From NCBI GenBank assembly GCA_965230395.1, contig CBDDKV010000002.1, positions 1,920,947 through 1,984,946 of the forward strand: a DNA stretch of 64,000 nucleotides, given 5' to 3'. Both the position numbers and the translations under genes were made by a program. This document shows positions 1 through 64,000 of this stretch, one piece after another (position 1 is the stretch's first letter; every line of letters begins with the position of its first letter). The notes beneath the pieces were generated by a model. That model was not told the origin of the DNA. It did no database searches and was given only the letters and a program-made list of their open reading frames with translations. Source of the DNA: Bacteroidales bacterium. Its GTDB lineage: Bacteria; Bacteroidota; Bacteroidia; Bacteroidales; UBA10428.

Positions 1-1926
1 GGGGTTGTTTCAATTTCTAAGTCGGGTAAGGCTTTGGAAAACACATATTTTAAGAAGCTGGAAGCTATTTCAGGGCTAAAGAAGAGGGTAATTGAAGATT
101 TTTACAAAACAATGGTAGCGGATGTAGAAACATATGCCCAATCTAAAGATATCCAGGTTTTTATTCAAGAGTTAATTAGTTATCACCGTATGATGAGAAC
201 CGGCAGTAATGAAGGGTTTTATGTCTCAACCAGAAGATATGAATCGCTTTATAAAAAGCATTATGATGCCATGAATACCTATATGAGAAGTAGAGGGTAT
301 AAGGATGTATTTCTTATTTCCAGGAAGCATGGACATGTAATGTTTTCTGTGGAAAAGGGGGGCGAATTTGGAGAAAACCTGTCTGAGGGAAGTTTAAAAA
401 ACAGTGTGTTGGCAAAAGTCTGGAGTGAAGTTGCACAAACAGGAAAGACCAGTATCTCTGATTTGGAGCATTATTCCCCCAGAGATAATGAGCCTTCTCA
501 ATTTGTGGCCAGCCCTATATTTAGTTCCGGAAAGAGTAATGAAGTGGCTGCGATATTGGCCGTGCAAGTCCCGGACTCCCTCTTGAACCAGATTGTGGCA
601 GACAGGCAGGGCCTTGGGGAGACAGGGGAAACATATTTGGTCGGGCACGATTATTTAATGCGATCTGAATCAAGGTTTCATAAAGGTGCTGTGTTAAATG
701 CGAAAGTTAAATCAGAAGCAATGTTAAAAGTCCTTGAAGGGGGCAAAGGATCAGGTGCCGTTAAGGATTATCGGGGAATACAGGTTATAAGCGCTTATGA
801 TAAAATTGGAGTTGAGGGATTAAATTGGGTTATACTAACGGATATTAACAAATCGGAAGCCATGCAGGGGGCTGCCCAATTAAGGAACTTTATACTATTA
901 ATAACAGTATTTATAATATTGGCTGTAATACTAGCTACGTGGTTACAGGCAAGAAGTATTGCCCGTCCTGTAGAGGAGGCGGCCAGGCTTGCAGATGGTA
1001 TTGCCAATGGGGATTTAACAAAAGAAATAAAGGTTGCGCAGGATGACGAAATTGGAACAATGATTAAGTCCTTGTCATCCATGTCATCTAAACTAAAGCA
1101 GATTGTAACAAAAATAATGTCCGGTTCTAACTTTATAGTATCCGCCAGTCAGCAAATAAGTGGATCAGCCCAACAAATGAGCGAAGGGGCCAGCGAACAG
1201 GCATCATCGGTAGAAGAAGTCTCTTCGACAATGGAACAAATAGTTGTCAACATTTCACAAAACAGCGAGAATTCGCGTTATACGGAAGAAATTGCAGCAA
1301 AAGCCTATAAAGGTATTCAGAATGTAAGTAAGCACTCGAAGAACAGTGTTGAAGCCAATAAACAAATTTCAGAGAAAATTAGTGTTATTACGGATATAGC
1401 CTTTCAAACAAATATTTTAGCTTTGAATGCAGCGGTTGAAGCCGCACGGGCAGGAGAACATGGGAAAGGTTTTGCCGTAGTGGCCGGCGAAGTGAGAAAA
1501 TTGGCAGAGAGGAGTAAGGTTGTCGCGGACGATATTGTAAACCTGGCACACAATAGCCTGCAAATAGCAGAACAAGCCGGAAAAAGTATGGAAGAAATTT
1601 TACCGGATGTATTAAAAACAACACAATTGGTGCAGGAAATATCTTCGGCAAGTAATGAGCAAAACGAATGGGCCAGTCAGGTTAATAATACGATACAGCA
1701 GTTGAACTGTATTGCCCAGCAGAATGCTGTTGCCAGTGAAGAACTGGCCACTAATGCAGAGGAAATGAGTGGACAGTCGGAGCAGTTAAAAAGTACGGTG
1801 AACTTCTTTCAAATAGATAACGAGGACCTGTCAGTAATGAACACACTTGAAAGCAAAGTAAAAAACAGACAAGTTAAAAAAGTAGAACATAAAAAAGACG
1901 ATGATTTGGTTTTTGAAAGCTATTGA
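1..1926 (+). CDS. methyl-accepting chemotaxis protein with Cache-like sensor (5' end off-window)
   Basis: The frame is open from nt 1, with no stop before the TTG at 34, so the N-terminus lies outside the window. It has a Cache-like block ([17 protein letters not shown] ... [32 protein letters not shown]), a TM helix, a HAMP region and the canonical MCP signalling hairpin ([32 protein letters not shown]). Confidence 0.9.
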
Positions 1927-1989
1927 ATTACAGAAGACGGGAAGTAAAAACATTATAGATGAAAATAGTCATTCCAAATCAAACATTGT

Positions 1990-3219
1990 ATGGCTATTTT
2001 TCAAAAAAAGACAATTATGAAATTTGATCCAGCAACAGCGTTGCAAAACTTAAAACAATTTGGAGAATTTGGAGGAGTCAATCCATCAATAACCGATTCG
2101 TCTACTTATACATTTTTGGAGGCTGAATCAATGAGTGAAACTTTTCTCGGCCAGATGGAAGGGTGCTTCTTGTATTCACGGCACTGGAACCCGAGTAATA
2201 AATATTTGGCCGAAGCTTTGGCGGCTATGGATGGAACAGAAACAGCATGGGTTACAGCTTCCGGTATGGCTGCAATTACCTGTTCATTGCTACAATTGTG
2301 CAGTGCAGGGGATCATATAGTGACAAGTGTTACAACCTATGGTGGTACATTTGCCTTCTTGAAAAATTACCTGCCAAAATTCAATATCGACGTTTCGTTT
2401 GTTGACATTTCGAACCTGGAGAGTGTTGAGAAAGCCATGCGCCCGAATACGAAGGTTGTCTATACCGAGAGTATTACAAACCCCTTACTGCAGGTTTCGG
2501 ATATCCCCGGGTTAAAAAAGATAGCTCATCGGCATAATGCCAGACTAATGGTTGATAACACGTTTAGCCCGATGATTTTGTCACCAGCAAAACTCGGAGC
2601 AGATATTGTGGTGTACAGCATGACAAAGTTTATCAACGGGAAAAACGACTGTGTGGCAGGGGCCATATGTGCAAGCAATGAGTTTATTGATTCACTGTCT
2701 GATGTAAATTCAGGAACGGCAATGCTTTTAGGCCCGGTGCTCGATCCTTTAAGATCCTCTGGAATATTAAAGAATTTACATACCTTACATATTCGAATGA
2801 AACAACATAGCAGGAACGCTATGTATCTTGCCGAAAACCTGACAAAGTATGGAGTAAAGGTAACGTATCCGGGATTACAGCAGCATCCGGATCATGAATT
2901 AATGAAATCGCTTCAGAATGAAGAATATGGATTTGGGGGTATTCTGGCTTTAGAATTTGAAACATCGGAGAAAGCCAACTATATAATGAAGCAGTTGCAG
3001 GATGAAGGCGTAGGTTATTTAGCTGTAAGTCTTGGGTATTTTAAAACCCTGTTTAGCAATTCTGGTAAAAGTACTTCTTCTGAGATACCTCAGGAAATAC
3101 AAGGGAAAATGGGGCTTAATCCCGGACTTGTAAGGTTTTCGGTTGGTTTGGATAACGATATTGAAAGAAGCTTCCAGTCTATTAAGGGAGTGCTGGATAA
3201 AACTGAGAATAATATCTAA
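1990..3219 (+). CDS. Cys/Met-metabolism family PLP-dependent enzyme (methionine gamma-lyase / cystathionine- or O-acylhomoserine-type)
   Basis: 409 aa. It has the trans-sulfuration fold signature with the Schiff-base lysine in SMTKFINGKND, plus the YSRHWNPS and VDNTF blocks. The exact activity cannot be resolved by eye. Confidence 0.8.
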   Translation: MAIFQKKTIMKFDPATALQNLKQFGEFGGVNPSITDSSTYTFLEAESMSETFLGQMEGCFLYSRHWNPSNKYLAEALAAMDGTETAWVTASGMAAITCSLLQLCSAGDHIVTSVTTYGGTFAFLKNYLPKFNIDVSFVDISNLESVEKAMRPNTKVVYTESITNPLLQVSDIPGLKKIAHRHNARLMVDNTFSPMILSPAKLGADIVVYSMTKFINGKNDCVAGAICASNEFIDSLSDVNSGTAMLLGPVLDPLRSSGILKNLHTLHIRMKQHSRNAMYLAENLTKYGVKVTYPGLQQHPDHELMKSLQNEEYGFGGILALEFETSEKANYIMKQLQDEGVGYLAVSLGYFKTLFSNSGKSTSSEIPQEIQGKMGLNPGLVRFSVGLDNDIERSFQSIKGVLDKTENNI

Positions 3220-3387
3220 GTGTATTATAATGAGCGGGGGTTTCGCCTACCGTTTGTTGTGTAATAAAAAATTATAATGGCATTATTGCATCTTATGGTT
3301 GTTGTTTTTCTTTAGTCTTAGACTACAATAGTGACAAAAATAAAAACAAAGAAAAGTCGTTTCCTTGTTGAGATTGATTATGCGTCA

Positions 3388-3921
3388 CTAGTAAACCCTG
3401 GTTGCGAATGTTTCAACCTGTTTGTTTACGAGAATTCCGTTGGTGGTTGCGTTTGCTTTATTAAATTCATATCCCAACTTGTTATTTGCCGTTACGAAGT
3501 TAATAGCAGATCCCTGGGATATGGCACCCACCTTTTCGGTAATTAAAAGAGTAGGGTTTTCTCCGATAACAGATTTGGCTTTTACCAAAACATCCTTATT
3601 GCATTTACTTTCTGCAACCAATAGAATGTGAAATTTTGAAAAGCTCACCTGCTCAATTTTTGTCAGGTTCATTACATCAACATTTCTGTGTTGTAAACCT
3701 GTACCCATCGTAAGCTTGGAGATGGCTTTGTAAACATCAAAGGAGCCATAAACACCAATTTTAAAGTTGCCGTCTTTCATTTCCTCTGGCCACTTTATAT
3801 AGCGTACCAAGGAGACAAGGTATTTAGCAATAATTTCAGGTTTCTCAGCTTCTTTTACCGTGAAACTGGACAAAACCATGAAACTCACTAATACCATGAA
3901 GGTAAGAAGTGCTTTTTTCAT
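3388..3921 (-). CDS. secreted YfiR/DUF4154-like protein (tentative)
   Basis: It has an N-terminal signal peptide (MKKALLTFMVLVSFMVLSSF). The C-terminal pattern HILLVAES...TLLITEK...GSAINFV...KLGYEFN resembles DUF4154. The assignment is from memory only. Confidence 0.5.
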   Translation of the reverse strand: MKKALLTFMVLVSFMVLSSFTVKEAEKPEIIAKYLVSLVRYIKWPEEMKDGNFKIGVYGSFDVYKAISKLTMGTGLQHRNVDVMNLTKIEQVSFSKFHILLVAESKCNKDVLVKAKSVIGENPTLLITEKVGAISQGSAINFVTANNKLGYEFNKANATTNGILVNKQVETFATRVY

Positions 3922-4501
3922 TATGAAGTCTATAAGTATTAAGATTAATTCCGGTTCGAATATACTCTCTCTAGTTTTTATGAATATTTTATTAATATTA
4001 ATTAACTTTTAAGAAAAAAAAATTAGAATTAACGTTAATTAAACTTTTTGTGTTTGATTTTTTCAGGTGTCGTGTGCTTTGGTAGTAACGCTATCGGGGC
4101 TTTTCGAATAATTTGTTTGTTGATGCATGACGGCGTAATAAATTGATTGTATAGGGTTATCATGAAGTTACTGTTTCATTTGTTTGCAAGGAACCCTGAT
4201 TGATTTTCCCAAATGGACTATAAAAGTAGTCTTGGTTTTGGTCTGTCTAACCTGAGCCTGGTTGTTGGAACAGCAAACCTCTAGTGAAATGTGTAGGTTT
4301 TGTCTCTAGCTCCCTAAAGGGTATCTAAAATACGGTATTGGGAGTATACAAATTAGGTGGTGGGGATAAGAAATCCTGAAAATGCATAGGTTTTGAAGAT
4401 AAAAACTTAAACGGGTTAAACAGAAGATGGGGGCGTTTTATAAAAAAAGCCTTTTAATCTTCATATGCTTTCGATACTTTCGCTTTGTTTTGTTGCACAA
4501 A

Positions 4502-5044
4502 ATGAATGTTTTTATGAAAGAGAAGTTTTTTGAAAAATACCGGATATTGAGTGAAGAAATTGATGAACAATGCAGTAGCCTATGGCAGTTGTATAAAGGT
4601 GAAATGCAGTGCAAGCCGGGTTGTGCATCTTGTTGTCAGGCTTTTAGGGTATTGCCAATCGAATATCATGCGATAAAAAACGCAATTGGAAGTGAAAAAA
4701 TAGAAATAAATAAAGAAGCCGGAGAGGGGCAGTGCAGATTTTTGGTAAATGATGCGTGTTCCATATATGAACACCGCCCTGTTATCTGCAGGACCCATGG
4801 TTTTCCATTATACAGGCTAAACGATGAGGTAGAGGCTTATGAAATTTCCTTTTGTCCATTAAACTTTGAGGACTATCCATTTGAAAAGTTCACCACAGAA
4901 AATTTATTCCCTGAAGATAAATATAATAGTAAATTGTATATGCTGAACAAAGAGTTTATACAGGACTGTTCGGAGCAAAAATATGACCCCCTCGAACTCA
5001 TTGAGCTGAATGAATTGTCGAAGGGGTTAAACAAAGCAAGTTGA
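4502..5044 (+). CDS. YkgJ-family CxxCxxCC cysteine-cluster protein
   Basis: The motif CKPGCASCCQAF and a second Cys cluster (CRFLVNDACSIYEHRPVICR) are present. The ORF track starts at 4427, but the ATGs at 4502 or 4514 avoid an implausible hydrophobic leader. Confidence 0.75.
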   Translation: MNVFMKEKFFEKYRILSEEIDEQCSSLWQLYKGEMQCKPGCASCCQAFRVLPIEYHAIKNAIGSEKIEINKEAGEGQCRFLVNDACSIYEHRPVICRTHGFPLYRLNDEVEAYEISFCPLNFEDYPFEKFTTENLFPEDKYNSKLYMLNKEFIQDCSEQKYDPLELIELNELSKGLNKAS

Positions 5045-5069
5045 AGATTACAATAATAAATCAAAAACA

Positions 5070-6380
5070 CTATTTCTTTATAAGCATTTCACGTGTGGAA
5101 TACCCATTTTGGGTAGTGACCTCAATTATGTAGAGGCCTTTTTTAAGTTTGTTAATATCAATCTCGGCATCCATGTTCCTGTAAATATTGTCCAGGCTAT
5201 TTTCGCAAATCCTTTTGCCATATGGGTCAATAATGGAGTATTTGGCTTTTGTTGGTTCAAAAAGCTCATTGATCGTCAACCGAAATTGCTCATTAGCCGG
5301 ATTTGGAGATAAGCTAAAAGATATTTTTTCAATGTATTCAGGGCAGACAAGTTTAATGTCCCGTTCGTCACAATTATCGGGACCATAGCAACATATTTCC
5401 CTGACATCGAAGTTTGCTGTCGGATCATAATTACAGGCGGCATTGTCCATACATCCCAGCCGGATAGAATCAGAACAGGAGCCATCATCACAAACGGCCT
5501 CAGGGGTGTATTCTGCAAAATAAGGGTCGGTGCAGCCACAAATTAACGGGAAAGAAAGCCATCGGTTATAGTGTTGGTTTTTCTTCGGATCCAGTAAGGT
5601 GTCGGTGGCATAATAATAGTAGGAGGTGTTCTTTCCCCATGCATCAAAATCAGTTAAACTTATTACTTCCAGGTTTAGCTTAAAAGAAAGTTCCCCTTTG
5701 GTGGTTAACTGGGCAACAAGCACCATGTTCTCTTTGTCCTTTCCGCTAACAGCCCCTACCGACGATTCAACTATAATGCCGTCTGTTTTACCGGTTGAAT
5801 CGTTAAAAAGGAACAGGCGGCTTTTTTTATTAGAAGAAAAAGTGCTGTCAGAAATGGTAGAATGAATCCTGTATTTTTCAGCGCTACTGTCAGGTTCTAC
5901 TAAACCATCAGCTATGGATATAGGACGGCCGGCAGATTCGTCTTCATGGGCAAGGAATTCTGAGCTATTGAAAACAGAAGTGTCGGGGTCACTTTCTTTG
6001 GGGATCCCAAGGTGATTTGCGGTTGCAAAACCAATAGATAACCATGAGTCCAGAGCTATAGTTCCATAGGTGAAAAAGAATGGGTTAATTGAACTCCCAT
6101 ATTCATCACCTGAAGGATGGTTGAAAAAACTTTTAGTACTTTGAACGATTACCGGATGGCGAGGATCCCCAATAATTGATTTTAGTGCATACCCTTCTTC
6201 TAAATCAGCGAATACGCGGTAGGTTACAGAGCCTTCTTCGAGGTGGCCTTCAAGTGGATCTAAAGTGTCTTTTTCTCCTGCTACATAATAAGTTTCTACA
6301 AAGAGCCTTTCTAACTGGGCACTAAGCTTTGAACACCAAACTAAAGAGAAGGACAATATAATTAGTATTTTATTTTTCAT
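5070..6380 (-). CDS. T9SS-secreted protein: shared N-terminal module + Cys-rich repeats + Por-type C-terminal sorting domain
   Basis: It has a signal peptide and an N-terminal module paralogous to those in 9739-12744 and 13109-14083 (VTYRVFADLEEGYAL, FFNHPSGDEYG, LVAQLTTKGELSFKLNLEV). Two Cys-rich units follow (GCTDPYFAEYTPEAVCDDGSC, GCMDNAACNYDPTANFD). It ends in a T9SS CTD (LSPNPANEQFRLTI...GLYIIEVTT...MLIKK). Confidence 0.85.
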   Translation of the reverse strand: MKNKILIILSFSLVWCSKLSAQLERLFVETYYVAGEKDTLDPLEGHLEEGSVTYRVFADLEEGYALKSIIGDPRHPVIVQSTKSFFNHPSGDEYGSSINPFFFTYGTIALDSWLSIGFATANHLGIPKESDPDTSVFNSSEFLAHEDESAGRPISIADGLVEPDSSAEKYRIHSTISDSTFSSNKKSRLFLFNDSTGKTDGIIVESSVGAVSGKDKENMVLVAQLTTKGELSFKLNLEVISLTDFDAWGKNTSYYYYATDTLLDPKKNQHYNRWLSFPLICGCTDPYFAEYTPEAVCDDGSCSDSIRLGCMDNAACNYDPTANFDVREICCYGPDNCDERDIKLVCPEYIEKISFSLSPNPANEQFRLTINELFEPTKAKYSIIDPYGKRICENSLDNIYRNMDAEIDINKLKKGLYIIEVTTQNGYSTREMLIKK

Positions 6381-6402
6381 GTATTTTTAATTTATTGAAT
6401 GT

Positions 6403-9400
6403 TTAAATTTTGTATGATATACTCAGAATATAGCTCGTTCCATAGGAATAGCTGTCAAATGGATAATCATTATAACTTCCTTCATAGTAGTACGCCCTTG
6501 TCGTTGATTCGTTGAGCAGGTTTCTGATTTTAAAATCAATGCTGAAATTATTTCCAACAGACTTTGATGCTTTAAAATCCAGGCGGTGCATCGGAAGCTC
6601 GTAAACATCGGGGACCTCGTCGCTTAATGAAGCAAGGGCAATTTTAGGCCCTTGTACGTTGTAGCTTAATGCCACTGTAATACCAAGCGCCTCGGAAGTG
6701 TAGTCAATCAGGCCATTTATAATGTAAGGGGCCTGGCCAAACATGGCGCGGTCGACTTTATCTGATAAAATTGTGTCATACTGATAAATATTTACGAGCG
6801 TATTTGATTCAACGATGGTTACGTTTGCGCTGATGTTTAAATTCCGGACAATTCTTTTTTTTCCTTCTACTTCAATACCAATGGCTGTTCCCTTGTCTGC
6901 GTTGGACCAGCTGTACAACCCGTTTGTATTGATCATTTCTATATGATCTTTAAAATTTTTGTAGAACAAACTGGCAGAGACGAATTCACCGGAACTGAAA
7001 TAAGACTCTAACCTAAAGTCAAAATTATCGATATGGGAAATTCTTAAATCGGGATTTCCTATCACGTAGGTGCCAAACTCATAGTCGAAGAACCAGAATG
7101 GTGCAACCTCCCTGATACTGGGCCGTGCAATTGTTCTGCTGTAATTTAACCGTGTATTGAAGCTGACATTCTCGCTTGTCAGTAATTTATGTACTAAATT
7201 TATACTTGGAATATAGTCGATGCTGTAAATATTGGTAGGATTGGCCTTGTTCCCTTTTGTTCCCGGAGGGGCCCCGGTTGATGAATTAAATAACCTTTTC
7301 GGATCGTCACGGGGGAGCCCCTGCTCATGGAATTTCTTAATATCGTTGAAAAGGTCGGTGTATTCAACCCTTAACCCACCACAGATTCTGGTTTTTAGTG
7401 TTAAATCATAGTCAGCCATCAGGAACCCTGAAGAAATTTTCGTATGTCCGACGTTAAATAAAATGTCAGAACCTTGCGAAACATAATGTCTGTAAATAAC
7501 CAGGTTGCCAGCCCTGTTTTCTACAATGTTAAACGTAGATTGTCTTATGGGAGCTGATGGATCTTTAACTTTTAAATTATCAAAACCACCAGTATAAACG
7601 TTATAAATGTACTGAGAAGCATCGCGTGTGTTGTTGAAAAATGAACTTCCGAATTTTATTTTTCGCACAAATCCGGCTTTTTTCGTTATGGGTATTTCTC
7701 CGGTTGCGTTTATATCCAGGATATCTTCTTCCAGATACCTATACCTTCTTTGCGGGCTAAAGCCATTGGAATAACCATATAATACAGCTCCGGTTGAATC
7801 TTTTAAGTCAGGATTGGAAGCGTAAGTAAAACTTTTATAGTCCGGAGTGGAACTGCTTCCATCGGTAAAAGAACCTAAAAGTTTAACTTTAAGCCGGGAA
7901 ACGGGAAAGTAATGGCTCGATTGGAACTGGTAGGCGAATTGTTTTCTTTCCTCGTAATGCTGATCATGCTGAAAAGTATAAGCATAACCATATTCCTGCT
8001 CCATGCTAAAGGAGTAGCCCGAATCAAATCGGACTTTGTTTTCACCACTCATGTTTGGCATAAACAGCAGTGAAATGCTATGGTTAGGTGTGATTTTATA
8101 AGCAGCACTTAACAATGCGCTCCATTCATTTGTTTCTGTTGTGTATTGCCTTTGATAGTCGGTATAGTTTTTAAAATATTTCTCGCCCCTGTTGTATGAG
8201 TATGTGAGCTGCTCTGCGTTGGGGTCGCTTTTTGTCGAGCTGGAATAACGGATTCCGGCTAACAGGCCAAGAGGTCTACCGAAAAACATAATCTGATTAC
8301 CTATCGTAATATCTTGGCTGAAAGACAACGGTGCTTGCCTTTTTGTTGTCATCCAGTTATCTGGCAGGGTTTTGCCAAATTCAGAAGTTGGGGTGTTCAT
8401 CTTTGTGAAGGCTTCACGGTATAGTTGTGATTTTGGGTCTTCAATTTGTTGTAAAGCTTCATTAACGGCAGTTTTATCATAAATTTGTCCGGGCGGAAGA
8501 ATTCCTAATTCAACCATTCCCAGCTTCACATAAATATTTTCCAGTGATGGGGTTTCGTTTACGTGTTCGTCAGTAGCCCCCATTGCATTTAAATGCTCTC
8601 TTAGTCCCAGGGCAACAAACTGATCGTAAGCTTTAGGCGAACCAATATATTCTGAATATTTGGAATGATCAATATCCCTGAACCCATCATCGTATCCCAT
8701 CCATTCGGTGGGACTGTGTGCAGAAGAAACCACATCTTTAAAGGTTGTCTGGTCGTTATACCCAAAAGAACTTTTTACATTTAGCATGAACTTTTGTGGA
8801 TAGCTCTTGGTTTCGATAGAAAGGTAAGCCCCGGTCCAGTCACCGGGTAAATCCGGGCTCTGGGTTTTTGTAATCACAATGTTGTCGATTAAACTAGTCG
8901 GAAACATGTCCAACCGAATATTGTTTGTAAGCGGGTCAAGGGTGGGGATCCGGGCCCCGTTTATTGTTGTTTTTACATAGCGGTCAGCCAATCCGCGAAC
9001 TGTGATAAAGCCTTGAACGGTAGATACTCCCGTTACGCGTTTGATAGCGTCTTCTACTTGTGAATCTCCTGTTTTTTTAATCGTTTCTTTTGAAATATAA
9101 TCAATGCTTGTTGCAGATTTGAGCTTGATGGTTTTCATGTAAACGTCATTCTCCCGGTTTGCTTTGCCGATTACAACAGCTTCTTCAATCTGTTCTGAAC
9201 TGGACTGCAGTGTAATGTTTTTTATTATAACCTGATTGTCCTTAATGCTCAGAGGGAACTCTGTTTTCTTGTGGCCAACGTAAGAAATAACAATTGTATG
9301 CGAACCAGAAGGGGGCACTTTGAGTGAATATGCCCCTTCGAAATCTGTAATTGTAGCAACGCTATTATCGGCTTTGAGGACAACGGTGGCCCCGATAAGA

Positions 9401-9501
9401 TCTTCTCCGTTTTCATCGGTTACTTTACCACGTATTATTCCCTGAGCCTGAGAAGCCGTTATAGAGAGTAATATGAATAAAAGGGGTAAAAGTGTTTTCA
9501 T
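6403..9501 (-). CDS. TonB-dependent receptor with N-terminal CarboxypepD_reg domain (no SusD partner)
   Basis: 1032 aa. It has a signal peptide, a CarboxypepD_reg block (IIRGKVTDENGEDLIGATVVLK...TDFEGAYSLKV), a plug region (VTGVSTVQGFITVRGLADRYVKTTINGARIP) and a long beta-barrel. No SusD-like gene is adjacent. Confidence 0.9.
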   Translation of the reverse strand: MKTLLPLLFILLSITASQAQGIIRGKVTDENGEDLIGATVVLKADNSVATITDFEGAYSLKVPPSGSHTIVISYVGHKKTEFPLSIKDNQVIIKNITLQSSSEQIEEAVVIGKANRENDVYMKTIKLKSATSIDYISKETIKKTGDSQVEDAIKRVTGVSTVQGFITVRGLADRYVKTTINGARIPTLDPLTNNIRLDMFPTSLIDNIVITKTQSPDLPGDWTGAYLSIETKSYPQKFMLNVKSSFGYNDQTTFKDVVSSAHSPTEWMGYDDGFRDIDHSKYSEYIGSPKAYDQFVALGLREHLNAMGATDEHVNETPSLENIYVKLGMVELGILPPGQIYDKTAVNEALQQIEDPKSQLYREAFTKMNTPTSEFGKTLPDNWMTTKRQAPLSFSQDITIGNQIMFFGRPLGLLAGIRYSSSTKSDPNAEQLTYSYNRGEKYFKNYTDYQRQYTTETNEWSALLSAAYKITPNHSISLLFMPNMSGENKVRFDSGYSFSMEQEYGYAYTFQHDQHYEERKQFAYQFQSSHYFPVSRLKVKLLGSFTDGSSSTPDYKSFTYASNPDLKDSTGAVLYGYSNGFSPQRRYRYLEEDILDINATGEIPITKKAGFVRKIKFGSSFFNNTRDASQYIYNVYTGGFDNLKVKDPSAPIRQSTFNIVENRAGNLVIYRHYVSQGSDILFNVGHTKISSGFLMADYDLTLKTRICGGLRVEYTDLFNDIKKFHEQGLPRDDPKRLFNSSTGAPPGTKGNKANPTNIYSIDYIPSINLVHKLLTSENVSFNTRLNYSRTIARPSIREVAPFWFFDYEFGTYVIGNPDLRISHIDNFDFRLESYFSSGEFVSASLFYKNFKDHIEMINTNGLYSWSNADKGTAIGIEVEGKKRIVRNLNISANVTIVESNTLVNIYQYDTILSDKVDRAMFGQAPYIINGLIDYTSEALGITVALSYNVQGPKIALASLSDEVPDVYELPMHRLDFKASKSVGNNFSIDFKIRNLLNESTTRAYYYEGSYNDYPFDSYSYGTSYILSISYKI

Positions 9502-9738
9502 ATGTTTTTGTTTATTGTTTGTTTGGTATTTCCTGGATTAACAGGTTTTATTCCTTGCTTTTATAATAAGGCAGAGATTAATTTAATGGAAATGAAAAAA
9601 GGAGGGCATCTCTAAAAAAGTATGTAATGTAGTGTTTTATAAGGAAACAGCTTTTATTATGTGATTGCTCAGTTTTAGCTTGTTGTTCTTGCAAAAAACC
9701 ACACTTTTTATTATAGAGATACCCTTTATGAAATATGT

Positions 9739-12700
9739 TTAGTGTTTAGTAATGTACTTATAGGTGTTAAATCCTTTATCTGACGAAATATTAAGGATGT
9801 ATACACCATCGATTAACCCGGAAAGGTTAAAAGACTTTTTAAACTCGGGAGCAATTGAACCTAAATCAAACGTTCGTAAAATTTTTCCGGTAGAGATATT
9901 TATAACTTTCAGGTTAAACTTCTCTGCGGCATTTTCCGAATTAATTTCAACAGTTAATACGTCTTTAACAGGAACAGGGTAAATAGTAACAATGGGGTTT
10001 TCCGTGTTCTTAGTTAAGTTAATGGACGAAGCTTTAACAACCTTAAAACTGACGGAAGAGGTATCGGTAAGACTGGTATTGTCAAAAGCAATAGCTTTTA
10101 AATGATGTTCATCAATGCTTTTAGCTTTCCATTTATATTCGAAAGGTGCAGCTTTTACTGTTGTAATCAACTTGTCATCCATATAAAATGCTACGGAGTC
10201 AACGGAACCATCGGAATCTTTTGCTTCGGCTTTTAGGGTTACGGTAGAATTTTCTGCTATTTCTTCGTCCTTAGCCGGTGATAGAATCTTGATTACAGGA
10301 GGATTTCCATCAACAAGGGTTACGGAAATAGAATCTGAATTGGTGTATCCATCATTATCAGTGGCCCTGGCTTTTATTTTAAATGTTCCTTCTTTATCCG
10401 TTTCCCAAGTGAAGTTATATGGGGATGAAATTGAAGTTCCAACTTTCGTGTCATTAATAAAGAATTCAACAGAATCAACTTTTCCGTCATCATCGCTGGC
10501 TTCAACCAGAATCTGTTTTTCCTGGTCAAGCTGAAGCATGGCATTGTTGGCCGGAGATGTTATTTTAATGCTTGGCGCGGCAAAGTTGTATAATATGTTT
10601 CTTGCCGTTGCCAGTCCACCATGCGGGTTTTTAACAGAGATGTTAAGTCTCATTTTGAGCTCTCCTGCTGTTGTTAACTGTCCGATAAAAACTATGTTTT
10701 CTTCAGCATCAGGGCCTCCTATTCCACCAGCAACACCCCAATAACTTAGGTAATCATTTAATATAGTTGCCGTATCAGATTTCAGAATATCTATTTTTTT
10801 AGGTACGACAAGGCTTCCTCCAATAGGGGTAGTAGAAGGGGTAATATCAATTCGTCCCAGGGGATTTGTCGATTTAAGAACTCCCACATATGCATTTCCT
10901 ATTCTCCCATCTGTAACGTAAGAATCATATTCAAGGCTTGGGGCTAACGCGTAAAATCCCGGGGTGGCACCTTCTCCTTTATCTGTTCCCTGCGGATGAT
11001 TATAAAAAGGTTTTGAACTCTTTATCGTTAAATACGTTAAGGGTTTGTCAGATCCGGCACAGCTAATAAACTTATATTCAGGCTTAAGGTCAACAAATAG
11101 TCGGTATGTTACAGTTCCTTCTGGTATATCTTTAATATCTTTCGGAACGTCAATTTTCTCGACAATTAGCTTTTCCAGGCCATGCAAGTTGACTTTTACC
11201 GTATCTACATTTGATTCAGAGGGGGTGTTTTCTTTTACGTTGACCGAAACGTTGTCTGACTTGTTTTCTCCTTTATTGTAATAAGCTTCTGCTGTTAATT
11301 TTATGTTTCCGGTTCTGAAAGCATCCCAAATGGTTTCGTAAGGTGAGTTCTTATCTATACCGATTTTGTAACTATCTGCATAAAAAACAACGGAATCAAT
11401 TTTACCAGCAGTAGTTATATCTGCAGAGACTTTTACTTTGTCCCCTTTCATGAAATTGTCTCCGTTTTTGGGGGATGTGATGGTAACTTTGGGGTTAAGA
11501 GCTATGTTAACACCAATTTCTTTTGAAGAAACATGTTTTCCTTTGTTATAAAATGCCGTAGCCAGTAATTTTATGCTTCCCGTAATGTCAGCATGCCAGG
11601 TCAGCTGGAAGGGTTTTTTGCTGCTCAAACCAATTTTTGAGTTATTGGCAAAGAACACTACAGAATCAATTATCTCATCGTTGGTTATGTCTGTCTTAAT
11701 TTCAATATCTTCTTTTTCGTTAAAAGTATCGCCATCATTAGGCGATGAAATTGAAATTTCAGGATTGGAGACAATTTTAATTGAAACGGTATCGGCTGCT
11801 TCTTGTGTAACTATTCTTTCTTTGTAGTGCGCAACAGCAATTAATTTAATTTCTCCGGTTTTATCAGGGTTTAGTTGTGTTGAAAACGGAACTGTATTAT
11901 CGGATCCAATTTGTAGTTCGTCAGCAAAGAATACAACAGAATCAGCTGTTCCACCACTAACTTCCGCTTTAATGTCAATTGTTTCTCCTATTTGGTATAC
12001 CGAATTGTTTTCGGGTTCTGTTATTTCTACAACAGGTGAGCCGGGTTTAACCGGGTAAACAATTCCGGCAATATCCGACGGTGTCCCGGAGGGGGATGAG
12101 ACCGATAGGTTTAACGACATTTCCAGTTTACCGGCAGTTGTGAACTGTCCTATGAATATTATGTTGGCATCAGCATCCGGACCACCAATACCTCCATCCA
12201 CATTCCAGCCTTTGTTATAATCATGTAATTCTTTTACATCATTAGCGGTTAAAATATCGATTTTGTTTCCGATAAATTCAAGATCTTTGGCCGGGGTTGT
12301 TGCCACTGTTAACCCCGCTCTTCCGGCTGGGTTTACAGATCTTAATACCCCAATATATGCCGTTCCAATTCTACCGTCGGTAGCATAAGAATCATACTCT
12401 AAACCAGGTTCAAAAAGATAATAGTCAGGACTGGCATCGGAACCTTTGCCAGTACCCTGATTGTGATTAAAAAATGACTCAGAGCTCTTTATCGTTAAAT
12501 GGGTTTTGGATTCGTTTAACCCCTTACAGGCATTAAATTTATAACCAGGCTTAAGGTCAACAAACAATCTGTAGGTAACAGAGTTTTCCGGGGCCCCGGC
12601 TCCGGCAGGTACGGGAATTTGTTCAACAAGTAGATTTTCTAATCCATCTTTGTTTACATTAACAGTATCAACTTTAATGTTTTGGGATAAAATGCTTAAG

Positions 12701-12744
12701 CATGAAATAAAGCTTAAAGCCCCAATAAGTAATTTTTTTTTCAT
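9739..12744 (-). CDS. large T9SS-secreted protein: two copies of the shared module, seven Ig-like repeats, Por-type CTD
   Basis: 1001 aa. The shared module occurs twice (nt ~12070-12666 and ~10600-11215). It is followed by four and then three Ig-like repeats of the type I.SP.....F..G..I.I.A......G.IDSVVF(F/Y)A....IG......PY...W. The protein ends in a T9SS CTD (IYPVPVKDVLTVEI...GVYILNISS...YITKH). Confidence 0.85.
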   Translation of the reverse strand: MKKKLLIGALSFISCLSILSQNIKVDTVNVNKDGLENLLVEQIPVPAGAGAPENSVTYRLFVDLKPGYKFNACKGLNESKTHLTIKSSESFFNHNQGTGKGSDASPDYYLFEPGLEYDSYATDGRIGTAYIGVLRSVNPAGRAGLTVATTPAKDLEFIGNKIDILTANDVKELHDYNKGWNVDGGIGGPDADANIIFIGQFTTAGKLEMSLNLSVSSPSGTPSDIAGIVYPVKPGSPVVEITEPENNSVYQIGETIDIKAEVSGGTADSVVFFADELQIGSDNTVPFSTQLNPDKTGEIKLIAVAHYKERIVTQEAADTVSIKIVSNPEISISSPNDGDTFNEKEDIEIKTDITNDEIIDSVVFFANNSKIGLSSKKPFQLTWHADITGSIKLLATAFYNKGKHVSSKEIGVNIALNPKVTITSPKNGDNFMKGDKVKVSADITTAGKIDSVVFYADSYKIGIDKNSPYETIWDAFRTGNIKLTAEAYYNKGENKSDNVSVNVKENTPSESNVDTVKVNLHGLEKLIVEKIDVPKDIKDIPEGTVTYRLFVDLKPEYKFISCAGSDKPLTYLTIKSSKPFYNHPQGTDKGEGATPGFYALAPSLEYDSYVTDGRIGNAYVGVLKSTNPLGRIDITPSTTPIGGSLVVPKKIDILKSDTATILNDYLSYWGVAGGIGGPDAEENIVFIGQLTTAGELKMRLNISVKNPHGGLATARNILYNFAAPSIKITSPANNAMLQLDQEKQILVEASDDDGKVDSVEFFINDTKVGTSISSPYNFTWETDKEGTFKIKARATDNDGYTNSDSISVTLVDGNPPVIKILSPAKDEEIAENSTVTLKAEAKDSDGSVDSVAFYMDDKLITTVKAAPFEYKWKAKSIDEHHLKAIAFDNTSLTDTSSVSFKVVKASSINLTKNTENPIVTIYPVPVKDVLTVEINSENAAEKFNLKVINISTGKILRTFDLGSIAPEFKKSFNLSGLIDGVYILNISSDKGFNTYKYITKH

Positions 12745-12997
12745 TGTAATTTTTTTTAGGGTGTAATTGATTGTGTTGGGTGCAAAAGTTAATATAATGG
12801 ACTAAACTCTTGTATTAAGCCAATCAATAGTTTTAATTAAGGTTTTCATAGTCTATTACCGTTATTTGACAGGTTAACGTTTTAATTGGTTGAGTTACGT
12901 GTATTTACACTTTAACGTTAAGTAAATACATTATTCTTTTATAAACCTTAACATGTTCGCTAATAAAAAGAGTTTGTTCAACACAAAAAGGGTAATA

Positions 12998-13023
12998 AAT
13001 ACCCGACCAACAGGTCGGGTATA
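12998..13023 (-). terminator. hairpin downstream of the 343-aa gene
   Basis: ACCCGACC-AACA-GGTCGGGT (13001-13020) is flanked by A/T pairs. On the minus strand it is followed by a T-rich stretch. It lies ~90 nt after the stop at 13109. Confidence 0.55.
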
Positions 13024-13108
13024 TTTCAAAACAGATCTAATTCTTATTTAGTGGCTGCAAGAAAACTGACAAGAGTAATGCAGTGTATTTGGAGTTTTCT
13101 TGCAAAGA

Positions 13109-14083
13109 CTATTTAATAAGAAGGCGGAATAACTTATCATTAATCTCAACCATGTAAACACCAGGATTAAGATTTTGTACATCAAAAGTAGTTTTCCCCT
13201 TTACATTCTCTTTGCTTCTTACTAATGTACCTAAGGCATTGTAGATTTTTACAGTAGAAGTACCTTGGGTAACAACATTAACAAAGTCGTTAGAAGGGTT
13301 GGGGTAAATTTTATCATCATCCGAAGAAACAAAAGAATACATTTGTTTGGCATTTTTCATTCCGGGTGCAGAAGATGCTTCTGTTGATGTAGTATAATTA
13401 ACTCCGGTTATTGTATTAAAATCTCCGAGAGGATTCTGAACATTGATATTTAGAGACATTGTAAGTTCTCCGGCTGTAGTAAGCTGTCCGATAAATACAA
13501 AATTGCGTACAGAGTTGGGACCTGCAATTCCGCCAGGAACTCCCCAGCCACTGTTTACATCATCAAGTATAGTGCTGGTACTGTTAATAAGTATATCCAT
13601 TCTAATTGGAACAACCAAATCACCTTTAGGTGTTGTTGCTTCAGTAATGTCAACATAACCAGCATTGTTTAATGCTTTTAATACACCAACATAGTCGTTT
13701 CCAATTCTGCCATCGGTAACGTATGAGTCGTATTCTAAACTTGGTGCAATTCCATACCAGCCAGGATTGGCCCCTGAACCTTTAGCATTTCCGTTAGGGT
13801 GATTAAAAAATGGTTGGGTACTTTCGATTTTTAAGTTGATTTTAGGAGTTGTATTGTCTACTCCAAAGCAACTAAGGAATTTATGATTTTGAGCAAGATC
13901 AACGAATAATCTGTAAGTAGTTGAGCCCTCGGGGACATCTGTAAGGTTTCCGGGAACCGCTATTTTTTCAACTAATAGCGCTTCCAGGCCGTGTTTTTTC
14001 GCTCTTACGATGTCTACCTGGGAAAAGGCAGACAGGCTAAGAGCCAGGTTTAAAATTGCTGCGAGTGCAATATTTTTCATCAT
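13109..14083 (-). CDS. T9SS-secreted protein: one copy of the shared module + Por-type CTD
   Basis: The start is moved to the MMKNIALAAILNLALSLSAFSQ signal peptide (ATGs at 14083 and 14080). The track start at 14140 would overlap the upstream gene. It carries the shared module (TTYRLFVDL, FFNHPNGNAKG, LEYDSYVTDGRIGNDYVGVL, FVFIGQLTTAGELTMSLNINV) and a T9SS CTD (IYPNPSNDFVNVV...GVYMVEIND..LLIK). Confidence 0.85.
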   Translation of the reverse strand: MMKNIALAAILNLALSLSAFSQVDIVRAKKHGLEALLVEKIAVPGNLTDVPEGSTTYRLFVDLAQNHKFLSCFGVDNTTPKINLKIESTQPFFNHPNGNAKGSGANPGWYGIAPSLEYDSYVTDGRIGNDYVGVLKALNNAGYVDITEATTPKGDLVVPIRMDILINSTSTILDDVNSGWGVPGGIAGPNSVRNFVFIGQLTTAGELTMSLNINVQNPLGDFNTITGVNYTTSTEASSAPGMKNAKQMYSFVSSDDDKIYPNPSNDFVNVVTQGTSTVKIYNALGTLVRSKENVKGKTTFDVQNLNPGVYMVEINDKLFRLLIK

Positions 14084-14114
14084 TAAAAAATTTAAATCAA
14101 TATAAATTAATGTA

Positions 14115-15647
14115 TTATTTACAGTTGTTCCCGTACTCATTCAGTACTTGGTTCAGGTCGGCAGGGCCAGTAGAACCACTGTTGTCAATATCTGTTGGGC
14201 AACCAACAGCAGCATCATCAGTTCCCATATTAGCATGAAGGGTCCATCCGGTAGTCCAGGGCTCAACACCTGGCTCAAAAGCACCTTTGTATGGAGCGTA
14301 AGTGTAAAAGCTGTCTTCTTCCCATGGGCGGTAGTCAGTTTTTACAGCCTCAGTGCCTGCAGCAGGAACAGGGTTTACTCTATCTGCTACTTCCTGAGTG
14401 TAGATGTTTCCGGATTGAATGACTTCAATGGATAGCTTGTCATCAATAACGTCATCAGAAGCTAAGAATTCACAACCTTCTAGTTTAGATTCATCCAATT
14501 TGCTTGAAGTACAGTTTAGGAAAAGCGTGTTTTTAACTGAAGTAACAGCGCCACCTTTATGTCTTCCTGCAATGTCAAAACCAGCAATAATAGCGTTACT
14601 AACAAGGCCTTCGCATTCTTCTTTCAGTTCAAGGCCTTTGTCATCTCCACCTGCATAACCAATGATAGTTACGTTAGTAAAACGTGGGTCAGAAACAATT
14701 TTGCGACCGTCAAAGTCGTTACCGTCCCATTCCATTCCATTGTCTCCAAGTTTTGCAACAGAGTCTCCTTTAGTTTCTGGAAGCATAACACCATAGATAA
14801 ACTGTCCTTTACCTTTGTATCCCTGGTCAGTGTCAATATAGTCATCTTCGCAGAACATGATGTTAGCATACTTGATGTTTACAGTACCACCAAAGAACTC
14901 AATTCCGTCATCACCGTTAGAAACAACTTCGATGTGCTCTAAAACAGTTTTGCTTCCAACAGAACCACAAGTTAATCCGTTGATTTCGTTAGCCACTCCG
15001 ATTTCAGAACCACCATGACGGATAGATACATAACGTAAAACTCCTGAGTTGTCATCGTTTACGAAAGTAGGGTTTCCTTCAGCGTCATGCTCCATAGCAC
15101 CGTAGTGGTGTCTGGTATCAGGGTAGTCAAGACCTTCAATGTAGCTTTCCCCGTTATTAATTCCAATGACAGCACTTGGCTGAGCTTCTGGGTTCTCATC
15201 CCCTTTAAGAACATTGTTATAAGCTTTTCCAAGAAGAATAATCCCTCCCCACTTTTCTTTGTTGATAGCAGAGTAAGTTCCATCCAGGGCATCTTCAATT
15301 GTAGTGAAGATAATAGGCTTCTCTTTAGTACCTTCAGCGTAAATTTTACCGCCACGGGCAACAATAATAGCAGGGGCATCAAGGCCTTGCCCGATTTCTG
15401 CCTTAATTACGGTTCCTGGTTCAATGTGTAATTCCTGACCGTCTACTACATAAATTTTCTTGTCAAGAATGTAAGTCGTATTGGCATTAAGCGTAACTAC
15501 ATCCTGGGCTAAGTTACCTTCCGTGTACTGGGTCCCTCCGGCTGGAACAGCAAGAGTCGATAACTTTACTTGGTTTTGGGCAAAACCTGTTGCCGCAAAA
15601 GCGATTGCTGCAAATGCAACTGTGGTAAATTTTTTAACCATTTTCAT
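14115..15647 (-). CDS. secreted beta-helix-like protein with dockerin/EF-hand-like C-terminal tail
   Basis: It has a signal peptide (MKMVKKFTTVAFAAIAFAATGFAQ). Conserved blocks are WGGIILLG, NSGVLRYVSIRHGG, EINGLTCGSVGSKTVLEHIEVVSNGDDGIEFFGGTVNIKY and DDYIDTDQGYKGKGQF. The C-terminus is CPTDIDNSGSTGPADLNQVLNEYGNNC. Confidence 0.8.
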   Translation of the reverse strand: MKMVKKFTTVAFAAIAFAATGFAQNQVKLSTLAVPAGGTQYTEGNLAQDVVTLNANTTYILDKKIYVVDGQELHIEPGTVIKAEIGQGLDAPAIIVARGGKIYAEGTKEKPIIFTTIEDALDGTYSAINKEKWGGIILLGKAYNNVLKGDENPEAQPSAVIGINNGESYIEGLDYPDTRHHYGAMEHDAEGNPTFVNDDNSGVLRYVSIRHGGSEIGVANEINGLTCGSVGSKTVLEHIEVVSNGDDGIEFFGGTVNIKYANIMFCEDDYIDTDQGYKGKGQFIYGVMLPETKGDSVAKLGDNGMEWDGNDFDGRKIVSDPRFTNVTIIGYAGGDDKGLELKEECEGLVSNAIIAGFDIAGRHKGGAVTSVKNTLFLNCTSSKLDESKLEGCEFLASDDVIDDKLSIEVIQSGNIYTQEVADRVNPVPAAGTEAVKTDYRPWEEDSFYTYAPYKGAFEPGVEPWTTGWTLHANMGTDDAAVGCPTDIDNSGSTGPADLNQVLNEYGNNCK

Positions 15648-16572
15648 TGTGTAGAATTTTAAAAAAAGTGAAACAATTTTTTAGAAAAACTCGCATTAGT
15701 TTTTGTTATAAGGCTGTGCGAATTTCAATAATTGATGTCATTAAGCGTCTTTAATTCCCCTGATTTTATTCTTAAGAAAACCCGTTATTTGCCTATATTT
15801 AAGCTTAAATATTTAGTATTTATGCTTTATAAACAATGGTATTGTTCTATTTAATTGCATTTTACGAGTTATATAAAAGCACTTAACGTTTTGTTAATAT
15901 TTTTTCATTCTGTCATAGAAAAGAAGGGGTGTTTTGATGAAGCTCTGGATATATCGTATATCAGGATATTTATTTCTAAAAACTTATTCTTTAGGTATGT
16001 ATAAGCTATTGGGGTGATGATTGGGAAGGGGTGGCGTGAATTGAGAATTGCTTTTTTCAATGTTGAGAAATTGTTTAGGATAAAATGCCTGGTATGGGTT
16101 AATACATTTTGATGCAAATACAGAATGTAACTAAGATGGATGATTTTGTTAGATTGGTGTAAAAAAGATTGTTTATGATGCTAAATATATTAGCTTTTTT
16201 TAAGATGGGCAGGAAATAAAATTGCAGGGTTCATTTTGCTGATGTATTTGTTTAGTCTAATAACGGTATTGTGACATGTTGTAGCGCAAATTGAGTGGAA
16301 GGTTGAGGTTTCCGGAGGTTTCTTGCACGAATTTATCAGCCGGTTTCATTTAATCGTGTACCTGCCATTTACGCTTAAAAACAGATAAAATATTAATGAT
16401 TTAATGGTTCGTTAAAATTTATGTCTTAATAGGTGTTTTTAGTAACTTTTGTCAATATAAACAATGAGCTATATCATTATACTTAATGCGAATTTAAAGA
16501 GACCTTAACTTAATTTCAAATCATACTTGCTAAGTTGCAAGCAAAAAAAATATAACCCATAAAACTATAATA

Positions 16573-16923
16573 ATGAAAAATTATACCTGGACAGAGAAAG
16601 AGCTCAAATTATTCGAAGAGTGGGACTGGATAATGAGCTTTATAGATGCCCATCAATATAATATAATTTCTGAAGACGTTTTGTTAAGGCGATTGTACTG
16701 CGAGGCCAAACTTCTTTTGGTCAATAAACTGGTGATTTTATATAGGCAGGGGGAGCAGGGGCTTCCGGAAATAATAACCTACAACGAGTTATTGACTTTG
16801 TTACAAAGTTCGTACAAAAAATACTTCTTGTACAGCTTTCACCCGATTAACTTTAAAAGGGTTGAAGAGTTTAGAAGTTATATTACAGGTGTAAGAGAAG
16901 AACTGTTTTCTGAGATGACATAA
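16573..16923 (+). CDS. hypothetical protein
   Basis: 116-aa ORF with an ATG start and no recognisable motif. It sits in a long AT-rich intergenic region. Confidence 0.4.
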   Translation: MKNYTWTEKELKLFEEWDWIMSFIDAHQYNIISEDVLLRRLYCEAKLLLVNKLVILYRQGEQGLPEIITYNELLTLLQSSYKKYFLYSFHPINFKRVEEFRSYITGVREELFSEMT

Positions 16924-16931
16924 AAAGAGTC

Positions 16932-17507
16932 TCAGGATGTTTCAATGGCGTGTCCCAGTTCAAAGGCTTTAATGTTTATGTCAACAACTTCTGTTCCTTT
17001 ACGATCAAAAAGTGTTTTAATGGCTTTTTTCACTGAATCAAGAGGGATGTCCATTTTTTTTGATGCAGCCCCAAGCATCACCATGTTAGTGGTTTTTAAG
17101 TTTCCGGCTTCCTTTGCCAGCTTTTCTGCATCTACAATAATTTTTCTCTCATAGGTGTTTAACTTATCAAGTAGTTCCTCTTTTTTCGGATAATTAGGGA
17201 TGTTTTTATATTCGTTTGAAGAAGTAATAATCCAGCCATTTTTTGCCAGAAAATTAATATACCTTAATGATTCCAGGGGCTCAACAGAGAGTATTATATC
17301 TGCACTCCCTGTGGGGATTAAGTCAGAAAAAACAGGTTCGGAGGAAATGCGGAGATGGGACTGAACAGTACCACCCCTCTGGCTCATCCCATGCACTTCA
17401 GCTTGTTTTACATAAAGTTTCTGGTTTATTGCGGCCTGATCGATAACAGCAGCAATACTTAATATACCTTGTCCGCCTACTCCGGAAATTATGATGTCTT
17501 TTTTCAT
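16932..17507 (-). CDS. iorB: indolepyruvate:ferredoxin oxidoreductase beta subunit
   Basis: It has the N-terminal IISGVGGQGILSIAAVI...AEVHGMSQRGG motif of the 2-oxoacid:ferredoxin oxidoreductase gamma/IorB family. It lies directly downstream of iorA. Confidence 0.85.
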   Translation of the reverse strand: MKKDIIISGVGGQGILSIAAVIDQAAINQKLYVKQAEVHGMSQRGGTVQSHLRISSEPVFSDLIPTGSADIILSVEPLESLRYINFLAKNGWIITSSNEYKNIPNYPKKEELLDKLNTYERKIIVDAEKLAKEAGNLKTTNMVMLGAASKKMDIPLDSVKKAIKTLFDRKGTEVVDINIKAFELGHAIETS

Positions 17508-17538
17508 TGTTTAATCTTTTGTTCTGATTGTTTTGACT

Positions 17539-19143
17539 TTAATTTGCCTCCTGCTTTTCTTTCTTTTTTTTCCTTGCCAGGGTTTGGACGCATTCTCTTT
17601 GTGCGAGTATAACAGAAACCCCTTCATAATCAAACTCTTCGTTTAATATTTTTACATTTTCTTCAAGGTTTTTCTTAAGTGGGGTTAACACCCTGATATG
17701 CTTTTCCTCAACTCCCAGTCCTTTACATATGTTGATGTATTTGCCCTCTCCTGAAGACTGCTGGCCACCGGTCATTCCTGTAGTGGAATTATCAGAGATA
17801 ATCACGGTAACAGGCGACTTGTCGTTTACGGCATCAAGCAGCCCTGTTATGCCTGAGTGTGTAAATGTAGAGTCGCCAATTACTGCTACTGCAGGCCGGA
17901 GGCCGGCATCGGCTGCGCCTTTAGCCATTGTGATAGAGGCCCCCATGTCAACACAGGAAGAAATTGCTTCAAATGGCTTCAGGGCCCCAAGCGTATAACA
18001 TCCTATATCAGAGAAAATGTGCTTTTCTGTGGAGCTGAAAATTATATTCAGCGCTTCAAATACATCACGGTGACTACAGCCTCTGCATAACATTGGCGGA
18101 CGGTTCGGCAGCCCTTCCTGAGGGGCATGATTTTCTACTTCTTTTATCTTAAACGCATTGGAAAGATGATCAGGGTTTAGTTCACCTGTTCGTGGCAGGG
18201 TACCGTCCAGGCGCCCCAGAATATTGCCCCCTTTGTCGAAATAACCGCGGAAATGCTCTTCATAGATTGGGTAACCTTCTTCAACAATCAGGACTTTCTC
18301 ACATAAATTGAACAGCTCTTTTATTTTTTTATCAGGAAGCGGGTATTGTCCGATCTTTAAAACCGGAAAGTTTAGCCCGTAAGCCTGTTTTACATCCATT
18401 ACATAATTAAAACCAATGCCAAACGCCAGTATGCCAATTTGCTTGTCATCACCCTCAATAAAATAATTTAGTTCTGACACTTCCGATGCTTTCTCCATTT
18501 CTGCCTGTTTGTCAATCAGGTCTGCATATTGTTTTCTTGCATTGGACGGAAGAAGAATAAACCTGCTGTCGGAATTATGCGGGGAAAGTTTATTCTGTTC
18601 CAGGGGATTTTTTCTGTTAATTCCCGCCCTGGAGTGGGAAATTCGTGTTGTTAGCCTTATCATTACAGGGACTTCCAGTTTTTCAGACAGGTCGAAAGCA
18701 TAAAAAACGGAGTTGTAGGCTTCCTGTTGGTTGGCAGGTTCAATAACCGGGATCATGGCAAATTTGCCATACATGCGTGAATCCTGCTCATTTTGCGAAG
18801 AGTGCATAGAGGGATCGTCTGCTACGACTAAGATCATCCCGCCTTTAACACCTGTGATAGCAGAGTTCATAAAACCATCTGCTGCAACGTTCAGGCCTAC
18901 ATGTTTCATGCAAACCATACTTCTTTTGCCTGCATATGACATGCCTAGTGCGGCTTCATAAGCGGTTTTTTCGTTGGTCGACCATGAGGAGCGGATGTTT
19001 TTCGTTTTAGCCTCTTCCGAATTCTGAACGAACTCTGTAATCTCTGTTGAAGGTGTTCCCGGATATGCATAAATACCCGACATGCCCGCATCTATTCCTG
19101 CCTGGGCAATAGCTTCATCTCCCAATACCAATTGTGTTCCCAT
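17539..19143 (-). CDS. iorA: indolepyruvate:ferredoxin oxidoreductase alpha subunit (TPP-binding)
   Basis: It contains LGDEAIAQAGIDAGMSGIYAYPGTPSTEI and the TPP-binding region GDSTFTHSGITGLLDAV. The 534-aa length is typical of IorA. Confidence 0.85.
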   Translation of the reverse strand: MGTQLVLGDEAIAQAGIDAGMSGIYAYPGTPSTEITEFVQNSEEAKTKNIRSSWSTNEKTAYEAALGMSYAGKRSMVCMKHVGLNVAADGFMNSAITGVKGGMILVVADDPSMHSSQNEQDSRMYGKFAMIPVIEPANQQEAYNSVFYAFDLSEKLEVPVMIRLTTRISHSRAGINRKNPLEQNKLSPHNSDSRFILLPSNARKQYADLIDKQAEMEKASEVSELNYFIEGDDKQIGILAFGIGFNYVMDVKQAYGLNFPVLKIGQYPLPDKKIKELFNLCEKVLIVEEGYPIYEEHFRGYFDKGGNILGRLDGTLPRTGELNPDHLSNAFKIKEVENHAPQEGLPNRPPMLCRGCSHRDVFEALNIIFSSTEKHIFSDIGCYTLGALKPFEAISSCVDMGASITMAKGAADAGLRPAVAVIGDSTFTHSGITGLLDAVNDKSPVTVIISDNSTTGMTGGQQSSGEGKYINICKGLGVEEKHIRVLTPLKKNLEENVKILNEEFDYEGVSVILAQRECVQTLARKKKKEKQEAN

Positions 19144-19275
19144 TAAAATTTGCCTTAAAGTTTGTGAATATAATGTATTGAAGATCTGCCAGAAGAAACA
19201 TGATATTTGTTGTCATGTGTTTTGAAACACCTGCTTTTTTTCTGGTTCGGCCTAACCGAATGGGAACCGTTTTCT

Positions 19276-20616
19276 TTAAGCAGGGATCCTGATTACAAAC
19301 TTAGCTCCCTCACCATATTCCTGATCCAGGTAGAGCTCACCTTTCAGTTTATTTTCAATAAGGTTTTTGGCAATGTGTAATCCGAGGCCGGTATGTTTTT
19401 TCTTTTCAGTAGTAAAAAATGGTTCGAACAGTTTATGCCTGATATTGGGGGCAATACCTTTGCCATTATCAGCAACGGTCAATTCTATCGTCTCTTCATC
19501 AACAATACCGCACCCTAAACTTATTACACCTTTGTTTCTGTTCTTTAAGCCATGTACATAAGAATTTTGGATGAGCAGGGTTATGACCTGTGATAAAATC
19601 CCCGTAAAGCCCATTATTTCAGAATGCTGGTTGCATTCAATTACAAATTCAATGTTTTTTTGCCTTATCGAAGGTTCAAGGACCCGTACGACATCTTTTA
19701 AAAAGTTATTTATATTTATTAAGTGACGGCTTTCCTGAAACTGATCAAAAGCAATGCTGCGAAAACTTTTTACAAGCCCTTTTGCATTGCTTAACATATC
19801 GTGGATCGATTTTTCATCAGATATCAGGTCCTGTGTTCCATTTACAGATTTTGTTCTGGAAATAATATTTTCAAGCAGGTGTAATGATTGAGAAATAGGG
19901 TGATAAATCTCGTGGGCAATTCCGGAGACCAAATCGGCAAGAGCAGTCATCTTTTTTGCCTCCATCAACTGGCTTTGCATATTTGACAGATCTTTAAGGG
20001 AGTTCTCAAGCTCTTCGTTTTTATCTTTAATCTGCTCATAAAGCAATGCATTTTCGATAGCAATGCCAATTTGTTCACCAATCATTTCCAGATATTCAAT
20101 AATGTCTTCGGTGAACATTTCTGTTCTTTTATCGTTTAGTTGTATAAGCCCGATGTTTTCTTCCCTGGTTTTTATCGGGAAGAGCCCAATAGATTCATAT
20201 CCTGCCGCGTTGCAGTGGTTTCGGATGATAGTGTTCTTTTCTTTCTCAACGAGAGTAGGGGAGAGTATGGTAGAATTGTTTGTCCAAAAGCTGCCCTTAC
20301 TCGTGTAGTAGTTATTGACCGGATTGGTTCTTCCGGAAATAACATTACCACAAAGGCATTCCGGTTTTTTGACGGAACCGGTGTGCTGACATAAACAATT
20401 TTCCTGTCTAATAAAGGTTTCGGGAAACCCTTTGTGGACAATGTAAGGATAATCATCATCCTTGTGGAGGCGCACGCTTACAGCCTCAAACCCGGTTAGG
20501 TCTTTTATTTCTTCTATTATGGTAGAGAGAGTATGCTTAAGGTCAACAAAATTATTGAGTCTGGCACATATTCTTTTAACAAGTTGTTCACGTTTAATGA
20601 GAATCTCTGTATCCAT
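19276..20616 (-). CDS. GAF-domain sensor histidine kinase
   Basis: A GAF-like N-terminal half is followed by a coiled coil. The H-box is GIAHEIYHPISQ and the HATPase_c N/G boxes are QNSYVHG and DNGKGI...PFFTTEKKKHTGLGL. No response regulator gene is adjacent. Confidence 0.85.
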   Translation of the reverse strand: MDTEILIKREQLVKRICARLNNFVDLKHTLSTIIEEIKDLTGFEAVSVRLHKDDDYPYIVHKGFPETFIRQENCLCQHTGSVKKPECLCGNVISGRTNPVNNYYTSKGSFWTNNSTILSPTLVEKEKNTIIRNHCNAAGYESIGLFPIKTREENIGLIQLNDKRTEMFTEDIIEYLEMIGEQIGIAIENALLYEQIKDKNEELENSLKDLSNMQSQLMEAKKMTALADLVSGIAHEIYHPISQSLHLLENIISRTKSVNGTQDLISDEKSIHDMLSNAKGLVKSFRSIAFDQFQESRHLININNFLKDVVRVLEPSIRQKNIEFVIECNQHSEIMGFTGILSQVITLLIQNSYVHGLKNRNKGVISLGCGIVDEETIELTVADNGKGIAPNIRHKLFEPFFTTEKKKHTGLGLHIAKNLIENKLKGELYLDQEYGEGAKFVIRIPA

Positions 20617-20913
20617 GTTTAAACACTTAGCCCGAATGATTTAAGCCTAAATAGAATCATTCAAAATAAAAATTAAGCAAAATTAAAATCTTTTTCTCAT
20701 TTACAAAAGAAAATCCATGGGGTCGCGAGAACTATAATGTTAACGAAATGTTTAAAACGAAATTTTTTGATACTTTGAGTTTAAAGAGGGGGTGTTGTTG
20801 AAAAATAAATCAGAATTTGTTTAATGCCGAAAAATTTGTATGTTGATTATTACTGATAAAAACAGTATTCAACATACAAACTTTAGGTTAAGCTTTATTT
20901 TGGTTGTCGGGTA

Positions 20914-21246
20914 CTACATGAACGTCCGCTCAGATTTTTCGCTTCTCTTATTGCGTTTAAGCTTTCTTATTCTTTTATTCTGCTGTTTTGAAACGTAACT
21001 TTTAAAAGTAGGGCAACTATCGGCGTGGAGTATCTTAATGTTTGTCTTTATTTTTTTCTTTTTCTTGTTGTTCTCTTTATATCTGTTTCCCGGCTCGCTA
21101 TTTATTATCTGGCCGTTGTTCCCGACCTTTTCGCTTGTCTGGTCGATTACAGAATTTTCGTTAAAACCTTTTGCATAGGAAGTGGTTTGGTTTGAAACGG
21201 AAAGGAAAAAGGTAAGGCATGAAACAAAAAGAATTTTTTTTAACAT
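20914..21246 (-). CDS. small secreted lysine-rich protein (hypothetical)
   Basis: It has a signal peptide (MLKKILFVSCLTFFLSVS) followed by a low-complexity K/N-rich sequence. Confidence 0.4.
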   Translation of the reverse strand: MLKKILFVSCLTFFLSVSNQTTSYAKGFNENSVIDQTSEKVGNNGQIINSEPGNRYKENNKKKKKIKTNIKILHADSCPTFKSYVSKQQNKRIRKLKRNKRSEKSERTFM

Positions 21247-21486
21247 AATACAATGGAATTTTTAAGTTATCTATTAAGATATACGGATTAGCCCATCTTT
21301 GTTTTCATAAATATAAGTGATGTAAATCACCTGATATAGGTGGCATAAGTTGTTTTATTTTTGAAACTTATTTTTAGGTGTACCCGACAAAACCTTTAAC
21401 GGTATTGGTTACATGATATTTGTCATGCAGTCAAAAGATAAGCCAATTTTTTTTTCATCTTTAACAGAATTATAAAAAAAAGTACT

Positions 21487-22776
21487 ATGAGTAAAAGAAC
21501 ACCATTCCCAAAGGTATTTTGGGTAGCAAACATTATTGAAGTTCTGGAACGATTTGCATACTATGGGATTTACATGGGTTTCGGAATCTATTTACAGCAA
21601 ATGGGATATAATAAGGGAGACTTAGGCTTTATTCAAAGTTTATTTCTAGGGCTGTCATATCTAACGCCGCTTTTTTCGGGTACTTTTGCCGATAAATATG
21701 GATTCAAGCGGGTACTAATCGTTTCATATCTGGCTTATTTACCTTCGATATTACTTTTAATTATAACCGAGTCTTTTAGTGGGATAGCATTAACCATGCT
21801 TTCAATTGGTTTTGCAGCGGGGATATTTAAACCTCTGATATCTGCTACCGTAAGGGCAACAACGGATTCAACAAATAAAACCTTCGGTTATGGAATATTT
21901 TACGCAATGGTTAACCTGGGGGCATCGTTTGGGCCTATTATTATGGGAAAACTACGGGCCATTTCATGGGATTATGTTTTTTATACAGCAGCAGGAACCA
22001 TTGGACTGATGTTTTTAGTTACAATCTTCTTTTATAAAGAGCCGGAAAGGGAAATTGAAAATGTAACCCTTAAAAAGAAATTTAAAGATATCCTTGTAGC
22101 TCTCTCAGATTTTAAATTTTCGGTTTTCATATTATTGCTTGGTGTGTTTTTCTGGATGCCGTTCTGGGCGTTTTTTAATGTTTTGGCAGTCTATATAAAT
22201 GATTATCTGGATACGGCCAGTCTTTACCTTGGAGTAAAGTCGGTGCTGGGCGAATGGTTCACAAATACCCTGATTTCAAGTCAGGATGATCAAGGTGTGT
22301 GGAGAATAAACGCAGAGGCAATTTCTCATACAGGATACATCATCATTGTTTTTCAACTGTTAATTTCCAGGATATTTGAGAAGCGGGCAGCTATAGGTTC
22401 ATTTATATTTGGTCTGTTTATTGCAGCAGCAGGATTTCTGGTATTAGGTTTTTCTGTAACATCAGCAAATGGGTTGGTGTTTCTCGGAGTATTCCTGTTT
22501 GCCATTGGAGAAATGATTTCTTCTCCAAGAATACAGGAGTATATTATGTGGATTGCCCCTAAAGAGAAAGCCGGATTATACATGGGGACAAACTTTCTGG
22601 CTACATTTATTGGAGCGGTGGCCAGTGGTATATATACCGGGATAATGGGCAACTTCGAAAAATCCGGACATCCGGAATATATTATGTATACATTGGCGGT
22701 CCATGTCGGACTGGGTATTCTTGCAATATTTATTTTTACTAAAACAATGGGCGAATTTACAGAAAGAAAAGAGTAG
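21487..22776 (+). CDS. MFS transporter, POT/PTR2-like
   Basis: The ExxERFxYYG-type motif is present (IIEVLERFAYYGIYMG) and there are about 12 hydrophobic segments. Confidence 0.8.
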   Translation: MSKRTPFPKVFWVANIIEVLERFAYYGIYMGFGIYLQQMGYNKGDLGFIQSLFLGLSYLTPLFSGTFADKYGFKRVLIVSYLAYLPSILLLIITESFSGIALTMLSIGFAAGIFKPLISATVRATTDSTNKTFGYGIFYAMVNLGASFGPIIMGKLRAISWDYVFYTAAGTIGLMFLVTIFFYKEPEREIENVTLKKKFKDILVALSDFKFSVFILLLGVFFWMPFWAFFNVLAVYINDYLDTASLYLGVKSVLGEWFTNTLISSQDDQGVWRINAEAISHTGYIIIVFQLLISRIFEKRAAIGSFIFGLFIAAAGFLVLGFSVTSANGLVFLGVFLFAIGEMISSPRIQEYIMWIAPKEKAGLYMGTNFLATFIGAVASGIYTGIMGNFEKSGHPEYIMYTLAVHVGLGILAIFIFTKTMGEFTERKE

Positions 22777-22801
22777 GGGAAGCTTTTCTTTACGATATAA
22801 A

Positions 22802-22832
22802 GATGAGGGGTGTTTACGTCCCTCATTTTTTA
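22802..22832 (+). terminator. intrinsic terminator after the POT-like gene
   Basis: The GATGAGGG...CCCTCAT stem is followed by a TTTTTT run. Confidence 0.65.
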
Positions 22833-22996
22833 TTAGGTGATGAGTTGATGAATACTTAGTCTTTCTTGAAAATGCTGTAAGATGTAAACTACAAGAAATA
22901 TCAAAGTTGAACCTGAAGGTGCTAATATTTATTGTTTTTGAAAAACAGTAAGCGGACTGATTGGGCAGGAACCGCTATCAGGGAAGGTTACTCATT

Positions 22997-23401
22997 TTAA
23001 ATTTTCTCCATAATAACATAATCTATCCCGCCCCTGGAAAACTTGTTGTCGCTTTGTCGCAGGCCAAACCTTTCATAGAAAGTGGCTTTGTCTGTTCTGG
23101 CATTGCACCAAAGTCTTTTAATCTTTTTCTGATCCAGGTTTGTCATCATGTATTTAAGAAGTATTGTTCCATAACCTTTCCCTTGCTCTTTCTCAACTGT
23201 CGCAAATTTTCTAAACTGGGCATCGGTACCCGATATGAATAACGAAACGATTGAAATAAGTTCTTCATCCTTAAACAAACCGTAATGAATACCGCCAGGG
23301 TCATCGGGAAGTTTAACATATTCAATGGGTTTGGTAGGCCACATTACTTTTTGTCTTATTTCCCAGGTTAATTTGTAAAATATATTTTTAACGGTAACCA
23401 C
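22997..23401 (-). CDS. GNAT-family N-acetyltransferase
   Basis: The acetyl-CoA binding motif Q-x-x-G-x-G is present (EKEQGKGYGTILLKYMM). Length is 134 aa. Confidence 0.8.
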   Translation of the reverse strand: MVTVKNIFYKLTWEIRQKVMWPTKPIEYVKLPDDPGGIHYGLFKDEELISIVSLFISGTDAQFRKFATVEKEQGKGYGTILLKYMMTNLDQKKIKRLWCNARTDKATFYERFGLRQSDNKFSRGGIDYVIMEKI

Positions 23402-23641
23402 ATCTGTATTGTATTAGTTATTTAGAAGTCATTCGTTTTCGAAAGCTTCGAAAATAACGATTATATCGTTTAGCTTTATTGGTAAAATCTAAAAAAGTTA
23501 TTGGTGCTATAAATTGTTTTTCGCTGATTAAACGCCAATATGGAAACAAACCAGGCATTATAAATTTAAAAGCTGAAATTAAAGTGGATATTTAAAAATC
23601 ATCGTTAATATTATCTACTGAAAAAACGAATCAAAGATAAA

Positions 23642-24838
23642 ATGAGAGATGTAGTTATTGTAGGAGCTGGAATTGTGGGACTGGCAACAGCACTCAGACT
23701 TCTTGAGAAGAGGCCGGGGTTAAAAGTTACTGTTTTGGAGAAAGAAAAGGGCCCTGCAAAACACCAGACAGGAAATAACAGTGGAGTTATTCACGCCGGA
23801 GTATATTATAAGCCAGGCAGCCTGAAAGCCCGCAATTGTATTGAAGGATATAGCCGGATGGTGCAGTTTTGCGAGAAGGAGGAAATAAAATACGAATTAT
23901 GCGGAAAAATTATAGTGGCCACACGCGAGGAGGAATTACCAGGGCTTGAAGAACTGTATAAGAGGGCCCGTCAAAATGGATTAAACCGGGTAGTAAAGAT
24001 AGATGGACCGAAAATAAAGGAATTTGAACCGCACGCCTCGGGAATTAAAGCACTTCACGTGCCTTACACAGGAATTGTGGACTATGCCGAGGTAGCAGAA
24101 AGATATGCCCAAATTATTAAGGGGCGTTTTGGTGCAGAAATATTTTATGAACAAGAAGTTGTTGATGTTGTAAAAAGAACAGGACGGGTTGAAGTCATTT
24201 CAAAGGGAGTAAATGTGCAGGCACGTCTGCTAATTAATACGGCAGGACTTTTTAGTGATCGGGTTGCTTTGATGACAGAAGACAATCTGGATGTCAGGAT
24301 TATACCGTTCAGAGGGGAATATGTTGAGTTAAAAGCAGACAAAATTCATTTGGTCAATAACCTTATATATCCAGTTCCGAACCCGGAGTTTCCGTTTTTG
24401 GGGGTGCATTTTACACGTATGATAAACGGGGGGATAGAAGCTGGTCCAAATGCCGTATGGGCATTTAAACAAGAAGGGTATCACAAAACAAGCTTTAATA
24501 AGAAGGATTTTCTTCGCTCTATGAACTGGCCCGGTTTTAGAAAGGTTATGAAGCAGTACTGGAAGACAGGAGCAGGGGAGTACTGGCGCTCGTTTAACAA
24601 ACTGGCTTTAACGAAGGCCCTCAATCGTTTAGTGCCGGAAATCTCCCACAGGGATTTGCTGCCCGGTGGGGCAGGGGTAAGGGCGCAGGCCTGCGACCGC
24701 TCCGGAAGGTTAATAGATGATTTTCTGATAAAAGAAAATGAATGGGCCATAAATGTTTTAAATGCTCCATCTCCTGCTGCTACGGCGTCACTTGCAATTG
24801 GAGGTTCAATTTCGGAACTGGCAATGAAAAGATTTTAA
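23642..24838 (+). CDS. lhgO: L-2-hydroxyglutarate oxidase (FAD-dependent)
   Basis: It has the dinucleotide fold DVVIVGAGIVGLATA followed by the LhgO-typical HQTGNNSGVIHAGVYYKPGSLKA. Confidence 0.85.
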   Translation: MRDVVIVGAGIVGLATALRLLEKRPGLKVTVLEKEKGPAKHQTGNNSGVIHAGVYYKPGSLKARNCIEGYSRMVQFCEKEEIKYELCGKIIVATREEELPGLEELYKRARQNGLNRVVKIDGPKIKEFEPHASGIKALHVPYTGIVDYAEVAERYAQIIKGRFGAEIFYEQEVVDVVKRTGRVEVISKGVNVQARLLINTAGLFSDRVALMTEDNLDVRIIPFRGEYVELKADKIHLVNNLIYPVPNPEFPFLGVHFTRMINGGIEAGPNAVWAFKQEGYHKTSFNKKDFLRSMNWPGFRKVMKQYWKTGAGEYWRSFNKLALTKALNRLVPEISHRDLLPGGAGVRAQACDRSGRLIDDFLIKENEWAINVLNAPSPAATASLAIGGSISELAMKRF

Positions 24839-25011
24839 AAAAGGCAGTTCCCACTCACGCGCATAGGGCTTTGGTGTATATTGGCTTAGAATTCAGTAAA
24901 TTCAACTGTTCAGGACTTTTCAGGAAGGGGATGGGTTTCTCTTTCTTTGAAATGCATTAATGAAAGGGTAATACAACCTCATACCTTTTTAGTTTGCCGT
25001 GAGGTGAATCA

Positions 25012-25512
25012 TTATTTGTCTTTTTGTTCATTTAACATATTAATAATCATTCTGCTTTCTCCTTCGCAGGTATGGAAAACGACAATGCGTTCCCGGTCAT
25101 CGCACAGGCAATGGGTGTATAAATCGCAACCCAGAACGGAGTCAACTTTAACAATAGAGTCCTGAAAAGTATAGTTGAAAATGTAATAGGTGTAGTCAAA
25201 ATAAAAGACTTTGACCGTATCGTCATTTTCTGTAATGTAATAAGTTCTTTCATCAATGTTAAAGGTGTCTTTTATGTACAAAAAAGCTTTCTTGTGAAAT
25301 ACAATAGGGGTAGTATCTACGTATTTTATAATTTCAACAGTGTCCCGGATTATTTTTTCAACGTAAACCGTGTCACCAGAATAAAAATAGCCGGGAGGTG
25401 ATGTGTTTTCAGCTTTACTGTTCAGGATAATGTTGTCGATAAATATGAGAACAAAAATCAACGCAACAATAGTTGTTGCCGGTACTTTTCTGTTTAATAA
25501 GTTAATACGCAT
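25012..25512 (-). CDS. membrane-anchored hypothetical protein
   Basis: It has an N-terminal TM helix (TTIVALIFVLIFIDNIIL) and no recognisable domain. Confidence 0.5.
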   Translation of the reverse strand: MRINLLNRKVPATTIVALIFVLIFIDNIILNSKAENTSPPGYFYSGDTVYVEKIIRDTVEIIKYVDTTPIVFHKKAFLYIKDTFNIDERTYYITENDDTVKVFYFDYTYYIFNYTFQDSIVKVDSVLGCDLYTHCLCDDRERIVVFHTCEGESRMIINMLNEQKDK

Positions 25513-25624
25513 TGGTAAGACGTTTGAATCTTACTCAAGTTACTAAATATTTACAGTAAATTCAAAACACGTTCCATTTAGGCAAGGTGATATTGGTCAA
25601 CAGGATAATTATAAAAGTGGGGCC

Positions 25625-25657
25625 ACAAAAAAAGCTACCCGTAAATCCGGATAGCTT
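25625..25657 (-). terminator. intrinsic terminator after the di/tripeptide transporter
   Basis: The imperfect hairpin AGCTACCCG...CCGGATAGCT is followed, on the minus strand, by a T run (the complement of ACAAAAAAA). Confidence 0.55.
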
Positions 25658-25700
25658 CTTTAAAAAGAGTGTTATATTTTATTTATTTATAGTCAGGTGC

Positions 25701-27380
25701 TTACTCTTCTGAGCTTGACTCTGTATGTTGTTTCATAACCCTGTTTAACCAGGGAAGCATACTGAAAATAAGAATTACAGAAACAGCAACAAGTAAAGTA
25801 TTTGTTAAGAAGAAGAACGCTTTGTTCTCGTAGACGCCCCACATTCCCGACAGTACACCGGAAAGTTTGTTTCCGATTGATGTAGAAAGGAACCATCCTC
25901 CCATCATTAAGGCGGTAATCCTTGGTGGGCTTAATTTCGAAACCAGCGACAGTCCCATAGGGCTTAAGCACAGCTCCCCGATGGTGATTACTGCGTAGGT
26001 TCCAAAGAGCCATCCGGCAGAGGCTTTTACCGCGCCATTGTTTGATGCCATAACAGCGAAAATCATTACGACGGCAGAGAGTGCTGTAATTACCATCCCC
26101 CATCCAATTTTTGCTGGTGTGGTCACCGGTCCTTTCTTTCGCCTTCTTGCAATGAAATTGAAAAATCCTACAACAAGAGGGGTAAAGAGTATGATAAAGC
26201 CCGGGTTAATGGATTGGAAGAGCTCTGTTGAAATAAGCTTGTATTTTCCTGATTCCGGCCAGTCCTCTTTTGGGATGTTATGGAAGTAGCTGTGAGGTTG
26301 CATTTCAACAACAGCCTCACCATTTTCATCAAGAACTTCGGCCCCATGCAGGTCTACTTTGTGAACAGGCCTTAATTCAGTAGTAACTTCCTGGTTAAGG
26401 CTTAAATAAGTAACAGGTTGCTCCAATGCAGCAGGAACTTTTCTATTGGTGTGGTTTTCAGCCCAAACGGTCAGTGCTGCACCATTTTGATGGAAAATTG
26501 CCCAGAATACCACAACGGCTCCAAAAACAGCTAATAATGCTTTAATGGGTTGTTTTTCCTCTTTTTTTGCTTTTCTTAAAATATTAACATAGAAAATAAC
26601 CACTACAATACTAAAAAACAGGAAAGCATCTGTAGAGTCAGAACTGAAAATATTTCCAGGGATCATCCAGCCTAGAAAACCGGCAATTGTAGCAGGAAGG
26701 AAAAGGGTGTAAAGAATTTTGCTCATTGGGATGTCATCCTTTGTAGGAGGGGACACTTTGTCTACCTCTTTAATGTCCGGCGCTTTTAGTTGTCCGGTCC
26801 AGAACCAGATAACCCCGATAAGCATACCGACTCCGGCTGCAGCAAATGCCCAGCCCCAGCCGTAATTTATTCTTAAATAAGCAGCAATAAAGTTGCAAAT
26901 AAAGGCACCGATATTGATTCCCATATAAAAAATGTTATAACCACTGTCTTTAAGATCCTTGTACTTTGGGTCAGAGTCGTATATTTTACCCACAAGGGCG
27001 GAAATATTTGGTTTGAATAAACCATTACCAAGTATAATTAGTAATAACGCGAGAAAGAAGGCTGTTTCATTATTTACTGCCAGCAGGAAATACCCGGCAG
27101 AAAACAGAAGCCCCCCGATAGTTATGGAAAGCCTGTAACCAAGGTACCGGTCGGCCAGAAGCCCTCCGATAAAAGGGGTTAAATAAACAAGGGCCAGATA
27201 AGATCCGTAAATATCACTGGCTTTTGCCCCGGAAAATCCCATTCCGGGAAAATTGCCATCTTTACTGGCAGTCATATAAAGGAAAAATATTCCGATAAGC
27301 AAATAGAAGCCAAAACGTTCCCACATTTCAGTAAAAAACAGGACCATCAGTCCTTTAGGATGTCTTTTTTGTTTCGCCAT
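25701..27380 (-). CDS. proton-dependent di/tripeptide transporter (POT family, DtpT-like)
   Basis: It contains HPKGLMVLFFTEMWERFGFYLL and a second POT signature region. It is 559 aa with many TM helices. Confidence 0.9.
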   Translation of the reverse strand: MAKQKRHPKGLMVLFFTEMWERFGFYLLIGIFFLYMTASKDGNFPGMGFSGAKASDIYGSYLALVYLTPFIGGLLADRYLGYRLSITIGGLLFSAGYFLLAVNNETAFFLALLLIILGNGLFKPNISALVGKIYDSDPKYKDLKDSGYNIFYMGINIGAFICNFIAAYLRINYGWGWAFAAAGVGMLIGVIWFWTGQLKAPDIKEVDKVSPPTKDDIPMSKILYTLFLPATIAGFLGWMIPGNIFSSDSTDAFLFFSIVVVIFYVNILRKAKKEEKQPIKALLAVFGAVVVFWAIFHQNGAALTVWAENHTNRKVPAALEQPVTYLSLNQEVTTELRPVHKVDLHGAEVLDENGEAVVEMQPHSYFHNIPKEDWPESGKYKLISTELFQSINPGFIILFTPLVVGFFNFIARRRKKGPVTTPAKIGWGMVITALSAVVMIFAVMASNNGAVKASAGWLFGTYAVITIGELCLSPMGLSLVSKLSPPRITALMMGGWFLSTSIGNKLSGVLSGMWGVYENKAFFFLTNTLLVAVSVILIFSMLPWLNRVMKQHTESSSEE

Positions 27381-27626
27381 TTAGATAATCTTTGAGTTTT
27401 TATTGTAATTGTTCATTGTTTTGTCCAGGAGGATTGGAATTGTCGGATGGCAAATATATAAAGTTTTATAGATTGACTATAAGATGAATGTCATTTGTGT
27501 GTAAATTTGTGTAAATAAACAATAAAAATCGAAACATTTTACCTGTAGCATGATGTGGGAAGTTTTGTGAAGGAGCAGACGCCTGGATTTTTGTAGTAGT
27601 TCTCAAAACAGAAATTTTAATTAAAG

Positions 27627-29147
27627 ATGAAAATATTTTCTTCAGCCCAAATTAAACAGATAGATGCCTATACCATAGAAAATGAACCTGTTGCGTCGGT
27701 AGACCTGATGGAGCGTGCAGCTAACGAGCTTTTTGTCTGGATAAGCAAACGGTTTAAGAAAAAAACTCAGTTTCTTTTCCTTATAGGGCCAGGAAATAAT
27801 GGCGGTGATGGCTGGGCGTTGGCAAGAATCCTGTTTCATTACGGGTATGAGAATATTAGGCTTTATCTTCTTGATATATCTGATAAACTTTCTCCTGATT
27901 CAGAAATTAACAGAACACGGCTAATGGAGGAAACGGACGTCAAAATCAAGAAAGTCCAATCAGAAGATGGTTTTCCGTATATCTCTGAAGACGATGTTGT
28001 TATTGATGCTTTATTTGGCACGGGACTTTCCAGGCCTTTGGAAGGGGTAAGCGCAAAACTTGTTGACTATTTGAATAATTCCCCAAAACGCAGGGTAATA
28101 TCAGTGGATATACCAAGTGGGCTTTGGGGGGAAGATAATTCAACGAACACACAGGGCAAAATTGTTCAGGCAGACATTACATTGTGTTTTGAATTTCCGA
28201 AGCTCTCTTTCTTTTTTTCAGAAAACGAGAAGTATGTTGGGAAATGGCATGTTTTGCCAATAGGTTTGCACAAAGAAATAATTCATGCGGAATTCTCACC
28301 ATACAAATACCTGAAAAGGTCAGATATAAAGGAGCTGATAAAGATTAGAAGTAAGTTTTCGCATAAAGGAACATACGGGCACGGACTGATAATTGCCGGG
28401 AGCTATGGTATGATGGGGGCGGCGGTACTGGCGTCGAGGGCTGCCATAAGAAGTGGGGCAGGTCTTGTATCGGTGCATATTCCGCGGTTAGGATATGAAA
28501 TTATGCAAATGTCTGTTCCAGAGGCGCTGGTGTCAATCGATGAATCGGATCTTATTTTTACAGGCCTTAACCATACCGATAAATATTCAGCCATTGCCAT
28601 AGGTCCGGGCATTAATACAAAAACAAATACCAGTCGCGCAGTAAACAAACTGCTCGAGAAAGCAAAAATACCACTTGTAATAGATGCTGATGGGCTGAAC
28701 ATACTTTCAGAACAGAAAGAATGGCTGGCAAAACTGCCGGAAAATACTATATTGACACCGCACCCTAAAGAATTTGACCGGCTGACCCATAATCACGATA
28801 CGCACTATGCCCGCTTTGTCACTCAGCAGGAATTTTCGAAAAAGAATAAGGTAGTTGTTGTGCTAAAAGGTGCCCATACCTCTATTAGCACACCCGATGG
28901 AGATGTATGGTTTAATACAACAGGAAACCCGGGAATGGCAAAAGGGGGAAGTGGAGATGTGCTGACCGGAATTATTTTAGCTTTGCTTTCACAGGGCTAC
29001 GGTCCGGTGGAAGCAGCCCGGATAGGGGTGTACATTCATGGTTTGGCCGGCGATATAGCGTTAAAAACTTACGGGCTACATGCTTTAACACCATCAGATA
29101 TAATATGTAAATTAGGCCGTGCGTTTAAAAAAATAGAACAAAATTAG
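27627..29147 (+). CDS. nnr: bifunctional NAD(P)H-hydrate repair enzyme (epimerase + ADP-dependent dehydratase)
   Basis: The YjeF-N part (GPGNNGGDGWALAR) and the YjeF-C carbohydrate-kinase part (GNPGMAKGGSGDVLTG) are fused in one 506-aa ORF. Confidence 0.9.
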   Translation: MKIFSSAQIKQIDAYTIENEPVASVDLMERAANELFVWISKRFKKKTQFLFLIGPGNNGGDGWALARILFHYGYENIRLYLLDISDKLSPDSEINRTRLMEETDVKIKKVQSEDGFPYISEDDVVIDALFGTGLSRPLEGVSAKLVDYLNNSPKRRVISVDIPSGLWGEDNSTNTQGKIVQADITLCFEFPKLSFFFSENEKYVGKWHVLPIGLHKEIIHAEFSPYKYLKRSDIKELIKIRSKFSHKGTYGHGLIIAGSYGMMGAAVLASRAAIRSGAGLVSVHIPRLGYEIMQMSVPEALVSIDESDLIFTGLNHTDKYSAIAIGPGINTKTNTSRAVNKLLEKAKIPLVIDADGLNILSEQKEWLAKLPENTILTPHPKEFDRLTHNHDTHYARFVTQQEFSKKNKVVVVLKGAHTSISTPDGDVWFNTTGNPGMAKGGSGDVLTGIILALLSQGYGPVEAARIGVYIHGLAGDIALKTYGLHALTPSDIICKLGRAFKKIEQN

Positions 29148-29161
29148 TTTTACCTAAATTA

Positions 29162-30274
29162 TTGATGAATAGAAAAAATAACATGACACGACGATTTCAG
29201 CTTTTTTTATTATTGCCCTTGCTTATTGCTTGCAATACATCGCGAATTTCAACAACGAACATTCAGGATTTGGCTTCTTTTGAGCCTGAAGCTAATATTT
29301 ACGCCCTTCCGCAGACACGGTTGGTCATAACAGTAAAGGTGGTAAGATCAACGTTTTATCCCGGTCCTTTCAGTAAGTATTCAGAGAAATATCTTGGTAT
29401 TGAGGGGGCTCAGAATATATCAAATGTTCATTGGGACATTACAGACATTAGTTTCAGTAAATTAACCGAGCCGGATAAGGAGCATTTTTATTCAATCAAA
29501 GGGCAGTCCGGCTTATTTGAGGAAATTTCTGCATTAGAAAGAGATGGGCTACTATTCTACCCTGCCAGCTTAAACAGCTTCCAGGTTTTTTATAACGATG
29601 CGATTGATCCGGTAGAAGAGATACATTACACCGACCTGTCAATTAGCCCGTTTTTTTATGATAAAGAGAAGAAAAAGAAATCGGGTGCCCGCGATTCAAA
29701 CTTCTATGGGATACCTGTTTCAAAAGACTATGTTCAGGAAAAGTCAACAGCGGAAAAAGCAAAAGAAGCGGCGGCCTTTATTTTTAAAATGCGTAAGCGA
29801 AGGTTTAAACTGCTGGCCGGGCAATATGACGTATTTCCGGAAGGAACGGCATTAGAGACCAGTGTGAGGGAGATTAATGAACTGGAAGAAGAGTATTTAT
29901 CTCTTTTTATCGGTAAGGTTGAGACGGATACCATACAGAAAGTTTTCACCTATACTCCGGTTGCCAGGGAAAAATTGCAAAGAACAACCATATTCCGGTT
30001 TTCTTCAGAGACCGGGTTCAGCAATGCAGGAAGTTCTATTGGCGTGCCTATTGTAATGGAAGTCGCCGATTTAGATAAGACAGGGGTTTTAGAGCAGCTT
30101 CAGTTGCCCGTTTCGGCATCATCTTATCAGGATATCCTGTTTTATAGAATACCAGATAAGGGCAGGGTTAAAATACTTTATGGGAGCCGCATACTAAATG
30201 AGGCTGAGGTTCCGGTCTGTCAGTTTGGAGCATTGATCCCAAAATATATTTATCCACGCAAGGCGAAGGACTAA
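29162..30274 (+). CDS. conserved lipoprotein of unknown function
   Basis: A signal peptide with a lipobox-like end is present (LLLPLLIACNTS). No catalytic motif is recognisable. Confidence 0.65.
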   Translation: MMNRKNNMTRRFQLFLLLPLLIACNTSRISTTNIQDLASFEPEANIYALPQTRLVITVKVVRSTFYPGPFSKYSEKYLGIEGAQNISNVHWDITDISFSKLTEPDKEHFYSIKGQSGLFEEISALERDGLLFYPASLNSFQVFYNDAIDPVEEIHYTDLSISPFFYDKEKKKKSGARDSNFYGIPVSKDYVQEKSTAEKAKEAAAFIFKMRKRRFKLLAGQYDVFPEGTALETSVREINELEEEYLSLFIGKVETDTIQKVFTYTPVAREKLQRTTIFRFSSETGFSNAGSSIGVPIVMEVADLDKTGVLEQLQLPVSASSYQDILFYRIPDKGRVKILYGSRILNEAEVPVCQFGALIPKYIYPRKAKD

Positions 30275-30304
30275 AAATAAAATAAATGTTGAATCGAACG
30301 GATA

Positions 30305-30841
30305 TTACTTAATAGGCGATTCATAGTTTGTTGACCACGCTTCCCATTTCTCTGTTGTATAGTGGTCGCCGCCGATAAATTTCAGCATTTTGTCAAAAGG
30401 TTGTGCTTCCGTAAACCCTTGTTGGAGGTGAATAATACGAGCCTGTTCATCAAGAAAGACCACCGACGGATAGCTCAACTTATTATTTAACAGGGCCACA
30501 GCCAGCTGATGGTAACCTTTTGTTCCCTGAGTGGCGACATATTTTAGGGTGTCTTTTCCCAGGATTACATCTTCTTTCTGTTCGGCATTAAACTTAACAG
30601 GATAGTATTTCTTATTTAAGTATTCAGCAATTACAGAATGGCTGAACGTTTTTTTGTCCATCACTTTGCACCAGCCGCACCAGTCTGTGTATACGTCAAC
30701 CATTATTTTTCTGGGCTGCATCTGGTTAAGTTTAAATGCTTCCTCAATGGTATACCATTTTACCCCTTGTGATACATCCCCTTGGGAATAAGTAGATAAA
30801 GATAATACAGTGGTGAAAATAAATAAGAAAACACGCTTCAT
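30305..30841 (-). CDS. secreted thioredoxin-fold protein
   Basis: It has a signal peptide and the redox motif DWCGWCKVMD. Confidence 0.8.
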   Translation of the reverse strand: MKRVFLFIFTTVLSLSTYSQGDVSQGVKWYTIEEAFKLNQMQPRKIMVDVYTDWCGWCKVMDKKTFSHSVIAEYLNKKYYPVKFNAEQKEDVILGKDTLKYVATQGTKGYHQLAVALLNNKLSYPSVVFLDEQARIIHLQQGFTEAQPFDKMLKFIGGDHYTTEKWEAWSTNYESPIK

Positions 30842-31077
30842 AGTATTTACAATATTTGTCTAGTTTTGTAACGCAAAGTAACGAATTTTGTTGCAAATTC
30901 CGTTGTTAATCAAAAGTTAAGGGACCGGTTTTCTGAGAAGGTGGTTTTTGTTTGTGTAATTTATTAATAATCAATTTTTTTCAGTGTTTGTGCGGGCAAA
31001 AAAATATAATACTGTAAGCAAAACCGGCAAGAGCAGATTTTTCAGGCTATATTCGTATTTTAAAAAAGTATAAATAA

Positions 31078-32526
31078 ATGGGAAAAGAAATTATAGATTT
31101 ATCACCTTCCTTGTTATGGAAGCATTTTTATAACCTAACTCAAATTCCTCGTCCATCAGGACATGAAGAAGGGGCAATAACTTATATAGAGAAGTTTGCA
31201 ACAGAAAATAACCTCGATTACATAAAAGACGAAACCGGCAATGTAATTGTAAAAAAGGCCGCATCTAAAGGTAAGGAAGAAGCTCCGGTTGTAATCCTTC
31301 AGTCGCATGTTGACATGGTTCCGCAGAAGAACAGTGACAAGGAGCACGATTTTAAAACAGATCCCATAGAGACCATCATAGATGGCGAATGGTTAAAGGC
31401 CAATAAAACAACCCTTGGTGCCGACAACGGGATCGGGTGCGCTGCCATGCTGGCCGTTCTTGAGTCGGAAGATATACAGCACGGAGGAATCGAAGCTTTG
31501 TTTACAGTTAATGAAGAAGCAGGAATGGATGGTGCATTCGGGTTAAAACCAGGAGTGCTAAAAGGAGAAATCCTGATTAACCTTGATTCGGAAGATGAGG
31601 GGGAACTGTTTGTTGGTTGTGCCGGAGGAATAGATGTTTCGGCAACATCGACTTACGAAGAAGAAGATGCCCCGGAAGGAAAGTCCTATAGAATGACAGT
31701 GTCCGGATTAAGGGGAGGGCATTCAGGGTTGGATATTGCTTTGGGCAGAGGAAATGCAAATAAAATTACAGGCAGGTTTCTTTGGAGCGCATTAGCGAAT
31801 TTTCCGATAAGAATTGCCCGGGTGAAAGGTGGCGATTTAAGAAATGCCATACCACGCGAAGCTTTTGCGGATATAATTGTCCCTTCTGAGTTTGAAAATG
31901 AATTTATGAATTATTTTACCAACTTTCAGCATGCTATTAGTAATGAGTATAGGTCTGCCGACCCTCAGGTAAAACTAACACTGGAGACCGTTGGCGATCA
32001 TGAAAAGGTAATGTCGGAAGCGGATGCGAAGCGCTTCTCGGGAATGCTTAATGTGGCTCATAACGGAGTGGTAAGGATGAGCAATGAAATGCCGGGGACT
32101 GTTGAATCTTCCTTAAACCTGGCCATTACTGATTTCAATAACGGCGAAGTCAATATGTATTACCTGGTGCGTAGTTCAGTGGATAGTGTAAAATATGCAG
32201 TAGCAGAACAGGTATCGGCAATGCACGAGTTGCTTGGCTGTTCCATTGAAGTAGGCGGCGATTACCCGGGATGGCAGCCAAACACAGAGTCACACGTGCT
32301 TAAAGTAATGTCTGAAATTTATAATGAACTCTATAATAAAACGCCAGGGGTCCTGGCCATTCATGCAGGGCTGGAATGTGGAATAATAGGTGGAAAGTAC
32401 CAGGGACTGGATATGATTTCTTTTGGCCCCACCATTCGGTTCCCGCACTCTCCCGATGAAAAAGTACATATAGAAAGCGTTGGAAAGTTTTATAACTTCC
32501 TTGCGCACACATTGGAAAAGATATAG
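31078..32526 (+). CDS. pepD: aminoacyl-histidine (Xaa-His) dipeptidase, M20 family
   Basis: The PepD-typical N-terminus is present (LWKHFYNLTQIPRPSGHEE...ETGNVIVKK...LQSHVDMVPQKN), along with GADNGIG and NEEAGMDGA metal-ligand blocks. Confidence 0.9.
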   Translation: MGKEIIDLSPSLLWKHFYNLTQIPRPSGHEEGAITYIEKFATENNLDYIKDETGNVIVKKAASKGKEEAPVVILQSHVDMVPQKNSDKEHDFKTDPIETIIDGEWLKANKTTLGADNGIGCAAMLAVLESEDIQHGGIEALFTVNEEAGMDGAFGLKPGVLKGEILINLDSEDEGELFVGCAGGIDVSATSTYEEEDAPEGKSYRMTVSGLRGGHSGLDIALGRGNANKITGRFLWSALANFPIRIARVKGGDLRNAIPREAFADIIVPSEFENEFMNYFTNFQHAISNEYRSADPQVKLTLETVGDHEKVMSEADAKRFSGMLNVAHNGVVRMSNEMPGTVESSLNLAITDFNNGEVNMYYLVRSSVDSVKYAVAEQVSAMHELLGCSIEVGGDYPGWQPNTESHVLKVMSEIYNELYNKTPGVLAIHAGLECGIIGGKYQGLDMISFGPTIRFPHSPDEKVHIESVGKFYNFLAHTLEKI

Positions 32527-32924
32527 AATATAGGTAAAACCGGAGGCTGTCCAAAACGTCTTATGAGCGTCAGGAACAGAATAGCATATTAATATAAGGG
32601 TTATTCTTTAGTTTGCTACGCTATGCTTGCTTTGTTGGGCAACGGCAGTTTTTATTGATTTTTTGGACGGCCTCATCGGTTACGTTTCGTTTTTTTGCTG
32701 TTGATCTATTTTTTTAATTCAAAAAAGTTTGGGAACCAACTTTATTTATACTCAAAAAGTTATATTTGACCAAGCGAATAGTGATTGCGCTTACAGGAAA
32801 TAAGTAGCTGGGAAGGGGCAAAATAAATATCAGATAACACCTTGTATATGCCTGATTTTTTAGCTATATTCATAGTTCCCTGAAGTTGATTTAAACAAAA
32901 AACACCAAACTTGAATTAAATACT

Positions 32925-34799
32925 ATGTCTGCAGAACAAGAGAAAATGTCACAACAAAGGCTGTATAATGGCTTGAAGCATAAACAAATATCTAAAGAAG
33001 AAATAAATGACAGCCTTCTTTTTGAAGTTGCCTGGGAAGTATGTAACAAAGTAGGCGGAATTTATACCGTTATTCAGTCTAAGGTTTCAACTGTTTTAGA
33101 TAAGTGGGACGCAGAAAAATATGTTCTGCTTGGTCCTTATATTGAAGAACAGGCTGCGGCAAATTTTGAGCCCGTTTTTGATTCAAACGACAAGGTAGCA
33201 AATGCAGTAGATGAAATGAACCGGAATGGCTACAGGGTTTTTTACGGACATTGGTTAATCGCCGGCCGCCCAAGGGCCATACTGTTCGATCCGTATTACA
33301 TTTTTTCGGAGTTGGGAGGGCTGAAATACAGGCTTTGGGATCTTTATGGCATTTCTACGCCAGAGCATGACGATTTAATAAATAAGTTGGTGTCTTTTGG
33401 GCACCAGGTATTTCGTTTTTTTCAGATATTCTCGGGGTTGAATGCCGGAGAAAATAGAATGATAGCACACTTCCATGAATGGATGGCAGGCATATCCATT
33501 ATGGATATCAGGCGCGAGAACTTGCCGGTTAAGATAGTTTTTACTACGCATGCAACATTGCTCGGGCGCTACCTGGCAATGAACGATCCGTTTTTCTATG
33601 AGCACCTGCCGCAATATAACTGGGGGCACGAGGCCCGGCACTTCAATGTTGAACATATTGTAAATATAGAACGGGCTGCAACCCGGGGGGCACATGTATT
33701 TACAACAGTGAGTGAAATAACAGGAGAAGAATGTAAGTACTTCCTGGAACGGGAACCTGACGTAGTGCTGCCTAACGGGATTAATGTAGACAGGTTTGAA
33801 GTTATGCACGAGTTTCAGAATCTTCACCGAATCTATAAAGAAAGGATTAATGAGTTTGTAATGAGCCACTTTTTTCAGAGTTATTCTTTCGATTTGGACA
33901 AAACGCTTTATTTCTTCACCTCAGGGCGTTACGAATATAAAAACAAGGGGTATGATTTAACACTGGAAGCCTTGGCCCGTTTGAATTACAGAATGAAGAA
34001 GGAAAATATTGATATGACCGTGGTAACCTTCTTTATTACGAAAAACCCGTTTACGAATATGAACCCGGGCGTGTTGCGCTCAAAAGCAATGCTGGAAGAA
34101 ATTCAGCGAAATTGCGAGGAGATGCAGGGGCAGATAGCCAAAAAATTCTTTTCAACGGTAGCTTCTAATAACCGTAGCTTTACCATGCCCGACTTAAACC
34201 AGATGATAGACGACTATATGGTGCTCCGGTTAAGGAATAACCTGCAGTCGTGGAGGTCAAATAGCCTGCCCCCAATAATAACGCACACACTTTGTGACGA
34301 GCCGAAAGACGAGATTATGAACTTTTTGAAGGTGAGTAACTTACTGAACCATGCTGAAGATAAAGTAAAGGTCGTTTACCATCCGGACTTTATAACCACA
34401 TCGAACCCTTTGTTCCGAATGGAATACTATCAGTTTATCCGCGGGTGCCATCTTGGGGTTTTCCCCAGTTATTACGAGCCGTGGGGATATACGCCATTGG
34501 AATGTATAGCAAGTGGGGTCCCTTCAATAACAAGTGATTTGGCAGGCTTTGGCTCGTTTGCACAGGCAAATGTGAAAGATTATGAGAAGGCCGGGTTGTA
34601 TGTTTTGGAGCGCAGGAATAAAGATTTTGGCAGGGCTGCCGATGAACTGGTGGACATAATGATGAATTTTATTCATTTAAACCGTCGTCAGCGAATAATG
34701 CAGAGGAACAGGGTAGAGGCGGCATCAATCCAGTTCGATTGGGAAAAATTAATAAGGTATTATTCTTATGCATATGGAATGGCTGTACGCAGTCAATAA
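32925..34799 (+). CDS. glycogen synthase, GT3 (eukaryote-like) family
   Basis: It contains FEVAWEVCNKVGGIYTVIQSK, FHEWMAG and the C-terminal YYEPWGYTPLECIASGVPSITSD block typical of GT3 glycogen synthases found in Bacteroidota. Confidence 0.85.
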   Translation: MSAEQEKMSQQRLYNGLKHKQISKEEINDSLLFEVAWEVCNKVGGIYTVIQSKVSTVLDKWDAEKYVLLGPYIEEQAAANFEPVFDSNDKVANAVDEMNRNGYRVFYGHWLIAGRPRAILFDPYYIFSELGGLKYRLWDLYGISTPEHDDLINKLVSFGHQVFRFFQIFSGLNAGENRMIAHFHEWMAGISIMDIRRENLPVKIVFTTHATLLGRYLAMNDPFFYEHLPQYNWGHEARHFNVEHIVNIERAATRGAHVFTTVSEITGEECKYFLEREPDVVLPNGINVDRFEVMHEFQNLHRIYKERINEFVMSHFFQSYSFDLDKTLYFFTSGRYEYKNKGYDLTLEALARLNYRMKKENIDMTVVTFFITKNPFTNMNPGVLRSKAMLEEIQRNCEEMQGQIAKKFFSTVASNNRSFTMPDLNQMIDDYMVLRLRNNLQSWRSNSLPPIITHTLCDEPKDEIMNFLKVSNLLNHAEDKVKVVYHPDFITTSNPLFRMEYYQFIRGCHLGVFPSYYEPWGYTPLECIASGVPSITSDLAGFGSFAQANVKDYEKAGLYVLERRNKDFGRAADELVDIMMNFIHLNRRQRIMQRNRVEAASIQFDWEKLIRYYSYAYGMAVRSQ

Positions 34800-34834
34800 T
34801 ACGAAGAGTTGAAAGCAGGTTTGCTTTAAAAAAT

Positions 34835-34882
34835 AAACTCAGGTTGAAAGGAAAGTTATTTTTCAAACCTGAGTTTTTTTAT
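34835..34882. terminator. bidirectional terminator between glycogen synthase and glyA
   Basis: The stem AAACTCAGGTTGAAA (34835-34849) pairs with TTTCAAACCTGAGTTT (34861-34876). It is flanked by A-runs and T-runs, and convergent genes lie on both sides. Confidence 0.7.
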
Positions 34883-34947
34883 CGTAAGAAATCAGAATTT
34901 TACTGAACACCAGCAATTATATGCATGTACAATAAACTCTTTTTTTA

Positions 34948-36228
34948 TTAATAAGCAAACAATGAATAGCCGGCCATTAGTTCATTGACGCGCTTACGTA
35001 CATCTTCAATTACCGTTTCGTTTTCAATGTTTGTAATTACCTCATCAATCATGTCGACTATTTGGGGAATAGCACCTTCTTTTACCCCGCGGGTTGTGAT
35101 GGCAGCAGTTCCTACCCGGAACCCTGATGTTTGGAAAGGGGAACGGCTGTCGAAAGGTACCATGTTTTTGTTTATGGTAATATCAGCTTTCACCAGTGTG
35201 TTTTCCACCTGTTTTCCTGTAATATCCGGAACTTTGCTTCTTAAGTCGATAAGCATGGAGTGGTTGTCTGTACCCCCTGAAATAACCTTATACCCCTTAG
35301 AAATAAAAGTTTCAGCCATAGCCCGGGCATTTTTTATTACCTGCTGACCATATTCAAGAAAACTGTCGGAAAGCGCTTCCCCAAAAGCTACAGCTTTAGA
35401 GGCAATAACATGTTCAAGTGGCCCTCCCTGTATCCCTGGAAAAACAGCACTGTCCAGCAATTGGGCCACGGTTTTTACTTTTCCTTTTGGGGTAGTTATT
35501 CCCCAGGGGTTCTCAAAATCTTCAGCCATTACGATTAGTCCGCCTCTTGGTCCGCGAAGTGTTTTATGTGTTGTTGTTGTAACAATATGGCAGTGCGGAA
35601 AGGGGTTGTTCAATAGTTTCTTGGCAATAAGCCCGGCCGGATGGGCTATGTCGGCCATAAGAAGGGCTCCAATATTATCAGCAATTTTTCTCATTCTGGC
35701 ATAATCCCAGTCGCGCGAGTAAGCCGAAGCTCCGGCTATTATTAACTTGGGTTTTTCAGCAAGGGCCGTAGCTTCCATTGCATCATAATCAATCAATCCG
35801 GTTTCTTCGTTAACTTTGTAGCTAACAGGTCTGTATAACATACCTGAAGAGTTTACCGAAGAACCGTGCGAAAGGTGGCCGCCGTGCGAAAGGTCAAATC
35901 CCAGAAAAGTGTCGCCGGGTTTTAAAATGGTCATTAAAACCGCCATGTTTGCCTGTGCTCCCGAGTGGGGCTGAACGTTAGCCCAGGTTGCCCCGAATAA
36001 TTCTTTGGCCCTTTCTATTGCCAGGGTTTCGGTTTCGTCAACAACCTGGCACCCCCCATAATATCTTTTCCCAGGATAACCTTCTGCATATTTATTGGTT
36101 AAATAAGAACCCATGGCTTCCATTACCTGTTCGCTTACAAAGTTCTCTGAAGCAATAAGTTCAATTCCGTGTAATTGTCGTTGGTGTTCCTGTTCAATCA
36201 GGTCAAATATTTTTTTGTCTCTTTCCAT
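34948..36228 (-). CDS. glyA: serine hydroxymethyltransferase
   Basis: SHMT-like sequence runs along the full length, including [14 protein letters not shown] with the PLP lysine. Confidence 0.95.
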
Positions 36229-36400
36229 CAGAAATCAGATTGAATGATTAAATACTTAAAAGCACGCAAAATTAAGCTTTCCAAACATTATTTAAAAGTA
36301 AGGTTAACAAGTTATGAATTAAAAGTCAATTTATTGAGAAAACAGGAACTGACTTTTTACAGGAAATTCTTACTTTCGGCTTGAATTAAAACCGAAAGGG

Positions 36401-36892
36401 ATGACAAATAGAAATGAAAGGCCGGTTCTTTTATCTGTTTTGTGCATATTAACATGGGTTGGCTCTGCATTTACCTTTATTGGGTTGTTACTTCTCCAGT
36501 GGTTGGTTTCTTCCCTGAAATCAAAAGTCAGTTTAACCCAGGACGAGAAGGATATTCTTTTGGATATCAGGGATGATGAGCTTCTTGATGTTTTTGGGGC
36601 TGGTTTTAGAGAGTTGGTTTCTACAATAATAAGTTTGGTGCTCCACTTCTCCGAGTTAATCTTAATAAGAATATTGGGGGTTTTAATGGTCTTTGTCGGG
36701 TCCCTTCTTATGTGGAGGATGAAGAAGGCCGGCTTCCTTTTATTTTTAGCAGGGAAAGTAACCATTATCCTGGGCATCCTTGTTTTTTTCAGAGAAACCG
36801 GTTTTGCAATCCAACTCATTTCATACACAGTAATAGCATCCATTTTATTTGGTTCGTTGTATTCGATCAATCTTAAATACATGAAAGAATAG
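36401..36892 (+). CDS. small four-TM membrane protein (paralog A)
   Basis: It is paralogous to 37025-37510. Shared blocks are ERP.(L/F)L(S/T)VLCILTWVGS.F, ...LMW(R/K)(M/L)KK.GF.LF..GK and NLKYM. Confidence 0.7.
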   Translation: MTNRNERPVLLSVLCILTWVGSAFTFIGLLLLQWLVSSLKSKVSLTQDEKDILLDIRDDELLDVFGAGFRELVSTIISLVLHFSELILIRILGVLMVFVGSLLMWRMKKAGFLLFLAGKVTIILGILVFFRETGFAIQLISYTVIASILFGSLYSINLKYMKE

Positions 36893-37024
36893 TGGGGGCT
36901 ATGACAGGGTAGAAATCGTGCAACTTAGTAAGAAAACAGAAGAATATTAAACCTGGGCAGGCAATAAAAAAACAGCAAGTATATAAAAATTTCATATTTT
37001 CGATTTAAACCAAAACTTATAATT

Positions 37025-37510
37025 ATGACAAAAGAAAATGAACGCCCAACATTTTTAACCGTGTTATGTATTTTAACCTGGGTAGGCTCCGGATTTGTTT
37101 TAATGTCACAGTTGTTTTCGTTGGCAATGGCCCCTATGATTAAGGCAACCAGCGGTTTTGCACAGGCAGGAATGGAAGAGGCGATGGATGAGGTGGCTGC
37201 TGAAGCGCCTGGTTTAGCACCGTTTTTTCAAAAATGGATGGGAGGATCGCTACAAACAATGGAACACTTGACCGAGTTAGTCTTAATAAGGTTAATAGGT
37301 ACAATATTTGTGCTTATTGGTGCAATTTTAATGTGGAAACTGAAAAAGACGGGGTTCTTTTTATTTGTAGGCGGAAAATTAATTATTATTGTTGGGGTAC
37401 TTGTTATCCTGGGAGGAACTGGTTTTGCCTTTTTGTCTATAGCCTTCTCATTAATAGTGGCTATCGCCTTTGTTATCATGTATGGCGTTAATTTAAAATA
37501 TATGGACTAA
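37025..37510 (+). CDS. small four-TM membrane protein (paralog B)
   Basis: It is a tandem paralog of 36401-36892 with the same length and the same conserved blocks. Confidence 0.7.
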   Translation: MTKENERPTFLTVLCILTWVGSGFVLMSQLFSLAMAPMIKATSGFAQAGMEEAMDEVAAEAPGLAPFFQKWMGGSLQTMEHLTELVLIRLIGTIFVLIGAILMWKLKKTGFFLFVGGKLIIIVGVLVILGGTGFAFLSIAFSLIVAIAFVIMYGVNLKYMD

Positions 37511-37524
37511 ACAACAAAACAGAG

Positions 37525-37887
37525 ATGGATTTAGAAAGGGTAGATGATAATTCAGACAACAGGCAGTACGTTAATAATACGGTTGTGAATAAGCAGCAGT
37601 TGCCTAACGCCAGTACTGTTTTGGTAATGGGGATACTTTCGCTGGTTTTAAGTTGTGGAATAGGGCTAATACTTGCGATTATAGGATTAAACCTGTCAAA
37701 AGAAGGTGTAAGGCTCTGGCAGGAAGACCAAATGGGATGGGACGGGTACGGCTCACTGAACGCCGGAAGGGTTATGTGTATAATAGGACTTTGCCTGAAC
37801 GGGTTGGTAGCGCTTTATTTTCTGGTCATATTCCTTTTTGTGGGTTCAATATTCGGGACCTTTGCGAGTTTTCTGGGAACAATATAA
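37525..37887 (+). CDS. small two-TM membrane protein (DUF4190/CCC-motif-like, tentative)
   Basis: It contains LPNASTVLVMGILSLVLSCGIGLILAIIGL and a second TM helix. A hairpin follows at 37921-37951. Confidence 0.6.
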   Translation: MDLERVDDNSDNRQYVNNTVVNKQQLPNASTVLVMGILSLVLSCGIGLILAIIGLNLSKEGVRLWQEDQMGWDGYGSLNAGRVMCIIGLCLNGLVALYFLVIFLFVGSIFGTFASFLGTI

Positions 37888-38252
37888 ACAGGTTCAGGGC
37901 AGGAAAATATAAAAAGTAAGAAAGGCTGGCCTTAACTTTTAGGCAGCCTTTCCTGTTATGGATAAACTGAATTAATCTTCAAAACATTACGTCAAAGTTT
38001 TATACCTGACAGCGTTCAAATAATAAAACCAGAACGTGTACATTCTTTTGTTTTAACAGTTTGGCCGGTTTAATGTTTAGGTACTATTTGAAATTTGCCC
38101 CGGGAGAATGTTCTTCACATTCCATTTAATAATCCTAGAACCGTCTCTTAATATACTTCCGGCTTCAAATTAAGTTGAGAGGGTAAGGGGGGTTTGTTGC
38201 TTGATGTCGGCCTGAAAGGCCAGGTTAATACAACCCGGTAGCTAGTGCATTA

Positions 38253-38744
38253 AGTTATAAATATCGTATTGTATATTATTATCTCATTTCTTTATTTCTA
38301 CAAGGTACGGTTTGCAAAGCGTAGCCATAGCTACGGCGAAAAACTTTAACACAGCAGAAAGGAAAAAGAAGGGTGAAATATGAAATGTTATTTTGTGATC
38401 GCACTACTAGAGGGCCTGAGAAAGTATTATAGGGCCTGTAAGCCAAAAGAATACCTTTTTGAAGCACCAGGCAAGAAGTACGGTGCAGAAAGTGTAGCAA
38501 AAATAGTTGTCCGTACAGCGCGTAAAGCAGGGATAACAAAGAAGGTTACCCTCCCCCCCATACCCTGCGGCACAGTTTTACTACACACCTGCTTGAAGCA
38601 GGCGTTAACCTAAGGGGTATTCAAGTACTGCTTGGGCACAATTCAACAAAGGGCAGAGAGATATACACACATGTAGCAAGCCATACAATTCAGAATATAA
38701 TAAGTCCATTGGAATTCTTATATTTGAAAGAAAACAAACAATAA
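38253..38744 (+). pseudogene. tyrosine recombinase relic (5'-truncated, at least two frameshifts), same strand as the cassettes
   Basis: Frame 0 (38277-~38400) reads IISFLYFYKVR...TQQKGKRRVKYEMLF. Frame 1 (~38400-38558) reads [54 protein letters not shown]. Frame 0 from 38559 reads [54 protein letters not shown], with the stop at 38742-38744. This gives box I Arg, KGK, HxLRH, LLGH and the Tyr in YTHV. The second frameshift lies in a C7 run (38553-38559). There is no ORF for an N-terminal domain upstream. Confidence 0.8.
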
Positions 38745-38768
38745 ACGACAAAACGGTTCGATGAAAGG

Positions 38769-38811
38769 AAAATACCATTACCTTTTTTAAAAGTTATGCT
38801 ATTTTGTTGTT
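38769..38811 (+). repeat. attI-like junction motif ending in G|TT
   Basis: AAAATACCATTACCTTTTTTAAAAGTTATGCTATTTTGTTGTT lies immediately 3' of the recombinase relic. Near-identical copies end at 50449, 59332 and 61316. Sequence diverges completely right after the GTT in all four. Confidence 0.65.
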
Positions 38812-38846
38812 AGCATGCATTAGAAAACAGTACCCTCCCTAAATAT

Positions 38847-40106
38847 ATGGAAACAAAGATTAAAGATAATATTGATAATCCAGAGCAACTTGAAAAGTTG
38901 TATCGAGCTGATAAGAAAGGATTTCAAAAAGCATTCTTCAGTATTTATAGCGAGATTGCGGATTTTAAAATGGCGGACTTTTGGAAAGCAAGATTAGAAT
39001 TTAATTTCCAAAGTGATTCCAAGATAAATGTGGAAAAGAGTGATGTTTTATTCCTAATAATTACCTGTTTAATAACTGGATTCTTAGTTAAAATACCACA
39101 ACTTTTTGATATTAAACTAAATGATTATTTCTACTACGAAAAGAATGCTGGATTAATAATATTATTGGGATTATCTGCATATTCATTCCTTACAAAAAAA
39201 CAGATAAACTTTAAGCATCTGATAACTTCAGTTGTGGTGTTTAGTTTTTCTGCTATCTATATAAATCTTTTACCTTCTGACAGAGATAGCCATTCGATTA
39301 ATCTAGCATATATACATTCGCCTTTACTCTTGTGGTGTTTGTATGGATTGGTTTTTATTGACTTTGACACAAAAGACAAAACAAAACGAATTGATTACAT
39401 AAAATACAATGGAGATATTGCGATTCTTACAGCAATAATATTAATTGCTGGGGGGATTCTTACTGGTGTAACACTTGGATTATTTTCAGCGATTGATTTA
39501 AACATCGAACGTTTTTATTTTGATTACATTGTTGTTCTTGGATTGGCCTCTTCTCCAATTGTTGCAACATATATCGTCAGAAACTTTCAGACAGTAACGA
39601 ATAAAATTGCTCCGATTATTGCAAGTATATTCAGCCCTCTGGTGTTGATTACTTTGATAATATACTTGGTAAGCATTTTATTAACAGGCAAAGACCCATA
39701 TAATGACAGAGATTTCTTGATTGTTTTCAATATTATGCTTTTAGGAGTAATGGCAATTATAGTATTCTCATTTTCAGAGACATCAGTGAACAAAAAACAG
39801 AGATTTAACGAACTGACATTATTTGTTTTAGCAACCGTAACACTGATAGTTGATTTAGTTGCATTATCAGCTATTTTATACCGACTTGGGGAATTTGGCT
39901 TTACTCCTAATAGGACTGCTGTTTTGGGTTCTAATCTTTTGATTTTTGGAAACCTCGTTTTGATAATGATTGATTTATATAAAGTTGGTTTTAAAGGAAA
40001 AGAGATTAAATCTGTTGAATTGACTATTGCAAGATATTTGCCAGTTTACACAGCTTGGACGATTTTTGTGACATTTGGATTACCGTTTATATTTGGTTTG
40101 AAGTAG
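38847..40106 (+). CDS. cassette 1: polytopic membrane protein, unknown function
   Basis: 419 aa. A soluble N-terminal ~55 aa is followed by about 10 hydrophobic helices. No motif is recognised. Confidence 0.75.
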   Translation: METKIKDNIDNPEQLEKLYRADKKGFQKAFFSIYSEIADFKMADFWKARLEFNFQSDSKINVEKSDVLFLIITCLITGFLVKIPQLFDIKLNDYFYYEKNAGLIILLGLSAYSFLTKKQINFKHLITSVVVFSFSAIYINLLPSDRDSHSINLAYIHSPLLLWCLYGLVFIDFDTKDKTKRIDYIKYNGDIAILTAIILIAGGILTGVTLGLFSAIDLNIERFYFDYIVVLGLASSPIVATYIVRNFQTVTNKIAPIIASIFSPLVLITLIIYLVSILLTGKDPYNDRDFLIVFNIMLLGVMAIIVFSFSETSVNKKQRFNELTLFVLATVTLIVDLVALSAILYRLGEFGFTPNRTAVLGSNLLIFGNLVLIMIDLYKVGFKGKEIKSVELTIARYLPVYTAWTIFVTFGLPFIFGLK

Positions 40107-40113
40107 GTATAAC

Positions 40114-40197
40114 GCATGCTAACACTTAGAATATAATAAATCATTCATTGCCCAAAAAAGTCCCGGCAAGGACTCAAAATGATTGATTATATTCGTT
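40114..40197 (+). repeat. attC-like site, short type (cassette 1)
   Basis: GCATGCTAAC (40114-40123) is the exact reverse complement of the cassette start GTTAGCATGC (38809-38818). The arms GAATATAATAAATCATT and AATGATTGATTATATTC match at 16/17. The central hairpin is AGTCC-CGGCAA-GGACT. The site ends in G|TT at 40195-40197. Confidence 0.75.
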
Positions 40198-40230
40198 GTT
40201 GAACGGAACCGGGAGAAACGGGCCAACACT

Positions 40231-40371
40231 ATGGGGATTGATATTGGGACGTTTGGTATTTTAGGTATCATCATCATCATCGTATGGGCAAAAAATCAAG
40301 GTTTAATTAATAAACCATTAAAAAAACAGGGACAAATCAGCTTCAATGTATTAATTAACAGTTGGTTTTGA
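40231..40371 (+). CDS. cassette 2: possible 46-aa single-TM peptide
   Basis: The ATG at 40231 lies after the G|TT junction, whereas the track start at 40183 lies inside the attC-like site. The sequence is MGIDIGTFGILGIIIIIVWAK.... It is a small ORF with weak support. Confidence 0.3.
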   Translation: MGIDIGTFGILGIIIIIVWAKNQGLINKPLKKQGQISFNVLINSWF

Positions 40372-40426
40372 CCTGTTATGTTGTCAACAGGACGTACCTT
40401 TCCCATTATGCCTATGGAGGCATTTG

Positions 40427-40876
40427 TTACATAGGGATTGGTTGGCCTGTTTGTGTGGGTATAACATCAGGGCTTCCCCTGATAAGAGGTCTAAAAGAGG
40501 CAATACGCCGCATGGTGCCACATTTGCATTTAGGGCATTGATCGTGGGGGTGGCCAAAAAGCAAAACAAACAATTCCTGCCAGGGAATACCTTTTTTAGA
40601 TTCGGGCGCAACGGCACCCAAAGCTTCCCGGATGATAGCCAAACAGCTACCTTTCTTACAAGAACTGAAAATTCCATAGTGTCGGACCTTCATAAATCCG
40701 GGCGGAAGAATGTGCATTGACAGCCTTCGGAGGAATTCAAAGAAAGACAGGGACATTACGCCAATCCTGGAGTTTTTATAGTTGGGCCACGAAAAGTATA
40801 CGTTATCACCATCAATACCTTTAATGCGATGGTTACTAATAGCCACCCTGTGTGAGTACCTGGACAAATAATCCAA
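40427..40876 (-). pseudogene. IS91-family (Y2 HUH) transposase, C-terminal fragment only
   Basis: It reads YLSRYSHRVAISNHRIKGIDGDNVYFSW...FEFLRRLSMHILPPGFMKVRHYGIFSS and ends at its native stop. The N-terminal ~60 percent, including the HUH and zinc-binding parts, is absent. Confidence 0.75.
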
Positions 40877-41276
40877 ATATCCTGGAGTTTTCTAATAAGT
40901 ATTCATAAGTCCATAATCCATAAAACTTTTTGCCCGGAATTTTTGGCTGGATCAGCGATATTTTCATGGACGGTCAAGGCTAAATGTTTACACAATAAAA
41001 ATACTTGATTAAGATAATTGCACCCTTCGGTGGTTTAGCTTGCAAAAACATATAAGGCGTGCCCCATCCAACCGTATAAGTAATAACCCCTACTATATGT
41101 TTTATACAAAAAAAGCCGGAAAGCCAAATGGACCGTTCCTTTACAACCATTTTTATAACTTTATGCTAAAAATAGGGTGAAAAGCATACAACGTTATGTA
41201 AAATTCATTGCAAAACATTGTAATGCAACAAATTTTACACTTGTTATTGTACACATGCTAAAAAAATATACTGCAT

Positions 41277-42224
41277 ATGAAAAAACACATAATGATTTTT
41301 ATAATTGCTCTTTTTGCACTAAGCTGTTCATCAGATGGACAAAAGAGTAAAACTGACACTAAAGAGCAGATTAAGAAATACCAAGTGGATTCAAAACAAA
41401 ATAGGGAGACCATTTCTGATTCTGATGCGATTTCTCTAAAATGGAAACTTAAACCAGATGAGACAATTGGTTATAAGACCGCAATGGAGCAAGTTGAGAG
41501 TTCTGATTTTGAAATTGACTTCGGTGACGACAAAAATATGCCCAAAGAGGAGTTTAAAGATATATTCGATGGACTAAAAAAGGAATTCGAAAAAACTTCA
41601 TTTATTACGACAATGCAATGGAATGATAGAGGGAATATTGAGACAAAAATGTTTGCTGAAGGCTTCAATGACGAAGAAACCAAACCTATTGACCCTAAAA
41701 ATTTCAATCCTGCGAGCATGATGAAAGGAGTTATGCTAAGAGGAGAAATAAATGAAAGTGGACAAATTGAAAGTTTCTATTTAAAAAACGCACAGAAAAA
41801 TTTGATAGCTATGTATTTTGAGTTACCAAACAAGCCAGTAAAAATTGGTGATACATGGAATTTAAATGTAAGCTTTCTACAATATGACCAATCTTTTGTT
41901 TGCAAATCAGCTGACAGGACAAATGATGTTGAGTTGATAGATGTACTCAAGGACAAAAATGATACGATTGTAGTTTTTAAATATAATATCTATGAGTCAG
42001 CAAGTGGATACATGAAAAACCCTATGACTAATGAAAAGATTGAGAGTTCACTATCAATGAGCTTTAATGGTATTGCTGAATTTTCAGTAAGCAAAGGGCG
42101 TTGGATAAATTATAACGGAATTATAGAAACGATTCAGAAAGGAATGATGTCTGGGAGTAGCAAACAGAAACTTGCATTGATACCATTCGATAATCTGACA
42201 AAAGAAATGATAAACATTGAATAA
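41277..42224 (+). CDS. cassette 3: lipoprotein, unknown function
   Basis: It has a lipoprotein signal (MKKHIMIFIIALFALSC). The cassette start GTTATTGTACAC (41243-41254) is complementary to GTGTACAACAA (42231-42241) just after the stop. Confidence 0.75.
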   Translation: MKKHIMIFIIALFALSCSSDGQKSKTDTKEQIKKYQVDSKQNRETISDSDAISLKWKLKPDETIGYKTAMEQVESSDFEIDFGDDKNMPKEEFKDIFDGLKKEFEKTSFITTMQWNDRGNIETKMFAEGFNDEETKPIDPKNFNPASMMKGVMLRGEINESGQIESFYLKNAQKNLIAMYFELPNKPVKIGDTWNLNVSFLQYDQSFVCKSADRTNDVELIDVLKDKNDTIVVFKYNIYESASGYMKNPMTNEKIESSLSMSFNGIAEFSVSKGRWINYNGIIETIQKGMMSGSSKQKLALIPFDNLTKEMINIE

Positions 42225-42230
42225 CAGCCA

Positions 42231-42295
42231 GTGTACAACAAAGAACTAAGGTAAAAACCAAGTAAATTTCCCATAATTTTTCTTTTCGAACTACC
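42231..42295 (+). repeat. left part of attC-like site of cassette 3 (interrupted by IS110-family element)
   Basis: The first box is GTGTACAAC. The left arm CTAAGGTAAAAACCAAGTAAATTTC is the imperfect complement of the right arm GAAATCACTTATGTTTTCTTATA at 43686-43708. The right edge is approximate. Confidence 0.55.
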
Positions 42296-42330
42296 TGAGT
42301 TTTTGGGGAGGCAGATTCGAAAAGGAAAAA

Positions 42331-43299
42331 TTATTTTGTTGGTACTACTGACCTGAACTCTGGACTATACAGTACACCTGATTTGGCAATTGCCAAGGAC
42401 TGAGACAAGAGTTTATTGGGCACAGCAATCAGTGCAAGCTTTTTAGGCTTACCTTTATTCACCAGCCTTTCATACAGATCTCTAAATTGTTGATTGCTAT
42501 GGCAAGCAGTAAAGCTGCACATAAATAAGTGATTTCGAATTAAAGGATTACCTCTTTTTGATATTCTGGGTTTTCCCCTTACACTTGTTCCAGATGCCGT
42601 GATGACTGGTGAAAGGCCAAAGAAGGCCGATAGCTGTCCGGAGCTTTCAAATGATTGAAAACCATTGGTACAAACAATGAGCATAATCGCTGTCTTTTTA
42701 CCAATCCCTGGGATTGGTAAAAGATTGGTCAATAGCTCTTTTTCGTGCTCTTTTATTTGCTCTTCCAGCTCCTTTTCAAGTAACTTAATCTCGGAGTTGA
42801 TTTGACGAATTTGGCGTTTTAAAGATGTTATAATCCGTCCTTTGCCCCCTTTGTCAATAAAGCTATGTAGTTTGTTTTTAAGGGCGGTGTTTTGCTTAAA
42901 AAACAAACTTATTGTCGTATGTAAGTCTTTACAGTCATTAATATATTTAGGTAATGGTTTCCATCGGCTAATACTCTGCTCTTGGGCATATTTTACTATC
43001 ATTTTGGCGTCACTTTTATCCGTTTTATTATGCTGTAATTTCATTTGGATAAAGCGTTTAATTACCAATGGATTTATAACAGGGACATTAACCTGGTTCT
43101 CATGAAGGAATACAGCAAGCCGATGATAATAACTTCCGGAGTATTCCATAACACACCAGCTATTTGAATCAATTAGCAATAAGAACTCATAAAATCCATC
43201 TGAGGTATTCTTGAACTTTCTATGTCCCAGCTTAATACTCCAAACATCAAAAACCTTTTTTGAAATGTCAATACCAATAAAATGTGTATTTTTATTCAT
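42331..43299 (-). CDS. IS110-family (DEDD) transposase
   Basis: It reads MNKNTHFIGIDISKKVFDV...MEYSGSYYHRLA (RuvC-like DEDD N-domain) and has a C-terminal Transposase_20-type domain (IPGIGKKTAIMLI...SGTSVRGKPRISKRGNPLIRNHLFMC). The start is set at the ATG at 43299. Confidence 0.9.
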   Translation of the reverse strand: MNKNTHFIGIDISKKVFDVWSIKLGHRKFKNTSDGFYEFLLLIDSNSWCVMEYSGSYYHRLAVFLHENQVNVPVINPLVIKRFIQMKLQHNKTDKSDAKMIVKYAQEQSISRWKPLPKYINDCKDLHTTISLFFKQNTALKNKLHSFIDKGGKGRIITSLKRQIRQINSEIKLLEKELEEQIKEHEKELLTNLLPIPGIGKKTAIMLIVCTNGFQSFESSGQLSAFFGLSPVITASGTSVRGKPRISKRGNPLIRNHLFMCSFTACHSNQQFRDLYERLVNKGKPKKLALIAVPNKLLSQSLAIAKSGVLYSPEFRSVVPTK

Positions 43300-43341
43300 G
43301 ATAATTAATTTGTAAAGAACGATGCTACTTTGATATAGCAA

Positions 43342-43522
43342 CCTAAAAACAGGCTCTGCCCCCCAGAGAACTAATCGTATTTAAGTAGCGAAAGAGTGGT
43401 AATTTTCATTGTTGACTAGCTTTATGCTTTATGTATAAATTAATCTTGTCCCACTCTTCCGTTCTTTTAATTTTATTATGAAAATAAGAAATTGCAAACT
43501 TAGGATGTATAAAAAACATAAG
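43342..43522 (-). ncRNA. candidate IS110 bridge (guide) RNA region in the left end of IS #1
   Basis: This is the noncoding left end upstream of the transposase. It has the stem AGAGTGG / CCACTCT around a ~50-nt loop and the hairpin CTCTG-GGGGG-CAGAG. The relic copy at 63.6 kb changes TAA to TGG on one side and gains CCA on the other, lengthening the same stem. Assignment as a bridge RNA is by analogy only. Confidence 0.35.
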
Positions 43523-43639
43523 TGGATCAGTGGTTTACGGAAAGTTGGCACATTTACTCAGCTCCGCCAACCTTTAGCTCACGACCAAAGGGAGTAAATC
43601 TGCGATTTGACGGGTTGTTTTAAAAAAGTAAATTTGTGT

Positions 43640-43714
43640 CAAAACGCAAATTTGGCTCAGTGCAAATTGACAGGTATGAGCTTCGAAATCACTTATGTTT
43701 TCTTATATTCAACA
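43640..43714 (+). repeat. right part of long-type attC-like site (S4)
   Basis: TTGACAGGTATGAGCTTCGAAATCACTTATGTTTTCTTATATTCAAC follows the family consensus TTGATAGGT..GAGCTTCGAAAT + ~24 nt. About 115 nt between the IS end and this arm are unresolved. Confidence 0.55.
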
Positions 43715-43773
43715 TTTTACGCCATATAAACGGCCATGGTGCAATAAAATAAACTGATTTAGAGGAAAAATTA

Positions 43774-44352
43774 ATGAAAATATACCGCTTCATATTTATT
43801 ATCACGTTTCTAGTTCTTTCTATTTCTTGCGACTTTGCGAAACGGAAGGTAAAAGGAGGAATTAATAAGATTGCCCAAGAAGCAGGTGAATTTGTTGATG
43901 AATTTTTGACACTGCCTGACAGGACTGTGAAACGAGATGTTTTAGACAATGAATTATACGGGGAATGGATTTTAACAGGACAATCTTTGAAGTATCTAAA
44001 TAAACAACAAACTGATTATCCAGACTGGGAAAGCATAACTTACCCTTCGCTGAGATTTGAATTAAAGGAGAATAAAACTGTTGATGCTTGGATTTATAAA
44101 AAGTATCTGCCTATTTCATTTTTTAAATATCATGTAACAGTAAATGACTCTGCAGTAATATCAGGCAAATGGACAATAGGAAAAGATTCATACAATGTTG
44201 ATACAGCTTCGACTTATAAGAACAAACTCTTTTTGGATTTTAATATAAATGCAATTGTCAGCCTTGATATTGCCGAACAAGACGGGAAAATAATATTATG
44301 GTCATATATTGGTGACCCTGACGATTTGTACTATCAAGAGTACAAAAGATAG
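43774..44352 (+). CDS. cassette 4, gene 1: lipoprotein, unknown function
   Basis: It has a lipoprotein signal (MKIYRFIFIITFLVLSISC) and is 192 aa. Confidence 0.7.
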   Translation: MKIYRFIFIITFLVLSISCDFAKRKVKGGINKIAQEAGEFVDEFLTLPDRTVKRDVLDNELYGEWILTGQSLKYLNKQQTDYPDWESITYPSLRFELKENKTVDAWIYKKYLPISFFKYHVTVNDSAVISGKWTIGKDSYNVDTASTYKNKLFLDFNINAIVSLDIAEQDGKIILWSYIGDPDDLYYQEYKR

Positions 44353-44376
44353 ACAAATATCTTAGGAGATAAGACC

Positions 44377-44667
44377 ATGAATAATATTGAATACGGATTT
44401 AAAGTTAAACTTGTTTTTGAGAATGGCCTATCTGAGCAAGATTACGATTCTATAACTGATGAGTTCATAATGGATGCTATTGAAAAAAATGACCTTTTGT
44501 TTGGAGGCGGAGGTGATTTGAACGAGTATGAAGGTTTTGTTACATCGGCTGACAATAATAAAAGGTTAGATAATCATGATATTGAAAAGGTTAGAAAATG
44601 GATTGAGACTAAAAAGAAAGTAATAAAGAACTTTGAGTTAAGTGATAGAATTGATGCAAATAAATAA
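44377..44667 (+). CDS. cassette 4, gene 2: YggL/DUF469-like protein
   Basis: The pattern GFKVKLVFENGLSEQDYDSITDEFIMDAIEKNDLLFGGGGDLNEYEGFV...VRKWIE matches my recollection of the YggL family (GF.V...F..G.SE...D.FI...IE.N.L.F.G.G...EG). Confidence 0.6.
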   Translation: MNNIEYGFKVKLVFENGLSEQDYDSITDEFIMDAIEKNDLLFGGGGDLNEYEGFVTSADNNKRLDNHDIEKVRKWIETKKKVIKNFELSDRIDANK

Positions 44668-44670
44668 TAC

Positions 44671-44803
44671 GGCGTACACGCGGTCATAAAACATTACGCG
44701 GATAGTGCTAATTTTAAACTAAATAACAATTATTAAACAGTCGAGTAGCTTGATAGGTAAGAGCTTCGAAATGTGCAATCTTTCTTATTGCCATACGTTA
44801 GGG
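44671..44803 (+). repeat. attC-like site, long type (S1)
   Basis: The first box GGCGTACAC is complementary to the cassette-4 start ATTTTACGCC (43714-43723). The left arm is GCGGTCATAAAACATTACGCGGATAGTGC. The right arm is TTGATAGGTAAGAGCTTCGAAATGTGCAATCTTTCTTATTGCCATAC. The junction G|TTAGG is at 44797. Confidence 0.75.
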
Positions 44804-46533
44804 CACATCCCCCACATCAGGAGCACTTCCAAAATAGATAGAAAATAAAGGTATCTATTTCTCCAGAGCTGATTAAATCCTTAAGCTAACGGGATCGTAC
44901 CTACGATTAAAAGTTCTGCTAAATTTGGGCTGACTCTATGCAAGGCCGATTCTAAAATGGTACTATGCCTTTGGTAAAGTCCGAGCGTCATTCTTGTTGA
45001 AATGTAAAAGCCCCAGAAGTAGTGATTCCGAGGCTTGTTGATAATTCCAGTGGTGGTGTCAAAATTTTGGCAACCCCGTTCATGATAATTCTCAATTCAA
45101 AGATACATTTCCTTAGGGTCATTTTGTAGAACTTTTAAAACAAAAAAATGGCAAAGAAGAAAAAGATGGAAATGGAAGTAATAAACACCAATGCAGCAGG
45201 TATTGATGTTGGAAGCCGTTCGCATTATGTAGCAGTGGGACAATCATTGGAAGATGTGAAAGAATTTGGAGTTTATGCTGAAGGTTTAGTTGAGTTATGT
45301 AAGTGGTTGCTTTCATATGGCATTACATCGGTAGCAATGGAATCTACAGGAGATTATTGGCAAAATCTATATACAGAACTTTTAAAGCATGGTTTGGAGG
45401 TGGCCTTGTGCAATGGCAAGTTCACCAAGCATGCCAAAGGGAAAAAGACAGATGTTAAGGATTGTAGGCATATTCAAAAGCTCCATGCTTTAGGCCTTTT
45501 GGATAGTAGCTTTCTGCCTGATGAGACAACAGAGAAATTGCGGACATATTGCCGTCAAAGAAGTGGCATGATAGACCGTTCAGCCACAGCTTCACGTAAA
45601 ATGCAGAAATACTTGAAATTACTGAATTTTAGATTAGATGTAGTAGTGAAAGATGTATGTGGGCTTACAGGGTTGAAAATAATTGAAGATATATGCAAAG
45701 GTAATTTAGACCCGTATTCATTGGCGGAACATAGGCATTATAATTGCCGCAAGCCTAAAGAAGAAATAGCAAAAGCATTACATGGTAATAATAGGGAAGA
45801 TTTCTTATTTGGATTAAAGCAAGAGTATGAGGCATACCAGTTTTATCAAAAGAAGATAAAATCTTGTGACAAAATGATAGAGCAATTTGTTAAATCGGAG
45901 CTAAAGAAATCGCCAGGGAAACTTAAGCTTAAAACAACAGATAAGCCATATAAAAGAATCAATAAAAATGCCCCGGAAATAAAAAACTTTAACCAGATCG
46001 CATTTCAATATTTCGGGGGTATCGATTTAATGGCAATTGAAGGGGTAAGCCATGGAACAGTTCTGGCAATAATGAGCGAGATAGGACAAAATAGTTTTGA
46101 TAAATTCCCCTCATCAAAAGAATTTGTATCGTGGTTGCGTTTAGCTCCCAACAATAAAATATCGGGTGGAAAAGTATTGAGTAATAGGATACCAAAGGGC
46201 AGTAATAGGTTGAAAATTGCATTAAGGCAAGCAGCAAATGCTATTGGTAATTTGAAAGACACACATTTATCAGATTTTTTTAAACGGGTTGCATTTCGGA
46301 AAGGAAGACAAGCAGCAGTAAGTGCAACTGCACGAAAATTAGGTGTTATAATTTGGACAATGGTAACCAAAAAAGTACCTTACAATCCACCAGCAGAATA
46401 CCTGTTCCTTGACCAAAAAAGGAAGATGGGAATGGCAAAAAGAATAAAGAAACAAATGGCTAAATTTGACATAAAACCAGAAGAAATTGGAATTGGCAAC
46501 TCACTGACACCCAACTACAATTTTTGACGTTAG
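44802..46533 (+). mobile_element. IS110-family insertion sequence #2 inserted at the G|TT core of site S1
   Basis: ACGTTAG occurs at both ends (44795-44801 and 46527-46533). About 345 nt of structured noncoding left end precede the transposase gene, whose stop codon abuts the right-hand ACGTTAG. Confidence 0.8.
45148..46527 (+). CDS. IS110-family (DEDD) transposase
   Basis: It reads AAGIDVGSRSHYVAV...MESTGDYWQNLY (DEDD N-domain) and has the C-terminal IEGVSHGTVLAIMSEIG...SGGKVLSNRIPKGSNRLKIALRQAA. It is only distantly related to the transposase of IS #1. Confidence 0.9.
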   Translation: MAKKKKMEMEVINTNAAGIDVGSRSHYVAVGQSLEDVKEFGVYAEGLVELCKWLLSYGITSVAMESTGDYWQNLYTELLKHGLEVALCNGKFTKHAKGKKTDVKDCRHIQKLHALGLLDSSFLPDETTEKLRTYCRQRSGMIDRSATASRKMQKYLKLLNFRLDVVVKDVCGLTGLKIIEDICKGNLDPYSLAEHRHYNCRKPKEEIAKALHGNNREDFLFGLKQEYEAYQFYQKKIKSCDKMIEQFVKSELKKSPGKLKLKTTDKPYKRINKNAPEIKNFNQIAFQYFGGIDLMAIEGVSHGTVLAIMSEIGQNSFDKFPSSKEFVSWLRLAPNNKISGGKVLSNRIPKGSNRLKIALRQAANAIGNLKDTHLSDFFKRVAFRKGRQAAVSATARKLGVIIWTMVTKKVPYNPPAEYLFLDQKRKMGMAKRIKKQMAKFDIKPEEIGIGNSLTPNYNF

Positions 46534-46554
46534 TCATGATAAAAACATCGTACT

Positions 46555-46929
46555 ATGACTACAGGGAAAAAATGGATGCTTGTATATTCAATCATTTTTT
46601 TATTACTATCGATATTATTTGTTGCGAATGATATATCAAATGAATATAACTTGGTATATATAATATGGATGTCAATTAATTATATTTTGATTAATACAGG
46701 TAATATTTTATTTACAATCGACAGAAAAATTAAAGGAGTTCAGAAAGTGTGGAAAGTTCTATTTCCGATTTTTTTAGTTAATCTAATTATATCACTAATA
46801 ATAGACCAAAAGTATGGTGCAAATTCATCACCTGATGATAGTTTAATTCTTAATATTTCTACTTTAATAATTGTTATTGCTCTTTTTTTTCCAGCATTTA
46901 GAGCAAATTTTAAATGGGCATATAAATAG
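46555..46929 (+). CDS. small multi-TM membrane protein, unknown function
   Basis: 124 aa with four hydrophobic segments. It is the first ORF after the junction G|TTAGTCATG at 46529. Confidence 0.6.
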   Translation: MTTGKKWMLVYSIIFLLLSILFVANDISNEYNLVYIIWMSINYILINTGNILFTIDRKIKGVQKVWKVLFPIFLVNLIISLIIDQKYGANSSPDDSLILNISTLIIVIALFFPAFRANFKWAYK

Positions 46930-46944
46930 GACAATTGAGTAAAT

Positions 46945-47703
46945 ATGACTAAAGATCAAATTGAAATAGGTAATAAAATTTTAAAATTATTTTCTGAGCA
47001 TAATGGTCAGATGTCTGACAATATCTTTTTTAATCAAATACAAAAGGAAGGATGTATATTAAGCGAAGGTAGAATAGTATTAACCATTTTGATTGATGAT
47101 TATAGTCTAATTCGACGAAATAGAATGAAGGCATTACACATAATATTCGGATTGATAATTTTTCAAGCATTTATTGGTTGTAAACAAAACCAGTTTGAGA
47201 ATATGGATAAACTTGTGTTGTTAAACTCATACAGGCGTGATAGTGTCTGGAAAACTGATTCATTGTTTTTAAATAAATCGATTAGTAATGACACATTAGG
47301 GTTTATCTATAAACAAAAAACAGATACATTTGGGTATTCATTTTTTAAATCGACATACAATGATTCTTTAATTTATATATATGGTTTAAATTGTCCGCTA
47401 GTAGCAACAAAGACTTTCAAAATAGACAATAATGACTTTAAAATTCTTAAATACTACTATGATGAAGAAAACTCAGTTGATGAAGAATCAAGCTTTTTTT
47501 ATCATGAGAATTATGGACTTTTAGTCTGTTTCAATGACGGTTGGCTGGATTTAATATTTTCGATTGAATATGATAATACTTCAAAAATTTTAATTGATAG
47601 TATAATAAATGACAGATCAGGATTCTACCTTCAAAATAGTCCACCACCACCTCCACTATTAGACTCATTAATAATTAAAATTGGAGAGTATGGGGATTTT
47701 TAG
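46945..47703 (+). CDS. hypothetical protein (possibly a lipoprotein starting at 47125)
   Basis: The internal ATG at 47125 gives MKALHIIFGLIIFQAFIGC, a lipobox signal. The upstream 60 codons may or may not be translated. Confidence 0.55.
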   Translation: MTKDQIEIGNKILKLFSEHNGQMSDNIFFNQIQKEGCILSEGRIVLTILIDDYSLIRRNRMKALHIIFGLIIFQAFIGCKQNQFENMDKLVLLNSYRRDSVWKTDSLFLNKSISNDTLGFIYKQKTDTFGYSFFKSTYNDSLIYIYGLNCPLVATKTFKIDNNDFKILKYYYDEENSVDEESSFFYHENYGLLVCFNDGWLDLIFSIEYDNTSKILIDSIINDRSGFYLQNSPPPPPLLDSLIIKIGEYGDF

Positions 47704-48226
47704 AAAATGTCAGATTCTTATATTGCTTTTTGTTTCTCTTCATTGTTTCGGACAAATTGAAAGGGAAAACATTTCTATTGATAGTACTGCTCAGTTTGTA
47801 ACTATTATTGGAAATGATTTCAAAGGAGCAATTATTTCAAAAGAAATTGAACCAGGTTTTAACAAAAAGAAATTGGCGAAAAGGTTTAATCCAACAATTG
47901 ACGAAATCATTAAAGCAGAAAATGGATTAACGGAAAACTATAATTCTGCAATGAAGAAGGATTCAAGAGTTAATGGTTTTAAAAAAATAAAAAATATACG
48001 TTCAAACTTCAAAGATTATACAAGACAATATCTCGGATACTTCAACGAAAAAGGAGATAGAATAATAAGGATTCATTTAGCGAGTGTTGAGAAATTAAAA
48101 AAGGAATATGGTAAAAACGAATTTGATTGGAAATCAAGTATCGTAACCGGGTGCGGTGATGTATTTTATGAGAACATGATAACATTGGTTTATAATCTTG
48201 ATAATGAAAAATTAGGATTATGGTAA
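47681..48226 (+). CDS. secreted hypothetical protein
   Basis: It has a signal peptide (MGIFRKCQILILLFVSLHCFGQ). It overlaps the preceding ORF by 23 nt, which suggests co-translation. Confidence 0.6.
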   Translation: MESMGIFRKCQILILLFVSLHCFGQIERENISIDSTAQFVTIIGNDFKGAIISKEIEPGFNKKKLAKRFNPTIDEIIKAENGLTENYNSAMKKDSRVNGFKKIKNIRSNFKDYTRQYLGYFNEKGDRIIRIHLASVEKLKKEYGKNEFDWKSSIVTGCGDVFYENMITLVYNLDNEKLGLW

Positions 48227-48288
48227 AATTGCGTAATATCCAGATAAACAATAAACTACTGGTGTCAATCGAATAGGTTGCTGACACC

Positions 48289-48752
48289 CCCCGCTCGTGA
48301 GGGCTTGTAGCCTTCACGAATAACGAAACAACAAAGAGCCATACTAATAAAGTGAGGCATTTTGGTTTAATAAGGCAACAAACTGGCATATTGTATCTGC
48401 TATTGTTTTGCAAAAACAACAAAATGTGAGGAAAATATTGATTTTATAGTTATAAACATGAGTGGTGCAACCACTCATGAGCGAAGTAACTAAAAGTAGG
48501 AAATTTCTAGTTTTGAAATGTTTTTTATTTAGAATAAGCCTGTCCAGCTTTATAGTCCCCGCTCGTGAGGGCTTGTAGTTTTCACGAATAACGAAACAAC
48601 AAAGAGCCATACCTATAAAATGTGGCTTTGGTTTAATAAGGTAACAAACCGGCAGATTGTATCTGCTATTGTTTTTCAAAAACAACAAAATGCGAGGAAA
48701 ATATTAATTTTATAGTTATAAACATGAGTGGTGCAACCACTCATGAGCGAAG
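48289..48752 (+). repeat. two tandem ~198-bp noncoding units, period 268 bp
   Basis: Units 48289-48486 and 48557-48752 are near-identical. Each starts CGCTCGTGAG and ends CTCATGAGCG (inverted termini). Each contains the hairpins CGTGAGGGC/GCCTTCACG, TTGTTTT..AAAACAA and CATGAGTGG-TGCAA-CCACTCATG. Confidence 0.8.
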
Positions 48753-48873
48753 GGGCTTTGTTTTGAATAATTAGATGTTTTGTACGTAATTTCTTATTTT
48801 TAAACGACTTATTTGGTCTAAGTAAATTTATTTAGGACAGTATTGTTTTAAAACAATTACTAATTTTGATAAG

Positions 48874-49224
48874 GTGGTTTTACCGAAATTTTCATATATG
48901 CTAAAGAAAAATAAGTATCAACATATTCAGGCGTACGTATCTAATTGTGCTGATGACAAAGAGATAAATTTATTAATCTTAGGGTTGTTTTACTTTTCAA
49001 AAAAGCAATATTCAAAGGCAATTGAATTGTTAAACGAATATAAACTGGCAGAATATAGTTTCTTGAAGTACCAGTTAATCGCAGATTGGAAATACGAATT
49101 CTTATCAAATAAACGTGAATATGAAAATGTAATAAATGATTACCAAGTTGCGTGGGATATTGCAAAAAATGAAATAAGTAAAGCTGTTATTAATAACCGA
49201 ATTAAACACATAAAGTATAGATAA
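48874..49224 (+). CDS. hypothetical protein
   Basis: 116 aa, with an alternative ATG at 48898. Its stop overlaps the next start in TAATG at 49222-49226. Confidence 0.55.
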   Translation: MVLPKFSYMLKKNKYQHIQAYVSNCADDKEINLLILGLFYFSKKQYSKAIELLNEYKLAEYSFLKYQLIADWKYEFLSNKREYENVINDYQVAWDIAKNEISKAVINNRIKHIKYR

Positions 49225-49967
49225 TGAAAGGGTTTAAACAAATTGCATTTTTTCTGCTATCAATTAGTTCATTAATCAGTTGTACTTCGACAAGAAAGAT
49301 TCAGAAGAACCTTAATGCCAATAGTTATTCTATGGTATATTTAATGGATTCGGAGATTTCTAATTTTAAAAAGGATATAGGAGTTTCAATTGATTCAATA
49401 AATTATAATGCAGGCATATTGAATGATAGTACTAAAGTTACTAGGGAAAAGGGATGGTTTATACCTTTATTATTTGCTTACATATGGCATTCAGAGAATA
49501 ATTGTATTCAAGGAGAGTCAATGTTTGAAGAAGATTTACCTTGCTTTTTAAGACAATCAATAATTAAAGAAATTAATAGGTCAGGGAGGTTTTATTATTT
49601 TGATACGTTAGAAACAGATTACACTTTAAAATTAGAGATAAATGATATTGGAACAAAAGGTCCATACATTAGTAAAGGGTATGCATACTCACTTGGATTT
49701 TATGATGTGTATTCTTTTTCGGATGTTGCAGGTCCGGCATTCTCACATTTAGATATTACCTATGAGTTAATATTAAATAATCACGTTGTAAAGAGCAATA
49801 CATTTTCTGTTAATAGATTCACAGAACAAATTAACAAATCATACACAACAAGAGCTTTACTGCAGAGGGATTATGCGATAAGTATGGTTGAAGCCACCTC
49901 TAGCAATTTCAAGGAAATAATTAAATTGATTGTAGATGATTTAAATACATATTTTAAAGAAAAGTAG
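49224..49967 (+). CDS. lipoprotein, unknown function
   Basis: It has a lipoprotein signal (MKGFKQIAFFLLSISSLISC) and appears translationally coupled to the preceding ORF. Confidence 0.7.
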   Translation: MKGFKQIAFFLLSISSLISCTSTRKIQKNLNANSYSMVYLMDSEISNFKKDIGVSIDSINYNAGILNDSTKVTREKGWFIPLLFAYIWHSENNCIQGESMFEEDLPCFLRQSIIKEINRSGRFYYFDTLETDYTLKLEINDIGTKGPYISKGYAYSLGFYDVYSFSDVAGPAFSHLDITYELILNNHVVKSNTFSVNRFTEQINKSYTTRALLQRDYAISMVEATSSNFKEIIKLIVDDLNTYFKEK

Positions 49968-49985
49968 ATAAATAAACAATTGTAG

Positions 49986-50449
49986 CAATAAATAGGACTA
50001 AGAGCGGTCTGCACGTCCCGGTTGAACTGCATCCAGGTTACAACAACCCTATTCGTATTTTACTAAACGATATTGTTGTAGGAAGATTGACCTGGGCAAC
50101 GTAAGTGGGTTGCTGAGTGGAACAGAAACCGGGACTTCAGACTGAAGCATTTCAAAAAGCAGGTTCGAAGCAATACTTTCCGGCCTTATAAACTAACATT
50201 AAACAGGAGTTGCAAAAAAATAACGCAAATAAGGCAGACCGGTTTTGAAGGAAATAAAAAAAACATACATTAGGTACGTTTAATAAAACACAGAAGGCAT
50301 CAACAGCCGATTATGAGCATTTGCCAATTTATTACAAATGCTAAGTGAGCTTATGTGTTAGATTACCATAAGACATTAACAAAATTCTACTTTGAAATGT
50401 ATAGAAGAAATATCATAACCTTTTTTAAAAGTTATGCTATTTTGCTGTT
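49986..50449 (+). repeat. noncoding module A (recombinase-relic-like + attI-like terminus)
   Basis: By eye, about nine in ten positions are identical to 60843-61316 and, over its 3' 347 nt, to 58986-59332. It ends in ...CCTTTTTTAAAAGTTATGCTATTTTGCTG|TTAGGCAC. Confidence 0.85.
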
Positions 50450-50531
50450 AGGCACAAGCGGAGGAGCGACTGTACAAATAATGATTCTAAACCGATAAAA
50501 AAGACAGAATAACATGATAGCCAACGCGCAA

Positions 50532-50591
50532 AGCAAGAGTGTTCAGCCCTTCCCTCAACCGTCCCTTCGCTTCCACACTCTTGCTTTTTTT
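50532..50591 (+). terminator. terminator-like hairpin in the leader of the giant cassette ORF
   Basis: AGCAAGAGTGT (50532-50542) pairs with ACACTCTTGCT (50575-50585) across a 32-nt loop and is followed by T7. It lies 65 nt upstream of the ATG at 50657. Confidence 0.4.
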
Positions 50592-50656
50592 GCCGACGCA
50601 CACGCTTAGGGGATATTGATTTTAGAATTGTCTGAAAAGAAAAAACAAATATTTTT

Positions 50657-53600
50657 ATGGAATCGGACAAAAAATTGCACCCTGATAGAGAAATGAAAAA
50701 TAAAATGGATTTAATATCTCACAAACAAAAGGCAGTAATCCTGATAATAACATTGCTTTTTTCACTCAATTCTTACAGCCAGAAATTAATAGAAAGTCGA
50801 CAAACGAGTTATTACACCTACATTTATAAGATAACTAAAAAGGAAGCTGAAAAGATTTACAAAAAAGATATTTGGAAAGTTGACACCTCCTTTTTTCACA
50901 CATTGGTTGATTCATTTCCAACAGATAGTCAATATTATGGAAGACTTCAACAAGGACACTATTTAAAAACCTTTGCTGAAAAAGAGAAACAAAAACTTTC
51001 AATAACAACTATTCAGGATTTTGATGTTTTTATTTTTAACAACAACACTGATTTATGTGTACAGGTGTTTGATTTAAAAGGAAACCTTATAGAGGATGCT
51101 GAAGTTACTATTCGACTGAAAAACCTTCGTTTCAATAAAAAAACACAGTCCTACCTTGATAAAAAATCAAATCAAAAAGGATTGTTAAAGGTTACATATA
51201 AAGGTTTTACAGCCTATTACAATCTATCCAGACAATATAACAACTCTTTTATTAAGCGAGGAACACGAAAGGTTGTTTATGGAACTCCTATAAAATATGT
51301 TTGGATGCCAGTAAACTTTGTAATATTTCTTCCAATAGATGGAGTAAAATCAATTGTAAAAGGTTGGCCTCAAGGCACTATTTATAGAACCAAGAATTTC
51401 TTTGTTAAGTCCTTCAACAAAATTGCTTGTATGTTCGATGATTACTATTGCGATTATTACACAAATAAAAAATTCAGGAATAAGCATACTGGTTACATGG
51501 TATTCAATAAACCGAAGTACATGCCCGGTGATACGGTGAAATTTAAAGCCTATTTATTAACGAAAAAGGGAAATCCAATAGATGAAAATGTTCATGTTAT
51601 TTTGCAAAACAGCAGAAAAGATATTGAATTAACCGAATTAGCGCCATATAGAAGTGGAGGTTATAATTACGAATTTTATTTGCATGATTCACTTCAGCTA
51701 CAACTTGACCGGAATTATACAATTCGCATAGAACTTAACGATAGAAAAGAATATATAAACGGTTCTTTTAAATATGAAGATTACGAATTATCAAAGAATC
51801 AACTTTCATTGAGAGTTGATAAAAAGGAACATTTTCGAAATAAAAAAATTACTCTTTATGCCAAAGGTACAGATGAAAATGATTTAAACCTGATGGATGC
51901 ACGGATTGAAGTATTATTGACTCCAAAATCAATAAATAAATATTTTGAGAACCATGTGTTCATTCCTGATACTTTACTCTTCCATAAAAAGAAGCTTAAT
52001 CCGACCGATGAAACCGAAATAGTATTATCAGATTCAACGTTTCCTAAAGCAAACTTCGAATATACAATAACTGTTAGGTTGCTAACTTCTGACAATGAAT
52101 CTATTTCCGAAAATGAAGAGATTTCATACTTCTACGAATCAGAAAAATTCGATATTAAAGTAAAAACTGATTCCATCCATTTTGAATATTTAAAAAATGG
52201 CGAAAAAGAATCAAAAGAGGTAACTATAAATTCACAAGACAATTTTGGAAATAAAACTCCAGTTTATAATGGGATTACACCCTGTAGCATCGAATTAAAC
52301 CCTTACTTTTCTTCTTATACAATTCAAACAGATTCAATTTCAGAAACCATAAATATTTCAGAAGAATCATCTTTAATACAATGCTTTTCAGAAAGAACAT
52401 CAGATTCAGTTTACATTGTTGTTAATAATCCTCGTAAGATTCCATTTATCTACAATATTTACAAAAAGAATAGCCAACAAGCATCTGGCTACACCGATTC
52501 TTTGGATATTCGTAAAAAAACATCTTCCAAGCAAAATTATTTTGTGTCAATTCGTTACTTATGGGGCGGTCAAGTTAAGGAAGAAAATTTCAGAATACCT
52601 TTAATTGACAAAAAGCTTAATATTTCCGTTACTCAACCTAAAATTGTTTACCCCGGACAAAAATCAAGAATTGACATTCTGGTTACAGATACCGAAGGAA
52701 AGCCAGTTGAAGGAGTTGATTTAACCGCATTTTCATTAACAAAGAAGTTTGATTATACTGCTCCTGAACTGTCATATCTGGGGAAATCAAAGAAAAACAA
52801 AAGCGTCATAAATAATTTCAATTTTAAAAACTTCAATCTAAATACCCATTCTGGTTTGCAGTTAGACTATGATGCATGGAAAATTATAGCAGGTATTGAT
52901 TCTATTGAATATTATAGATTTATTTATCCGAAAAACTCCATTTATTGTTTTGAATATAAAACAATTGATTCAATAACACAGTTTGCTCCTTTTGTTATTT
53001 CAGATGGTGCAATTCAACCAGTTCATGTTATTTATGTGGATAATAAGCCAGTTTATTTTAGTTGGTCTACAAATACCCGTCCCTATTCATTTAATATTGA
53101 TAGTGGCTATCATCAAATAAAACTCAGAACTAATTTCAGGGAAATTACAATTGACAGTTTGCATTTTGAAGAAGGTAAAAAGTTAATTCTTAGCTTAGAG
53201 CAGGATGCAAAAAATGCTAATATTAAAATAAATAAGGTTGAAGCAAAACTAAGTGATTTTGAAAAACGACTTCTTTATAAATATATCGTTCCTTATAGGG
53301 ATAATTTCGGAGAACAATATGCTTATATAGAACAAAACGAAAATATTCAATTACTTACTCCTGAATCAAAATATCAAAGAAATAACTATGCCGGGCCTCT
53401 GGTTGGTAATTTAACTTTTCAACTTGTAGACAGTTTTTCGACTACAATTAATCATGAACCGTTTTTTGAATATGAGTTTTTACCTGAACTTTTAAAAATG
53501 CGTAGTATTGATTCTAAAAGATTTCCGGAATACTTATATAGCTATAAAGCAAACAATACTTTAAATGATGCTGTGCTAACCAAACAAGTTGTAGAAAAAC

Positions 53601-56600
53601 AATGGAGGGATTATTTAGACTCAAAAAGATATCTTACTGCCAGATACAGATATCCTAATTCTACAAGTCATGGAGCTGGTAAACTATTAATTAATTTTAA
53701 GAGGAATGATGAGCTAATTAAAGATATTCCTTTGAATGTTTTGATTTTTAGATATGATAATCATCAATTTCTGAGAGTTTATCCGGGCAATAGTTCATTT
53801 ATACATGAATTGCAAAAAGGTTATCACAAATTAATATTCTTTTATTTAGGAGCGAAATACCATATTGAAGATTCAATACTTATTCAACCGAATGGATTGA
53901 ACTATTATGAGTTTGAACAACCAGTTTCATATAAGAAAGATACTTTTAGTCTGTACGTAAGCAATGTTATTGAAGAAATGCTTTTCAAACCAAATCCATA
54001 TTATGAAAATGAAGAAAAAGAATTGAAGCAAATTTATAATATGTATCAGCAACAGTTTAAATATACTGGTGTTGGTGATATTGTTGAAGGGTATGTTTAT
54101 GAAGAGGAAGCTGGTGTACCTCTACCTGGTGTTACTGTTCTAATAAAAGGCACAACATATGGAACAGTTACAAATTTAGATGGATATTATTCAATTAAAG
54201 TACCACGCGGAAATAGTGTTTTAGAGTTTTCTTTTATAGGTTATGAAAGTCAAGAAGTAATTGTTAATGGTCAAAATACAATTAATGTTACTTTTACTCC
54301 AGAACTTCTTATGATGCAGGAACTTCAAGAAGTCGTTGTTGTTGGCTATGGAACAACAAGGAGAGCTGATTTAACAGCATCAATTACAACTGTAACTACA
54401 AGTAGTCTATTAGGAGGTATGCCCGGAGTAAGTGGGAATGTTTCGGAAAGTTTGCAAGGGAGAGTTGCTGGTGTTTCTATTTCATCCAATAGCGGAGCTC
54501 CTGGGAGTGGTGTAGAAATAAGAATAAGAGGTGCTTCAACTATTGAGTTTGATAAACCCCCTCTTTATATCATCAATGGAAATGTTTATACTGGAGATAT
54601 TTCTGAGTTAGACCCAGCAATTATTCAAAATATTGAAATTTTAAAAGATGCAAGTGCCACAGCAATTTACGGTTCAAGAGGGGCAAATGGGGTTGTTATA
54701 ATTGAAACGGAAGCTGGAGCTTTTAAAACTACTGAAGCTTCACTTAAAGGTGCTGAATATGATGAGACATTTTTGGAAGCGGCAAGCCAGTCAAGCTCTA
54801 TTCGCGATAATTTTTCAGATTATGCATTTTGGCAACCAAATTTAATAACGGATAAAGAAGGGAAAACAGGATTTGATGTCATTTTCCCCGATGACGTTAC
54901 CAGTTGGGAAACATTCTATTTTGCTATGAATGATAATAGACAGTCTGGACAATCAGAGGGACTTATAAAATCTTATAAACCACTTATGGCTCAACTTGCA
55001 GTTCCCAGATTTTTGGTGCAAAGTGATACTTCATATGCAATTGGTAAAGTTCTAAACTACACTCCCGATTCAGTTAAAGTTGAAACAAAATTTGAAGTTG
55101 ATGGTAAAGAAATGCTAAATACTTCAAGATTTTGTAATAACTCATTGATTGATACGCTATCATTTTTTGCTTCGACTGATTCTGTAGAATTAAAATATTT
55201 TCTTGAGACTAATGACAATTATTTTGATGGTGAACAAAGAAACATTCCCGTTTTTTCAAAAGGACTTGAAACAACTAAAGGTAATTTTTATGTGCTTGAT
55301 AAAGATACAACTATTCAGTTGCGGTTTGATTCTACATTAGGTACTGTAAATCTTTATGCCTGGGCAGATATTCTTGATGTTATTGAAGATGAAATTAGCC
55401 ATTTGATTAAATATAAATATTCTTGTAATGAACAAATTGCATCAAAATTGAAAGCTCTGCTGGCAGAAAAGAATATTGCATATTACAAGGGTGAAAAATT
55501 CAAAAATGATAATGAGGTTGAAAAACTAATCAGGTTATTGAAGAAAAATCAAAAAGATAATGGTTTATGGGGTTGGTGGAAAAATTCAGATGAAAGTTTG
55601 TGGATTAGTTTACACATATTAGAAGCCATTACACATGCTGAACAACTTGGTTATAGAACCTCGATAAATAAAAATCAGATTACGGAATTACTAATATGGG
55701 AGTTAGAAAGTTCTCGTGATTTCTATGAGAAAATACGAATACTAAAAATTCTGAATCTTTTAGGGTCTCAAATAAATAATCAACCCTATATTACTGATTT
55801 GGAAAGAACTAAGAATATTTCATTAAATGGGCTACTTAGTATAATTGAGTTGAAACAACAATGTGGTATTGATTACAATTTAGATACGCTGGATTATTAT
55901 AAAAAAACAACCTTATTTGGAAACACTTACTTTTCAGATGAAACTAAGGCGACTAACTTATTAAATAACGATATTCAAAATTCATTACTTGCATATAAAA
56001 TTATTAAAGCCGATTCAATAACAGATAGTCAAGGATTAAACGAGCTTCAAAATTATTTTCTTGAAAACAGAAAAAATGGATATTGGAGAAACACTTTTGA
56101 ATCAGCCCAAATCATAGAAACAATATTGCCCGATTTATTAAAAGGTCAATCTGAATTAAGTAAACCTGAATTGTCATTAAAAGGCGATATTAACAGGACT
56201 ATTTCTGAATTTCCTTTTGAAATGAATATTAATTCAACTCAAAAGATTGAAGTGTCAAAAACAGGAGACTTTCCAGTTTATTTAACATCCTACCAAAGAT
56301 ATTGGGATAATAATCCAACATTAAAAATGGAGGACTTTGAAATTTCTACAAGTATTAATAATAAAGCAACAACCATTTTAACTGCTGGTCAAGAGACTAA
56401 ACTAATCACAAAAGTAACTGTTAAAAAAGACGCTGAATATGTAATGATAAACATTCCAATTCCTGGAGGCTGTTCGTATACTGATAAGAAGAATAATTTA
56501 CGAAATGAATCACATAGAGAATATTTTAAGAATGAAACAACAATCTTCTGTGATTATTTATCTAAGGGTGAATATACTTTTGAGATTGAATTGATAACTA

Positions 56601-56701
56601 GGTATTCCGGGACATATACAATTAATCCTGCAAAGATTGAGTTAATGTACTTCCCAACTTTTAATGCAAATAATGAGATAAAAACGATTAAGATAAAATG
56701 A
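50657..56701 (+). CDS. giant secreted alpha-2-macroglobulin-like protein with embedded CarboxypepD_reg + TonB-plug segment
   Basis: 2014 aa. A signal peptide follows the alternative ATG at 50693. An MG2-like block is present (KYMPGDTVKFKAYLLTKKGNP). A SusC-type segment spans ~54070-54710 (GVTVLIKGTTYGTVTNLDGYYSIKV; VVVGYGTTRRADLTASITTV; LQGRVAGVSI; IEILKDASATAIYGSRGANGVVIIET). An A2M block follows (FWQPNLITDKEGKTGFDVIFPDDVTSWETFYFAM). The thioester-type motif YKYSCNEQIASKL has its Cys codon at 55424. Confidence 0.85.
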   Translation: MESDKKLHPDREMKNKMDLISHKQKAVILIITLLFSLNSYSQKLIESRQTSYYTYIYKITKKEAEKIYKKDIWKVDTSFFHTLVDSFPTDSQYYGRLQQGHYLKTFAEKEKQKLSITTIQDFDVFIFNNNTDLCVQVFDLKGNLIEDAEVTIRLKNLRFNKKTQSYLDKKSNQKGLLKVTYKGFTAYYNLSRQYNNSFIKRGTRKVVYGTPIKYVWMPVNFVIFLPIDGVKSIVKGWPQGTIYRTKNFFVKSFNKIACMFDDYYCDYYTNKKFRNKHTGYMVFNKPKYMPGDTVKFKAYLLTKKGNPIDENVHVILQNSRKDIELTELAPYRSGGYNYEFYLHDSLQLQLDRNYTIRIELNDRKEYINGSFKYEDYELSKNQLSLRVDKKEHFRNKKITLYAKGTDENDLNLMDARIEVLLTPKSINKYFENHVFIPDTLLFHKKKLNPTDETEIVLSDSTFPKANFEYTITVRLLTSDNESISENEEISYFYESEKFDIKVKTDSIHFEYLKNGEKESKEVTINSQDNFGNKTPVYNGITPCSIELNPYFSSYTIQTDSISETINISEESSLIQCFSERTSDSVYIVVNNPRKIPFIYNIYKKNSQQASGYTDSLDIRKKTSSKQNYFVSIRYLWGGQVKEENFRIPLIDKKLNISVTQPKIVYPGQKSRIDILVTDTEGKPVEGVDLTAFSLTKKFDYTAPELSYLGKSKKNKSVINNFNFKNFNLNTHSGLQLDYDAWKIIAGIDSIEYYRFIYPKNSIYCFEYKTIDSITQFAPFVISDGAIQPVHVIYVDNKPVYFSWSTNTRPYSFNIDSGYHQIKLRTNFREITIDSLHFEEGKKLILSLEQDAKNANIKINKVEAKLSDFEKRLLYKYIVPYRDNFGEQYAYIEQNENIQLLTPESKYQRNNYAGPLVGNLTFQLVDSFSTTINHEPFFEYEFLPELLKMRSIDSKRFPEYLYSYKANNTLNDAVLTKQVVEKQWRDYLDSKRYLTARYRYPNSTSHGAGKLLINFKRNDELIKDIPLNVLIFRYDNHQFLRVYPGNSSFIHELQKGYHKLIFFYLGAKYHIEDSILIQPNGLNYYEFEQPVSYKKDTFSLYVSNVIEEMLFKPNPYYENEEKELKQIYNMYQQQFKYTGVGDIVEGYVYEEEAGVPLPGVTVLIKGTTYGTVTNLDGYYSIKVPRGNSVLEFSFIGYESQEVIVNGQNTINVTFTPELLMMQELQEVVVVGYGTTRRADLTASITTVTTSSLLGGMPGVSGNVSESLQGRVAGVSISSNSGAPGSGVEIRIRGASTIEFDKPPLYIINGNVYTGDISELDPAIIQNIEILKDASATAIYGSRGANGVVIIETEAGAFKTTEASLKGAEYDETFLEAASQSSSIRDNFSDYAFWQPNLITDKEGKTGFDVIFPDDVTSWETFYFAMNDNRQSGQSEGLIKSYKPLMAQLAVPRFLVQSDTSYAIGKVLNYTPDSVKVETKFEVDGKEMLNTSRFCNNSLIDTLSFFASTDSVELKYFLETNDNYFDGEQRNIPVFSKGLETTKGNFYVLDKDTTIQLRFDSTLGTVNLYAWADILDVIEDEISHLIKYKYSCNEQIASKLKALLAEKNIAYYKGEKFKNDNEVEKLIRLLKKNQKDNGLWGWWKNSDESLWISLHILEAITHAEQLGYRTSINKNQITELLIWELESSRDFYEKIRILKILNLLGSQINNQPYITDLERTKNISLNGLLSIIELKQQCGIDYNLDTLDYYKKTTLFGNTYFSDETKATNLLNNDIQNSLLAYKIIKADSITDSQGLNELQNYFLENRKNGYWRNTFESAQIIETILPDLLKGQSELSKPELSLKGDINRTISEFPFEMNINSTQKIEVSKTGDFPVYLTSYQRYWDNNPTLKMEDFEISTSINNKATTILTAGQETKLITKVTVKKDAEYVMINIPIPGGCSYTDKKNNLRNESHREYFKNETTIFCDYLSKGEYTFEIELITRYSGTYTINPAKIELMYFPTFNANNEIKTIKIK

Positions 56702-56866
56702 TTGCAACCCACACCGTCCCTTCGCTGCAAGGCACATTGGCAAAACGCACAAAGCCAACACTTCAACCAAATTTTGCCAAAGAGCCTTTTCGCCCGTCCT
56801 GCTCCAACGCAGGACAGAGAGACAGTGCAAACTTGATAGGTATATTGATTGAGATAATAACCGCCA

Positions 56867-57002
56867 GTGCCTGACAGGCGGTCATAAAACATAGTGCGGA
56901 AAGTGGTATATTTGAGCAACATAACATTTAATCAACGGCAGCAACGGTCTGATAAGTCGGTGCTTCGAAACGCGCTACGTTTCATACCGCCAAACGTAGT
57001 AA
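56867..57002 (+). repeat. attC-like site, long type (S2)
   Basis: The first box GTGCCTGAC pairs with the cassette start GTTAGGCAC (50447-50455) at 8/9 plus one G-T. The arms are GGCGGTCATAAAACATAGTGCG and CGCGCTACGTTTCATACCGCC. The motif TGATAAGTCGGTGCTTCGAAAC is present. The junction G|TAG is at 56996. Confidence 0.75.
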
Positions 57003-57031
57003 CGCATTTTGGCAGACCGTGAAATAATAAA

Positions 57032-57778
57032 TTGATTCATAAAATGATAAATAGAATTTTGCAGATAATAATATGCTTGACAATGATTTCATGTTCAAGC
57101 CCAAATAAAAATAATGACATGAGTGTTTTCAAAAAGCTATTCGGAAAGAAAGAGGTTAAAAAGGAATTTACACAAGAAGAATTAGATAAGGATTATGAAT
57201 TAAAAATGGCTGGATTGGAAGCTGTTTTAGGAAAGTCTCATGGATTAGTAGGACATGCGATAATTCCATTTGATATTGGTGGAGCAGTTGATATGTATTA
57301 TTTTCCGAACGGAATCAAAGGTACTGGATTTGCTACAATGGAGCTATTACAACCCGATGGAAAAGGACCGATTCCGAATAAATTAGGAACTTATGAGATG
57401 GTTGCCTTTACAAAACTTGATTATGTTCAAGATACGACCGAGACAAATCCTTTTAATTTAATCGAAAGAAAGATTTGTGGGATTTTTACAGGGATTGGCA
57501 ATTATTCGTTTCAAGCAAAACTTGAGCCTTTAGAGACGATAGAACTACCACAAAAAGAGGGAGAACCAAATCTGTGCTTGATACTTGATGACTACAAGAT
57601 TGAAAATAAGGAATTTAAAATTGGTGATAGGAAACATGGATTGCTTTTAGTTATGGAAGTACATCGAGCTGAAATGGAATATGCAATGGAAAATGGCACT
57701 GGTAAACTGATTGATAAACTGAAAGCAAATGGATTTTATCCTTATTCTGATATGGGTAGAAAGTCTGTGATAGAGTAA
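57032..57778 (+). CDS. SUFU-like (suppressor-of-fused family) protein, tentative
   Basis: VGHAIIPFDIGGAVDMYYFPNGIKGTGFATMELLQP...LGTYEMVAFTK resembles bacterial SUFU-domain proteins. The ATG at 57119 (MSVFKKLFGKKE) is a plausible true start. Confidence 0.5.
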   Translation: MIHKMINRILQIIICLTMISCSSPNKNNDMSVFKKLFGKKEVKKEFTQEELDKDYELKMAGLEAVLGKSHGLVGHAIIPFDIGGAVDMYYFPNGIKGTGFATMELLQPDGKGPIPNKLGTYEMVAFTKLDYVQDTTETNPFNLIERKICGIFTGIGNYSFQAKLEPLETIELPQKEGEPNLCLILDDYKIENKEFKIGDRKHGLLLVMEVHRAEMEYAMENGTGKLIDKLKANGFYPYSDMGRKSVIE

Positions 57779-57784
57779 AAAACA

Positions 57785-57918
57785 ACGCTACAACAAAAAA
57801 TATACGTAATGCGGGGTGATATGATTAAATTTAAGCTTAATACATTTATTAAACCAAATATTGGTTTGATAGTTTGGAGCTTTGAATTTCCTCGCTACTT
57901 ATATTCAAGTAGTTATCA
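57785..57918 (+). repeat. attC-like site, long type (S5)
   Basis: The left arm is CTACAACAAAAAATATACGTAATGCGGGG and the right arm is CCTCGCTACTTATATTCAAGTAG. The centre ACATTTATTAAACCAAATATTGGTTTGATAGTTTGGAGCTTTGAAT is homologous to S2 and S3. The junction G|TTATC is at 57912. Confidence 0.7.
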
Positions 57919-57951
57919 GTAAGCTAAATTGAGTGATAAAATGAAATATGT

Positions 57952-58866
57952 ATGAAAATAAAAATAGCAACAAGTCAGTTTTCTGTTAGTTCTAATATTC
58001 GAGAGAATAAAAGGAAAATAATTGTTCAGATTAGTGAGGCAAAGAAATCTGGAGCACAACTAATACATTTTCCTGAAGGAAGCTTATCTGGATATGCTGG
58101 AATAGATTTTGACTCATTTAAGGAATTTGACTGGAAAGAATTGAATGTTTCGACACAAGAGATCATCCTAGAAGCAAAGAGCAGAGGGATGTGGATTATA
58201 CTTGGTTCTGCACATAGACTTGAAAATCATAAGCCACATAATTGTTTGTATATAATTGATAGTAAGGGATTTATTGTGGATAGATATGACAAAATGTTCT
58301 GTGCTGGAACTGATAAAGAAAATACCGAAGATTTATTACATTTTTCACCGGGTGATCATTTTACAACATTTGAAGTTTTTGGAATTAAATGCGGGGTTTT
58401 GATTTGCCATGAGTATAGATATCCTGAGTTGTACAGGGAGTATAAGAAAAAGGATGTAGAAATTATGTTTCACTCATATCATGCTGGAAATATGGATGCT
58501 ATACGACAATCCAGTATGGAATCAGAAGTTGGGGAGGAATTTTTCGCTTTCAATAATGGAAGGACAATACCTGAAATTACAATGCCTTCGACAATGATCT
58601 CATATGCTGCAAACAATTACATGTGGATAAGTTGTAGCAATACTTCAGCCCAGGAAAGCTGCTGGGCGAGTATGATAGTCAGACCTGATGGTGTTGTTTC
58701 AGGAAAACTTGATAAAAATAATGATGGAATACTTATCACTGAAATTGACACAGACAAACGATATTATGATTCAACAAAACATTGGAGAAATAGAGCTATG
58801 GATGGACTTTTTCATAGTGGTAGTTTAGTTGATGATAAGAGGTCGAAAAATAGAAATGAAATTTAA
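57952..58866 (+). CDS. carbon-nitrogen hydrolase (nitrilase superfamily) protein
   Basis: Glu, Lys and Cys triad contexts are present: LIHFPEGSLSGY, VDRYDKMF and CGVLICHEYRYPELY. Confidence 0.8.
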   Translation: MKIKIATSQFSVSSNIRENKRKIIVQISEAKKSGAQLIHFPEGSLSGYAGIDFDSFKEFDWKELNVSTQEIILEAKSRGMWIILGSAHRLENHKPHNCLYIIDSKGFIVDRYDKMFCAGTDKENTEDLLHFSPGDHFTTFEVFGIKCGVLICHEYRYPELYREYKKKDVEIMFHSYHAGNMDAIRQSSMESEVGEEFFAFNNGRTIPEITMPSTMISYAANNYMWISCSNTSAQESCWASMIVRPDGVVSGKLDKNNDGILITEIDTDKRYYDSTKHWRNRAMDGLFHSGSLVDDKRSKNRNEI

Positions 58867-58872
58867 AACCGC

Positions 58873-58991
58873 ACACCTGATTTGGCAATTGCCAAGGACT
58901 GGGACAAGAGTTTATTGGTCACAGCAATCAGTGCAAGTTTTTTGTCTGAAGCAAAGCGGGTTTAATTCTTTTAGCCAATAAGTCATAAGTG
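58873..58991 (-). mobile_element. internally deleted relic of IS110-family element #1
   Basis: 58873-58943 matches 42373-42443, the transposase 3' coding region that includes the palindrome TTGGCAATTGCCAA. The relic ends in ...CATAAG|TGG, the same terminus and junction as at 43517-43525. It abuts the nitrilase stop codon, so that cassette has no attC-like site. Confidence 0.55.
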
Positions 58992-59332
58992 GGTTGCTGA
59001 GTGGAACAAAAACCGGAACTTCAGGCTGAAGCATTTCAAAAAGCAGGTTCGAAGCAAAACTTTCCGGCTTTATAAACTAACATTAAACAGGAGTTGCAAA
59101 AAATAACGCAAACAGGGCTGGCCGGTTTTGAAGGAAATAAAAAAATATATACATTAGGTACGTTTAATAAAACACAGAAGGCATCAACAGCTGAATATAA
59201 GCATTTGCCAATTTATTACAAAAGCCTGGAGAGCTTATGTGACAGATTACCATAGATATTAACAAAATTCTACTTTGAAATGTATAGAAGAAATATCATT
59301 GCCTTTTTTAAAAGTTATGCTATTTTGTTGTT
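58986..59332 (+). repeat. noncoding module B (5'-truncated copy)
   Basis: It is homologous to module A from 50102 onward. It ends in ...TTTTAAAAGTTATGCTATTTTGTTG|TTGTGCTGC. Confidence 0.85.
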
Positions 59333-59389
59333 GTGCTGCATGCGAAGACATAGGCTCGTGACTATTAAACCGATTGATTATAAAAATTA

Positions 59390-59881
59390 ATGGAAAAATT
59401 CATTGAAATACTTGATAGTCCGATTTCATTAATTATTGGTGGGATAACGATGATTTTTGGAATAATTTTTCCGTTTAGAATTGCACTGATAAATTATAAA
59501 AAAGCAAAAGAAAGTAAATGTTGGTCAATGACCTCTGGATTGATTACAAAATCTAATATCAATTGTTACAAGGATAATGAAGGCACAAAAATGTATAAAC
59601 TAGATTTTGAATATTCATACCAGATTAATAATAAACAATATTTTTCAAAAGGCAGATTTTTAGATGAAGAGTACGGACAAAGTTGGATTGGAAAGCTACA
59701 ATATTTTGTGGACAATAATCAGATAAATCAAAATATCAAGGTGTATTATGACCCAAGAAAACCTGAAAAGTCTGTGGTAATTAAAGGATTAAAACCAAGA
59801 TACTATTTAATGATTTCGGTTTACTTTATTCTTATAGTATCCGGAGTTATATTGATTTCAATAGGACTAAATAAAATTTGA
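59390..59881 (+). CDS. DUF3592-like membrane protein
   Basis: An N-terminal TM helix and a C-terminal TM helix flank a beta-rich core with FEYSYQINNKQYFSKGRF...IKVYYDPRKPEKSVV, a pattern typical of DUF3592. Confidence 0.65.
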   Translation: MEKFIEILDSPISLIIGGITMIFGIIFPFRIALINYKKAKESKCWSMTSGLITKSNINCYKDNEGTKMYKLDFEYSYQINNKQYFSKGRFLDEEYGQSWIGKLQYFVDNNQINQNIKVYYDPRKPEKSVVIKGLKPRYYLMISVYFILIVSGVILISIGLNKI

Positions 59882-59898
59882 AAAAGTAAAAAGCACTA

Positions 59899-60030
59899 CA
59901 GCACACACAATGTGTATAATTCATAAGGGGTTCAGTAGTTTGCGAACAATATCACTCGCATCAATTTTTGGTAGTAATTTGATAGGTTTAAAGCTCGCAA
60001 TCCCTTACGAAATCAAAAACTCAACTTGGT
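59899..60030 (+). repeat. attC-like site, long type (S6)
   Basis: The first box CAGCACACAC is complementary to the cassette start GTTGTGCTG (59330-59338) with a one-nt bulge. The left arm ATTCATAAGGGGTT pairs with AATCCCTTACGAAAT. The motif TTTGATAGGTTTAAAGCTCGCAAT is present. The junction lies near 60025. Confidence 0.65.
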
Positions 60031-60047
60031 AACAGATTACCTCAGCA

Positions 60048-60238
60048 ATGAAACCAATCAATAAAGATTAATATTGTGCATGTTGTGGTTATGACACATA
60101 TGATAAATTAGTATATTACAATTGTCCAATTTGTTTTTGGGAGGATGATCCATTCCAATTGAGGACGATGATTTTACCAATGGTGCAAATAATGTTTCAT
60201 TAAAGACAGGTCAAGAGAATTTTGAGAGATTTGATTAG
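60048..60238 (+). pseudogene. CPCC-family cysteine-rich protein, disrupted
   Basis: It reads MKPINKD-stop(60069)-YCACCGYDTYDKLVYYNCPICFWEDDPFQL. After a 1-nt frameshift near 60160 it continues EDDDFTNGANNVSLKTGQENFERFD-stop. Confidence 0.6.
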
Positions 60239-60341
60239 GAATTGCAGAAAACCAAACAACGAGGACAATAGAAAACCAAATTGGACTGATTGAAATAATT
60301 AAAGAATAACTTCAAGGACCAATTATTAATAAATAGATTTC

Positions 60342-60836
60342 ATGTTTAAGATATTTAAAAAGCAAAAAAAAGACAAGCAATTTGATAGTTTCGATAAACC
60401 AAGATTTGATGAGAAGATTCAATCAGAACAGTTGATTTACTCAAGGCCATCTGATGATTTCTACAATGATTTATTGGAGTTATTAATCCCAAGCTTTTTT
60501 AATGAATCAAATCCAATTCATAAAAAGTTTGATGAGGAGTTTAGAAGTAATATCTCTGAATTATCCATTCTATTTAATGATATATTAGAAAGTGGACTCC
60601 AAACTGATACAATTGATAAGTTTTATTTGAGAATAGAGCATCTAGCCAAAAAGGAAAGAGAGGTCCCATTTATAACTTCACAAACATTATTGTACTGGTA
60701 TCATTTTATTCAAAATATTAAGATTGAGGTAAGTTCAAGAATTGGCGATAATGCCATAAACAAGTGTGATATTCTATCTGATAAGATTAAGCAATTGTTT
60801 GAGGATTTTAGAAAAAAAAACAGCCATAAAAAATAA
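60342..60836 (+). CDS. hypothetical protein
   Basis: 164 aa, predicted soluble and helical, with no motif recognised. Confidence 0.55.
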   Translation: MFKIFKKQKKDKQFDSFDKPRFDEKIQSEQLIYSRPSDDFYNDLLELLIPSFFNESNPIHKKFDEEFRSNISELSILFNDILESGLQTDTIDKFYLRIEHLAKKEREVPFITSQTLLYWYHFIQNIKIEVSSRIGDNAINKCDILSDKIKQLFEDFRKKNSHKK

Positions 60837-60842
60837 CGTGTG

Positions 60843-61316
60843 CCAATGAATAAGACTACGAGCGGTCGGCACGGCCCGGCGATGCGTCCCGGTTGAACTG
60901 CATCCAGGTTACTACAACCCTATTCGTATTTTACTAAACGATATTGTTGCAGGAAGATTGACCTGGGCAACGTAAGTGGGTTGCTGAGTGGAACAGAAAC
61001 CGGGACTTCAGGCTGAAGCATTTCAAAAAGCAGGTTCGAAGCAAAACTTCCCGGCCTTATAAACTAACATTAAACAGGAGTTGCAAAATAACGCAAATAG
61101 GGCTGACCGGTTTTGAAGGAAATAAAAAAAACATACATTAGGTACGTTTAATAAAACACAGAAGGCATCAACAACCGAATATGAGCGTTTGCCAATTTAT
61201 TACAAAAGCCTGGTGAGCTTATGTGTCAGATTACCATAGATGTTAACAAAATTCTACTTTGAAATGTATTGAAGAAATATCATTACCTTTTTTAAAAGTT
61301 ATGCTATTGGGTTGTT
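60843..61316 (+). repeat. noncoding module C (full-length copy)
   Basis: It is collinear with module A and has a 12-nt insertion near its 5' end. It ends in ...TTTTAAAAGTTATGCTATTGGGTTG|TTGCAGC. Confidence 0.85.
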
Positions 61317-61419
61317 GCAGCTAATGCCAAGAAAGAGAGCAGTGCGGAGATAAACACCACTATTCTCATTAAATACGCGGGGAATAATTTGTATATTTAC
61401 CGCATAATGATAAAAGTTT

Positions 61420-62529
61420 ATGGCAAAATATATCTATGAATATGACAACTGGCCAGAATTCACCTGGGATAACAAGAGGGTTGTTGTGACCTTAGGGAAA
61501 GTTCGTCATCTGCAAGGAAAGATTTTAGGACAAATGAGTGCACTTGGTTTTTCAATAAAAGAGGAAACAATTTTATCTGCTTTGACACTTGATGTTTTGA
61601 AATCTTCTGAGATAGAAGGTGAATTTCTAAATCAAGAACAAGTTCGCTCTTCAATAGCAAGAAGACTTGGTTTGGGTTATGCAGGCATTGTTCATGTTGA
61701 CAGGAATGTGGAAGGAGTTGTAGAAATGATGCTTGATGCAACACAAAGATATGATGCAATTCTTGACCATGAACGAATTTTTGGCTGGCATGCAGCCTTA
61801 TTTCCTACAGGTTGGAGTGGAATGCATCGGATTGACACAGGATGTTATCGTGATGGAGAAATGCAAGTTGTATCAGGTCCGATGGGAAAAGAAAAAATAC
61901 ATTTTCAAGCTCCTTCAGCTAAAGTGGTTCAAAAGGAAATGGACGCGTTTTTAAACTGGCTTAACAAAGAAACTGATATAGATGGTGTTCTAAAAGCAGC
62001 AATTGCACACTTTTGGTTTATAATAATCCACCCTTTCGATGATGGAAATGGACGTATTGCCAGAGCAATATCAGACATGTTACTTGCTCGTTCAGAGGAA
62101 AGTTCTCAGAGATTTTATAGCTTATCGGACCAGGTTCTAATTGAGAAAAAAAAATATTATGAGATATTGCAAAAAGTTCAGCATAGCTCTTGTGATATAA
62201 CTGATTGGTTGGATTGGTTTTTAAATTGTTTGTTTCGTGCATTGGAGAACACAGAAGAAACATTGAAACGAGTGCTGAAAAAAGCAGACTTTTGGGATAA
62301 AAACAAAGAGACAATTCTGAATAGTAGGCAAAGATTAATATTGAACAAATTATTTGATGGATTTGATGGCAAATTAAAATCATCTAAATGGGCTAAGATT
62401 ACTAAATGTTCAGCTGATACTGCACTAAGAGACATAAAAGATTTGATTGATAAAGGAATTTTAAAACAAGAAGAATCAGGTGGCCGAAGCACAAATTACG
62501 AATTAACGGAAGAATGGAGAATGCACTAG
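61420..62529 (+). CDS. Fic-family protein
   Basis: The Fic motif HPFDDGNGRIARA is present, preceded by the long N-terminal helical domain common in ~370-aa Fic proteins. A C-terminal winged-helix-like tail follows. Confidence 0.9.
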   Translation: MAKYIYEYDNWPEFTWDNKRVVVTLGKVRHLQGKILGQMSALGFSIKEETILSALTLDVLKSSEIEGEFLNQEQVRSSIARRLGLGYAGIVHVDRNVEGVVEMMLDATQRYDAILDHERIFGWHAALFPTGWSGMHRIDTGCYRDGEMQVVSGPMGKEKIHFQAPSAKVVQKEMDAFLNWLNKETDIDGVLKAAIAHFWFIIIHPFDDGNGRIARAISDMLLARSEESSQRFYSLSDQVLIEKKKYYEILQKVQHSSCDITDWLDWFLNCLFRALENTEETLKRVLKKADFWDKNKETILNSRQRLILNKLFDGFDGKLKSSKWAKITKCSADTALRDIKDLIDKGILKQEESGGRSTNYELTEEWRMH

Positions 62530-62707
62530 TGTCAAGTCAATTCTCGATTGACGGATGGGGTTACTCCCTATCGTCCGTGAGACCGCTAACGTTAAGTTCC
62601 TTCGTCGTGCCTCCTCTGAATGACGTTATAGCGATATTGAGGGACGAAAGAGAAGCAACCGGGGCCATTTTAATGGCAGGGCTCACCTGCCAACGCATGA
62701 CTGAACT

Positions 62708-62860
62708 GACTGCAATAAAGCACGAAACGCTAATGCGCGGTCATAAAACATTGCGCGGATAGTGCTATATTTGTATGAAATAACATTTAATCAACAGCTT
62801 AGCGGGTTGATAAGTTTGTGCTTTGAAATGCGCAATGTTTCATGCCGCAGGCCGTTGTGG
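62708..62860 (+). repeat. attC-like site, long type (S3)
   Basis: The arms GCGGTCATAAAACATTGCGC and GCGCAATGTTTCATGCCGC form a near-perfect inverted repeat. The central hairpin is ATCAAC...GTTGAT and the motif is TTGATAAGTTTGTGCTTTGAAAT. The junction G|TTGTGG is at 62854. A possible first box CTGCAA at 62709 matches the cassette start TTGCAG, but this match is weak. Confidence 0.7.
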
Positions 62861-63044
62861 GCAATAGGGCGAATCACTCCGACAAACTAAAATCATGACA
62901 AATAAACAGATAGAAAAAGATTTTGCAAAAAGTAATACAGACTGATTAATAAATTTATAACACTTAATAAACTACTAAAAGACAAGATTAATATTAATAA
63001 ACGGAGAATCAATTAAAATCATAAATCACATCGAAATTAAGAAA

Positions 63045-63530
63045 ATGAAAAACTTTGCAATTATTTTAAGCATTTTGACAATATGTTTATCCAACACTTT
63101 TGCACAAACTGAGAATGATTCAATTACTATAAAAAAAGTATTTGGAGGGTATCAATTTTATCAAGGAGAGCAAAGGCTTAACATGAATAAACTGGTTAAT
63201 ACAATGAAACCAAATGAGGAAGCCTATAAGCAAATTAAATCAGCTCAATCAACTTATACAATGGCAACGATTTTTAGTTGTGCAGGTGGGTGTATGGTTG
63301 GTTGGCCACTTGGAACCGCAATGGGTGGGGGTGAACCTAACTGGATAATGGCTGGTATTGGAGCAGGTCTGATTGTTGTGACAATTACGATTAGTCAGAG
63401 TTTTAACAAAAAAGCAAAACAAGCTGTTGACACTTTTAATGGAGGATTACAGACATGTTCGTTTTGGGATAAAAATGAACTTAACTTAACAATGACAGGA
63501 AATGGAATTGGGCTGACTTTGAACTTCTAA
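63045..63530 (+). CDS. secreted/membrane glycine-zipper protein, unknown function
   Basis: It has a signal peptide (MKNFAIILSILTICLSNTFAQ) and a Gly-rich hydrophobic region (GGCMVGWPLGTAMGGGEPNWIMAGIGAGLIVV). Confidence 0.65.
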   Translation: MKNFAIILSILTICLSNTFAQTENDSITIKKVFGGYQFYQGEQRLNMNKLVNTMKPNEEAYKQIKSAQSTYTMATIFSCAGGCMVGWPLGTAMGGGEPNWIMAGIGAGLIVVTITISQSFNKKAKQAVDTFNGGLQTCSFWDKNELNLTMTGNGIGLTLNF

Positions 63531-63545
63531 TAAGTACTGCCTAAT

Positions 63546-63714
63546 TATTGTATGTAAGTCTTTACAGTCATCGTATTTAAGTAGCGAAAGAGTGGTGGTT
63601 TTCATTGTTGACTAGCTTTATGTATAAATTAATCTTATCCCACCACTCTTCCATTCTTTTAATTTTATTATAAAAACAAGAAATTGCAAACTTAGGAGGT
63701 ATAAAAAACATAAG
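63546..63714 (-). mobile_element. internally deleted relic of IS110-family element #1 that retains the left-end noncoding region
   Basis: 63548-63572 matches 42911-42936, which is internal transposase coding sequence. It is joined directly to a copy of 43370-43522, the whole left-end noncoding region ending ...AAAAAACATAAG. Confidence 0.75.
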
Positions 63715-63741
63715 AACGTACTACAAAATAAATAATATGAT

Positions 63742-64000
63742 ATGAAAAGATTATTTTACGGATTTCTGATTTTAATAATTGCAGGATGCGGACAGCAAAA
63801 TTCTAGTAATGATTCCAAGGATTTAAAATTTTCGTGGGATTTTAGTAAACCTCAAAAGTTGATTTACTCATATTCTCAGACTGTCAACAATGAGAATAAA
63901 ATGAGACGTGATGAGCCAGCCGACAAAACTTATATGACAGCAATTGGAAACCTTAATATTAAGATTAAGGAGAATAACTTAGCTGATTTGAGTTTGACAA
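63742..64000 (+). CDS. lipoprotein, unknown function (3' end off-window)
   Basis: The ATG at 63742 gives MKRLFYGFLILIIAGC, a lipobox signal. The frame stays open to the window edge. It is not in the supplied ORF track because no stop codon is reached. Confidence 0.6.
   Translation, partial: MKRLFYGFLILIIAGCGQQNSSNDSKDLKFSWDFSKPQKLIYSYSQTVNNENKMRRDEPADKTYMTAIGNLNIKIKENNLADLSLT

What the first reader, a model, noticed from the sequence alone, without database searches (positions are those of the whole stretch)
38253..64000. Integron-type gene-cassette array in a Bacteroidota-like chromosome
From 38.8 kb onward every credible non-IS ORF is on the plus strand. The ORFs are functionally unrelated, the sequence is visibly more AT-rich than 1-38 kb, and the ORFs are separated by imperfect palindromes ending in G|TT.

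The decisive observation is that a cassette's first nucleotides are the reverse complement of the first box of the site at its own 3' end:
- GTTAGCATGC (38809) versus GCATGCTAAC (40114), 10/10.
- GTTAGGCAC (50447) versus GTGCCTGAC (56867), 8/9 plus one G-T.
- GTTATTGTACAC (41243) versus GTGTACAACAA (42231).
- ATTTTACGCC (43714) versus GGCGTACAC (44671).
- GTTGTGCTG (59330) versus CAGCACACAC (59899).

This is the known footprint of circular cassettes linearised between G and TT of the R' core (5'-GTTRRRY), where R'' pairs with R'. I am not aware of integrons being a well-described feature of Bacteroidota, and I cannot verify that here.
Basis: partly seen in the sequence, partly recalled or inferred. 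Interest (0 to 1): 0.88.

Follow-up and report, generated by a model that had tools for sequence, protein, structure and literature searches.

The report
Bacteroidota integron-like gene cassette array
This 26-kb stretch is a gene-capture array built like an integron, but its recombinase (broken here) belongs to a Bacteroidota family lacking the domain that defines integron integrases, so it may be an overlooked second kind of integron.

Summary
From 38.8 kb to the window end lies an AT-richer, plus-strand array of unrelated ORFs separated by imperfect palindromes.

Evidence that the ORFs are cassettes:
- Cassette starts are complementary to the first box of their own 3' site.
- A 99%-identical strain diverges exactly at G38809|TT and carries different cassettes.
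- Orthologues of the 2014-aa cassette in two other genomes become homologous exactly at G|TT (50447/50448).
- The palindrome stem shows compensatory covariation and two conserved G·T wobbles on the bottom strand only.
- A covariance model finds 7 sites at E<0.01 in 40-63 kb, all in the ORF orientation, and none in 1-38 kb.

- The array is headed by a 5'-truncated, frameshifted tyrosine recombinase pseudogene (38380-38745) plus a 40-bp attI-like site.
- Full-length relatives (~375-400 aa) sit in the same orientation at the head of clean arrays in Flavobacteriaceae, Winogradskyella, Aquiflexum and several MAGs.
- These relatives lack the IntI-specific domain and carry an extra N-terminal domain.

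Verdict: an integron-type array that is not a canonical IntI integron. It is a decayed member of an apparently undescribed Bacteroidota variant. The catalytic role of the recombinase is inferred, not shown.

The parts
38380..38745 (+). Tyrosine recombinase pseudogene. Only the C-terminal ~115 aa survive, with a frameshift in a C7 run at about 38552.
   Evidence: Pfam Phage_integrase, E=1.6e-16. tblastn shows that only residues ~270-375 of full-length relatives are present. The homopolymer is C7 here and C5 in strain L001. There is no IntI insertion: NCBIfam XerA_Arch aligns contiguously, while integrase_gron matches only model positions 241-313.
38770..38809 (+). attI-like site, AAATACCATTACCTTTTTTAAAAGTTATGCTATTTTGTTG. 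The crossover is inferred between G38809 and T38810.
   Evidence: Identity with strain L001 (99%) stops at 38811, and different cassettes follow. The site lies 64 nt after the recombinase stop, as in L003, L004, L005, L008 and L043.
38810..40201 (+). Cassette 1: DUF4153-like membrane protein (ORF 38847-40106) and its attC-like palindrome (40114-40201, right-hand core G at 40195).
   Evidence: Start and first box are 10/10 complementary. The hairpin has z about -2.9. Pfam match. This cassette is absent from strain L001.
40196..41249 (+). Cassette-like segment holding an IS91-family Y2 transposase fragment (40427-40876, minus strand). It ends in a short 60-nt attC-like site (41183-41249, G at 41243).
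   Evidence: Pfam Y2_Tnp. CM R1 scores 21.1 bits, E=0.0055. The same site core, 95% identical, sits behind different ORFs with a different first box in L086 at 22736-22797.
41244..42300 (+). Cassette with a 315-aa lipoprotein ORF (41277-42224). Its first box is at 42231-42241, and the site is interrupted by an IS110 element.
   Evidence: Complementarity to its own start is 10/11 with a 3-nt offset.
42300..43505 (-). IS110-family insertion sequence (transposase 42331-43341), inserted in a recombination site.
   Evidence: Pfam DEDD_Tnp_IS110 and Transposase_20. It is absent at this place in L001, where homology resumes at 43506.
43494..44806 (+). A long attC-like site (43494-43724), followed by a two-ORF cassette (192 aa at 43774-44352; YggL-like at 44377-44667) and its attC-like site (44665-44806, G at 44797).
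   Evidence: CM R1 gives 25 and 81 bits. The cassette is shared with L001 at 99.4% identity but has different neighbours there. The right half of the 44665-44806 site differs from the L001 copy, so the site is a hybrid.
44810..46540 (+). Second IS110-family element (transposase 45148-46527), inserted about 12 nt after a cassette start (GTTAGGGCACAT).
   Evidence: Pfam match. The same cassette start, GTTAGGGCAC, occurs in L085 at 16283.
46555..49967 (+). Five plus-strand ORFs (124, 252, 181, 116 and 247 aa) with no recognisable site of the family between them. A 2 x ~266-bp tandem duplication lies at 48289-48752.
   Evidence: No CM hit was found in this stretch. The stretch is absent from the related strain.
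49986..50447 (+). Non-coding ~450-bp repeat, copy 1. Its last 40 bp (50408-50447) are an internal copy of the attI-like site.
   Evidence: Repeat families D1-D3 and D7 and the alignment. It does not fold end to end, has no Rfam match, and has no relative outside this lineage.
50448..57005 (+). 6.5-kb cassette: a 2014-aa alpha-2-macroglobulin/TonB-plug-like protein (ORF 50657-56701) and its attC-like site (56863-57005, first box at 56866, right-hand G at 56996).
   Evidence: Pfam match. CM R1 scores 121.6 bits. Orthologues in L084 and L085 become homologous at 50448 and 50447, and in L049 directly after a recombinase.
56997..57921 (+). Cassette with a 248-aa SUFU-like ORF (57032-57778) and its attC-like site (57782-57921, G at 57912).
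   Evidence: CM R1 scores 101.6 bits. The first box ACGCTACAAC matches the cassette's own start 7/10.
57913..58985 (+). CN-hydrolase cassette (ORF 57952-58866). Its 3' site is replaced by an IS110 fragment (58868-58943).
   Evidence: Pfam CN_hydrolase. Repeat D8 matches 42369-42444.
58986..59330 (+). ~450-bp repeat, copy 2 (5'-truncated), ending in the attI-like site (59291-59330).
   Evidence: In the related strain a DDE_5 IS sits inside this repeat.
59331..60037 (+). DUF3592 cassette (ORF 59390-59881) and its attC-like site (59897-60037).
   Evidence: CM R1 scores 84 bits. The cassette is absent from the related strain.
60038..61316 (+). Segment with a 164-aa ORF (60342-60836), followed by ~450-bp repeat copy 3 (60844-61316). 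The attI-like end is at 61275-61316.
   Evidence: The segment 59333-61136 is missing in the related strain.
61317..62863 (+). Fic/DOC (DUF4172) cassette (ORF 61420-62529) with its attC-like site (62722-62863, G at 62854).
   Evidence: Pfam match. CM R1 scores 129.5 bits. The site is 76% identical to L023:16100-16258 in another genome's array.
62855..64000 (+). Further cassettes: a 161-aa ORF (63045-63530), an internally deleted IS110 remnant (63541-63714), and an ORF that runs off the window.
   Evidence: repeats D9, D11, D15, D16. The related strain has different cassettes after the Fic cassette.

Best explanation
The region is the head and first ~25 kb of a chromosomal, integron-type gene-cassette array of a kind found in Bacteroidota.

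Intact platform (seen in relatives):
- A ~375-400-aa tyrosine recombinase gene reads in the same direction as the cassettes.
- An attI-like site lies 40-130 nt after its stop codon.
- Cassettes of one to three ORFs follow, each ending in a 60-240-nt imperfect palindrome (first box YYYAAC, spacer, long stem, spacer, GTT).

Inferred mechanism:
- Cassettes move as circles opened between G and TT. This is why a cassette's first bases pair with the first box of its own 3' site.
- The site is probably used as a folded bottom strand, because its stem carries conserved G·T wobbles that are A·C mismatches on the top strand.
- The cognate recombinase is the adjacent XerA/IntI-related enzyme. It lacks the IntI-specific domain and has an extra ~100-aa N-terminal domain.

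State of this window:
- The recombinase is a dead fragment.
- The array is riddled with IS110, IS91 and other IS debris.
- The array also holds three internal copies of the attI-like site.
- Recent cassette turnover relative to a sister strain must therefore have been catalysed in trans or arisen by homologous recombination.

Shown: the architecture, the junctions, the covariation and the association with the recombinase. Inferred: catalysis by this recombinase, single-strand folding, and expression by read-through transcription.
For: Junctions:
- Strain L001/L086 is 99% identical up to G38809-TT, then carries different cassettes. Shared cassettes recur with different neighbours.
- The 2014-aa cassette sits in two other genomes inside all-plus-strand arrays of at least 26 kb with different neighbours. 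Homology begins at 50447/50448.
- In L049 the same cassette start follows a recombinase directly.

Recombinase:
- The full-length relative from L004 scores XerA_Arch 234.9 bits (above the cut-off). It scores TIGR02249 integron integrase 215 bits (below the cut-off), in two stretches.
- Against VchIntIA (PDB 2a3v), 19 residues replace 62.
- There is only one tyrosine recombinase per locus.

Arrays in relatives:
- Clean cassette chains follow the recombinase in L004 (at least 6 cassettes), L005 (at least 5), L008 (at least 4), L010 (2) and L085 (3).
- The start/first-box signature is enriched over background.

Recombination sites:
- The 17-bp stem has 88% of cells paired against 65% in shuffles (0/500 shuffles as good), with 38 double-change cells.
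- Two G·T wobbles are conserved in 9 of 10 sequences on the bottom strand only.
- The bottom strand folds better than the top in 20 of 23 sites, p=0.0017.
- The covariance model built from this lineage hits 35 of 35 sites in one orientation. It independently recovers the chain-defined sites of L004, L005, L008, L010 and L043.
- The model gives no hit with E<0.1 in window 1-38 kb.
Against: - No recombination was observed; everything is comparative.
- The local recombinase is a pseudogene in both strains, and no intact copy was seen in the window.
- IntegronFinder's attC model and intI profiles could not be run. A canonical IntI elsewhere in the ~6.7-Mb genome is therefore not excluded.
- Several window cassettes match their own first box only 5-7 out of 10.
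- The stretch 46.5-50 kb has no recognisable sites.
- Stems of orthologous cassettes' sites differ between genomes, whereas classical cassettes normally keep their attC.
- The internal attI-like/450-bp modules are unexplained.
- The bottom-versus-top energy comparison used RNA parameters as a proxy for DNA G·T pairs.
Confidence: 0.78

Rival explanations
1. It is an ordinary CALIN, a cluster of canonical attC sites lacking an integrase. It would have been assembled by a true IntI encoded elsewhere in the genome or since lost. The neighbouring XerA-like recombinase would be unrelated to cassette movement.
For: - The sites have the canonical core logic (YYYAAC ... GTT, crossover at G|TT).
- The local recombinase is dead, yet cassette content differs between near-identical strains.
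- CALINs are common, and half occur in genomes without IntI (PMC4889954).
Against: - In at least 10 Bacteroidota loci the array starts 40-130 nt after the stop codon of this recombinase family, always in the same orientation.
- No second tyrosine recombinase lies within about 10 kb in those loci.
- Complete IntI-type integrons are reported as almost absent from Bacteroidetes (PMC9024848).
Confidence: 0.13
2. The palindromes are transcription terminators or REP-like elements between co-directional genes. The strain differences would come from IS activity and homologous recombination between repeats, not from site-specific cassette movement.
For: - Many IS elements and repeats are present.
- One site is a hybrid whose halves join in the conserved loop.
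- The 59333-61136 difference between strains can be explained by recombination between two 450-bp repeats.
Against: - Breakpoints fall exactly at G|TT in four independent comparisons.
- The first box pairs with the cassette's own start (9.6/10), not with the adjacent sequence (5.2/10).
- The conserved wobbles lie on the antisense strand, so an mRNA hairpin is not what is conserved.
- No run of T follows the hairpins.
Confidence: 0.05
3. The array was built by IS91/ISCR-type rolling-circle transposition, with the tyrosine recombinase as an IS91 accessory gene.
For: - An IS91 Y2 transposase fragment lies at 40427-40876.
- From my own recollection, some IS91 members carry an upstream integrase gene.
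Against: - The fragment is on the opposite strand and sits inside one cassette-like segment.
- In L002-L005, L008 and L010 the recombinase is followed by cargo ORFs, not by a Y2 transposase.
Confidence: 0.02

Closest known systems
Sedentary chromosomal integrons (for example the Vibrio cholerae superintegron; IntI plus attI plus attC cassettes)
   Same: - Long one-directional arrays of unrelated, mostly short-leadered ORFs.
- Each cassette ends in an imperfect palindrome with YYYAAC/GTT cores.
- The crossover lies between G and TT.
- A cassette's start is complementary to the first box of its own site.
- Sites within a lineage resemble each other.
- There is a bottom-strand folding signature.
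- IS elements are embedded in the array.
   Different: - The associated recombinase lacks the IntI-specific additional domain (19 versus 62 residues against VchIntIA).
- It has an extra N-terminal ~100 aa.
- It reads in the same direction as the cassettes, with attI after its stop codon.
- In this lineage the loop of the site is conserved and the stem varies.
- Strand asymmetry is carried by fixed G·T wobbles.
- One cassette is 6.5 kb long.
Integrons with a co-oriented integrase (Spirochaetota 'reverse' integrons; archaeal integrons)
   Same: The recombinase and the cassettes share one orientation. The attI lies immediately downstream of the recombinase gene, as described for archaeal integrons in PMC9668308.
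   Different: Those integrases are reported to keep the IntI-specific domain (PMC9668308). This family does not.
[quoted passage not shown]
   Same: In this window there is an array of attC-like sites and no functional integrase. IS elements lie in and around it, as described for CALINs (PMC4889954).
   Different: A recombinase pseudogene and an attI-like site are still present at the head of the array, but the pseudogene is not of the IntI type. Whether IntegronFinder's attC model scores these sites was not tested.
Xer/dif-type modules (pdif modules of Acinetobacter plasmids, IMEX elements). Comparison from my own knowledge.
   Same: Gene modules are moved by a Xer-like tyrosine recombinase that has no IntI insertion.
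   Different: Those systems use 28-bp double-stranded dif-like sites. Here the sites are 60-240-nt hairpins with covarying stems, and cassettes show a circular-permutation signature.
Delta-attI-type cassettes of class 1 integrons (PMC12901181)
   Same: Copies of an attI-like sequence occur inside a cassette array, at the 3' end of a unit.
   Different: Here the attI-like 40 bp is the end of a ~280-450-bp non-coding repeat of unknown nature. Its origin by attI recombination was not shown.

Membership tests
Canonical integron | An intI gene: a tyrosine recombinase carrying the IntI-specific additional domain around patch III. | tested here: not met
   - The window holds only a C-terminal pseudogene fragment with no insertion.
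- Full-length relatives score below the TIGR02249 cut-off (215 versus 265 bits), with model positions ~198-239 missing.
- Against PDB 2a3v, 19 residues replace 62.
Canonical integron | An attI site next to the integrase gene, where cassettes are inserted with the crossover at G|TT. | tested here: met
   - The strain comparison breaks at G38809|TT, 64 nt after the recombinase stop.
- The same layout is seen in L002-L005, L008, L010, L011, L023, L043, L045 and L049.
Canonical integron | attC sites: imperfect palindromes with R'' RYYYAAC and R' GTTRRRY, at the 3' end of each cassette and in one orientation. | tested here: met
   - Curated sites are listed.
- Stem covariation is shown.
- 35 of 35 CM hits lie in one orientation.
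- Deviations in this window: GAC, CAC or AAT in the first box, and GTA or ATT in the right-hand core.
Canonical integron | A cassette's first bases are complementary to the R'' of its own attC (circular-cassette footprint). | tested here: met
   - 9.6/10 for the cassette's own start versus 5.2/10 for the next start, in 19 cassettes of relatives.
- In the window: 10/10, 8/10 plus a wobble, and 10/11 with an offset; other cassettes score 5-7/10.
Canonical integron | Recombination of the folded bottom strand, with extrahelical bases that direct strand choice. | tested here: inconclusive
   - The bottom strand folds better in 20 of 23 sites.
- Two G·T wobbles are conserved on the bottom strand only, and a bulged base is present in 5 of 10 sequences on the expected arm.
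- Whether these features act like the canonical extrahelical bases is unknown.
Canonical integron | attC sites recognised by the IntegronFinder covariance model. | not testable with these tools
   The model is not in Rfam (no hits), and IntegronFinder is not available here.
Canonical integron | Demonstrated excision and integration of cassettes by the integrase. | not testable with these tools
   This needs an experiment.
CALIN | At least two attC sites clustered with no IntI gene nearby. | tested here: met
   - Seven CM hits at E<0.01 lie between 40 and 63 kb.
- No intact tyrosine recombinase is present in the window.
- This holds only if these sites count as attC.
IS91/ISCR composite | An intact Y2 rolling-circle transposase with its ori/ter ends bounding the captured DNA. 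| tested here: not met
   Only a 149-aa C-terminal fragment is present, on the opposite strand. Related platforms have no Y2 gene.
Xer/dif modules | 28-bp dif-like XerC/XerD binding sites flanking the modules. | tested here: not met
   The boundaries are 60-240-nt hairpins with covarying stems. No repeated dif-like 28-mers were seen in the repeat search.

The most novel reading that the evidence does not exclude
Bacteroidota carry a second lineage of integrons. Its integrase would be a XerA/IntI-related recombinase without the IntI-specific domain, previously thought indispensable for attC recombination, and with a new N-terminal domain. It would be co-oriented with its array. Strand choice on the folded attC would be encoded by fixed G·T wobbles rather than, or in addition to, extrahelical bases. 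Because integron finders require the IntI domain, the whole class has been overlooked, including large (at least 26 kb) sedentary arrays in Marinilabiliales-like genomes.
Probability: 0.5. Interest if true: 0.92.

Novelty: new variant of a known kind. Interest (0 to 1): 0.82.

Why it matters
- Integrons are defined, and searched for, by an integrase with a specific extra domain. On that basis they are reported as almost absent from Bacteroidetes (PMC9024848).
- If these arrays are serviced by a recombinase without that domain, three things follow:
  1. A major environmental and host-associated phylum has a large, unseen gene-capture system.
  2. The view that the IntI domain is necessary for hairpin-site recombination needs revising, which bears on how integrons evolved from Xer-like enzymes.
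  3. A new recombinase/site pair becomes available for cassette engineering.
- Cultured strains with intact platforms exist: Winogradskyella ursingii HL4150, Aquiflexum sp. TKW24L and Alkalitalea saponilacus DSM 24412. The question is therefore directly testable.

Tried and rejected
- **Exact scans for the attI-like 23-mer** in genome and metagenome collections gave 0 hits. The sequence is lineage-specific.
- **Exact-protein look-ups** of three window cassette proteins found nothing on record.
- **First idea: the recombinase fragment is an IS91 accessory integrase.** Rejected. Relatives are followed by cargo ORFs and hairpin sites, not by Y2 transposases.
- **Automatic cassette chaining allowing 2 mismatches** ran off track into coding sequence. 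Only chains with at most 1 mismatch in 10 were kept. The relaxed version on L084 and L085 is reliable only for the first three steps of L085.
- **My own AAC-hairpin-GTT scanner** was not specific: about 100 hits spread over the whole window. It was discarded in favour of a covariance model.
- **The ~450-bp repeat:**
  - It is not an end-to-end hairpin (z = -0.9).
  - It is not an Rfam family, even at E up to 1.
  - It is not a recombinase remnant by tblastn.
  - It has no consistent ORF across copies.
  - It has no relatives outside this lineage.
- **DNA-parameter folding of single sites** did not separate top from bottom strand. The asymmetry only appears when G·T pairs are allowed.
- **Literature searches** found no description of these arrays. 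The library lacks most subscription journals, so prior description is not excluded.

Full report
**1. Checking the observation**

- From 38.8 kb on, the credible ORFs are on the plus strand. The exceptions are an IS110-family transposase (42331-43341) and a fragment of an IS91-family Y2 transposase (40427-40876).
- GC drops from 0.38-0.43 in 1-38 kb to 0.29-0.37 afterwards.
- The ORFs are functionally unrelated. They include DUF4153, a YggL-like protein, a 2014-aa alpha-2-macroglobulin/TonB-plug protein, a SUFU-like protein, a CN-hydrolase, DUF3592, Fic/DOC and many without a family.

Of the five complementarity pairs:
- Pair 1 is 10/10.
- Pair 2 is 8/9 plus one G-T.
- Pair 3 is 10/11, but only with a 3-nt offset.
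- Pairs 4 and 5 share only 6-7 contiguous bases and would not stand alone.

**2. What heads the array**

- At 38380-38745 lies the C-terminal ~115 aa of a tyrosine recombinase (Pfam Phage_integrase).
- It is truncated at the 5' end; only residues ~270-375 of full-length relatives are present.
- It is frameshifted in a C7 run, which is C5 in the sister strain.
- Sixty-four nucleotides after its stop codon the sequence ...TTTTAAAAGTTATGCTATTTTGTTG ends at G38809.
- The same 40-bp sequence recurs three times inside the array (50408-50447, 59291-59330, 61275-61316). Each internal copy is the 3' end of a ~450-bp non-coding repeat and is directly followed by a cassette start.

**3. Comparison with a sister strain**

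A metagenome contig (ENA ERZ25074695, loci L001 and L086) is 98.6-99.4% identical over the flanking chromosome and the shared cassettes.
- Identity runs through G38809-TT and then stops.
  - The sister strain has an IS and a 348-aa ORF.
  - The window has the DUF4153 cassette, an IS91-fragment segment, a 315-aa cassette and an IS110 element.
- The two-ORF cassette (192 aa plus YggL) is shared, but with different neighbours on both sides.
- The block from the 450-bp repeat through the 2014-aa, SUFU-like and CN-hydrolase cassettes is shared.
- The DUF3592 cassette, the 164-aa segment and one 450-bp copy (59333-61136) are absent from the sister strain.
- After the Fic cassette the two strains again carry different cassettes.
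- The short 60-nt palindrome at 41183-41249 recurs in the sister strain at 95% identity. There it sits behind different ORFs, with a different first box and a different following cassette.

**4. The same cassette in other genomes**

The 2014-aa protein has 84-91% identical orthologues in two long contigs (L084, L085).
- There it lies inside all-plus-strand arrays of at least 26 kb of unrelated genes, with different neighbours.
- Nucleotide homology to the window starts at 50448 (L084) and 50447 (L085), exactly at G|TT. It ends just after the first box (56877) or shortly after the stop codon.
- In L084 the cassette starts ATT and its first box ends AAT. The two bases predicted to pair have therefore changed together.
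- In a Prolixibacteraceae MAG (L049), a homologue of the cassette's 5' leader starts at G|TT about 190 nt after a full-length recombinase gene. The upstream sequence is unrelated to the window's.

**5. The recombinase family**

Homologues of the fragment are abundant. A genome scan returned 80 loci.

The full-length Bacteroidota proteins are ~375-400 aa. They have a ~100-aa N-terminal region with no Pfam match, then a SAM_4 core-binding domain, then the catalytic domain.

The L004 protein compares as follows:
- It passes NCBIfam NF040815 ('site-specific tyrosine recombinase/integron integrase', XerA_Arch) at 234.9 bits.
- It scores 215.5 bits on TIGR02249 (integron integrase), below the 265-bit cut-off, and in two stretches that skip the middle of the model.
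- Against the solved VchIntIA structure (PDB 2a3v), residues 280-298 (19 aa) stand where IntI has residues 180-241 (62 aa). The IntI-specific additional domain is absent.
- Its best solved relatives are archaeal XerA proteins.

Smyshlyaev et al. (PMC8138268) noted that the insertion is 'not fully conserved' in their integron-like subgroup. They did not describe arrays for such proteins.

**6. Arrays behind the recombinase in relatives**

In L002, L003, L004, L005, L008, L010 and L043, a small hairpin and a GTT follow the stop codon within 40-130 nt. The 10-mer at that GTT has an exact or one-mismatch reverse complement at the end of the first ORF.

Over all loci with at least 1.2 kb downstream:
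- Exact 10/10 matches occur in nine loci.
- Eight of these are at the expected place, and all eight are among the Bacteroidota loci with about 35% or more identity to L004.
- The background is 22 matches in 3412 GTT positions.

Chaining from cassette to cassette gives:
- at least 6 cassettes in Flavobacteriaceae bacterium S0862 (L004);
- at least 5 in Winogradskyella ursingii (L005);
- at least 4 in a Bacteroidota MAG (L008);
- 2 in Aquiflexum (L010);
- 3 in L085.

The sites in these chains are 56-240 nt long. In these 19 cassettes the first box matches the cassette's own start 9.6/10, but the physically adjacent next start only 5.2/10.

Each locus has only one tyrosine recombinase gene within about 10 kb.

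**7. The recombination sites**

Ten ~135-nt sites from the window, the sister strain, L023, L084 and L085 align well.
- They share a 17-bp stem with compensatory changes in 12 pairs.
- 88% of cells are paired, against 65% in shuffles (0/500 shuffles as good).
- There are 38 double-change cells (0/500).
- Slid-register controls give 29-44% paired.
- On the bottom strand, two positions are G·T in 9 of 10 sequences. On the top strand these are A·C mismatches.
- With wobble-permitting parameters the bottom strand folds better in 20 of 23 curated sites (mean -5.3 kcal/mol, p=0.0017).
- A conserved structure on the antisense strand argues against mRNA terminators. It favours a folded DNA bottom strand, as in integrons.

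A covariance model built from these ten sites (R1) gives the following results:
- In the window it hits 62722-62863, 56863-57005, 57782-57921, 59897-60037 and 44665-44806, and more weakly 43494-43724 and 41180-41255.
- All window hits lie in the ORF orientation, and none with E<0.1 falls in 1-38 kb.
- It finds at least 15 sites in L085 and at least 8 in L084.
- In 984 kb of other loci it hits only Bacteroidota recombinase loci. It recovers the chain-defined sites of L004, L005, L008, L010 and L043, none of which was used to build it.

**8. Mechanism proposed**

Shown:
- the platform layout;
- the G|TT junctions;
- the own-start/first-box pairing;
- the stem covariation;
- the one-strand wobble signature;
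- the consistent association with one recombinase family.

Inferred:
- Cassettes excise as circles and insert at attI by recombination of a folded bottom strand.
- This is catalysed by the adjacent recombinase.
- The N-terminal domain and/or the wobble pattern stands in for the missing IntI domain in site and strand recognition.
- Cassettes are expressed by read-through from upstream.

In this window the recombinase is dead in both strains. The recent turnover therefore needs a paralogue acting in trans or homologous recombination. The conserved loop motif TGATAGGT..GCTTCGAAAT and the 450-bp repeats offer substrates for the latter. One site (44665-44806) is visibly a loop-joined hybrid.

**9. 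What remains odd**

- The ~450-bp modules begin like the first box and left arm of a site belonging to the preceding cassette, and they end in the attI-like 40 bp.
  - They are not hairpins, known RNAs, ORFs or recombinase remnants.
  - They may be fossil heads of fused arrays, attI-type cassette ends like those described for class 1 integrons (PMC12901181), or extra insertion points.
- Stems of the sites of orthologous cassettes differ between genomes while the loops are conserved. This is the reverse of classical attC sites.
- The stretch 46.5-50 kb has five ORFs and no recognisable site.

**10. Comparison with what is known, and novelty**

In architecture this is an integron. The closest described cases are sedentary chromosomal integrons and the co-oriented integrons of Spirochaetota and Archaea, where attI also lies just downstream of intI (PMC9668308).

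It fails the defining integrase criterion, which was tested and not met. In this window it would be filed operationally as a CALIN.

IntegronFinder 2.0 reports only In0 elements and one complete integron (Salinibacter) for Bacteroidetes (PMC9024848). Ghaly et al. list Bacteroidota among phyla with integrons without further detail (PMC8618304).

Seven full-text searches found no description of cassette arrays headed by an IntI-domain-less recombinase in this phylum. That search cannot see most subscription journals.

I therefore rate this a new variant of a known kind, with about even odds that it is both functional as proposed and undescribed.

**11. Source organism**

The window's own copy of the 2014-aa protein is on record on a 6.7-Mb contig. 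The closest named homologues are from Salinivirgaceae, Prolixibacteraceae and other Marinilabiliales.

Noticed in passing
window 42300-43505, 44810-46540, 58868-58943, 63541-63714: Four IS110-family copies or fragments all sit inside or within about 12 nt of a recombination site or cassette boundary. This is reminiscent of the IS1111-attC elements that target integron attC sites. The 17 nt at 43506-43522 belong both to the IS end (compare 63698-63714) and to the uninterrupted site in strain L001.
   Followed up: partly
window 49986-50447, 58986-59330, 60844-61316; L086 9318-9793, 23822-24098: A ~280-450-bp non-coding repeat occurs inside the array, always ending in a copy of the 40-bp attI-like site and directly followed by a cassette start. 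Its nature is unknown. The sister strain has a DDE_5 IS inserted in one copy, with a 5-bp duplication (ATTAG).
   Followed up: partly
window 44665-44806 versus L001 15149-15290: This is a hybrid recombination site. The left half is identical in the two strains, and the right half differs from the conserved loop motif onward. This suggests homologous recombination between site loops.
   Followed up: partly
window 43668, 44751, 56950, 57867, 62808: A conserved loop motif, TGATAGGTnnGnGCTTCGAAAT, sits in the centre of the ~135-nt sites. It occurs on the plus strand only at up to 3 mismatches. The stems around it vary, which is the opposite of classical attC sites. It could be a binding site for a host factor or for the recombinase N-terminal domain.
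   Followed up: partly
window 48289-48752: A tandem duplication of a ~266-bp unit (90-95% identical). Each unit ends in a perfect 8-bp hairpin (CATGAGTGG TGCAA CCACTCATG). It lies between ORFs in the part of the array that has no recognisable sites.
   Followed up: no
window 38549-38556: The homopolymer in the recombinase fragment is C7 in the window and C5 in the sister strain. The ORF is frameshifted here and open there. This may be real variation or a homopolymer sequencing error.
   Followed up: partly
window 50448-57005: This is a 6.5-kb single-gene cassette (2014-aa A2M/TonB-plug protein), far larger than typical integron cassettes. The protein is conserved at 55-91% identity across many Marinilabiliales-like genomes.
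   Followed up: partly
window 60070-60260: An apparent frameshifted remnant of a small zinc-ribbon-type ORF (the translated sequence reads roughly ...CCGYDTYDKLVYYNCPICFWEDDPFQ...) lies upstream of the 164-aa ORF.
   Followed up: no
L022 5681-5819 and 7370-7510; L017 14377 and 16592: In two more distant recombinase loci, the site model or the loop motif hits the opposite strand relative to the recombinase. In L022 the hits are upstream and divergent, as in classical integrons. The family may therefore include other platform layouts.
   Followed up: no
L009 and L010 (recombinase N-termini): Some family members carry two tandem copies of the ~50-aa N-terminal module (pattern W..W.IP), giving proteins of about 460 aa. 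The module has no Pfam match.
   Followed up: no
window 61420-62529: The Fic/DOC protein with an N-terminal DUF4172 is carried as a cassette and is shared with the sister strain. It is a possible toxin or defence-type cargo.
   Followed up: no

Follow-up and report, generated by a model that had tools for sequence, protein, structure and literature searches.

Recombinase-like sequence is present in the window (the whole 64,000-nucleotide stretch of Bacteroidales DNA that was analysed) at 38404-38550 and 38559-38744 of the plus strand only, amounting to approximately the last 115 of about 375 codons of a tyrosine recombinase gene, and an array of gene cassettes lies downstream of this relic. 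The features found at the relic end of the array are the following.

38404..38550, plus strand: relic segment 1, approximately residues 272-320 of a 375-aa intact homolog, covering the position of the IntI extra domain
38553..38559, no strand assigned: frame-shifting C7 homopolymer, C5 at the same place in the sister contig L001
38559..38744, plus strand: relic segment 2, with HTLRHSF (box II His/Arg), LLGH, the YTHV tyrosine and the C-terminal tail
38770..38811, plus strand: attI-like site (43-nt motif), with the hairpin CATTAC (38776-38781) / GTTATG (38793-38798), a spacer and GTTGTT

A first-pass annotation, made from the sequence alone, had proposed a tyrosine recombinase relic at this location, and we find that the relic exists but is smaller than was claimed: it is a PF00589 catalytic-domain remnant on the plus strand (E 3e-18) that covers profile positions 56-169 of 172. 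By tblastn and the family HMM it is split over two frames, 38404-38550 (LLEGLRKYY...KKVT) and 38556/38559-38726 (HTLRHSF...LLGH...YTHV...PLEFL), with the TAA stop codon at 38742-38744. Segment 1 is 49-55% identical to P0016, P0002 and P0033 in tblastn, occupies family HMM positions of about 85-143 and aligns to the homologs with a gap of 1 residue only, while segment 2 scores 90 bits (HMM positions 143-197) with a tblastn identity of 64-72%. The motifs HTLRHSF, LLGH and YTHV are retained, as had been stated, but the box I Arg and the KGK listed along with them are not: with all filters off the family HMM left profile positions 1-76 unmatched in every frame, and a frameshift-tolerant alignment of the box I-to-KGK portion of two intact homologs against 38150-38425 gave a score of 23-24 for a shuffle mean of 24, with 102-114 of 200 shuffles equal to it or better. 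The supposed KGK is part of a purine-rich run that yields strings of K, G, R and E from all three frames, and the sole GL motif stands in a frame giving GLQ, not GLR. The frameshift suggested near 38400 is likewise unsupported, since neither the HMM nor the comparison with shuffles recognises any recombinase sequence before about 38400, and the gene is simply 5'-truncated at about this point. Also, the loss of the N-terminal domains is confirmed, and tblastn found no further recombinase fragments in the window, including beside the IS91 fragment and within the ~450-nt repeats described below. Having lost the box I Arg, the Lys and the two DNA-binding domains, the relic is incapable of catalysis. 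The frameshift reported in the C7 run (38553-38559) is real, and in L001 a C5 stands in its place (a CC indel at 38553-38554) so that the frame reads through and the relic is an open 120-aa ORF (P0001). One added C does restore the frame as had been suggested, but L001 in fact carries two C fewer. The C7 run may be an assembly artefact, which is irrelevant to function because the 5' truncation by itself inactivates the gene.

The sites downstream of the relic were scored with R1, a model built from 13 sites of three other genera, whose consensus fold comprises 18 pairs and shows compensatory changes at 7 of these; sites are called attC-like on structure and logic. The cassettes and boundary sites are as follows.

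38812..40206, plus strand: cassette 1, with a DUF4153-like membrane protein gene (38847-40106) and an attC-like site (40110-40206)
41184..41251, plus strand: attC-like site 2, short 68-nt form, identified by its fold and as the top R1 match in the window (27.8 bits, E 6e-5)
44669..44800, plus strand: attC-like site of the ~125-nt class, a member of a repeat family, closing the cassette of a 192-aa gene
49986..50451, plus strand: ~450-nt repeat, one of three (others 58986-59335 and 60844-61318), with a hairpin and GTT at the 3' ends
56867..57004, plus strand: attC-like site of the ~125-nt class, following a 2014-aa gene, weak R1 match (11 bits)
57786..57920, plus strand: weak attC-like site following a 248-aa gene, from alignment and R1 (9.7 bits, E 3.3)
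59903..60033, plus strand: attC-like site following a DUF3592 gene, R1 13.2 bits, E 0.39
62726..62862, plus strand: attC-like site of the ~125-nt class following a Fic gene, from R1 (18.8 bits, E 0.014) and alignment

All R1 matches with E of 0.05 or lower lie between 40 and 63 kb and none occurs in the 38 kb leftward, while several of the window sites match R1 weakly (E 0.4-3). Cassette 1 starts with (G)TTAGCATGCATTA and its 3' box TAACGCATGCTAAC is the reverse complement with one mismatch (13/14); its site has a DNA fold of -13.4 kcal/mol (z -3.5) and an R1 E of 0.002, and at 40115-40206 the R1 score is higher on the minus strand. The cassette after site 2 starts with ATTGTACAC and has the 3' box GTGTACAAC at 42231-42239. 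Also, the left box CAGTGCCTGAC of the site at 56867..57004 is complementary in 8 of 11 positions to the cassette start GTTAGGCACAAG at 50448, and complementarity likewise links the left box CAGCACACAC at 59903..60033 to the cassette start GTTGTGCTG at 59329. In all, the reverse-complement test of cassette starts is clear for cassette 1 and partial for three more. For the starts at 44798, 59335, 61318 and 62855 the test gave no match when up to 3 mismatches in 14 nt were allowed; the 59335 start has a shorter complementary box at 59903. It may be noted that IS insertions and the ~450-nt repeats complicate these boundaries. The three ~450-nt repeats act as cassette boundaries; they have neither recombinase similarity (tblastn) nor an Rfam match, and an Rfam scan of the whole window gave nothing at gathering thresholds. 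A motif of the 43-nt type terminates each of them, so it is not unique to the array head, and next to the relic its hairpin is degenerate, with a fold that is not significant (-2.7 kcal/mol, z -1.3). A role of this hairpin as a terminator was considered and rejected, as it recurs at cassette boundaries, has no T-run and stands a fixed 2-7 nt before the crossover GTT. The relic has a GC content of 42.5%, the array one of 33.0% and the flank one of 39.2%. The ORFs of at least 100 aa between 38847 and 63530 are mostly on the plus strand, those on the minus strand being IS-derived or overlapping longer plus-strand ORFs, and the cargo includes a CN hydrolase, a Fic protein, a DUF3592 protein, the 2014-aa MG2/A2M-like protein and unknowns. 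The window has two of the features expected of an integron, namely cassettes bounded by attC-like sites and an attI-like site by the recombinase gene, with the sequence shared by the window and L001 as far as 38811.

The parent family of the relic is a group of Xer/IntI-like tyrosine recombinases of Bacteroidota of about 375 aa, built of an N-terminal domain of ~100 aa that carries no annotation, a SAM-like domain and a catalytic domain, and devoid of the IntI extra domain. The homologs matched the XerA and XerD models as one stretch, and the IntI models (TIGR02249, NF011946) and VchIntIA (2a3v) as two; residues 277-304 of a homolog (27 aa) are aligned to residues 177-247 of VchIntIA (70 aa). 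No homolog reached the IntI model cut-offs (TIGR02249, NF011946), and none of those tested reached the curated cut-offs for XerA, XerC or XerD. In 148 of the 149 related recombinase ORFs having both motifs, the KG lysine and the HxLRH histidine are 64-65 residues apart. The 67 codons counted for this interval in the relic by the first-pass annotation lean on the unsupported KGK and do not stand, but its conclusion that the relic is Xer-like and not a canonical IntI does. The relic itself aligns with the homologs from 38404 to the His without a large gap, and neither it nor the homologs carry an extra domain in the interval that runs from the beta-hairpin Lys to the His of box II. The interval is kept in the relic and is short, which disposes of the possibility, raised beforehand, that a proper alignment would bring out the IntI insertion. 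In a neighbour-joining tree of 165 related loci (a distance tree of ~105 residues, without bootstrap support) the relic lies inside a 38-leaf clade that includes the hairpin + GTT loci. Its closest relatives, L006, L007 and L009, are located in Flavobacteriales-type genomes. A search of a metagenome collection for an intact ortholog gave a best match of 61% identity, and none of the matches had the 43-nt motif.

Intact relatives show the same arrangement on a larger scale. The first four downstream ORFs are all co-oriented with the recombinase in 30 of 52 loci, and the four upstream ORFs are all on the recombinase strand in 17 of 86, so the orientation of the relic towards its downstream genes, correctly described earlier, is typical of intact family members. 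With R1 we found 68 same-strand sites downstream of the recombinase, spread over 36 other loci, and 0 on this strand in the upstream sequence, which was 1.5 times as long as that scanned downstream. The sites of the relatives are ~135 nt long (mostly 130-140 nt), fold like attC and have the stem GTATAAnnTnATTGC / GCAAC...TATAC. In 32 of 156 related loci the stop codon is followed by a hairpin, 2-7 nt and GTT, a layout seen in 1.7% of shuffles, and in L052 each of the 4 cassettes checked opens with a sequence that is the reverse complement of its 3' box. In the short homologs L002, L003 and L004 the repeats are few or ambiguous; the pattern is clear in the full-length loci. The arrangement of an intact locus is that of a recombinase gene co-oriented with its cassettes, followed at most ~100 nt past the stop codon by an attI-like site (in the clade of the relic, a short hairpin, a few bases and GTT), the cassettes being parted by attC-like sites of 65-200 nt that fold as bulged hairpins with AAC...GTT ends. 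Recombination takes place after the GTT, so that each integrated cassette starts with the complement of its own 3' box. The family probably catalyses the recombination of these cassettes, and the array sites presumably act as folded single strands.

The relic has homologs with a K-to-H spacing of 64-65 residues, is followed by a hairpin and GTT and lies ahead of a co-oriented attC-like array, which are the marks of the array-associated family. We therefore consider it probable that the relic is a pseudogene, the 3' third of a recombinase gene that formerly headed this cassette array. That it once serviced the array is read from its position and family, since none of the strains yielded an intact copy at this locus. 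Of the two origins offered earlier for the relic, a non-IntI recombinase lineage that serviced the cassettes is the one supported, given that intact relatives head co-oriented attC-like arrays, that the same site model applies in the window and that the window and its sister strain part directly after the GTT of the relic-proximal site.

Comparison with the sister strain bears on the later history of the relic. L001 and the window are 99.1% identical across 10.4 kb, share their sequence as far as 38811 and are unrelated from 38812, directly after the GTT (38809-38811) of the relic-proximal motif. The cassette of the 192-aa gene is common to both, and the shared block terminates within the site 44669..44800, whose counterpart in L001 is 15153-15289 (R1 E 0.001). 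Both strains have the same truncation of the relic, so the loss of the 5' two-thirds of the gene would predate the split of the two strains, and the remnant would have drifted afterwards. The relic is dead and yet the cassettes differ between the strains from the GTT on; cassette turnover after the truncation would therefore need a recombinase acting in trans, unless entire arrays were exchanged among strains. A relic of the array family could instead have been kept for a function, as a promoter or terminator for the first cassettes or as an expressed 120-aa ORF, and in favour of this the same truncated remnant persists in two strains with differing arrays, the motif recurs ahead of three other genes and the relic ORF is open in L001. 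But apart from C5 for C7 the relics differ by two substitutions, LLGH to LPGH and T to A, both of which are non-synonymous and the first of which destroys the LLGH motif; the frame in the window is broken, and the density of differences in the relic is no lower than in the flank (~12 per kb in both). We regard retention for a function as unlikely.

Besides the pseudogene of an array-heading recombinase, it was considered that the family merely adjoins arrays, perhaps because it serves as integrase for an island that inserts there, with another enzyme moving the cassettes. IS110-family elements target attC sites elsewhere, and such elements are present in the window. However, they occur in few arrays only; the sites of the family lie downstream and on the same strand in 36 independent loci drawn from several orders, that strand never carries them upstream, and the first crossover point is at most ~100 nt from the stop codon. 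This makes a merely adjoining recombinase a very improbable explanation.

The other origin suggested in the first-pass annotation was the tyrosine recombinase that accompanies IS91-family elements, the relic being in that case unrelated to the array. An IS91 Y2_Tnp fragment is indeed present at 40427-40876, IS91-linked recombinases of ~295 aa do occur in the wider family (L059, L107 and L155), their stop codon lying directly against the transposase gene, and IS91 recombinases have been grouped with IntI in an 'integron-like' subgroup (Smyshlyaev et al., 10.1101/542381). The Y2 fragment is, however, within a cassette, on the minus strand and 1.7 kb away, past a complete cassette with its own attC-like site, and the sister strain has the identical relic with the Y2 sequence absent. 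Any Y2 match at all is found in only 6 of the 165 related loci, none of the six being in the 38-leaf clade of the relic, and by distance the IS91-paired loci L155, L059 and L107 rank 119th, 124th and 165th of 165. There is no co-oriented Y2_Tnp directly downstream of the relic and it does not cluster with the IS91-linked recombinases. Nor are the homologs always paired with IS91 and never linked to arrays, as this origin would predict, arrays being present at intact relatives. An IS91 companion is accordingly still more improbable than an adjoining integrase, and we abandon it. Lastly, a decayed canonical IntI is barely credible in spite of the placement of the relic at the head of an attC-like array and a score of 78 bits for the C-terminal 75 residues against TIGR02249, because 38404-38559 spans the site of the IntI extra domain and the interval is ~43 residues shorter in the aligned homologs (a precise in-frame deletion of 43 residues being implausible when 148 homologs share the spacing), the IntI model cut-offs are reached by no homolog, and the gene is not divergent.

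The relic, as the probable decayed head of its array, can be compared with the known systems. As in integrons (2016, PMC4889954; Ghaly et al. 2022, PMC9668308), a recombinase gene and an attI-like site are followed by cassettes between folded imperfect palindromes with AAC...GTT ends, the sites have an asymmetric unpaired spacer and a stem with single-base bulges, crossover after G|TT gives chimeric sites, and the recombinase gene and cassettes are co-oriented. IntI is defined by an extra domain that lies near patch III and measures ~35 residues (Messier & Roy 2001, cited after PMC9668308; the intI_Cterm profile of IntegronFinder). The family recombinase differs in being without it and in having an extra N-terminal domain instead, and its sites are mostly 130-140 nt. 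The IS91-associated recombinases are likewise Xer-like, near IntI and without the IntI insertion (the same 'integron-like' subgroup, 10.1101/542381), and are ~47-54% identical to the relic across the C-terminal stretch, but they are ~295 aa long and have a Y2 transposase gene at the stop codon, neither of which is seen in the clade of the relic. XerC, XerD and XerA have a similar catalytic-domain length and K-to-H spacing, and XerA (NF040815, 4a8e) is the best NCBIfam and PDB match of the homologs, in a single stretch; the context here is, however, an array and not a dif-related locus, and the homologs add an N-terminal domain.

Of the systems described so far, rAID-1 comes nearest (Ross et al. 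2019, bioRxiv 10.1101/471110). It is defined by a 5' XerD-like recombinase that shares 44% identity or more with B. fragilis BF9343_RS08045 and by at least 2 co-directional downstream genes with a GC of 41% or lower, and its cargo is orphan immunity genes. It shares with our locus a conserved motif past the recombinase stop codon, repetitive intergenic motifs 'reminiscent of integrons' and an array GC below that of the recombinase (here 33% against 42.5%), and the host is likewise a member of Bacteroidia, the SHMT protein having its closest named relatives, at 87-88% identity, in MAGs labelled Bacteroidales. The window array has co-directional genes of low GC (33.0%), as in rAID-1. The differences are that the window cargo has no clear immunity genes (there is a weak SUFU match alone in Pfam, E 0.0025, and most of the cargo is unknown) and that the nearest relatives of the relic are in Flavobacteriales-type genomes. 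The best 120 matches of a search from a Bacteroidaceae homolog did not include a named B. fragilis protein. The accessible portions of the two rAID-1 papers (10.1101/471110, PMC12247911) do not give the site structure, crossover point or mechanism, and in those of the 2025 follow-up (PMC12247911) the words 'integron', 'hairpin' and 'circular' are absent.

At the protein level, nothing else in the window hints at which enzyme made the array, and the relic speaks against IntI. It ties the window array to at least 36 independent loci in several Bacteroidota orders where an intact recombinase of the same family stands at the head of an array with integron-type sites. We put forward tentatively, as a real but unsettled possibility, that Bacteroidota hold a phylum-wide second integron lineage in which the recombinase, as a sister of IntI, has been without the IntI-specific domain from the start and has an N-terminal domain of its own that carries no annotation, folded attC-like sites bound the cassettes, exchange occurs at G|TT and the rAID-1 of gut Bacteroidales is a specialised branch; the relic in the window would then be a decayed array head whose cassettes kept turning over after the death of the gene. 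For rAID-1 the analysis provides a definite model of the sites and predicts where crossover would take place. In terms of annotation, pipelines that demand the IntI C-terminal profile would not call members of this family IntI, and Bacteroidetes are almost without integrons in IntegronFinder surveys (PMC9024848). Both the need of the IntI extra domain for attC-type recombination and the near-absence of integrons from Bacteroidota can now be tested. If the second lineage is true, the extra domain would be unnecessary for integron-type recombination and the reported near-absence of integrons from Bacteroidota would be a detection artefact.

A tyrosine recombinase remnant is present on the + strand inside 38253-38811, as the first-pass annotation had claimed, and its stitched translation matches PF00589 (Pfam, E 3e-18, profile positions 56-169 of 172), although it is smaller than was claimed. 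Both tblastn, queried with five homologs, and a 35-homolog profile split the homology over two frames, the change falling inside a C7 run as had been proposed:

38404-38550, + strand, relic segment 1, LLEGLRKYY...AGITKKVT (tblastn and profile)
38553-38559, C7 homopolymer, frame change of the relic inside the run
38556/38559-38726, + strand, relic segment 2, HTLRHSF...LLGH...EIYTHV...SPLEFL (tblastn and profile)
38742-38744, + strand, stop codon TAA, end of the open frame

The relic keeps the box II histidine and arginine, LLGH and the tyrosine, and the HTLRHSF, LLGH and YTHV motifs read earlier all fall in segment 2. The box I arginine and the KGK lysine, which had also been read as retained, are gone together with both N-terminal domains (the lack of an N-terminal domain had been noted correctly), because nothing is recoverable upstream of ~38400. 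With all filters off, positions 1-76 of the 35-homolog profile have no match there in any frame, two intact homologs, aligned over box I to KGK with frameshifts allowed, score 23-24 where shuffles average 24, and the purine-rich run at the supposed KGK gives K/G/R strings in all three frames. The relic is therefore a 5′-truncated gene and not one frameshifted near 38400, and is itself an inert pseudogene.

The closest database protein, P0001 (120 aa, 97% identical), lies on a 157-kb ENA metagenome contig of a sister strain (L001), which matches window 28377-38811 colinearly at 99.1% identity. P0001 is the relic's truncated ORF again, beginning MKCYF (window 38380) but reading straight through without a frameshift, and therefore the truncation predates the strain split; the run length (C5 in L001, C7 in the window) changed later or differs through sequencing. 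Between the two strains the relic differs by a CC indel and two substitutions, both non-synonymous (LLGH to LPGH; T to A), and the density of differences is the same as in the flank, which looks like neutral decay on what are tiny counts. The two sequences are identical to the GTT (38811) and unrelated from 38812, to the right of which only two blocks are common to both (43506-44787; 49986 onward); the strains have exchanged cassettes.

The intact family was sampled as 80 loci from a one-genome-per-species scan and 80 from a metagenome scan. Most members come from Bacteroidota (Flavobacteriales, Cytophagales, Sphingobacteriales, Chitinophagales/Saprospiraceae and Bacteroidales-type MAGs), and full-length members are mostly about 375 aa, in which ~100 N-terminal aa without a Pfam match precede a SAM-like domain and PF00589. 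The N-terminal module (L052 9188-9500, L064 8696-9500, L034 and L077) carries the motif ...W-S/N-x4-W-x-V/I-P..., is doubled in some members, those of 540-580 aa, and might play the DNA-recognition role played in IntI by the extra domain. Many contigs, isolates included, end 50-150 nt past the recombinase stop codon, a sign that the DNA at that point is repeated or variable. It appears that short-read assembly systematically breaks these arrays, so that their frequency and size are probably underestimated. A contig end <300 nt after the stop codon was seen in 33 of 165 loci, isolate genomes among them (L013, L014, L018, L021, L058, L075, L077 and others), some of them, such as L014, ending right at the GTT.

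Orientation was counted only at loci with enough flanking DNA: in 30 of 52 loci all of the first four downstream ORFs run the same way as the recombinase gene, and in 17 of 86 all four upstream ORFs do. Repeated elements occupy the intergenic spacers of the arrays. Those of L052 (Seonamhaeicola) and of L024 and L025 (Winogradskyella) are mostly ~135 nt (one is 199 nt), with the left end ...nnnnAAC-GTATAAAATTAATTGC and the right end GCAACTAATCTTATAC-(6 nt)-CGTTG. The cassette start is the reverse complement of the cassette's own 3′-end box in 4 of 4 L052 pairs checked (start / 3′ box):

pair 1, GTTGTGTTT / AAACACAAC
pair 2, GTTGGCATAC / GTATGCCAAC
pair 3, GTTAGCAAA / TTTGCTAAC
pair 4, GTTGTGTGTA / TACACACAAC

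Such complementarity is the mark of a unit that becomes circular, with recombination after G|TT. Thirteen attC-like sites share a consensus hairpin of 18 pairs, seven with compensatory changes, in which an unpaired, asymmetric spacer sets an outer AAC/GTT stem apart from an inner one that has single-base bulges. Folded individually, sites are more stable than shuffles (z -2.5 to -3.5). A covariance model of these 13 sites (R1), built without any sequence from the window's organism, gave 77 distinct hits at E <= 0.01 in the other 161 loci. Of these, 68 lie downstream of the recombinase on the same strand (36 loci), six lie upstream on the opposite strand, and none lies upstream on the recombinase strand, though the upstream sequence of the 161 loci is 1.5 times the downstream. 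The opposite-strand matches (L048, L125, L108/L112, L158, L131) have the divergent layout of classical integrons. In the relic's clade the stop codon of intact genes is followed by a perfect short hairpin (typically ATAAACACAC...GTGTGTTTAT) and, 2-7 nt further on, by GTT, an arrangement found in 32 of 156 loci vs 1.7% of shuffles. The cassette array of L063 (Flavobacterium enshiense) holds at least 13 tandem 21-nt repeats (TAAAACTCATGACTGCGGATG, 14078-14366).

The features of the window array are as follows:

40115-40206, R1 match, E 0.002
41184-41251, R1 match, E 6e-5
62726-62862, R1 match, E 0.014
56867-57004, 57786-57920 and 59903-60033, weaker R1 matches
L001 15153-15289, R1 match in the sister contig, E 0.001
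42225-43522 region, IS110-family element inside an attC-like site, transposase 42331-43341 (- strand)
49986-50451, 58986-59335 and 60844-61318, ~450-nt repeats, 89-94% identical to one another
50657-56701, gene of a 2014-aa protein, MG2/A2M, CarboxypepD_reg and Plug (Pfam, L001 ortholog)

Left of the relic, over 38 kb, R1 has no match with E <= 0.05. Cassette 1 starts (38809) with (G)TTAGCATGCATTA, has its gene at 38847-40106, and is followed by a site starting TAACGCATGCTAAC, which is complementary to the cassette start at 13 of 14 positions. The 43-nt motif pointed out earlier beside the relic has the post-stop layout of the clade (CATTAC...GTTATG, spacer, GTTGTT), and the array has a lower GC (33.0%) than the relic (42.5%). 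By these features the array is of the same kind as those of the intact family, with the relic at its head. The IS110 element splits its site into a left half at 42225-42330 and sequence shared with L001 that resumes at 43506; IS110/IS1111 elements targeting attC sites are known from classical integrons. A second copy at 63570-63714 (89% identical) has only the ~150 nt of the window element's 5′ non-coding end, and 71 nt from the 3′ coding end recur at 58873-58943. Each ~450-nt repeat ends in the relic-proximal hairpin and GTT motif and is followed by a gene; the repeats have no recombinase similarity and no Rfam match, and could be very long attC-like sites, duplicated attI regions, or promoter or small RNA carriers. 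The 2014-aa gene, flanked by a ~450-nt repeat and by an attC-like site with a left box that complements the cassette start, would make up a cassette of 6.5 kb, far above the usual size. A gap of 647 nt between cassette genes holds a tandem duplication of a 268-nt unit (48289-48752, 93% identical), each copy with the perfect palindrome CATGAGTGGTGCAACCACTCATG.

The relic had alternatively been seen as an IS91-linked integrase, and that pairing does exist, since in L059, L107 and L155 a ~295-aa recombinase is abutted by a transposase gene. The window also holds a piece of such a transposase:

40427-40876, - strand, IS91-family Y2 transposase C-terminal fragment (PF04986, E 5e-23)

However, tblastn with this fragment and two longer IS91 transposases matched only 6 of 165 loci, so that IS91 pairing is the exception; none of the six is in the relic's clade, and by distance the three paired loci come 119th to 165th among the 165. 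The fragment, without a start or a partner recombinase, lies inside the second cassette, past one complete cassette and on the opposite strand to the relic, and L001 has the relic and no Y2 sequence by tblastn. On these grounds of clade, strand, position and sister contig, the IS91 reading falls.

A canonical IntI is rejected, as the interval of the IntI insertion is kept in the relic (38413-38500) yet short, and integron-integrase models (TIGR02249, NF011946) match the homologs in two stretches and below cut-off. The XerA, XerD and XerC NCBIfam models match them in one stretch, solved structures repeat this pattern, and the homologs tested reach the curated cut-off of none of the five models. 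In residue-level alignment VchIntIA 177-247 (70 aa) corresponds to homolog residues 277-304 (27 aa), and the KG lysine and HxLRH histidine are 64-65 residues apart in 148 of 149 recombinase ORFs with both motifs in the fetched related loci. The earlier Lys-to-His count began at an unsupported KGK, but its conclusion of no IntI insertion was right, and the reading of a non-IntI, array-servicing lineage stands. Some Mariniphaga and Maribellus members (P0159, P0173) are named 'site-specific tyrosine recombinase/integron integrase' by NCBI, the product name of NF040815, and therefore the 'integron integrase' label is already on insertion-less proteins in public annotation.

The best-supported account takes the relic for the dead head of an integron-like platform. 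Going by the anatomy of the sites, the inner stem, which is conserved, would be where the intact enzyme binds folded sites, with strand exchange after GTT between the gene-adjacent site and those of incoming or resident cassettes. As the truncation is common to both strains yet their cassettes differ, the recombinase would be supplied in trans by a paralog at another place in the 6.7-Mb genome, or else homologous recombination within the conserved flanks would swap whole arrays from strain to strain. Of described systems, rAID-1 of gut Bacteroidales comes closest: its genes are short and co-directional behind a 5′ XerD-like recombinase, with GC skew and with repeats 'reminiscent of integrons' between the genes (10.1101/471110). 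A 2025 follow-up keeps the definition, and the words 'integron', 'hairpin' and 'circular' are all absent from it (PMC12247911). Like the rAID-1 hosts, the window host is a Bacteroidia bacterium, and its closest named SHMT relatives, at 87-88% identity, belong to MAGs labelled Bacteroidales. The window cargo has no recognisable immunity genes (Pfam). Integron surveys require the IntI C-terminal profile, and insertion-less IS91 and IS3 recombinases were already placed next to IntI by Smyshlyaev et al. (10.1101/542381). An incomplete literature search found no paper on site structure, crossover, or distribution beyond Bacteroidales. The observation of the relic is thus partly confirmed and its interpretation partly supported, and the value of the relic is as a pointer to a little-characterised integron-like system.

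Follow-up and report, generated by a model that had tools for sequence, protein, structure and literature searches.

In our view, the elements of about 130 bases found in this Bacteroidales DNA are attC-type cassette sites that would have been run by a recombinase related to IntI and Xer and encoded at the head of the array, and the array itself is probably a fossil; we put the probability of this reading at roughly 0.8. The DNA analysed, referred to as the window, is one stretch of 64,000 nucleotides, and all coordinates are counted from its first letter. Judged by its sequence, the array is a decayed, integron-like one and its platform is not a canonical integron, since the sole array-head recombinase present here is a pseudogene, belongs to a family without the IntI domain and is oriented with the cassettes. 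The reading draws on the anatomy of the sites, the covariation of their arms, their orientation, a signature at the cassette boundaries and the position of the recombinase gene, all of which are shown here by sequence comparison. The dead recombinase gene, the mutation of several boxes and the invasion by insertion sequences together indicate that the array is a fossil.

Six sites of the family, all on the plus strand, were verified far above chance, and the architecture that a sequence-only reading had described for them is correct. The order within a site is a variable first box, a left arm, a small central hairpin, the core TTGATAGGTnnGAGCTTCGAAAT, a complementary right arm and GTT. The core pattern has four matches in the window at three or fewer mismatches, compared with none expected. 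With a profile drawn solely from the copies of other genomes, matches appear in the window at 44675–44803, 56869–57000, 57789–57905 and 62729–62859, and also at the right half of an interrupted site (43661–43716). This half copy is likewise picked up by the covariance model, which scores the five full window copies at 69–117 bits, all five being within its training set.

The full copies, all on the plus strand, differ in detail. The member at 44671–44803 (nhmmer E value of 2e-25; covariance model, 103 bits) has a mutated first box, TAC replacing AAC, and its GTT is at 44797–44799. At 56867–57002 (3e-24; 117 bits) the first box reads GAC for AAC and GTT has become GTA; the tail of this site agrees with the first box of the next site at 7/10 positions. 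The member at 57785–57918 (7e-14; 95 bits) belongs to another arm subtype (AATATACGTAATGCGGGG / CCTCGCTACTTATATT). That at 59899–60030 (covariance model, 69 bits) is divergent, has the core variant AAGCTCGCAAT / TTGATAGGTTTAAAGCTCGCAAT and can be aligned with copies of its subtype in L088, L043 and L006. The member at 62708–62860 (8e-24; 115 bits) has its first box and left arm set apart by about 20 additional bases; its stem is the best preserved of all members and its bottom-strand fold has a z score of −2.5. Among themselves the five full copies share 40–73% identity, and each is closer to some copy in another genome (63–85% identity). The earlier description of a homogeneous family, and with it the analogy to the Vibrio VCR, is not borne out by these values.

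The remaining member is interrupted. Comparison with intact long-centre copies places its first box (CAGTGTACAAC-A) at 42231–42242 on the plus strand, and the profile, the covariance model and the same comparison place the rest of it at 43505–43714 on the same strand, where a left arm, an extra centre of about 85 nt, the core, a right arm and a degenerate GTT can be recognized. The site is of a long-centre subtype of about 215 nt that is intact in eight other places (the copies compared were those in L037, L041, L050, L064, L067, L111 and L113). The split member proposed from the sequence alone is thus real, but its reported limits, 42231 and 43640–43714, were wrong and are replaced by those given above. 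The interruption is an IS110-family element of 1.26 kb on the minus strand (42243–43504; transposase 42331–43341; Pfam DEDD_Tnp_IS110 and Transposase_20), which separates the first box from the left arm, with junctions deduced from the intact copies. A second IS110-family element on the plus strand (44802–46533; transposase 45148–46527; identified by Pfam and sequence reading) sits in the last box of the member at 44671–44803, directly after GTTAG, with ACGTTAG at both junctions. The IS1111-attC group of the IS110 family reportedly targets integron attC sites, and the two window elements resemble it in occupying precise positions inside sites. We regard them as passengers, one at the junction of first box and left arm and the other in the last box.

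With two IS110 elements and several IS remnants in or at the sites, the family could be a selfish repeat of the REP or MITE type, or a landing pad or by-product of IS110 and IS91-type elements, and a module of IS91 plus recombinase with its fixed end fused to a first box is indeed found in L003, L012, L025, L092 and L105. Most copies, however, have no insertion sequence near them, and the two IS110 elements entered at different points of the site, which makes them its parasites and not its cause. Copies are always oriented with an ORF and stand singly in an intergenic gap, and the covariance model finds nothing credible in positions 1–38000 of the window, which comprise 38 kb of housekeeping DNA. 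These observations make a repeat of this type extremely improbable, and uphold the earlier view that the ORF-adjacent copies are not dispersed elements.

Attribution of the family to cassette sites is favoured by what surrounds it. An 84-bp attC-like site at 40114–40197 on the plus strand, an imperfect hairpin with z scores of −3.9 (top strand) and −2.8 (bottom strand), terminates cassette 1 (ORF 38847–40106). It had been recognized as a different class, correctly, and at least two structural classes are present; its first box GCATGCTAAC (40114–40123) is the exact reverse complement of GTTAGCATGC (38809–38818). A short non-family site of 88 nt at 41173–41260 (plus strand; covariance model, 19.3 bits, E value of 0.03) precedes ORF 41277–42224; its GTT is mutated to ATT, and its tail ATTGTACAC agrees by eye with the first box of the next site at 8/10 positions. 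Further short non-family sites lie within repeats of about 450 bp in the window. One such repeat ends in an attI-like end copy (50408–50449, plus strand; assigned by repeat family and blastn), which starts a cassette with ORF 50657–56701. Other end copies lie at 59291–59332 and 61275–61316. All three diverge directly past GTT, and their tails, compared by eye with the first boxes of the following family sites, agree at 8/10, 8/10 and 6/8 positions (50408, 59291 and 61275, respectively).

The boundaries of the cassettes have a signature of their own, in that GTT and the 7 nt after one site are the reverse complement of the 7 nt and AAC that open the next. The 6 nt past GTT are perfectly reverse-complementary to the next first box in 13 of 30 consecutive site pairs, while the mean match is 2.1/6 to a site's own first box and 1.9/6 in random pairs. 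The complementarity invariably ends at 10 bp, and the window pair 38809/40114 matches at 10/10. Of 117 full copies in other genomes, 88 come directly after an ORF on their own strand (median gap 6 nt), compared with 17/102 in the reverse-orientation control, and in all 26 multi-copy loci the copies lie on one strand. In the window, each site likewise follows a same-strand ORF. The pattern points to GTT as the crossover, with the bases past it belonging to the next cassette and the exchange most plausibly falling between G and TT. We accordingly retain the earlier description of attC-like sites in a sedentary chromosomal cassette array, and add that the array is visibly in decay.

The arms, of about 20 bp, show strong covariation, which the sequence-only reading had put forward as a check. 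Standard pairs make up 82.8% of cells compared with 57.3% in shuffles, none of 500 reaching the observed value, and pairing falls to 28–39% when the partners are slid. Cells changed on both sides number 410 versus 133 in shuffles, and of the 15 pairs given by RNAalifold, 14 show compensatory change. Of 77 copies, about 90% or more carry AAC, and the same holds for GTT. Two fixed stem positions are A·C on the top strand in 70 and 68 of the 77 and G·T on the bottom strand; a bulged base occurs in 14 of the 77. Standard pairs account for 91.7% on the bottom strand versus 82.8% on the top, and the Persicobacter sites have 43 left-A/right-C mismatches versus four of the mirror type. Since the two A·C mismatches of the coding strand are G·T on the other, the strand antisense to the cassette ORFs, the bottom one, is marked as the one that folds best, and it is probably the recombination substrate. 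In genomes from different orders, the core TTGAYAGGnnnnGCTTYGAAAT and the TATA/CATA segment reach or approach 90% conservation. Shorter sites without this centre share the same chains, and the conserved centre is therefore not needed for the boundary logic. We suggest that it is a folding or accessory-recognition module; that it serves an extra N-terminal domain of the recombinase is speculative.

We note that the same asymmetry of G·T versus A·C would be expected of a structured RNA if the bottom strand were transcribed. The elements might thus be mainly structured RNAs, in 3′ or 5′ UTRs or as bottom-strand antisense transcripts like the DUF1874 motif, with the cassette layout secondary. Their multistem structure, with its conserved internal loop and centre, and an asymmetry compatible with G·U on one strand only would suit such a role, and for a motif of the same genomic pattern Weinberg et al. 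(2017) left both RNA and single-stranded DNA open (PMC5737381). That motif, DUF1874, has several stems and an internal loop whose nucleotides are highly conserved, occurs in successive intergenic regions (motif, ORF, motif, ORF) without an integrase and was suspected of being an unusual attC site (PMC5737381). The paper gives neither a boundary signature nor a recombinase for it, which distinguishes it from the present family (PMC5737381). Its possible identity with our sites, to which we liken it by description, is a lead. An RNA role, however, leaves unexplained why the bases past GTT are complementary to the first box of the next element and not to the element's own, and it accounts for neither the attI-like site nor the array-head recombinase. 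Rfam gave no match in the window at the gathering score or at E values up to 5, and a sense-strand transcript would have two A·C mismatches per stem. We consider a primarily RNA role quite unlikely.

At the head of the array lies a tyrosine recombinase pseudogene (38404–38732, plus strand), identified by tblastn and DNA similarity, about 75 nt upstream of the first crossover. Only the C-terminal 110 or so residues are left (HxLRH, LLGH and the catalytic Tyr region), with a frameshift near 38555 and the N-terminal ~270 residues absent. Recombinases from L013, L111, L038 and L113 used as tblastn queries match it at 53–65% identity (E values of 1e-15 to 1e-21), with no second match within the window, and its DNA resembles the 3′ ends of recombinase genes in L115, L122, L179, L180, L190 and L192. 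The pseudogene is followed by an attI-like site (38770–38811, plus strand) comprising a hairpin (CATTACC...GTTATG), a spacer and the crossover GTT (38809–38811) at which the first cassette begins. Such a crossover occurs 50–290 nt past the stop codon in 14 of 42 loci with intact recombinases, compared with one in the control. The boundary signature is seen in only about a third of the recombinase loci with enough downstream sequence. Intact recombinase genes head arrays in L013, L111 and L113, and chains of seven cassettes follow the gene in L132 and L140. Among 80 metagenome loci, family sites lie solely downstream and on the same strand (ten loci; none upstream). The recombinase of L038 sits inside an array and not at its head; this, and the limited share of loci with the boundary signature, count against our reading.

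The best solved relative of the head recombinase is VchIntIA (IntI4, PDB entry 2a3v; sequence E value of 4e-45, fold E value of 1e-18). It is closest to IntI4 and archaeal XerA, its similarity to XerA being about equal to that to IntI. As in IntI, Phage_int_SAM_4 and Phage_integrase domains are present and the gene adjoins the first cassette and an attI-like site. It differs in lacking the IntI-specific insertion of about 40 residues: residues 205–246 of IntI4 have no counterpart, and the TIGR02249 match is split in two, missing profile positions ~180–240, with a score of 243 bits against a cut-off of 265. The gene also differs from that of IntI in being oriented with the cassettes and in having its attI-like site past its 3′ end, not before its 5′ end. 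An extra N-terminal domain of about 70 residues (β-β-α-β-β-α-β) with a linker belongs to no Pfam family. Some members are labelled 'site-specific tyrosine recombinase/integron integrase' by NCBI. In IntI, the insertion is what holds the extrahelical bases when attC sites are folded. It is reported to be necessary for integron-integrase activity (work cited in PMC9668308), and its absence from the head recombinase counts against our reading.

The array might instead be an ordinary integron remnant, a cluster of attC sites without an integrase (CALIN), its canonical IntI being elsewhere or lost and the adjacent insertion-less recombinase an unrelated Xer-like or mobile-element enzyme. The logic of the sites is exactly that of classical attC, other tyrosine recombinases (300 aa, paired with IS91-like transposases) also adjoin sites, and reviews count Bacteroidota among the phyla with detected integrons (PMC8618304). 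Canonical IntI was found, however, neither in the window nor in 114 genome loci (8-kb) nor in the ~116 kb of Persicobacter pPP2 examined, whereas the head of the array is consistently occupied by the insertion-less recombinase, encoded on the strand of the cassettes and followed, just past the stop codon, by a crossover site with a tail that matches the first cassette. Moreover, IntegronFinder 2.0 reports for Bacteroidetes earlier finds of In0 only, plus one complete integron, in Salinibacter (PMC9024848). We regard an ordinary remnant as unlikely.

Cassette sites associated with an IntI/Xer-related head recombinase are also seen on pPP2 of Persicobacter psychrovividus, a cultured organism, where an intact 379-aa recombinase gene heads an array of about 100 kb. 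Boundary pairs number 219 inside this array, 13 outside it and 10–23 in shuffles. An attI-like site lies past the recombinase stop codon with its tail complementary to the downstream first box, and this recombinase too aligns without the IntI-specific insertion. The lineages of sites are common to Bacteroidota and Ignavibacteriales-labelled genomes, including MAGs.

The sites agree with classical attC sites and the VCR in lying at the 3′ ends of cassette ORFs in one-directional arrays, in being imperfect palindromes whose inverse core boxes read ...AAC on the 5′ side and GTT... on the 3′ side, in crossing over at GTT, which makes the last box a hybrid with the next cassette, and in having compensatory changes that keep the structure and strands that are not equivalent. 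Their length of ~130 nt and long central part recall long chromosomal attC sites such as the VCR. They differ in that the R box is of 10 bp and not 7, and in that two fixed A·C/G·T positions may replace or supplement bulged bases; in classical attC sites, extrahelical bases of the bottom strand mark the strand that recombines. The sequence of the ~45-nt centre and that of the TATA/CATA segment are kept across Bacteroidota orders and Ignavibacteriales-labelled MAGs, whereas classical attC sites are poorly conserved outside the core boxes, a contrast that counts against our reading; the conserved centre has no known classical counterpart, as had been remarked. Unlike the VCR, the copies of one array are heterogeneous and their lineages are shared between genomes.

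In the mechanism that we propose, the mobile unit would begin with the TT of one GTT, include one or a few ORFs and close with the G of the GTT in the next site. In the circularized cassette the first box (7 nt and AAC) would pair with the last box (GTT and 7 nt) as a 10-bp R box, beyond which would come a short asymmetric spacer, a stem of about 20 bp with the conserved TATA/CATA segment and two fixed non-Watson–Crick positions, and then the large conserved centre. The substrate would be single-stranded bottom-strand DNA, and the catalyst is most probably the tyrosine recombinase, related to IntI and Xer, whose gene heads the array in cassette orientation and which would use an attI-like site made up of a small hairpin, ~10 nt and GTT, 50–290 nt past its stop codon.

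A broader proposal, which we hold tentatively and at slightly less than even odds, is that these arrays represent a large unrecognized branch of integrons, common in Bacteroidota and probably present in other phyla, with an IntI-related recombinase without the insertion, a 10-bp R box, G·T-marked hairpins and a centre that acts as a recognition or cassette-genesis module, bound for example by the N-terminal domain. Integrons are regarded as largely proteobacterial, and the IntI-specific domain defines the integron integrase; Bacteroidota are regarded as having almost none, and IntegronFinder surveys yielded next to nothing in Bacteroidetes. If our reading holds, standard tools would miss these arrays because the integrase lacks the signature domain. 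Cassette arrays would then be common in Bacteroidota, including the ~100-kb array of the cultured Persicobacter, and the known reservoir of mobile cassettes would be enlarged. The system would allow a natural test of the IntI features that recombination of folded single-stranded sites really requires, and the Persicobacter strain makes experimental testing possible. It would also supply a multi-stem attC conserved in sequence, and the centre of such a site could be informative about the origin of attC sites and cassettes.

From about 38.8 kb to its end the window carries consecutive + strand ORFs, mostly small ones. The ~38 kb ahead of this run hold ordinary chromosomal genes, from which we infer a low-GC host chromosome of the Bacteroidota type. 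The six attC-like sites that the sequence-only reading had named in this run are all present, as indicated by the core pattern, an nhmmer profile and a covariance model. The core TTGATAGGTnnGAGCTTCGAAAT gave four window matches at up to three mismatches, compared with none expected. The nhmmer profile, built solely from copies in other genomes, recovered 44675-44803, 56869-57000, 57789-57905 and 62729-62859 together with a right half at 43661-43716. The unfiltered covariance model scored the five full window copies at 69-117 bits, all five having belonged to its training set. The copy at 59899-60030 is a divergent family member; its variant of the core is also seen in other genomes. Rfam gave no match in the window at either threshold.

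The coordinates first given for the interrupted site required correction. On the basis of eight intact copies of a long-centre subtype of approximately 215 nt, we assign its first box to 42231-42242, an IS110-family element to 42243-43504 and the remainder of the site to 43505-43714. The IS110 sequence (42331-43341) had at first been read as sitting just 5' of the core. This was wrong: in the intact long-centre copies the stretch left of the core is part of the site, which places the element after the first box and ahead of the left arm. The idea of the core as an IS110 or bridge-RNA target was abandoned after this placement. A second, different IS110-family element (44802-46533) is also found at a precise position, within a last box after GTTAG and with ACGTTAG at both junctions. 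Remnants of the first are present at 58868-58943 and 63540-63714, where two further sites are expected. IS110-type elements use guide RNAs, and the sites may therefore be programmed targets of these elements.

The compensatory changes that would be expected of paired arms were sought in a 77-sequence alignment of the two arms, each of approximately 20 nt. Pairing was observed in 82.8% of the arm cells, compared with 57.3% when shuffled (a value as high was seen in none of 500 shuffles) and 28-39% when the partners were slid. Changes on both sides were found in 410 cells versus 133 in shuffles, and RNAalifold shows compensatory changes at 14 of 15 pairs. There are several arm subtypes, for example CGCAATATACGTAAGCCGGGG/CCCGGCCTCCGCATATTGCC and GCGGTCATAAAACATTGCGCGG/GCGCAACGTTTCATACCGCC. 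Two stem positions are left-A/right-C in 70 and 68 of the 77 copies, and the bottom strand (antisense to the cassette ORFs) therefore pairs better, with 91.7% standard pairs compared with the 82.8% of the top strand; at the remaining stem positions of this alignment there is no strand bias. In 14 of the 77 copies the left arm has an additional C, equivalent on the bottom strand to a bulged G. When all site classes of a Persicobacter array are considered, mismatches of the left-A/right-C type number 43 and those of the mirror type four.

Individual folds give the conserved centre of the site a multi-stem appearance, in which TATCAA pairs with the core TTGATA and ATTTGAA with TTCGAAAT; both pairings are subtype-specific. 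A search for covarying pairs within the centre yielded weak signals alone, one of them an apparent direct-repeat correlation between columns 82 and 126, and no consensus inner helix was established. An IHF-like consensus, judged by eye, fits one subtype and not the others and was dropped. No Bacteroidetes-type promoter motif was found by eye in the core. The same chains also include minimal sites of approximately 60 nt, in which boxes, TATA/CATA stem and A·C positions are retained and the centre is absent; the centre is likewise absent from the 84 nt and 88 nt sites of the window. The boundary logic can thus do without the centre. That the centre is conserved across orders suggests a function, for which we favour, as a conjecture, folding control or accessory recognition.

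An exact scan with a 19-base core pattern, using one representative genome per species, matched at least 114 stretches. Among the matches listed nearly all are from Bacteroidota (Bacteroidales, Marinilabiliales such as Saccharicrinis and Carboxylicivirga, Flavobacteriales, Cytophagales, Saprospiraceae and Lentimicrobium), the others being from Ignavibacteriales and a few short contigs of MAGs labelled otherwise. Complete MAG chromosomes, for example OY787449, OY781463 and OZ244968, are among those matched. MAGs that carry the labels Nanoarchaeota, Atribacteria, Clostridia, Bacilli and Kuenenia also hold genuine copies, on short contigs (loci L005, L024, L038, L052 and L068); these copies are near-identical to Bacteroidota copies, and binning errors are more likely here than real hosts. 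Viral contigs are almost free of the family, with one real copy, and among plasmid records it is found in Persicobacter replicons only. With this distribution the element is not a generic REP or MITE dispersed around the genome. An 8 kb stretch holds as many as five copies, the arrangement being invariably one or more ORFs and then the element on a single strand, and in all 26 multi-copy loci the copies share one orientation. In 88 of 117 full copies the element comes directly after an ORF of 60 aa or more on the same strand, at a median gap of 6 nt, compared with 17 of 102 in a reversed-element control, and the unfiltered covariance model gave no credible match over window positions 1-38000.

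The further proposal of a homogeneous, VCR-like family was not borne out. The five full window copies share 40-73% identity with one another, and each has a nearer relative in another genome (63-85% identity), which is why the VCR analogy fails. The window array instead consists of members of several lineages common to different genomes. The reading of the elements as attC-like sites of a sedentary chromosomal array stands; homogeneity does not form part of it, and the account of the platform was incomplete.

The decisive evidence on what the sites do lies in their variable boxes. The 7 nt following GTT show no complementarity to the first box of their own site (a mean of 2.1 of six tested positions; random, 1.9). 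When the bases after the GTT of one site are compared with the first box of the next, the complement is perfect in 13 of 30 consecutive pairs, and the non-matching pairs are mostly spaced widely enough for an undetected site to lie between them. The complementarity of consecutive boxes ends at 10 bp in every case. This is the pattern of integron cassettes. The moving unit would extend from the TT of one GTT through the G of the next, and its own two boxes would meet only once it is excised as a circle. Within the window, GTTAGCATGC at 38809 and GCATGCTAAC at 40114 match at 10 of 10 positions and bound the first cassette with its 84 bp site; at later boundaries the match covers 6-8 of 8-10 positions. 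Mutations in several of the AAC/GTT triplets (to TAC, GAC, GTA and ATT) fit an inactive, decaying array.

A search of all window ORFs by eye and by motif revealed no integron integrase. The 530 nt preceding the array show DNA similarity to the 3' ends of recombinase genes elsewhere, and this revealed a pseudogene: tblastn identifies a 5'-truncated, frameshifted remnant at 38404-38732 corresponding to residues ~275-383, with 53-65% identity (lowest E value, 1e-21). The remnant stops about 75 nt upstream of the first crossover. Intact members of 340-390 aa head arrays in loci L013, L111 and L113, in the orientation of the cassettes, and each is followed after the stop codon by a GTT site with a tail matching the first cassette. 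Among 80 metagenome loci fetched with recombinase proteins from such loci, ten contain family sites, downstream and on the same strand every time and never upstream. In this collection of loci, L132 and L140 have seven-cassette chains with sites of 53-68 nt. Of the 42 loci with sufficient downstream sequence, 14 have, no more than 300 nt from the gene, a hairpin-plus-GTT site with its tail matched further on, compared with one for the control side. On a 982 kb metagenome contig (L196, 11172-17070) the same type of recombinase is followed, all on one strand, by a Gp49/HTH toxin-antitoxin pair and small ORFs. A site of ~130 nt near 13852 keeps the arms and the AGTGCT loop and is missing the TTGATAGG core, which is evidence of further long site classes.

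The best example of an array with an intact recombinase is on plasmid pPP2, a 404 kb secondary replicon of the cultured strain Persicobacter psychrovividus NBRC 101262 (NZ_AP025294.1; also L202-L205). The 379 aa gene that heads it (complement 635..404088) is missing from the gene table because it spans the record origin. The array is one-directional and extends over ~100 kb (about 302.6-404.6 kb), with roughly 130 small ORFs, mostly hypothetical, and many duplicated cassettes. It contains 25 family sites, all on a single strand, and site length classes of about 77, 130, 140 and 230 nt. We counted 219 boundary pairs inside the array, compared with 13 outside and 10-23 in shuffles.

Several other repeats and mobile elements are associated with the window sites. 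A non-coding repeat of ~450 bp has three copies at expected site positions (50014-50469, 58898-59353 and 60885-61337) and a partial copy at 38770-38829. It opens with a short site of ~55 nt, for example TTACAACAAC...TTGTTGTAGG near 50036-50090, and closes with a copy of the attI-like sequence seen after the recombinase pseudogene, the copies diverging exactly past GTT. The repeat may represent a cassette that has no ORF and possibly has a promoter; no copies were found in the other loci. Two tandem non-coding units of ~266 bp (48289-48486 and 48557-48752), 90-95% identical and with strong hairpins (CGTGAGGGCTTGTAGCCTTCACG, CATGAGTGGTGCAACCACTCATG), hold a box CACGAATAAC that matches at 8 of 10 positions the first box expected for the cassette after the second IS110. 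One cassette-like unit holds a lone ORF of 2014 aa (50657-56701), far above the usual integron cassette size, with an attI-like copy at one boundary and the family site at 56867 at the other. At 40427-40876 the - strand of the window encodes a C-terminal piece of an IS91-type (Y2) transposase. Elsewhere an IS91-like transposase paired with a ~300 aa tyrosine recombinase recurs beside sites (L003, L012, L016, L022, L025, L040, L092 and L105), and the end of this module, in L003, L012, L025, L092 and L105, is a hairpin and TTTAGTTCAAC fused to a first box. The module appears to be a second mobile element targeting the sites.

Integrons have been detected in Bacteroidota according to reviews (PMC8618304), and a 2024 preprint names this phylum as an example of a clade in which none had been found before. 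According to the IntegronFinder 2.0 paper, Bacteroidetes had earlier yielded In0 elements only, and one complete integron is reported, in Salinibacter (PMC9024848). Weinberg et al. (2017) reported a 'DUF1874 motif', suspected to be an unusual attC, with no integrase seen (PMC5737381); its description fits the family sites, and it may be the same element. Our literature search found no paper describing this cassette system.

The recombinase has Phage_int_SAM_4 and Phage_integrase domains. Its nearest solved structure is Vibrio IntI4 (VchIntIA; PDB entry 2a3v), with E values of 4e-45 for sequence and 1e-18 for the predicted fold, and archaeal XerA is a close second. The family is very large, comprising at least 7992 proteins at E <= 1e-40 from several phyla, which go under the names XerD, site-specific integrase or 'integron integrase'. 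The recombinase has an additional domain of ~70 residues at its N-terminus, predicted with confidence as β-β-α-β-β-α-β (a pLDDT of about 90), that belongs to no Pfam family, and a fold search with the whole model matched the catalytic core alone. The alignment with IntI4 omits IntI4 residues 205-246, which are the IntI-specific insertion, and TIGR02249 is matched in two stretches with 243 bits, the cut-off being 265. No canonical integron integrase is present in the window. Because the integrase fails the defining-domain test we do not file the system as a canonical integron; its best placement is among variants of the integron kind.
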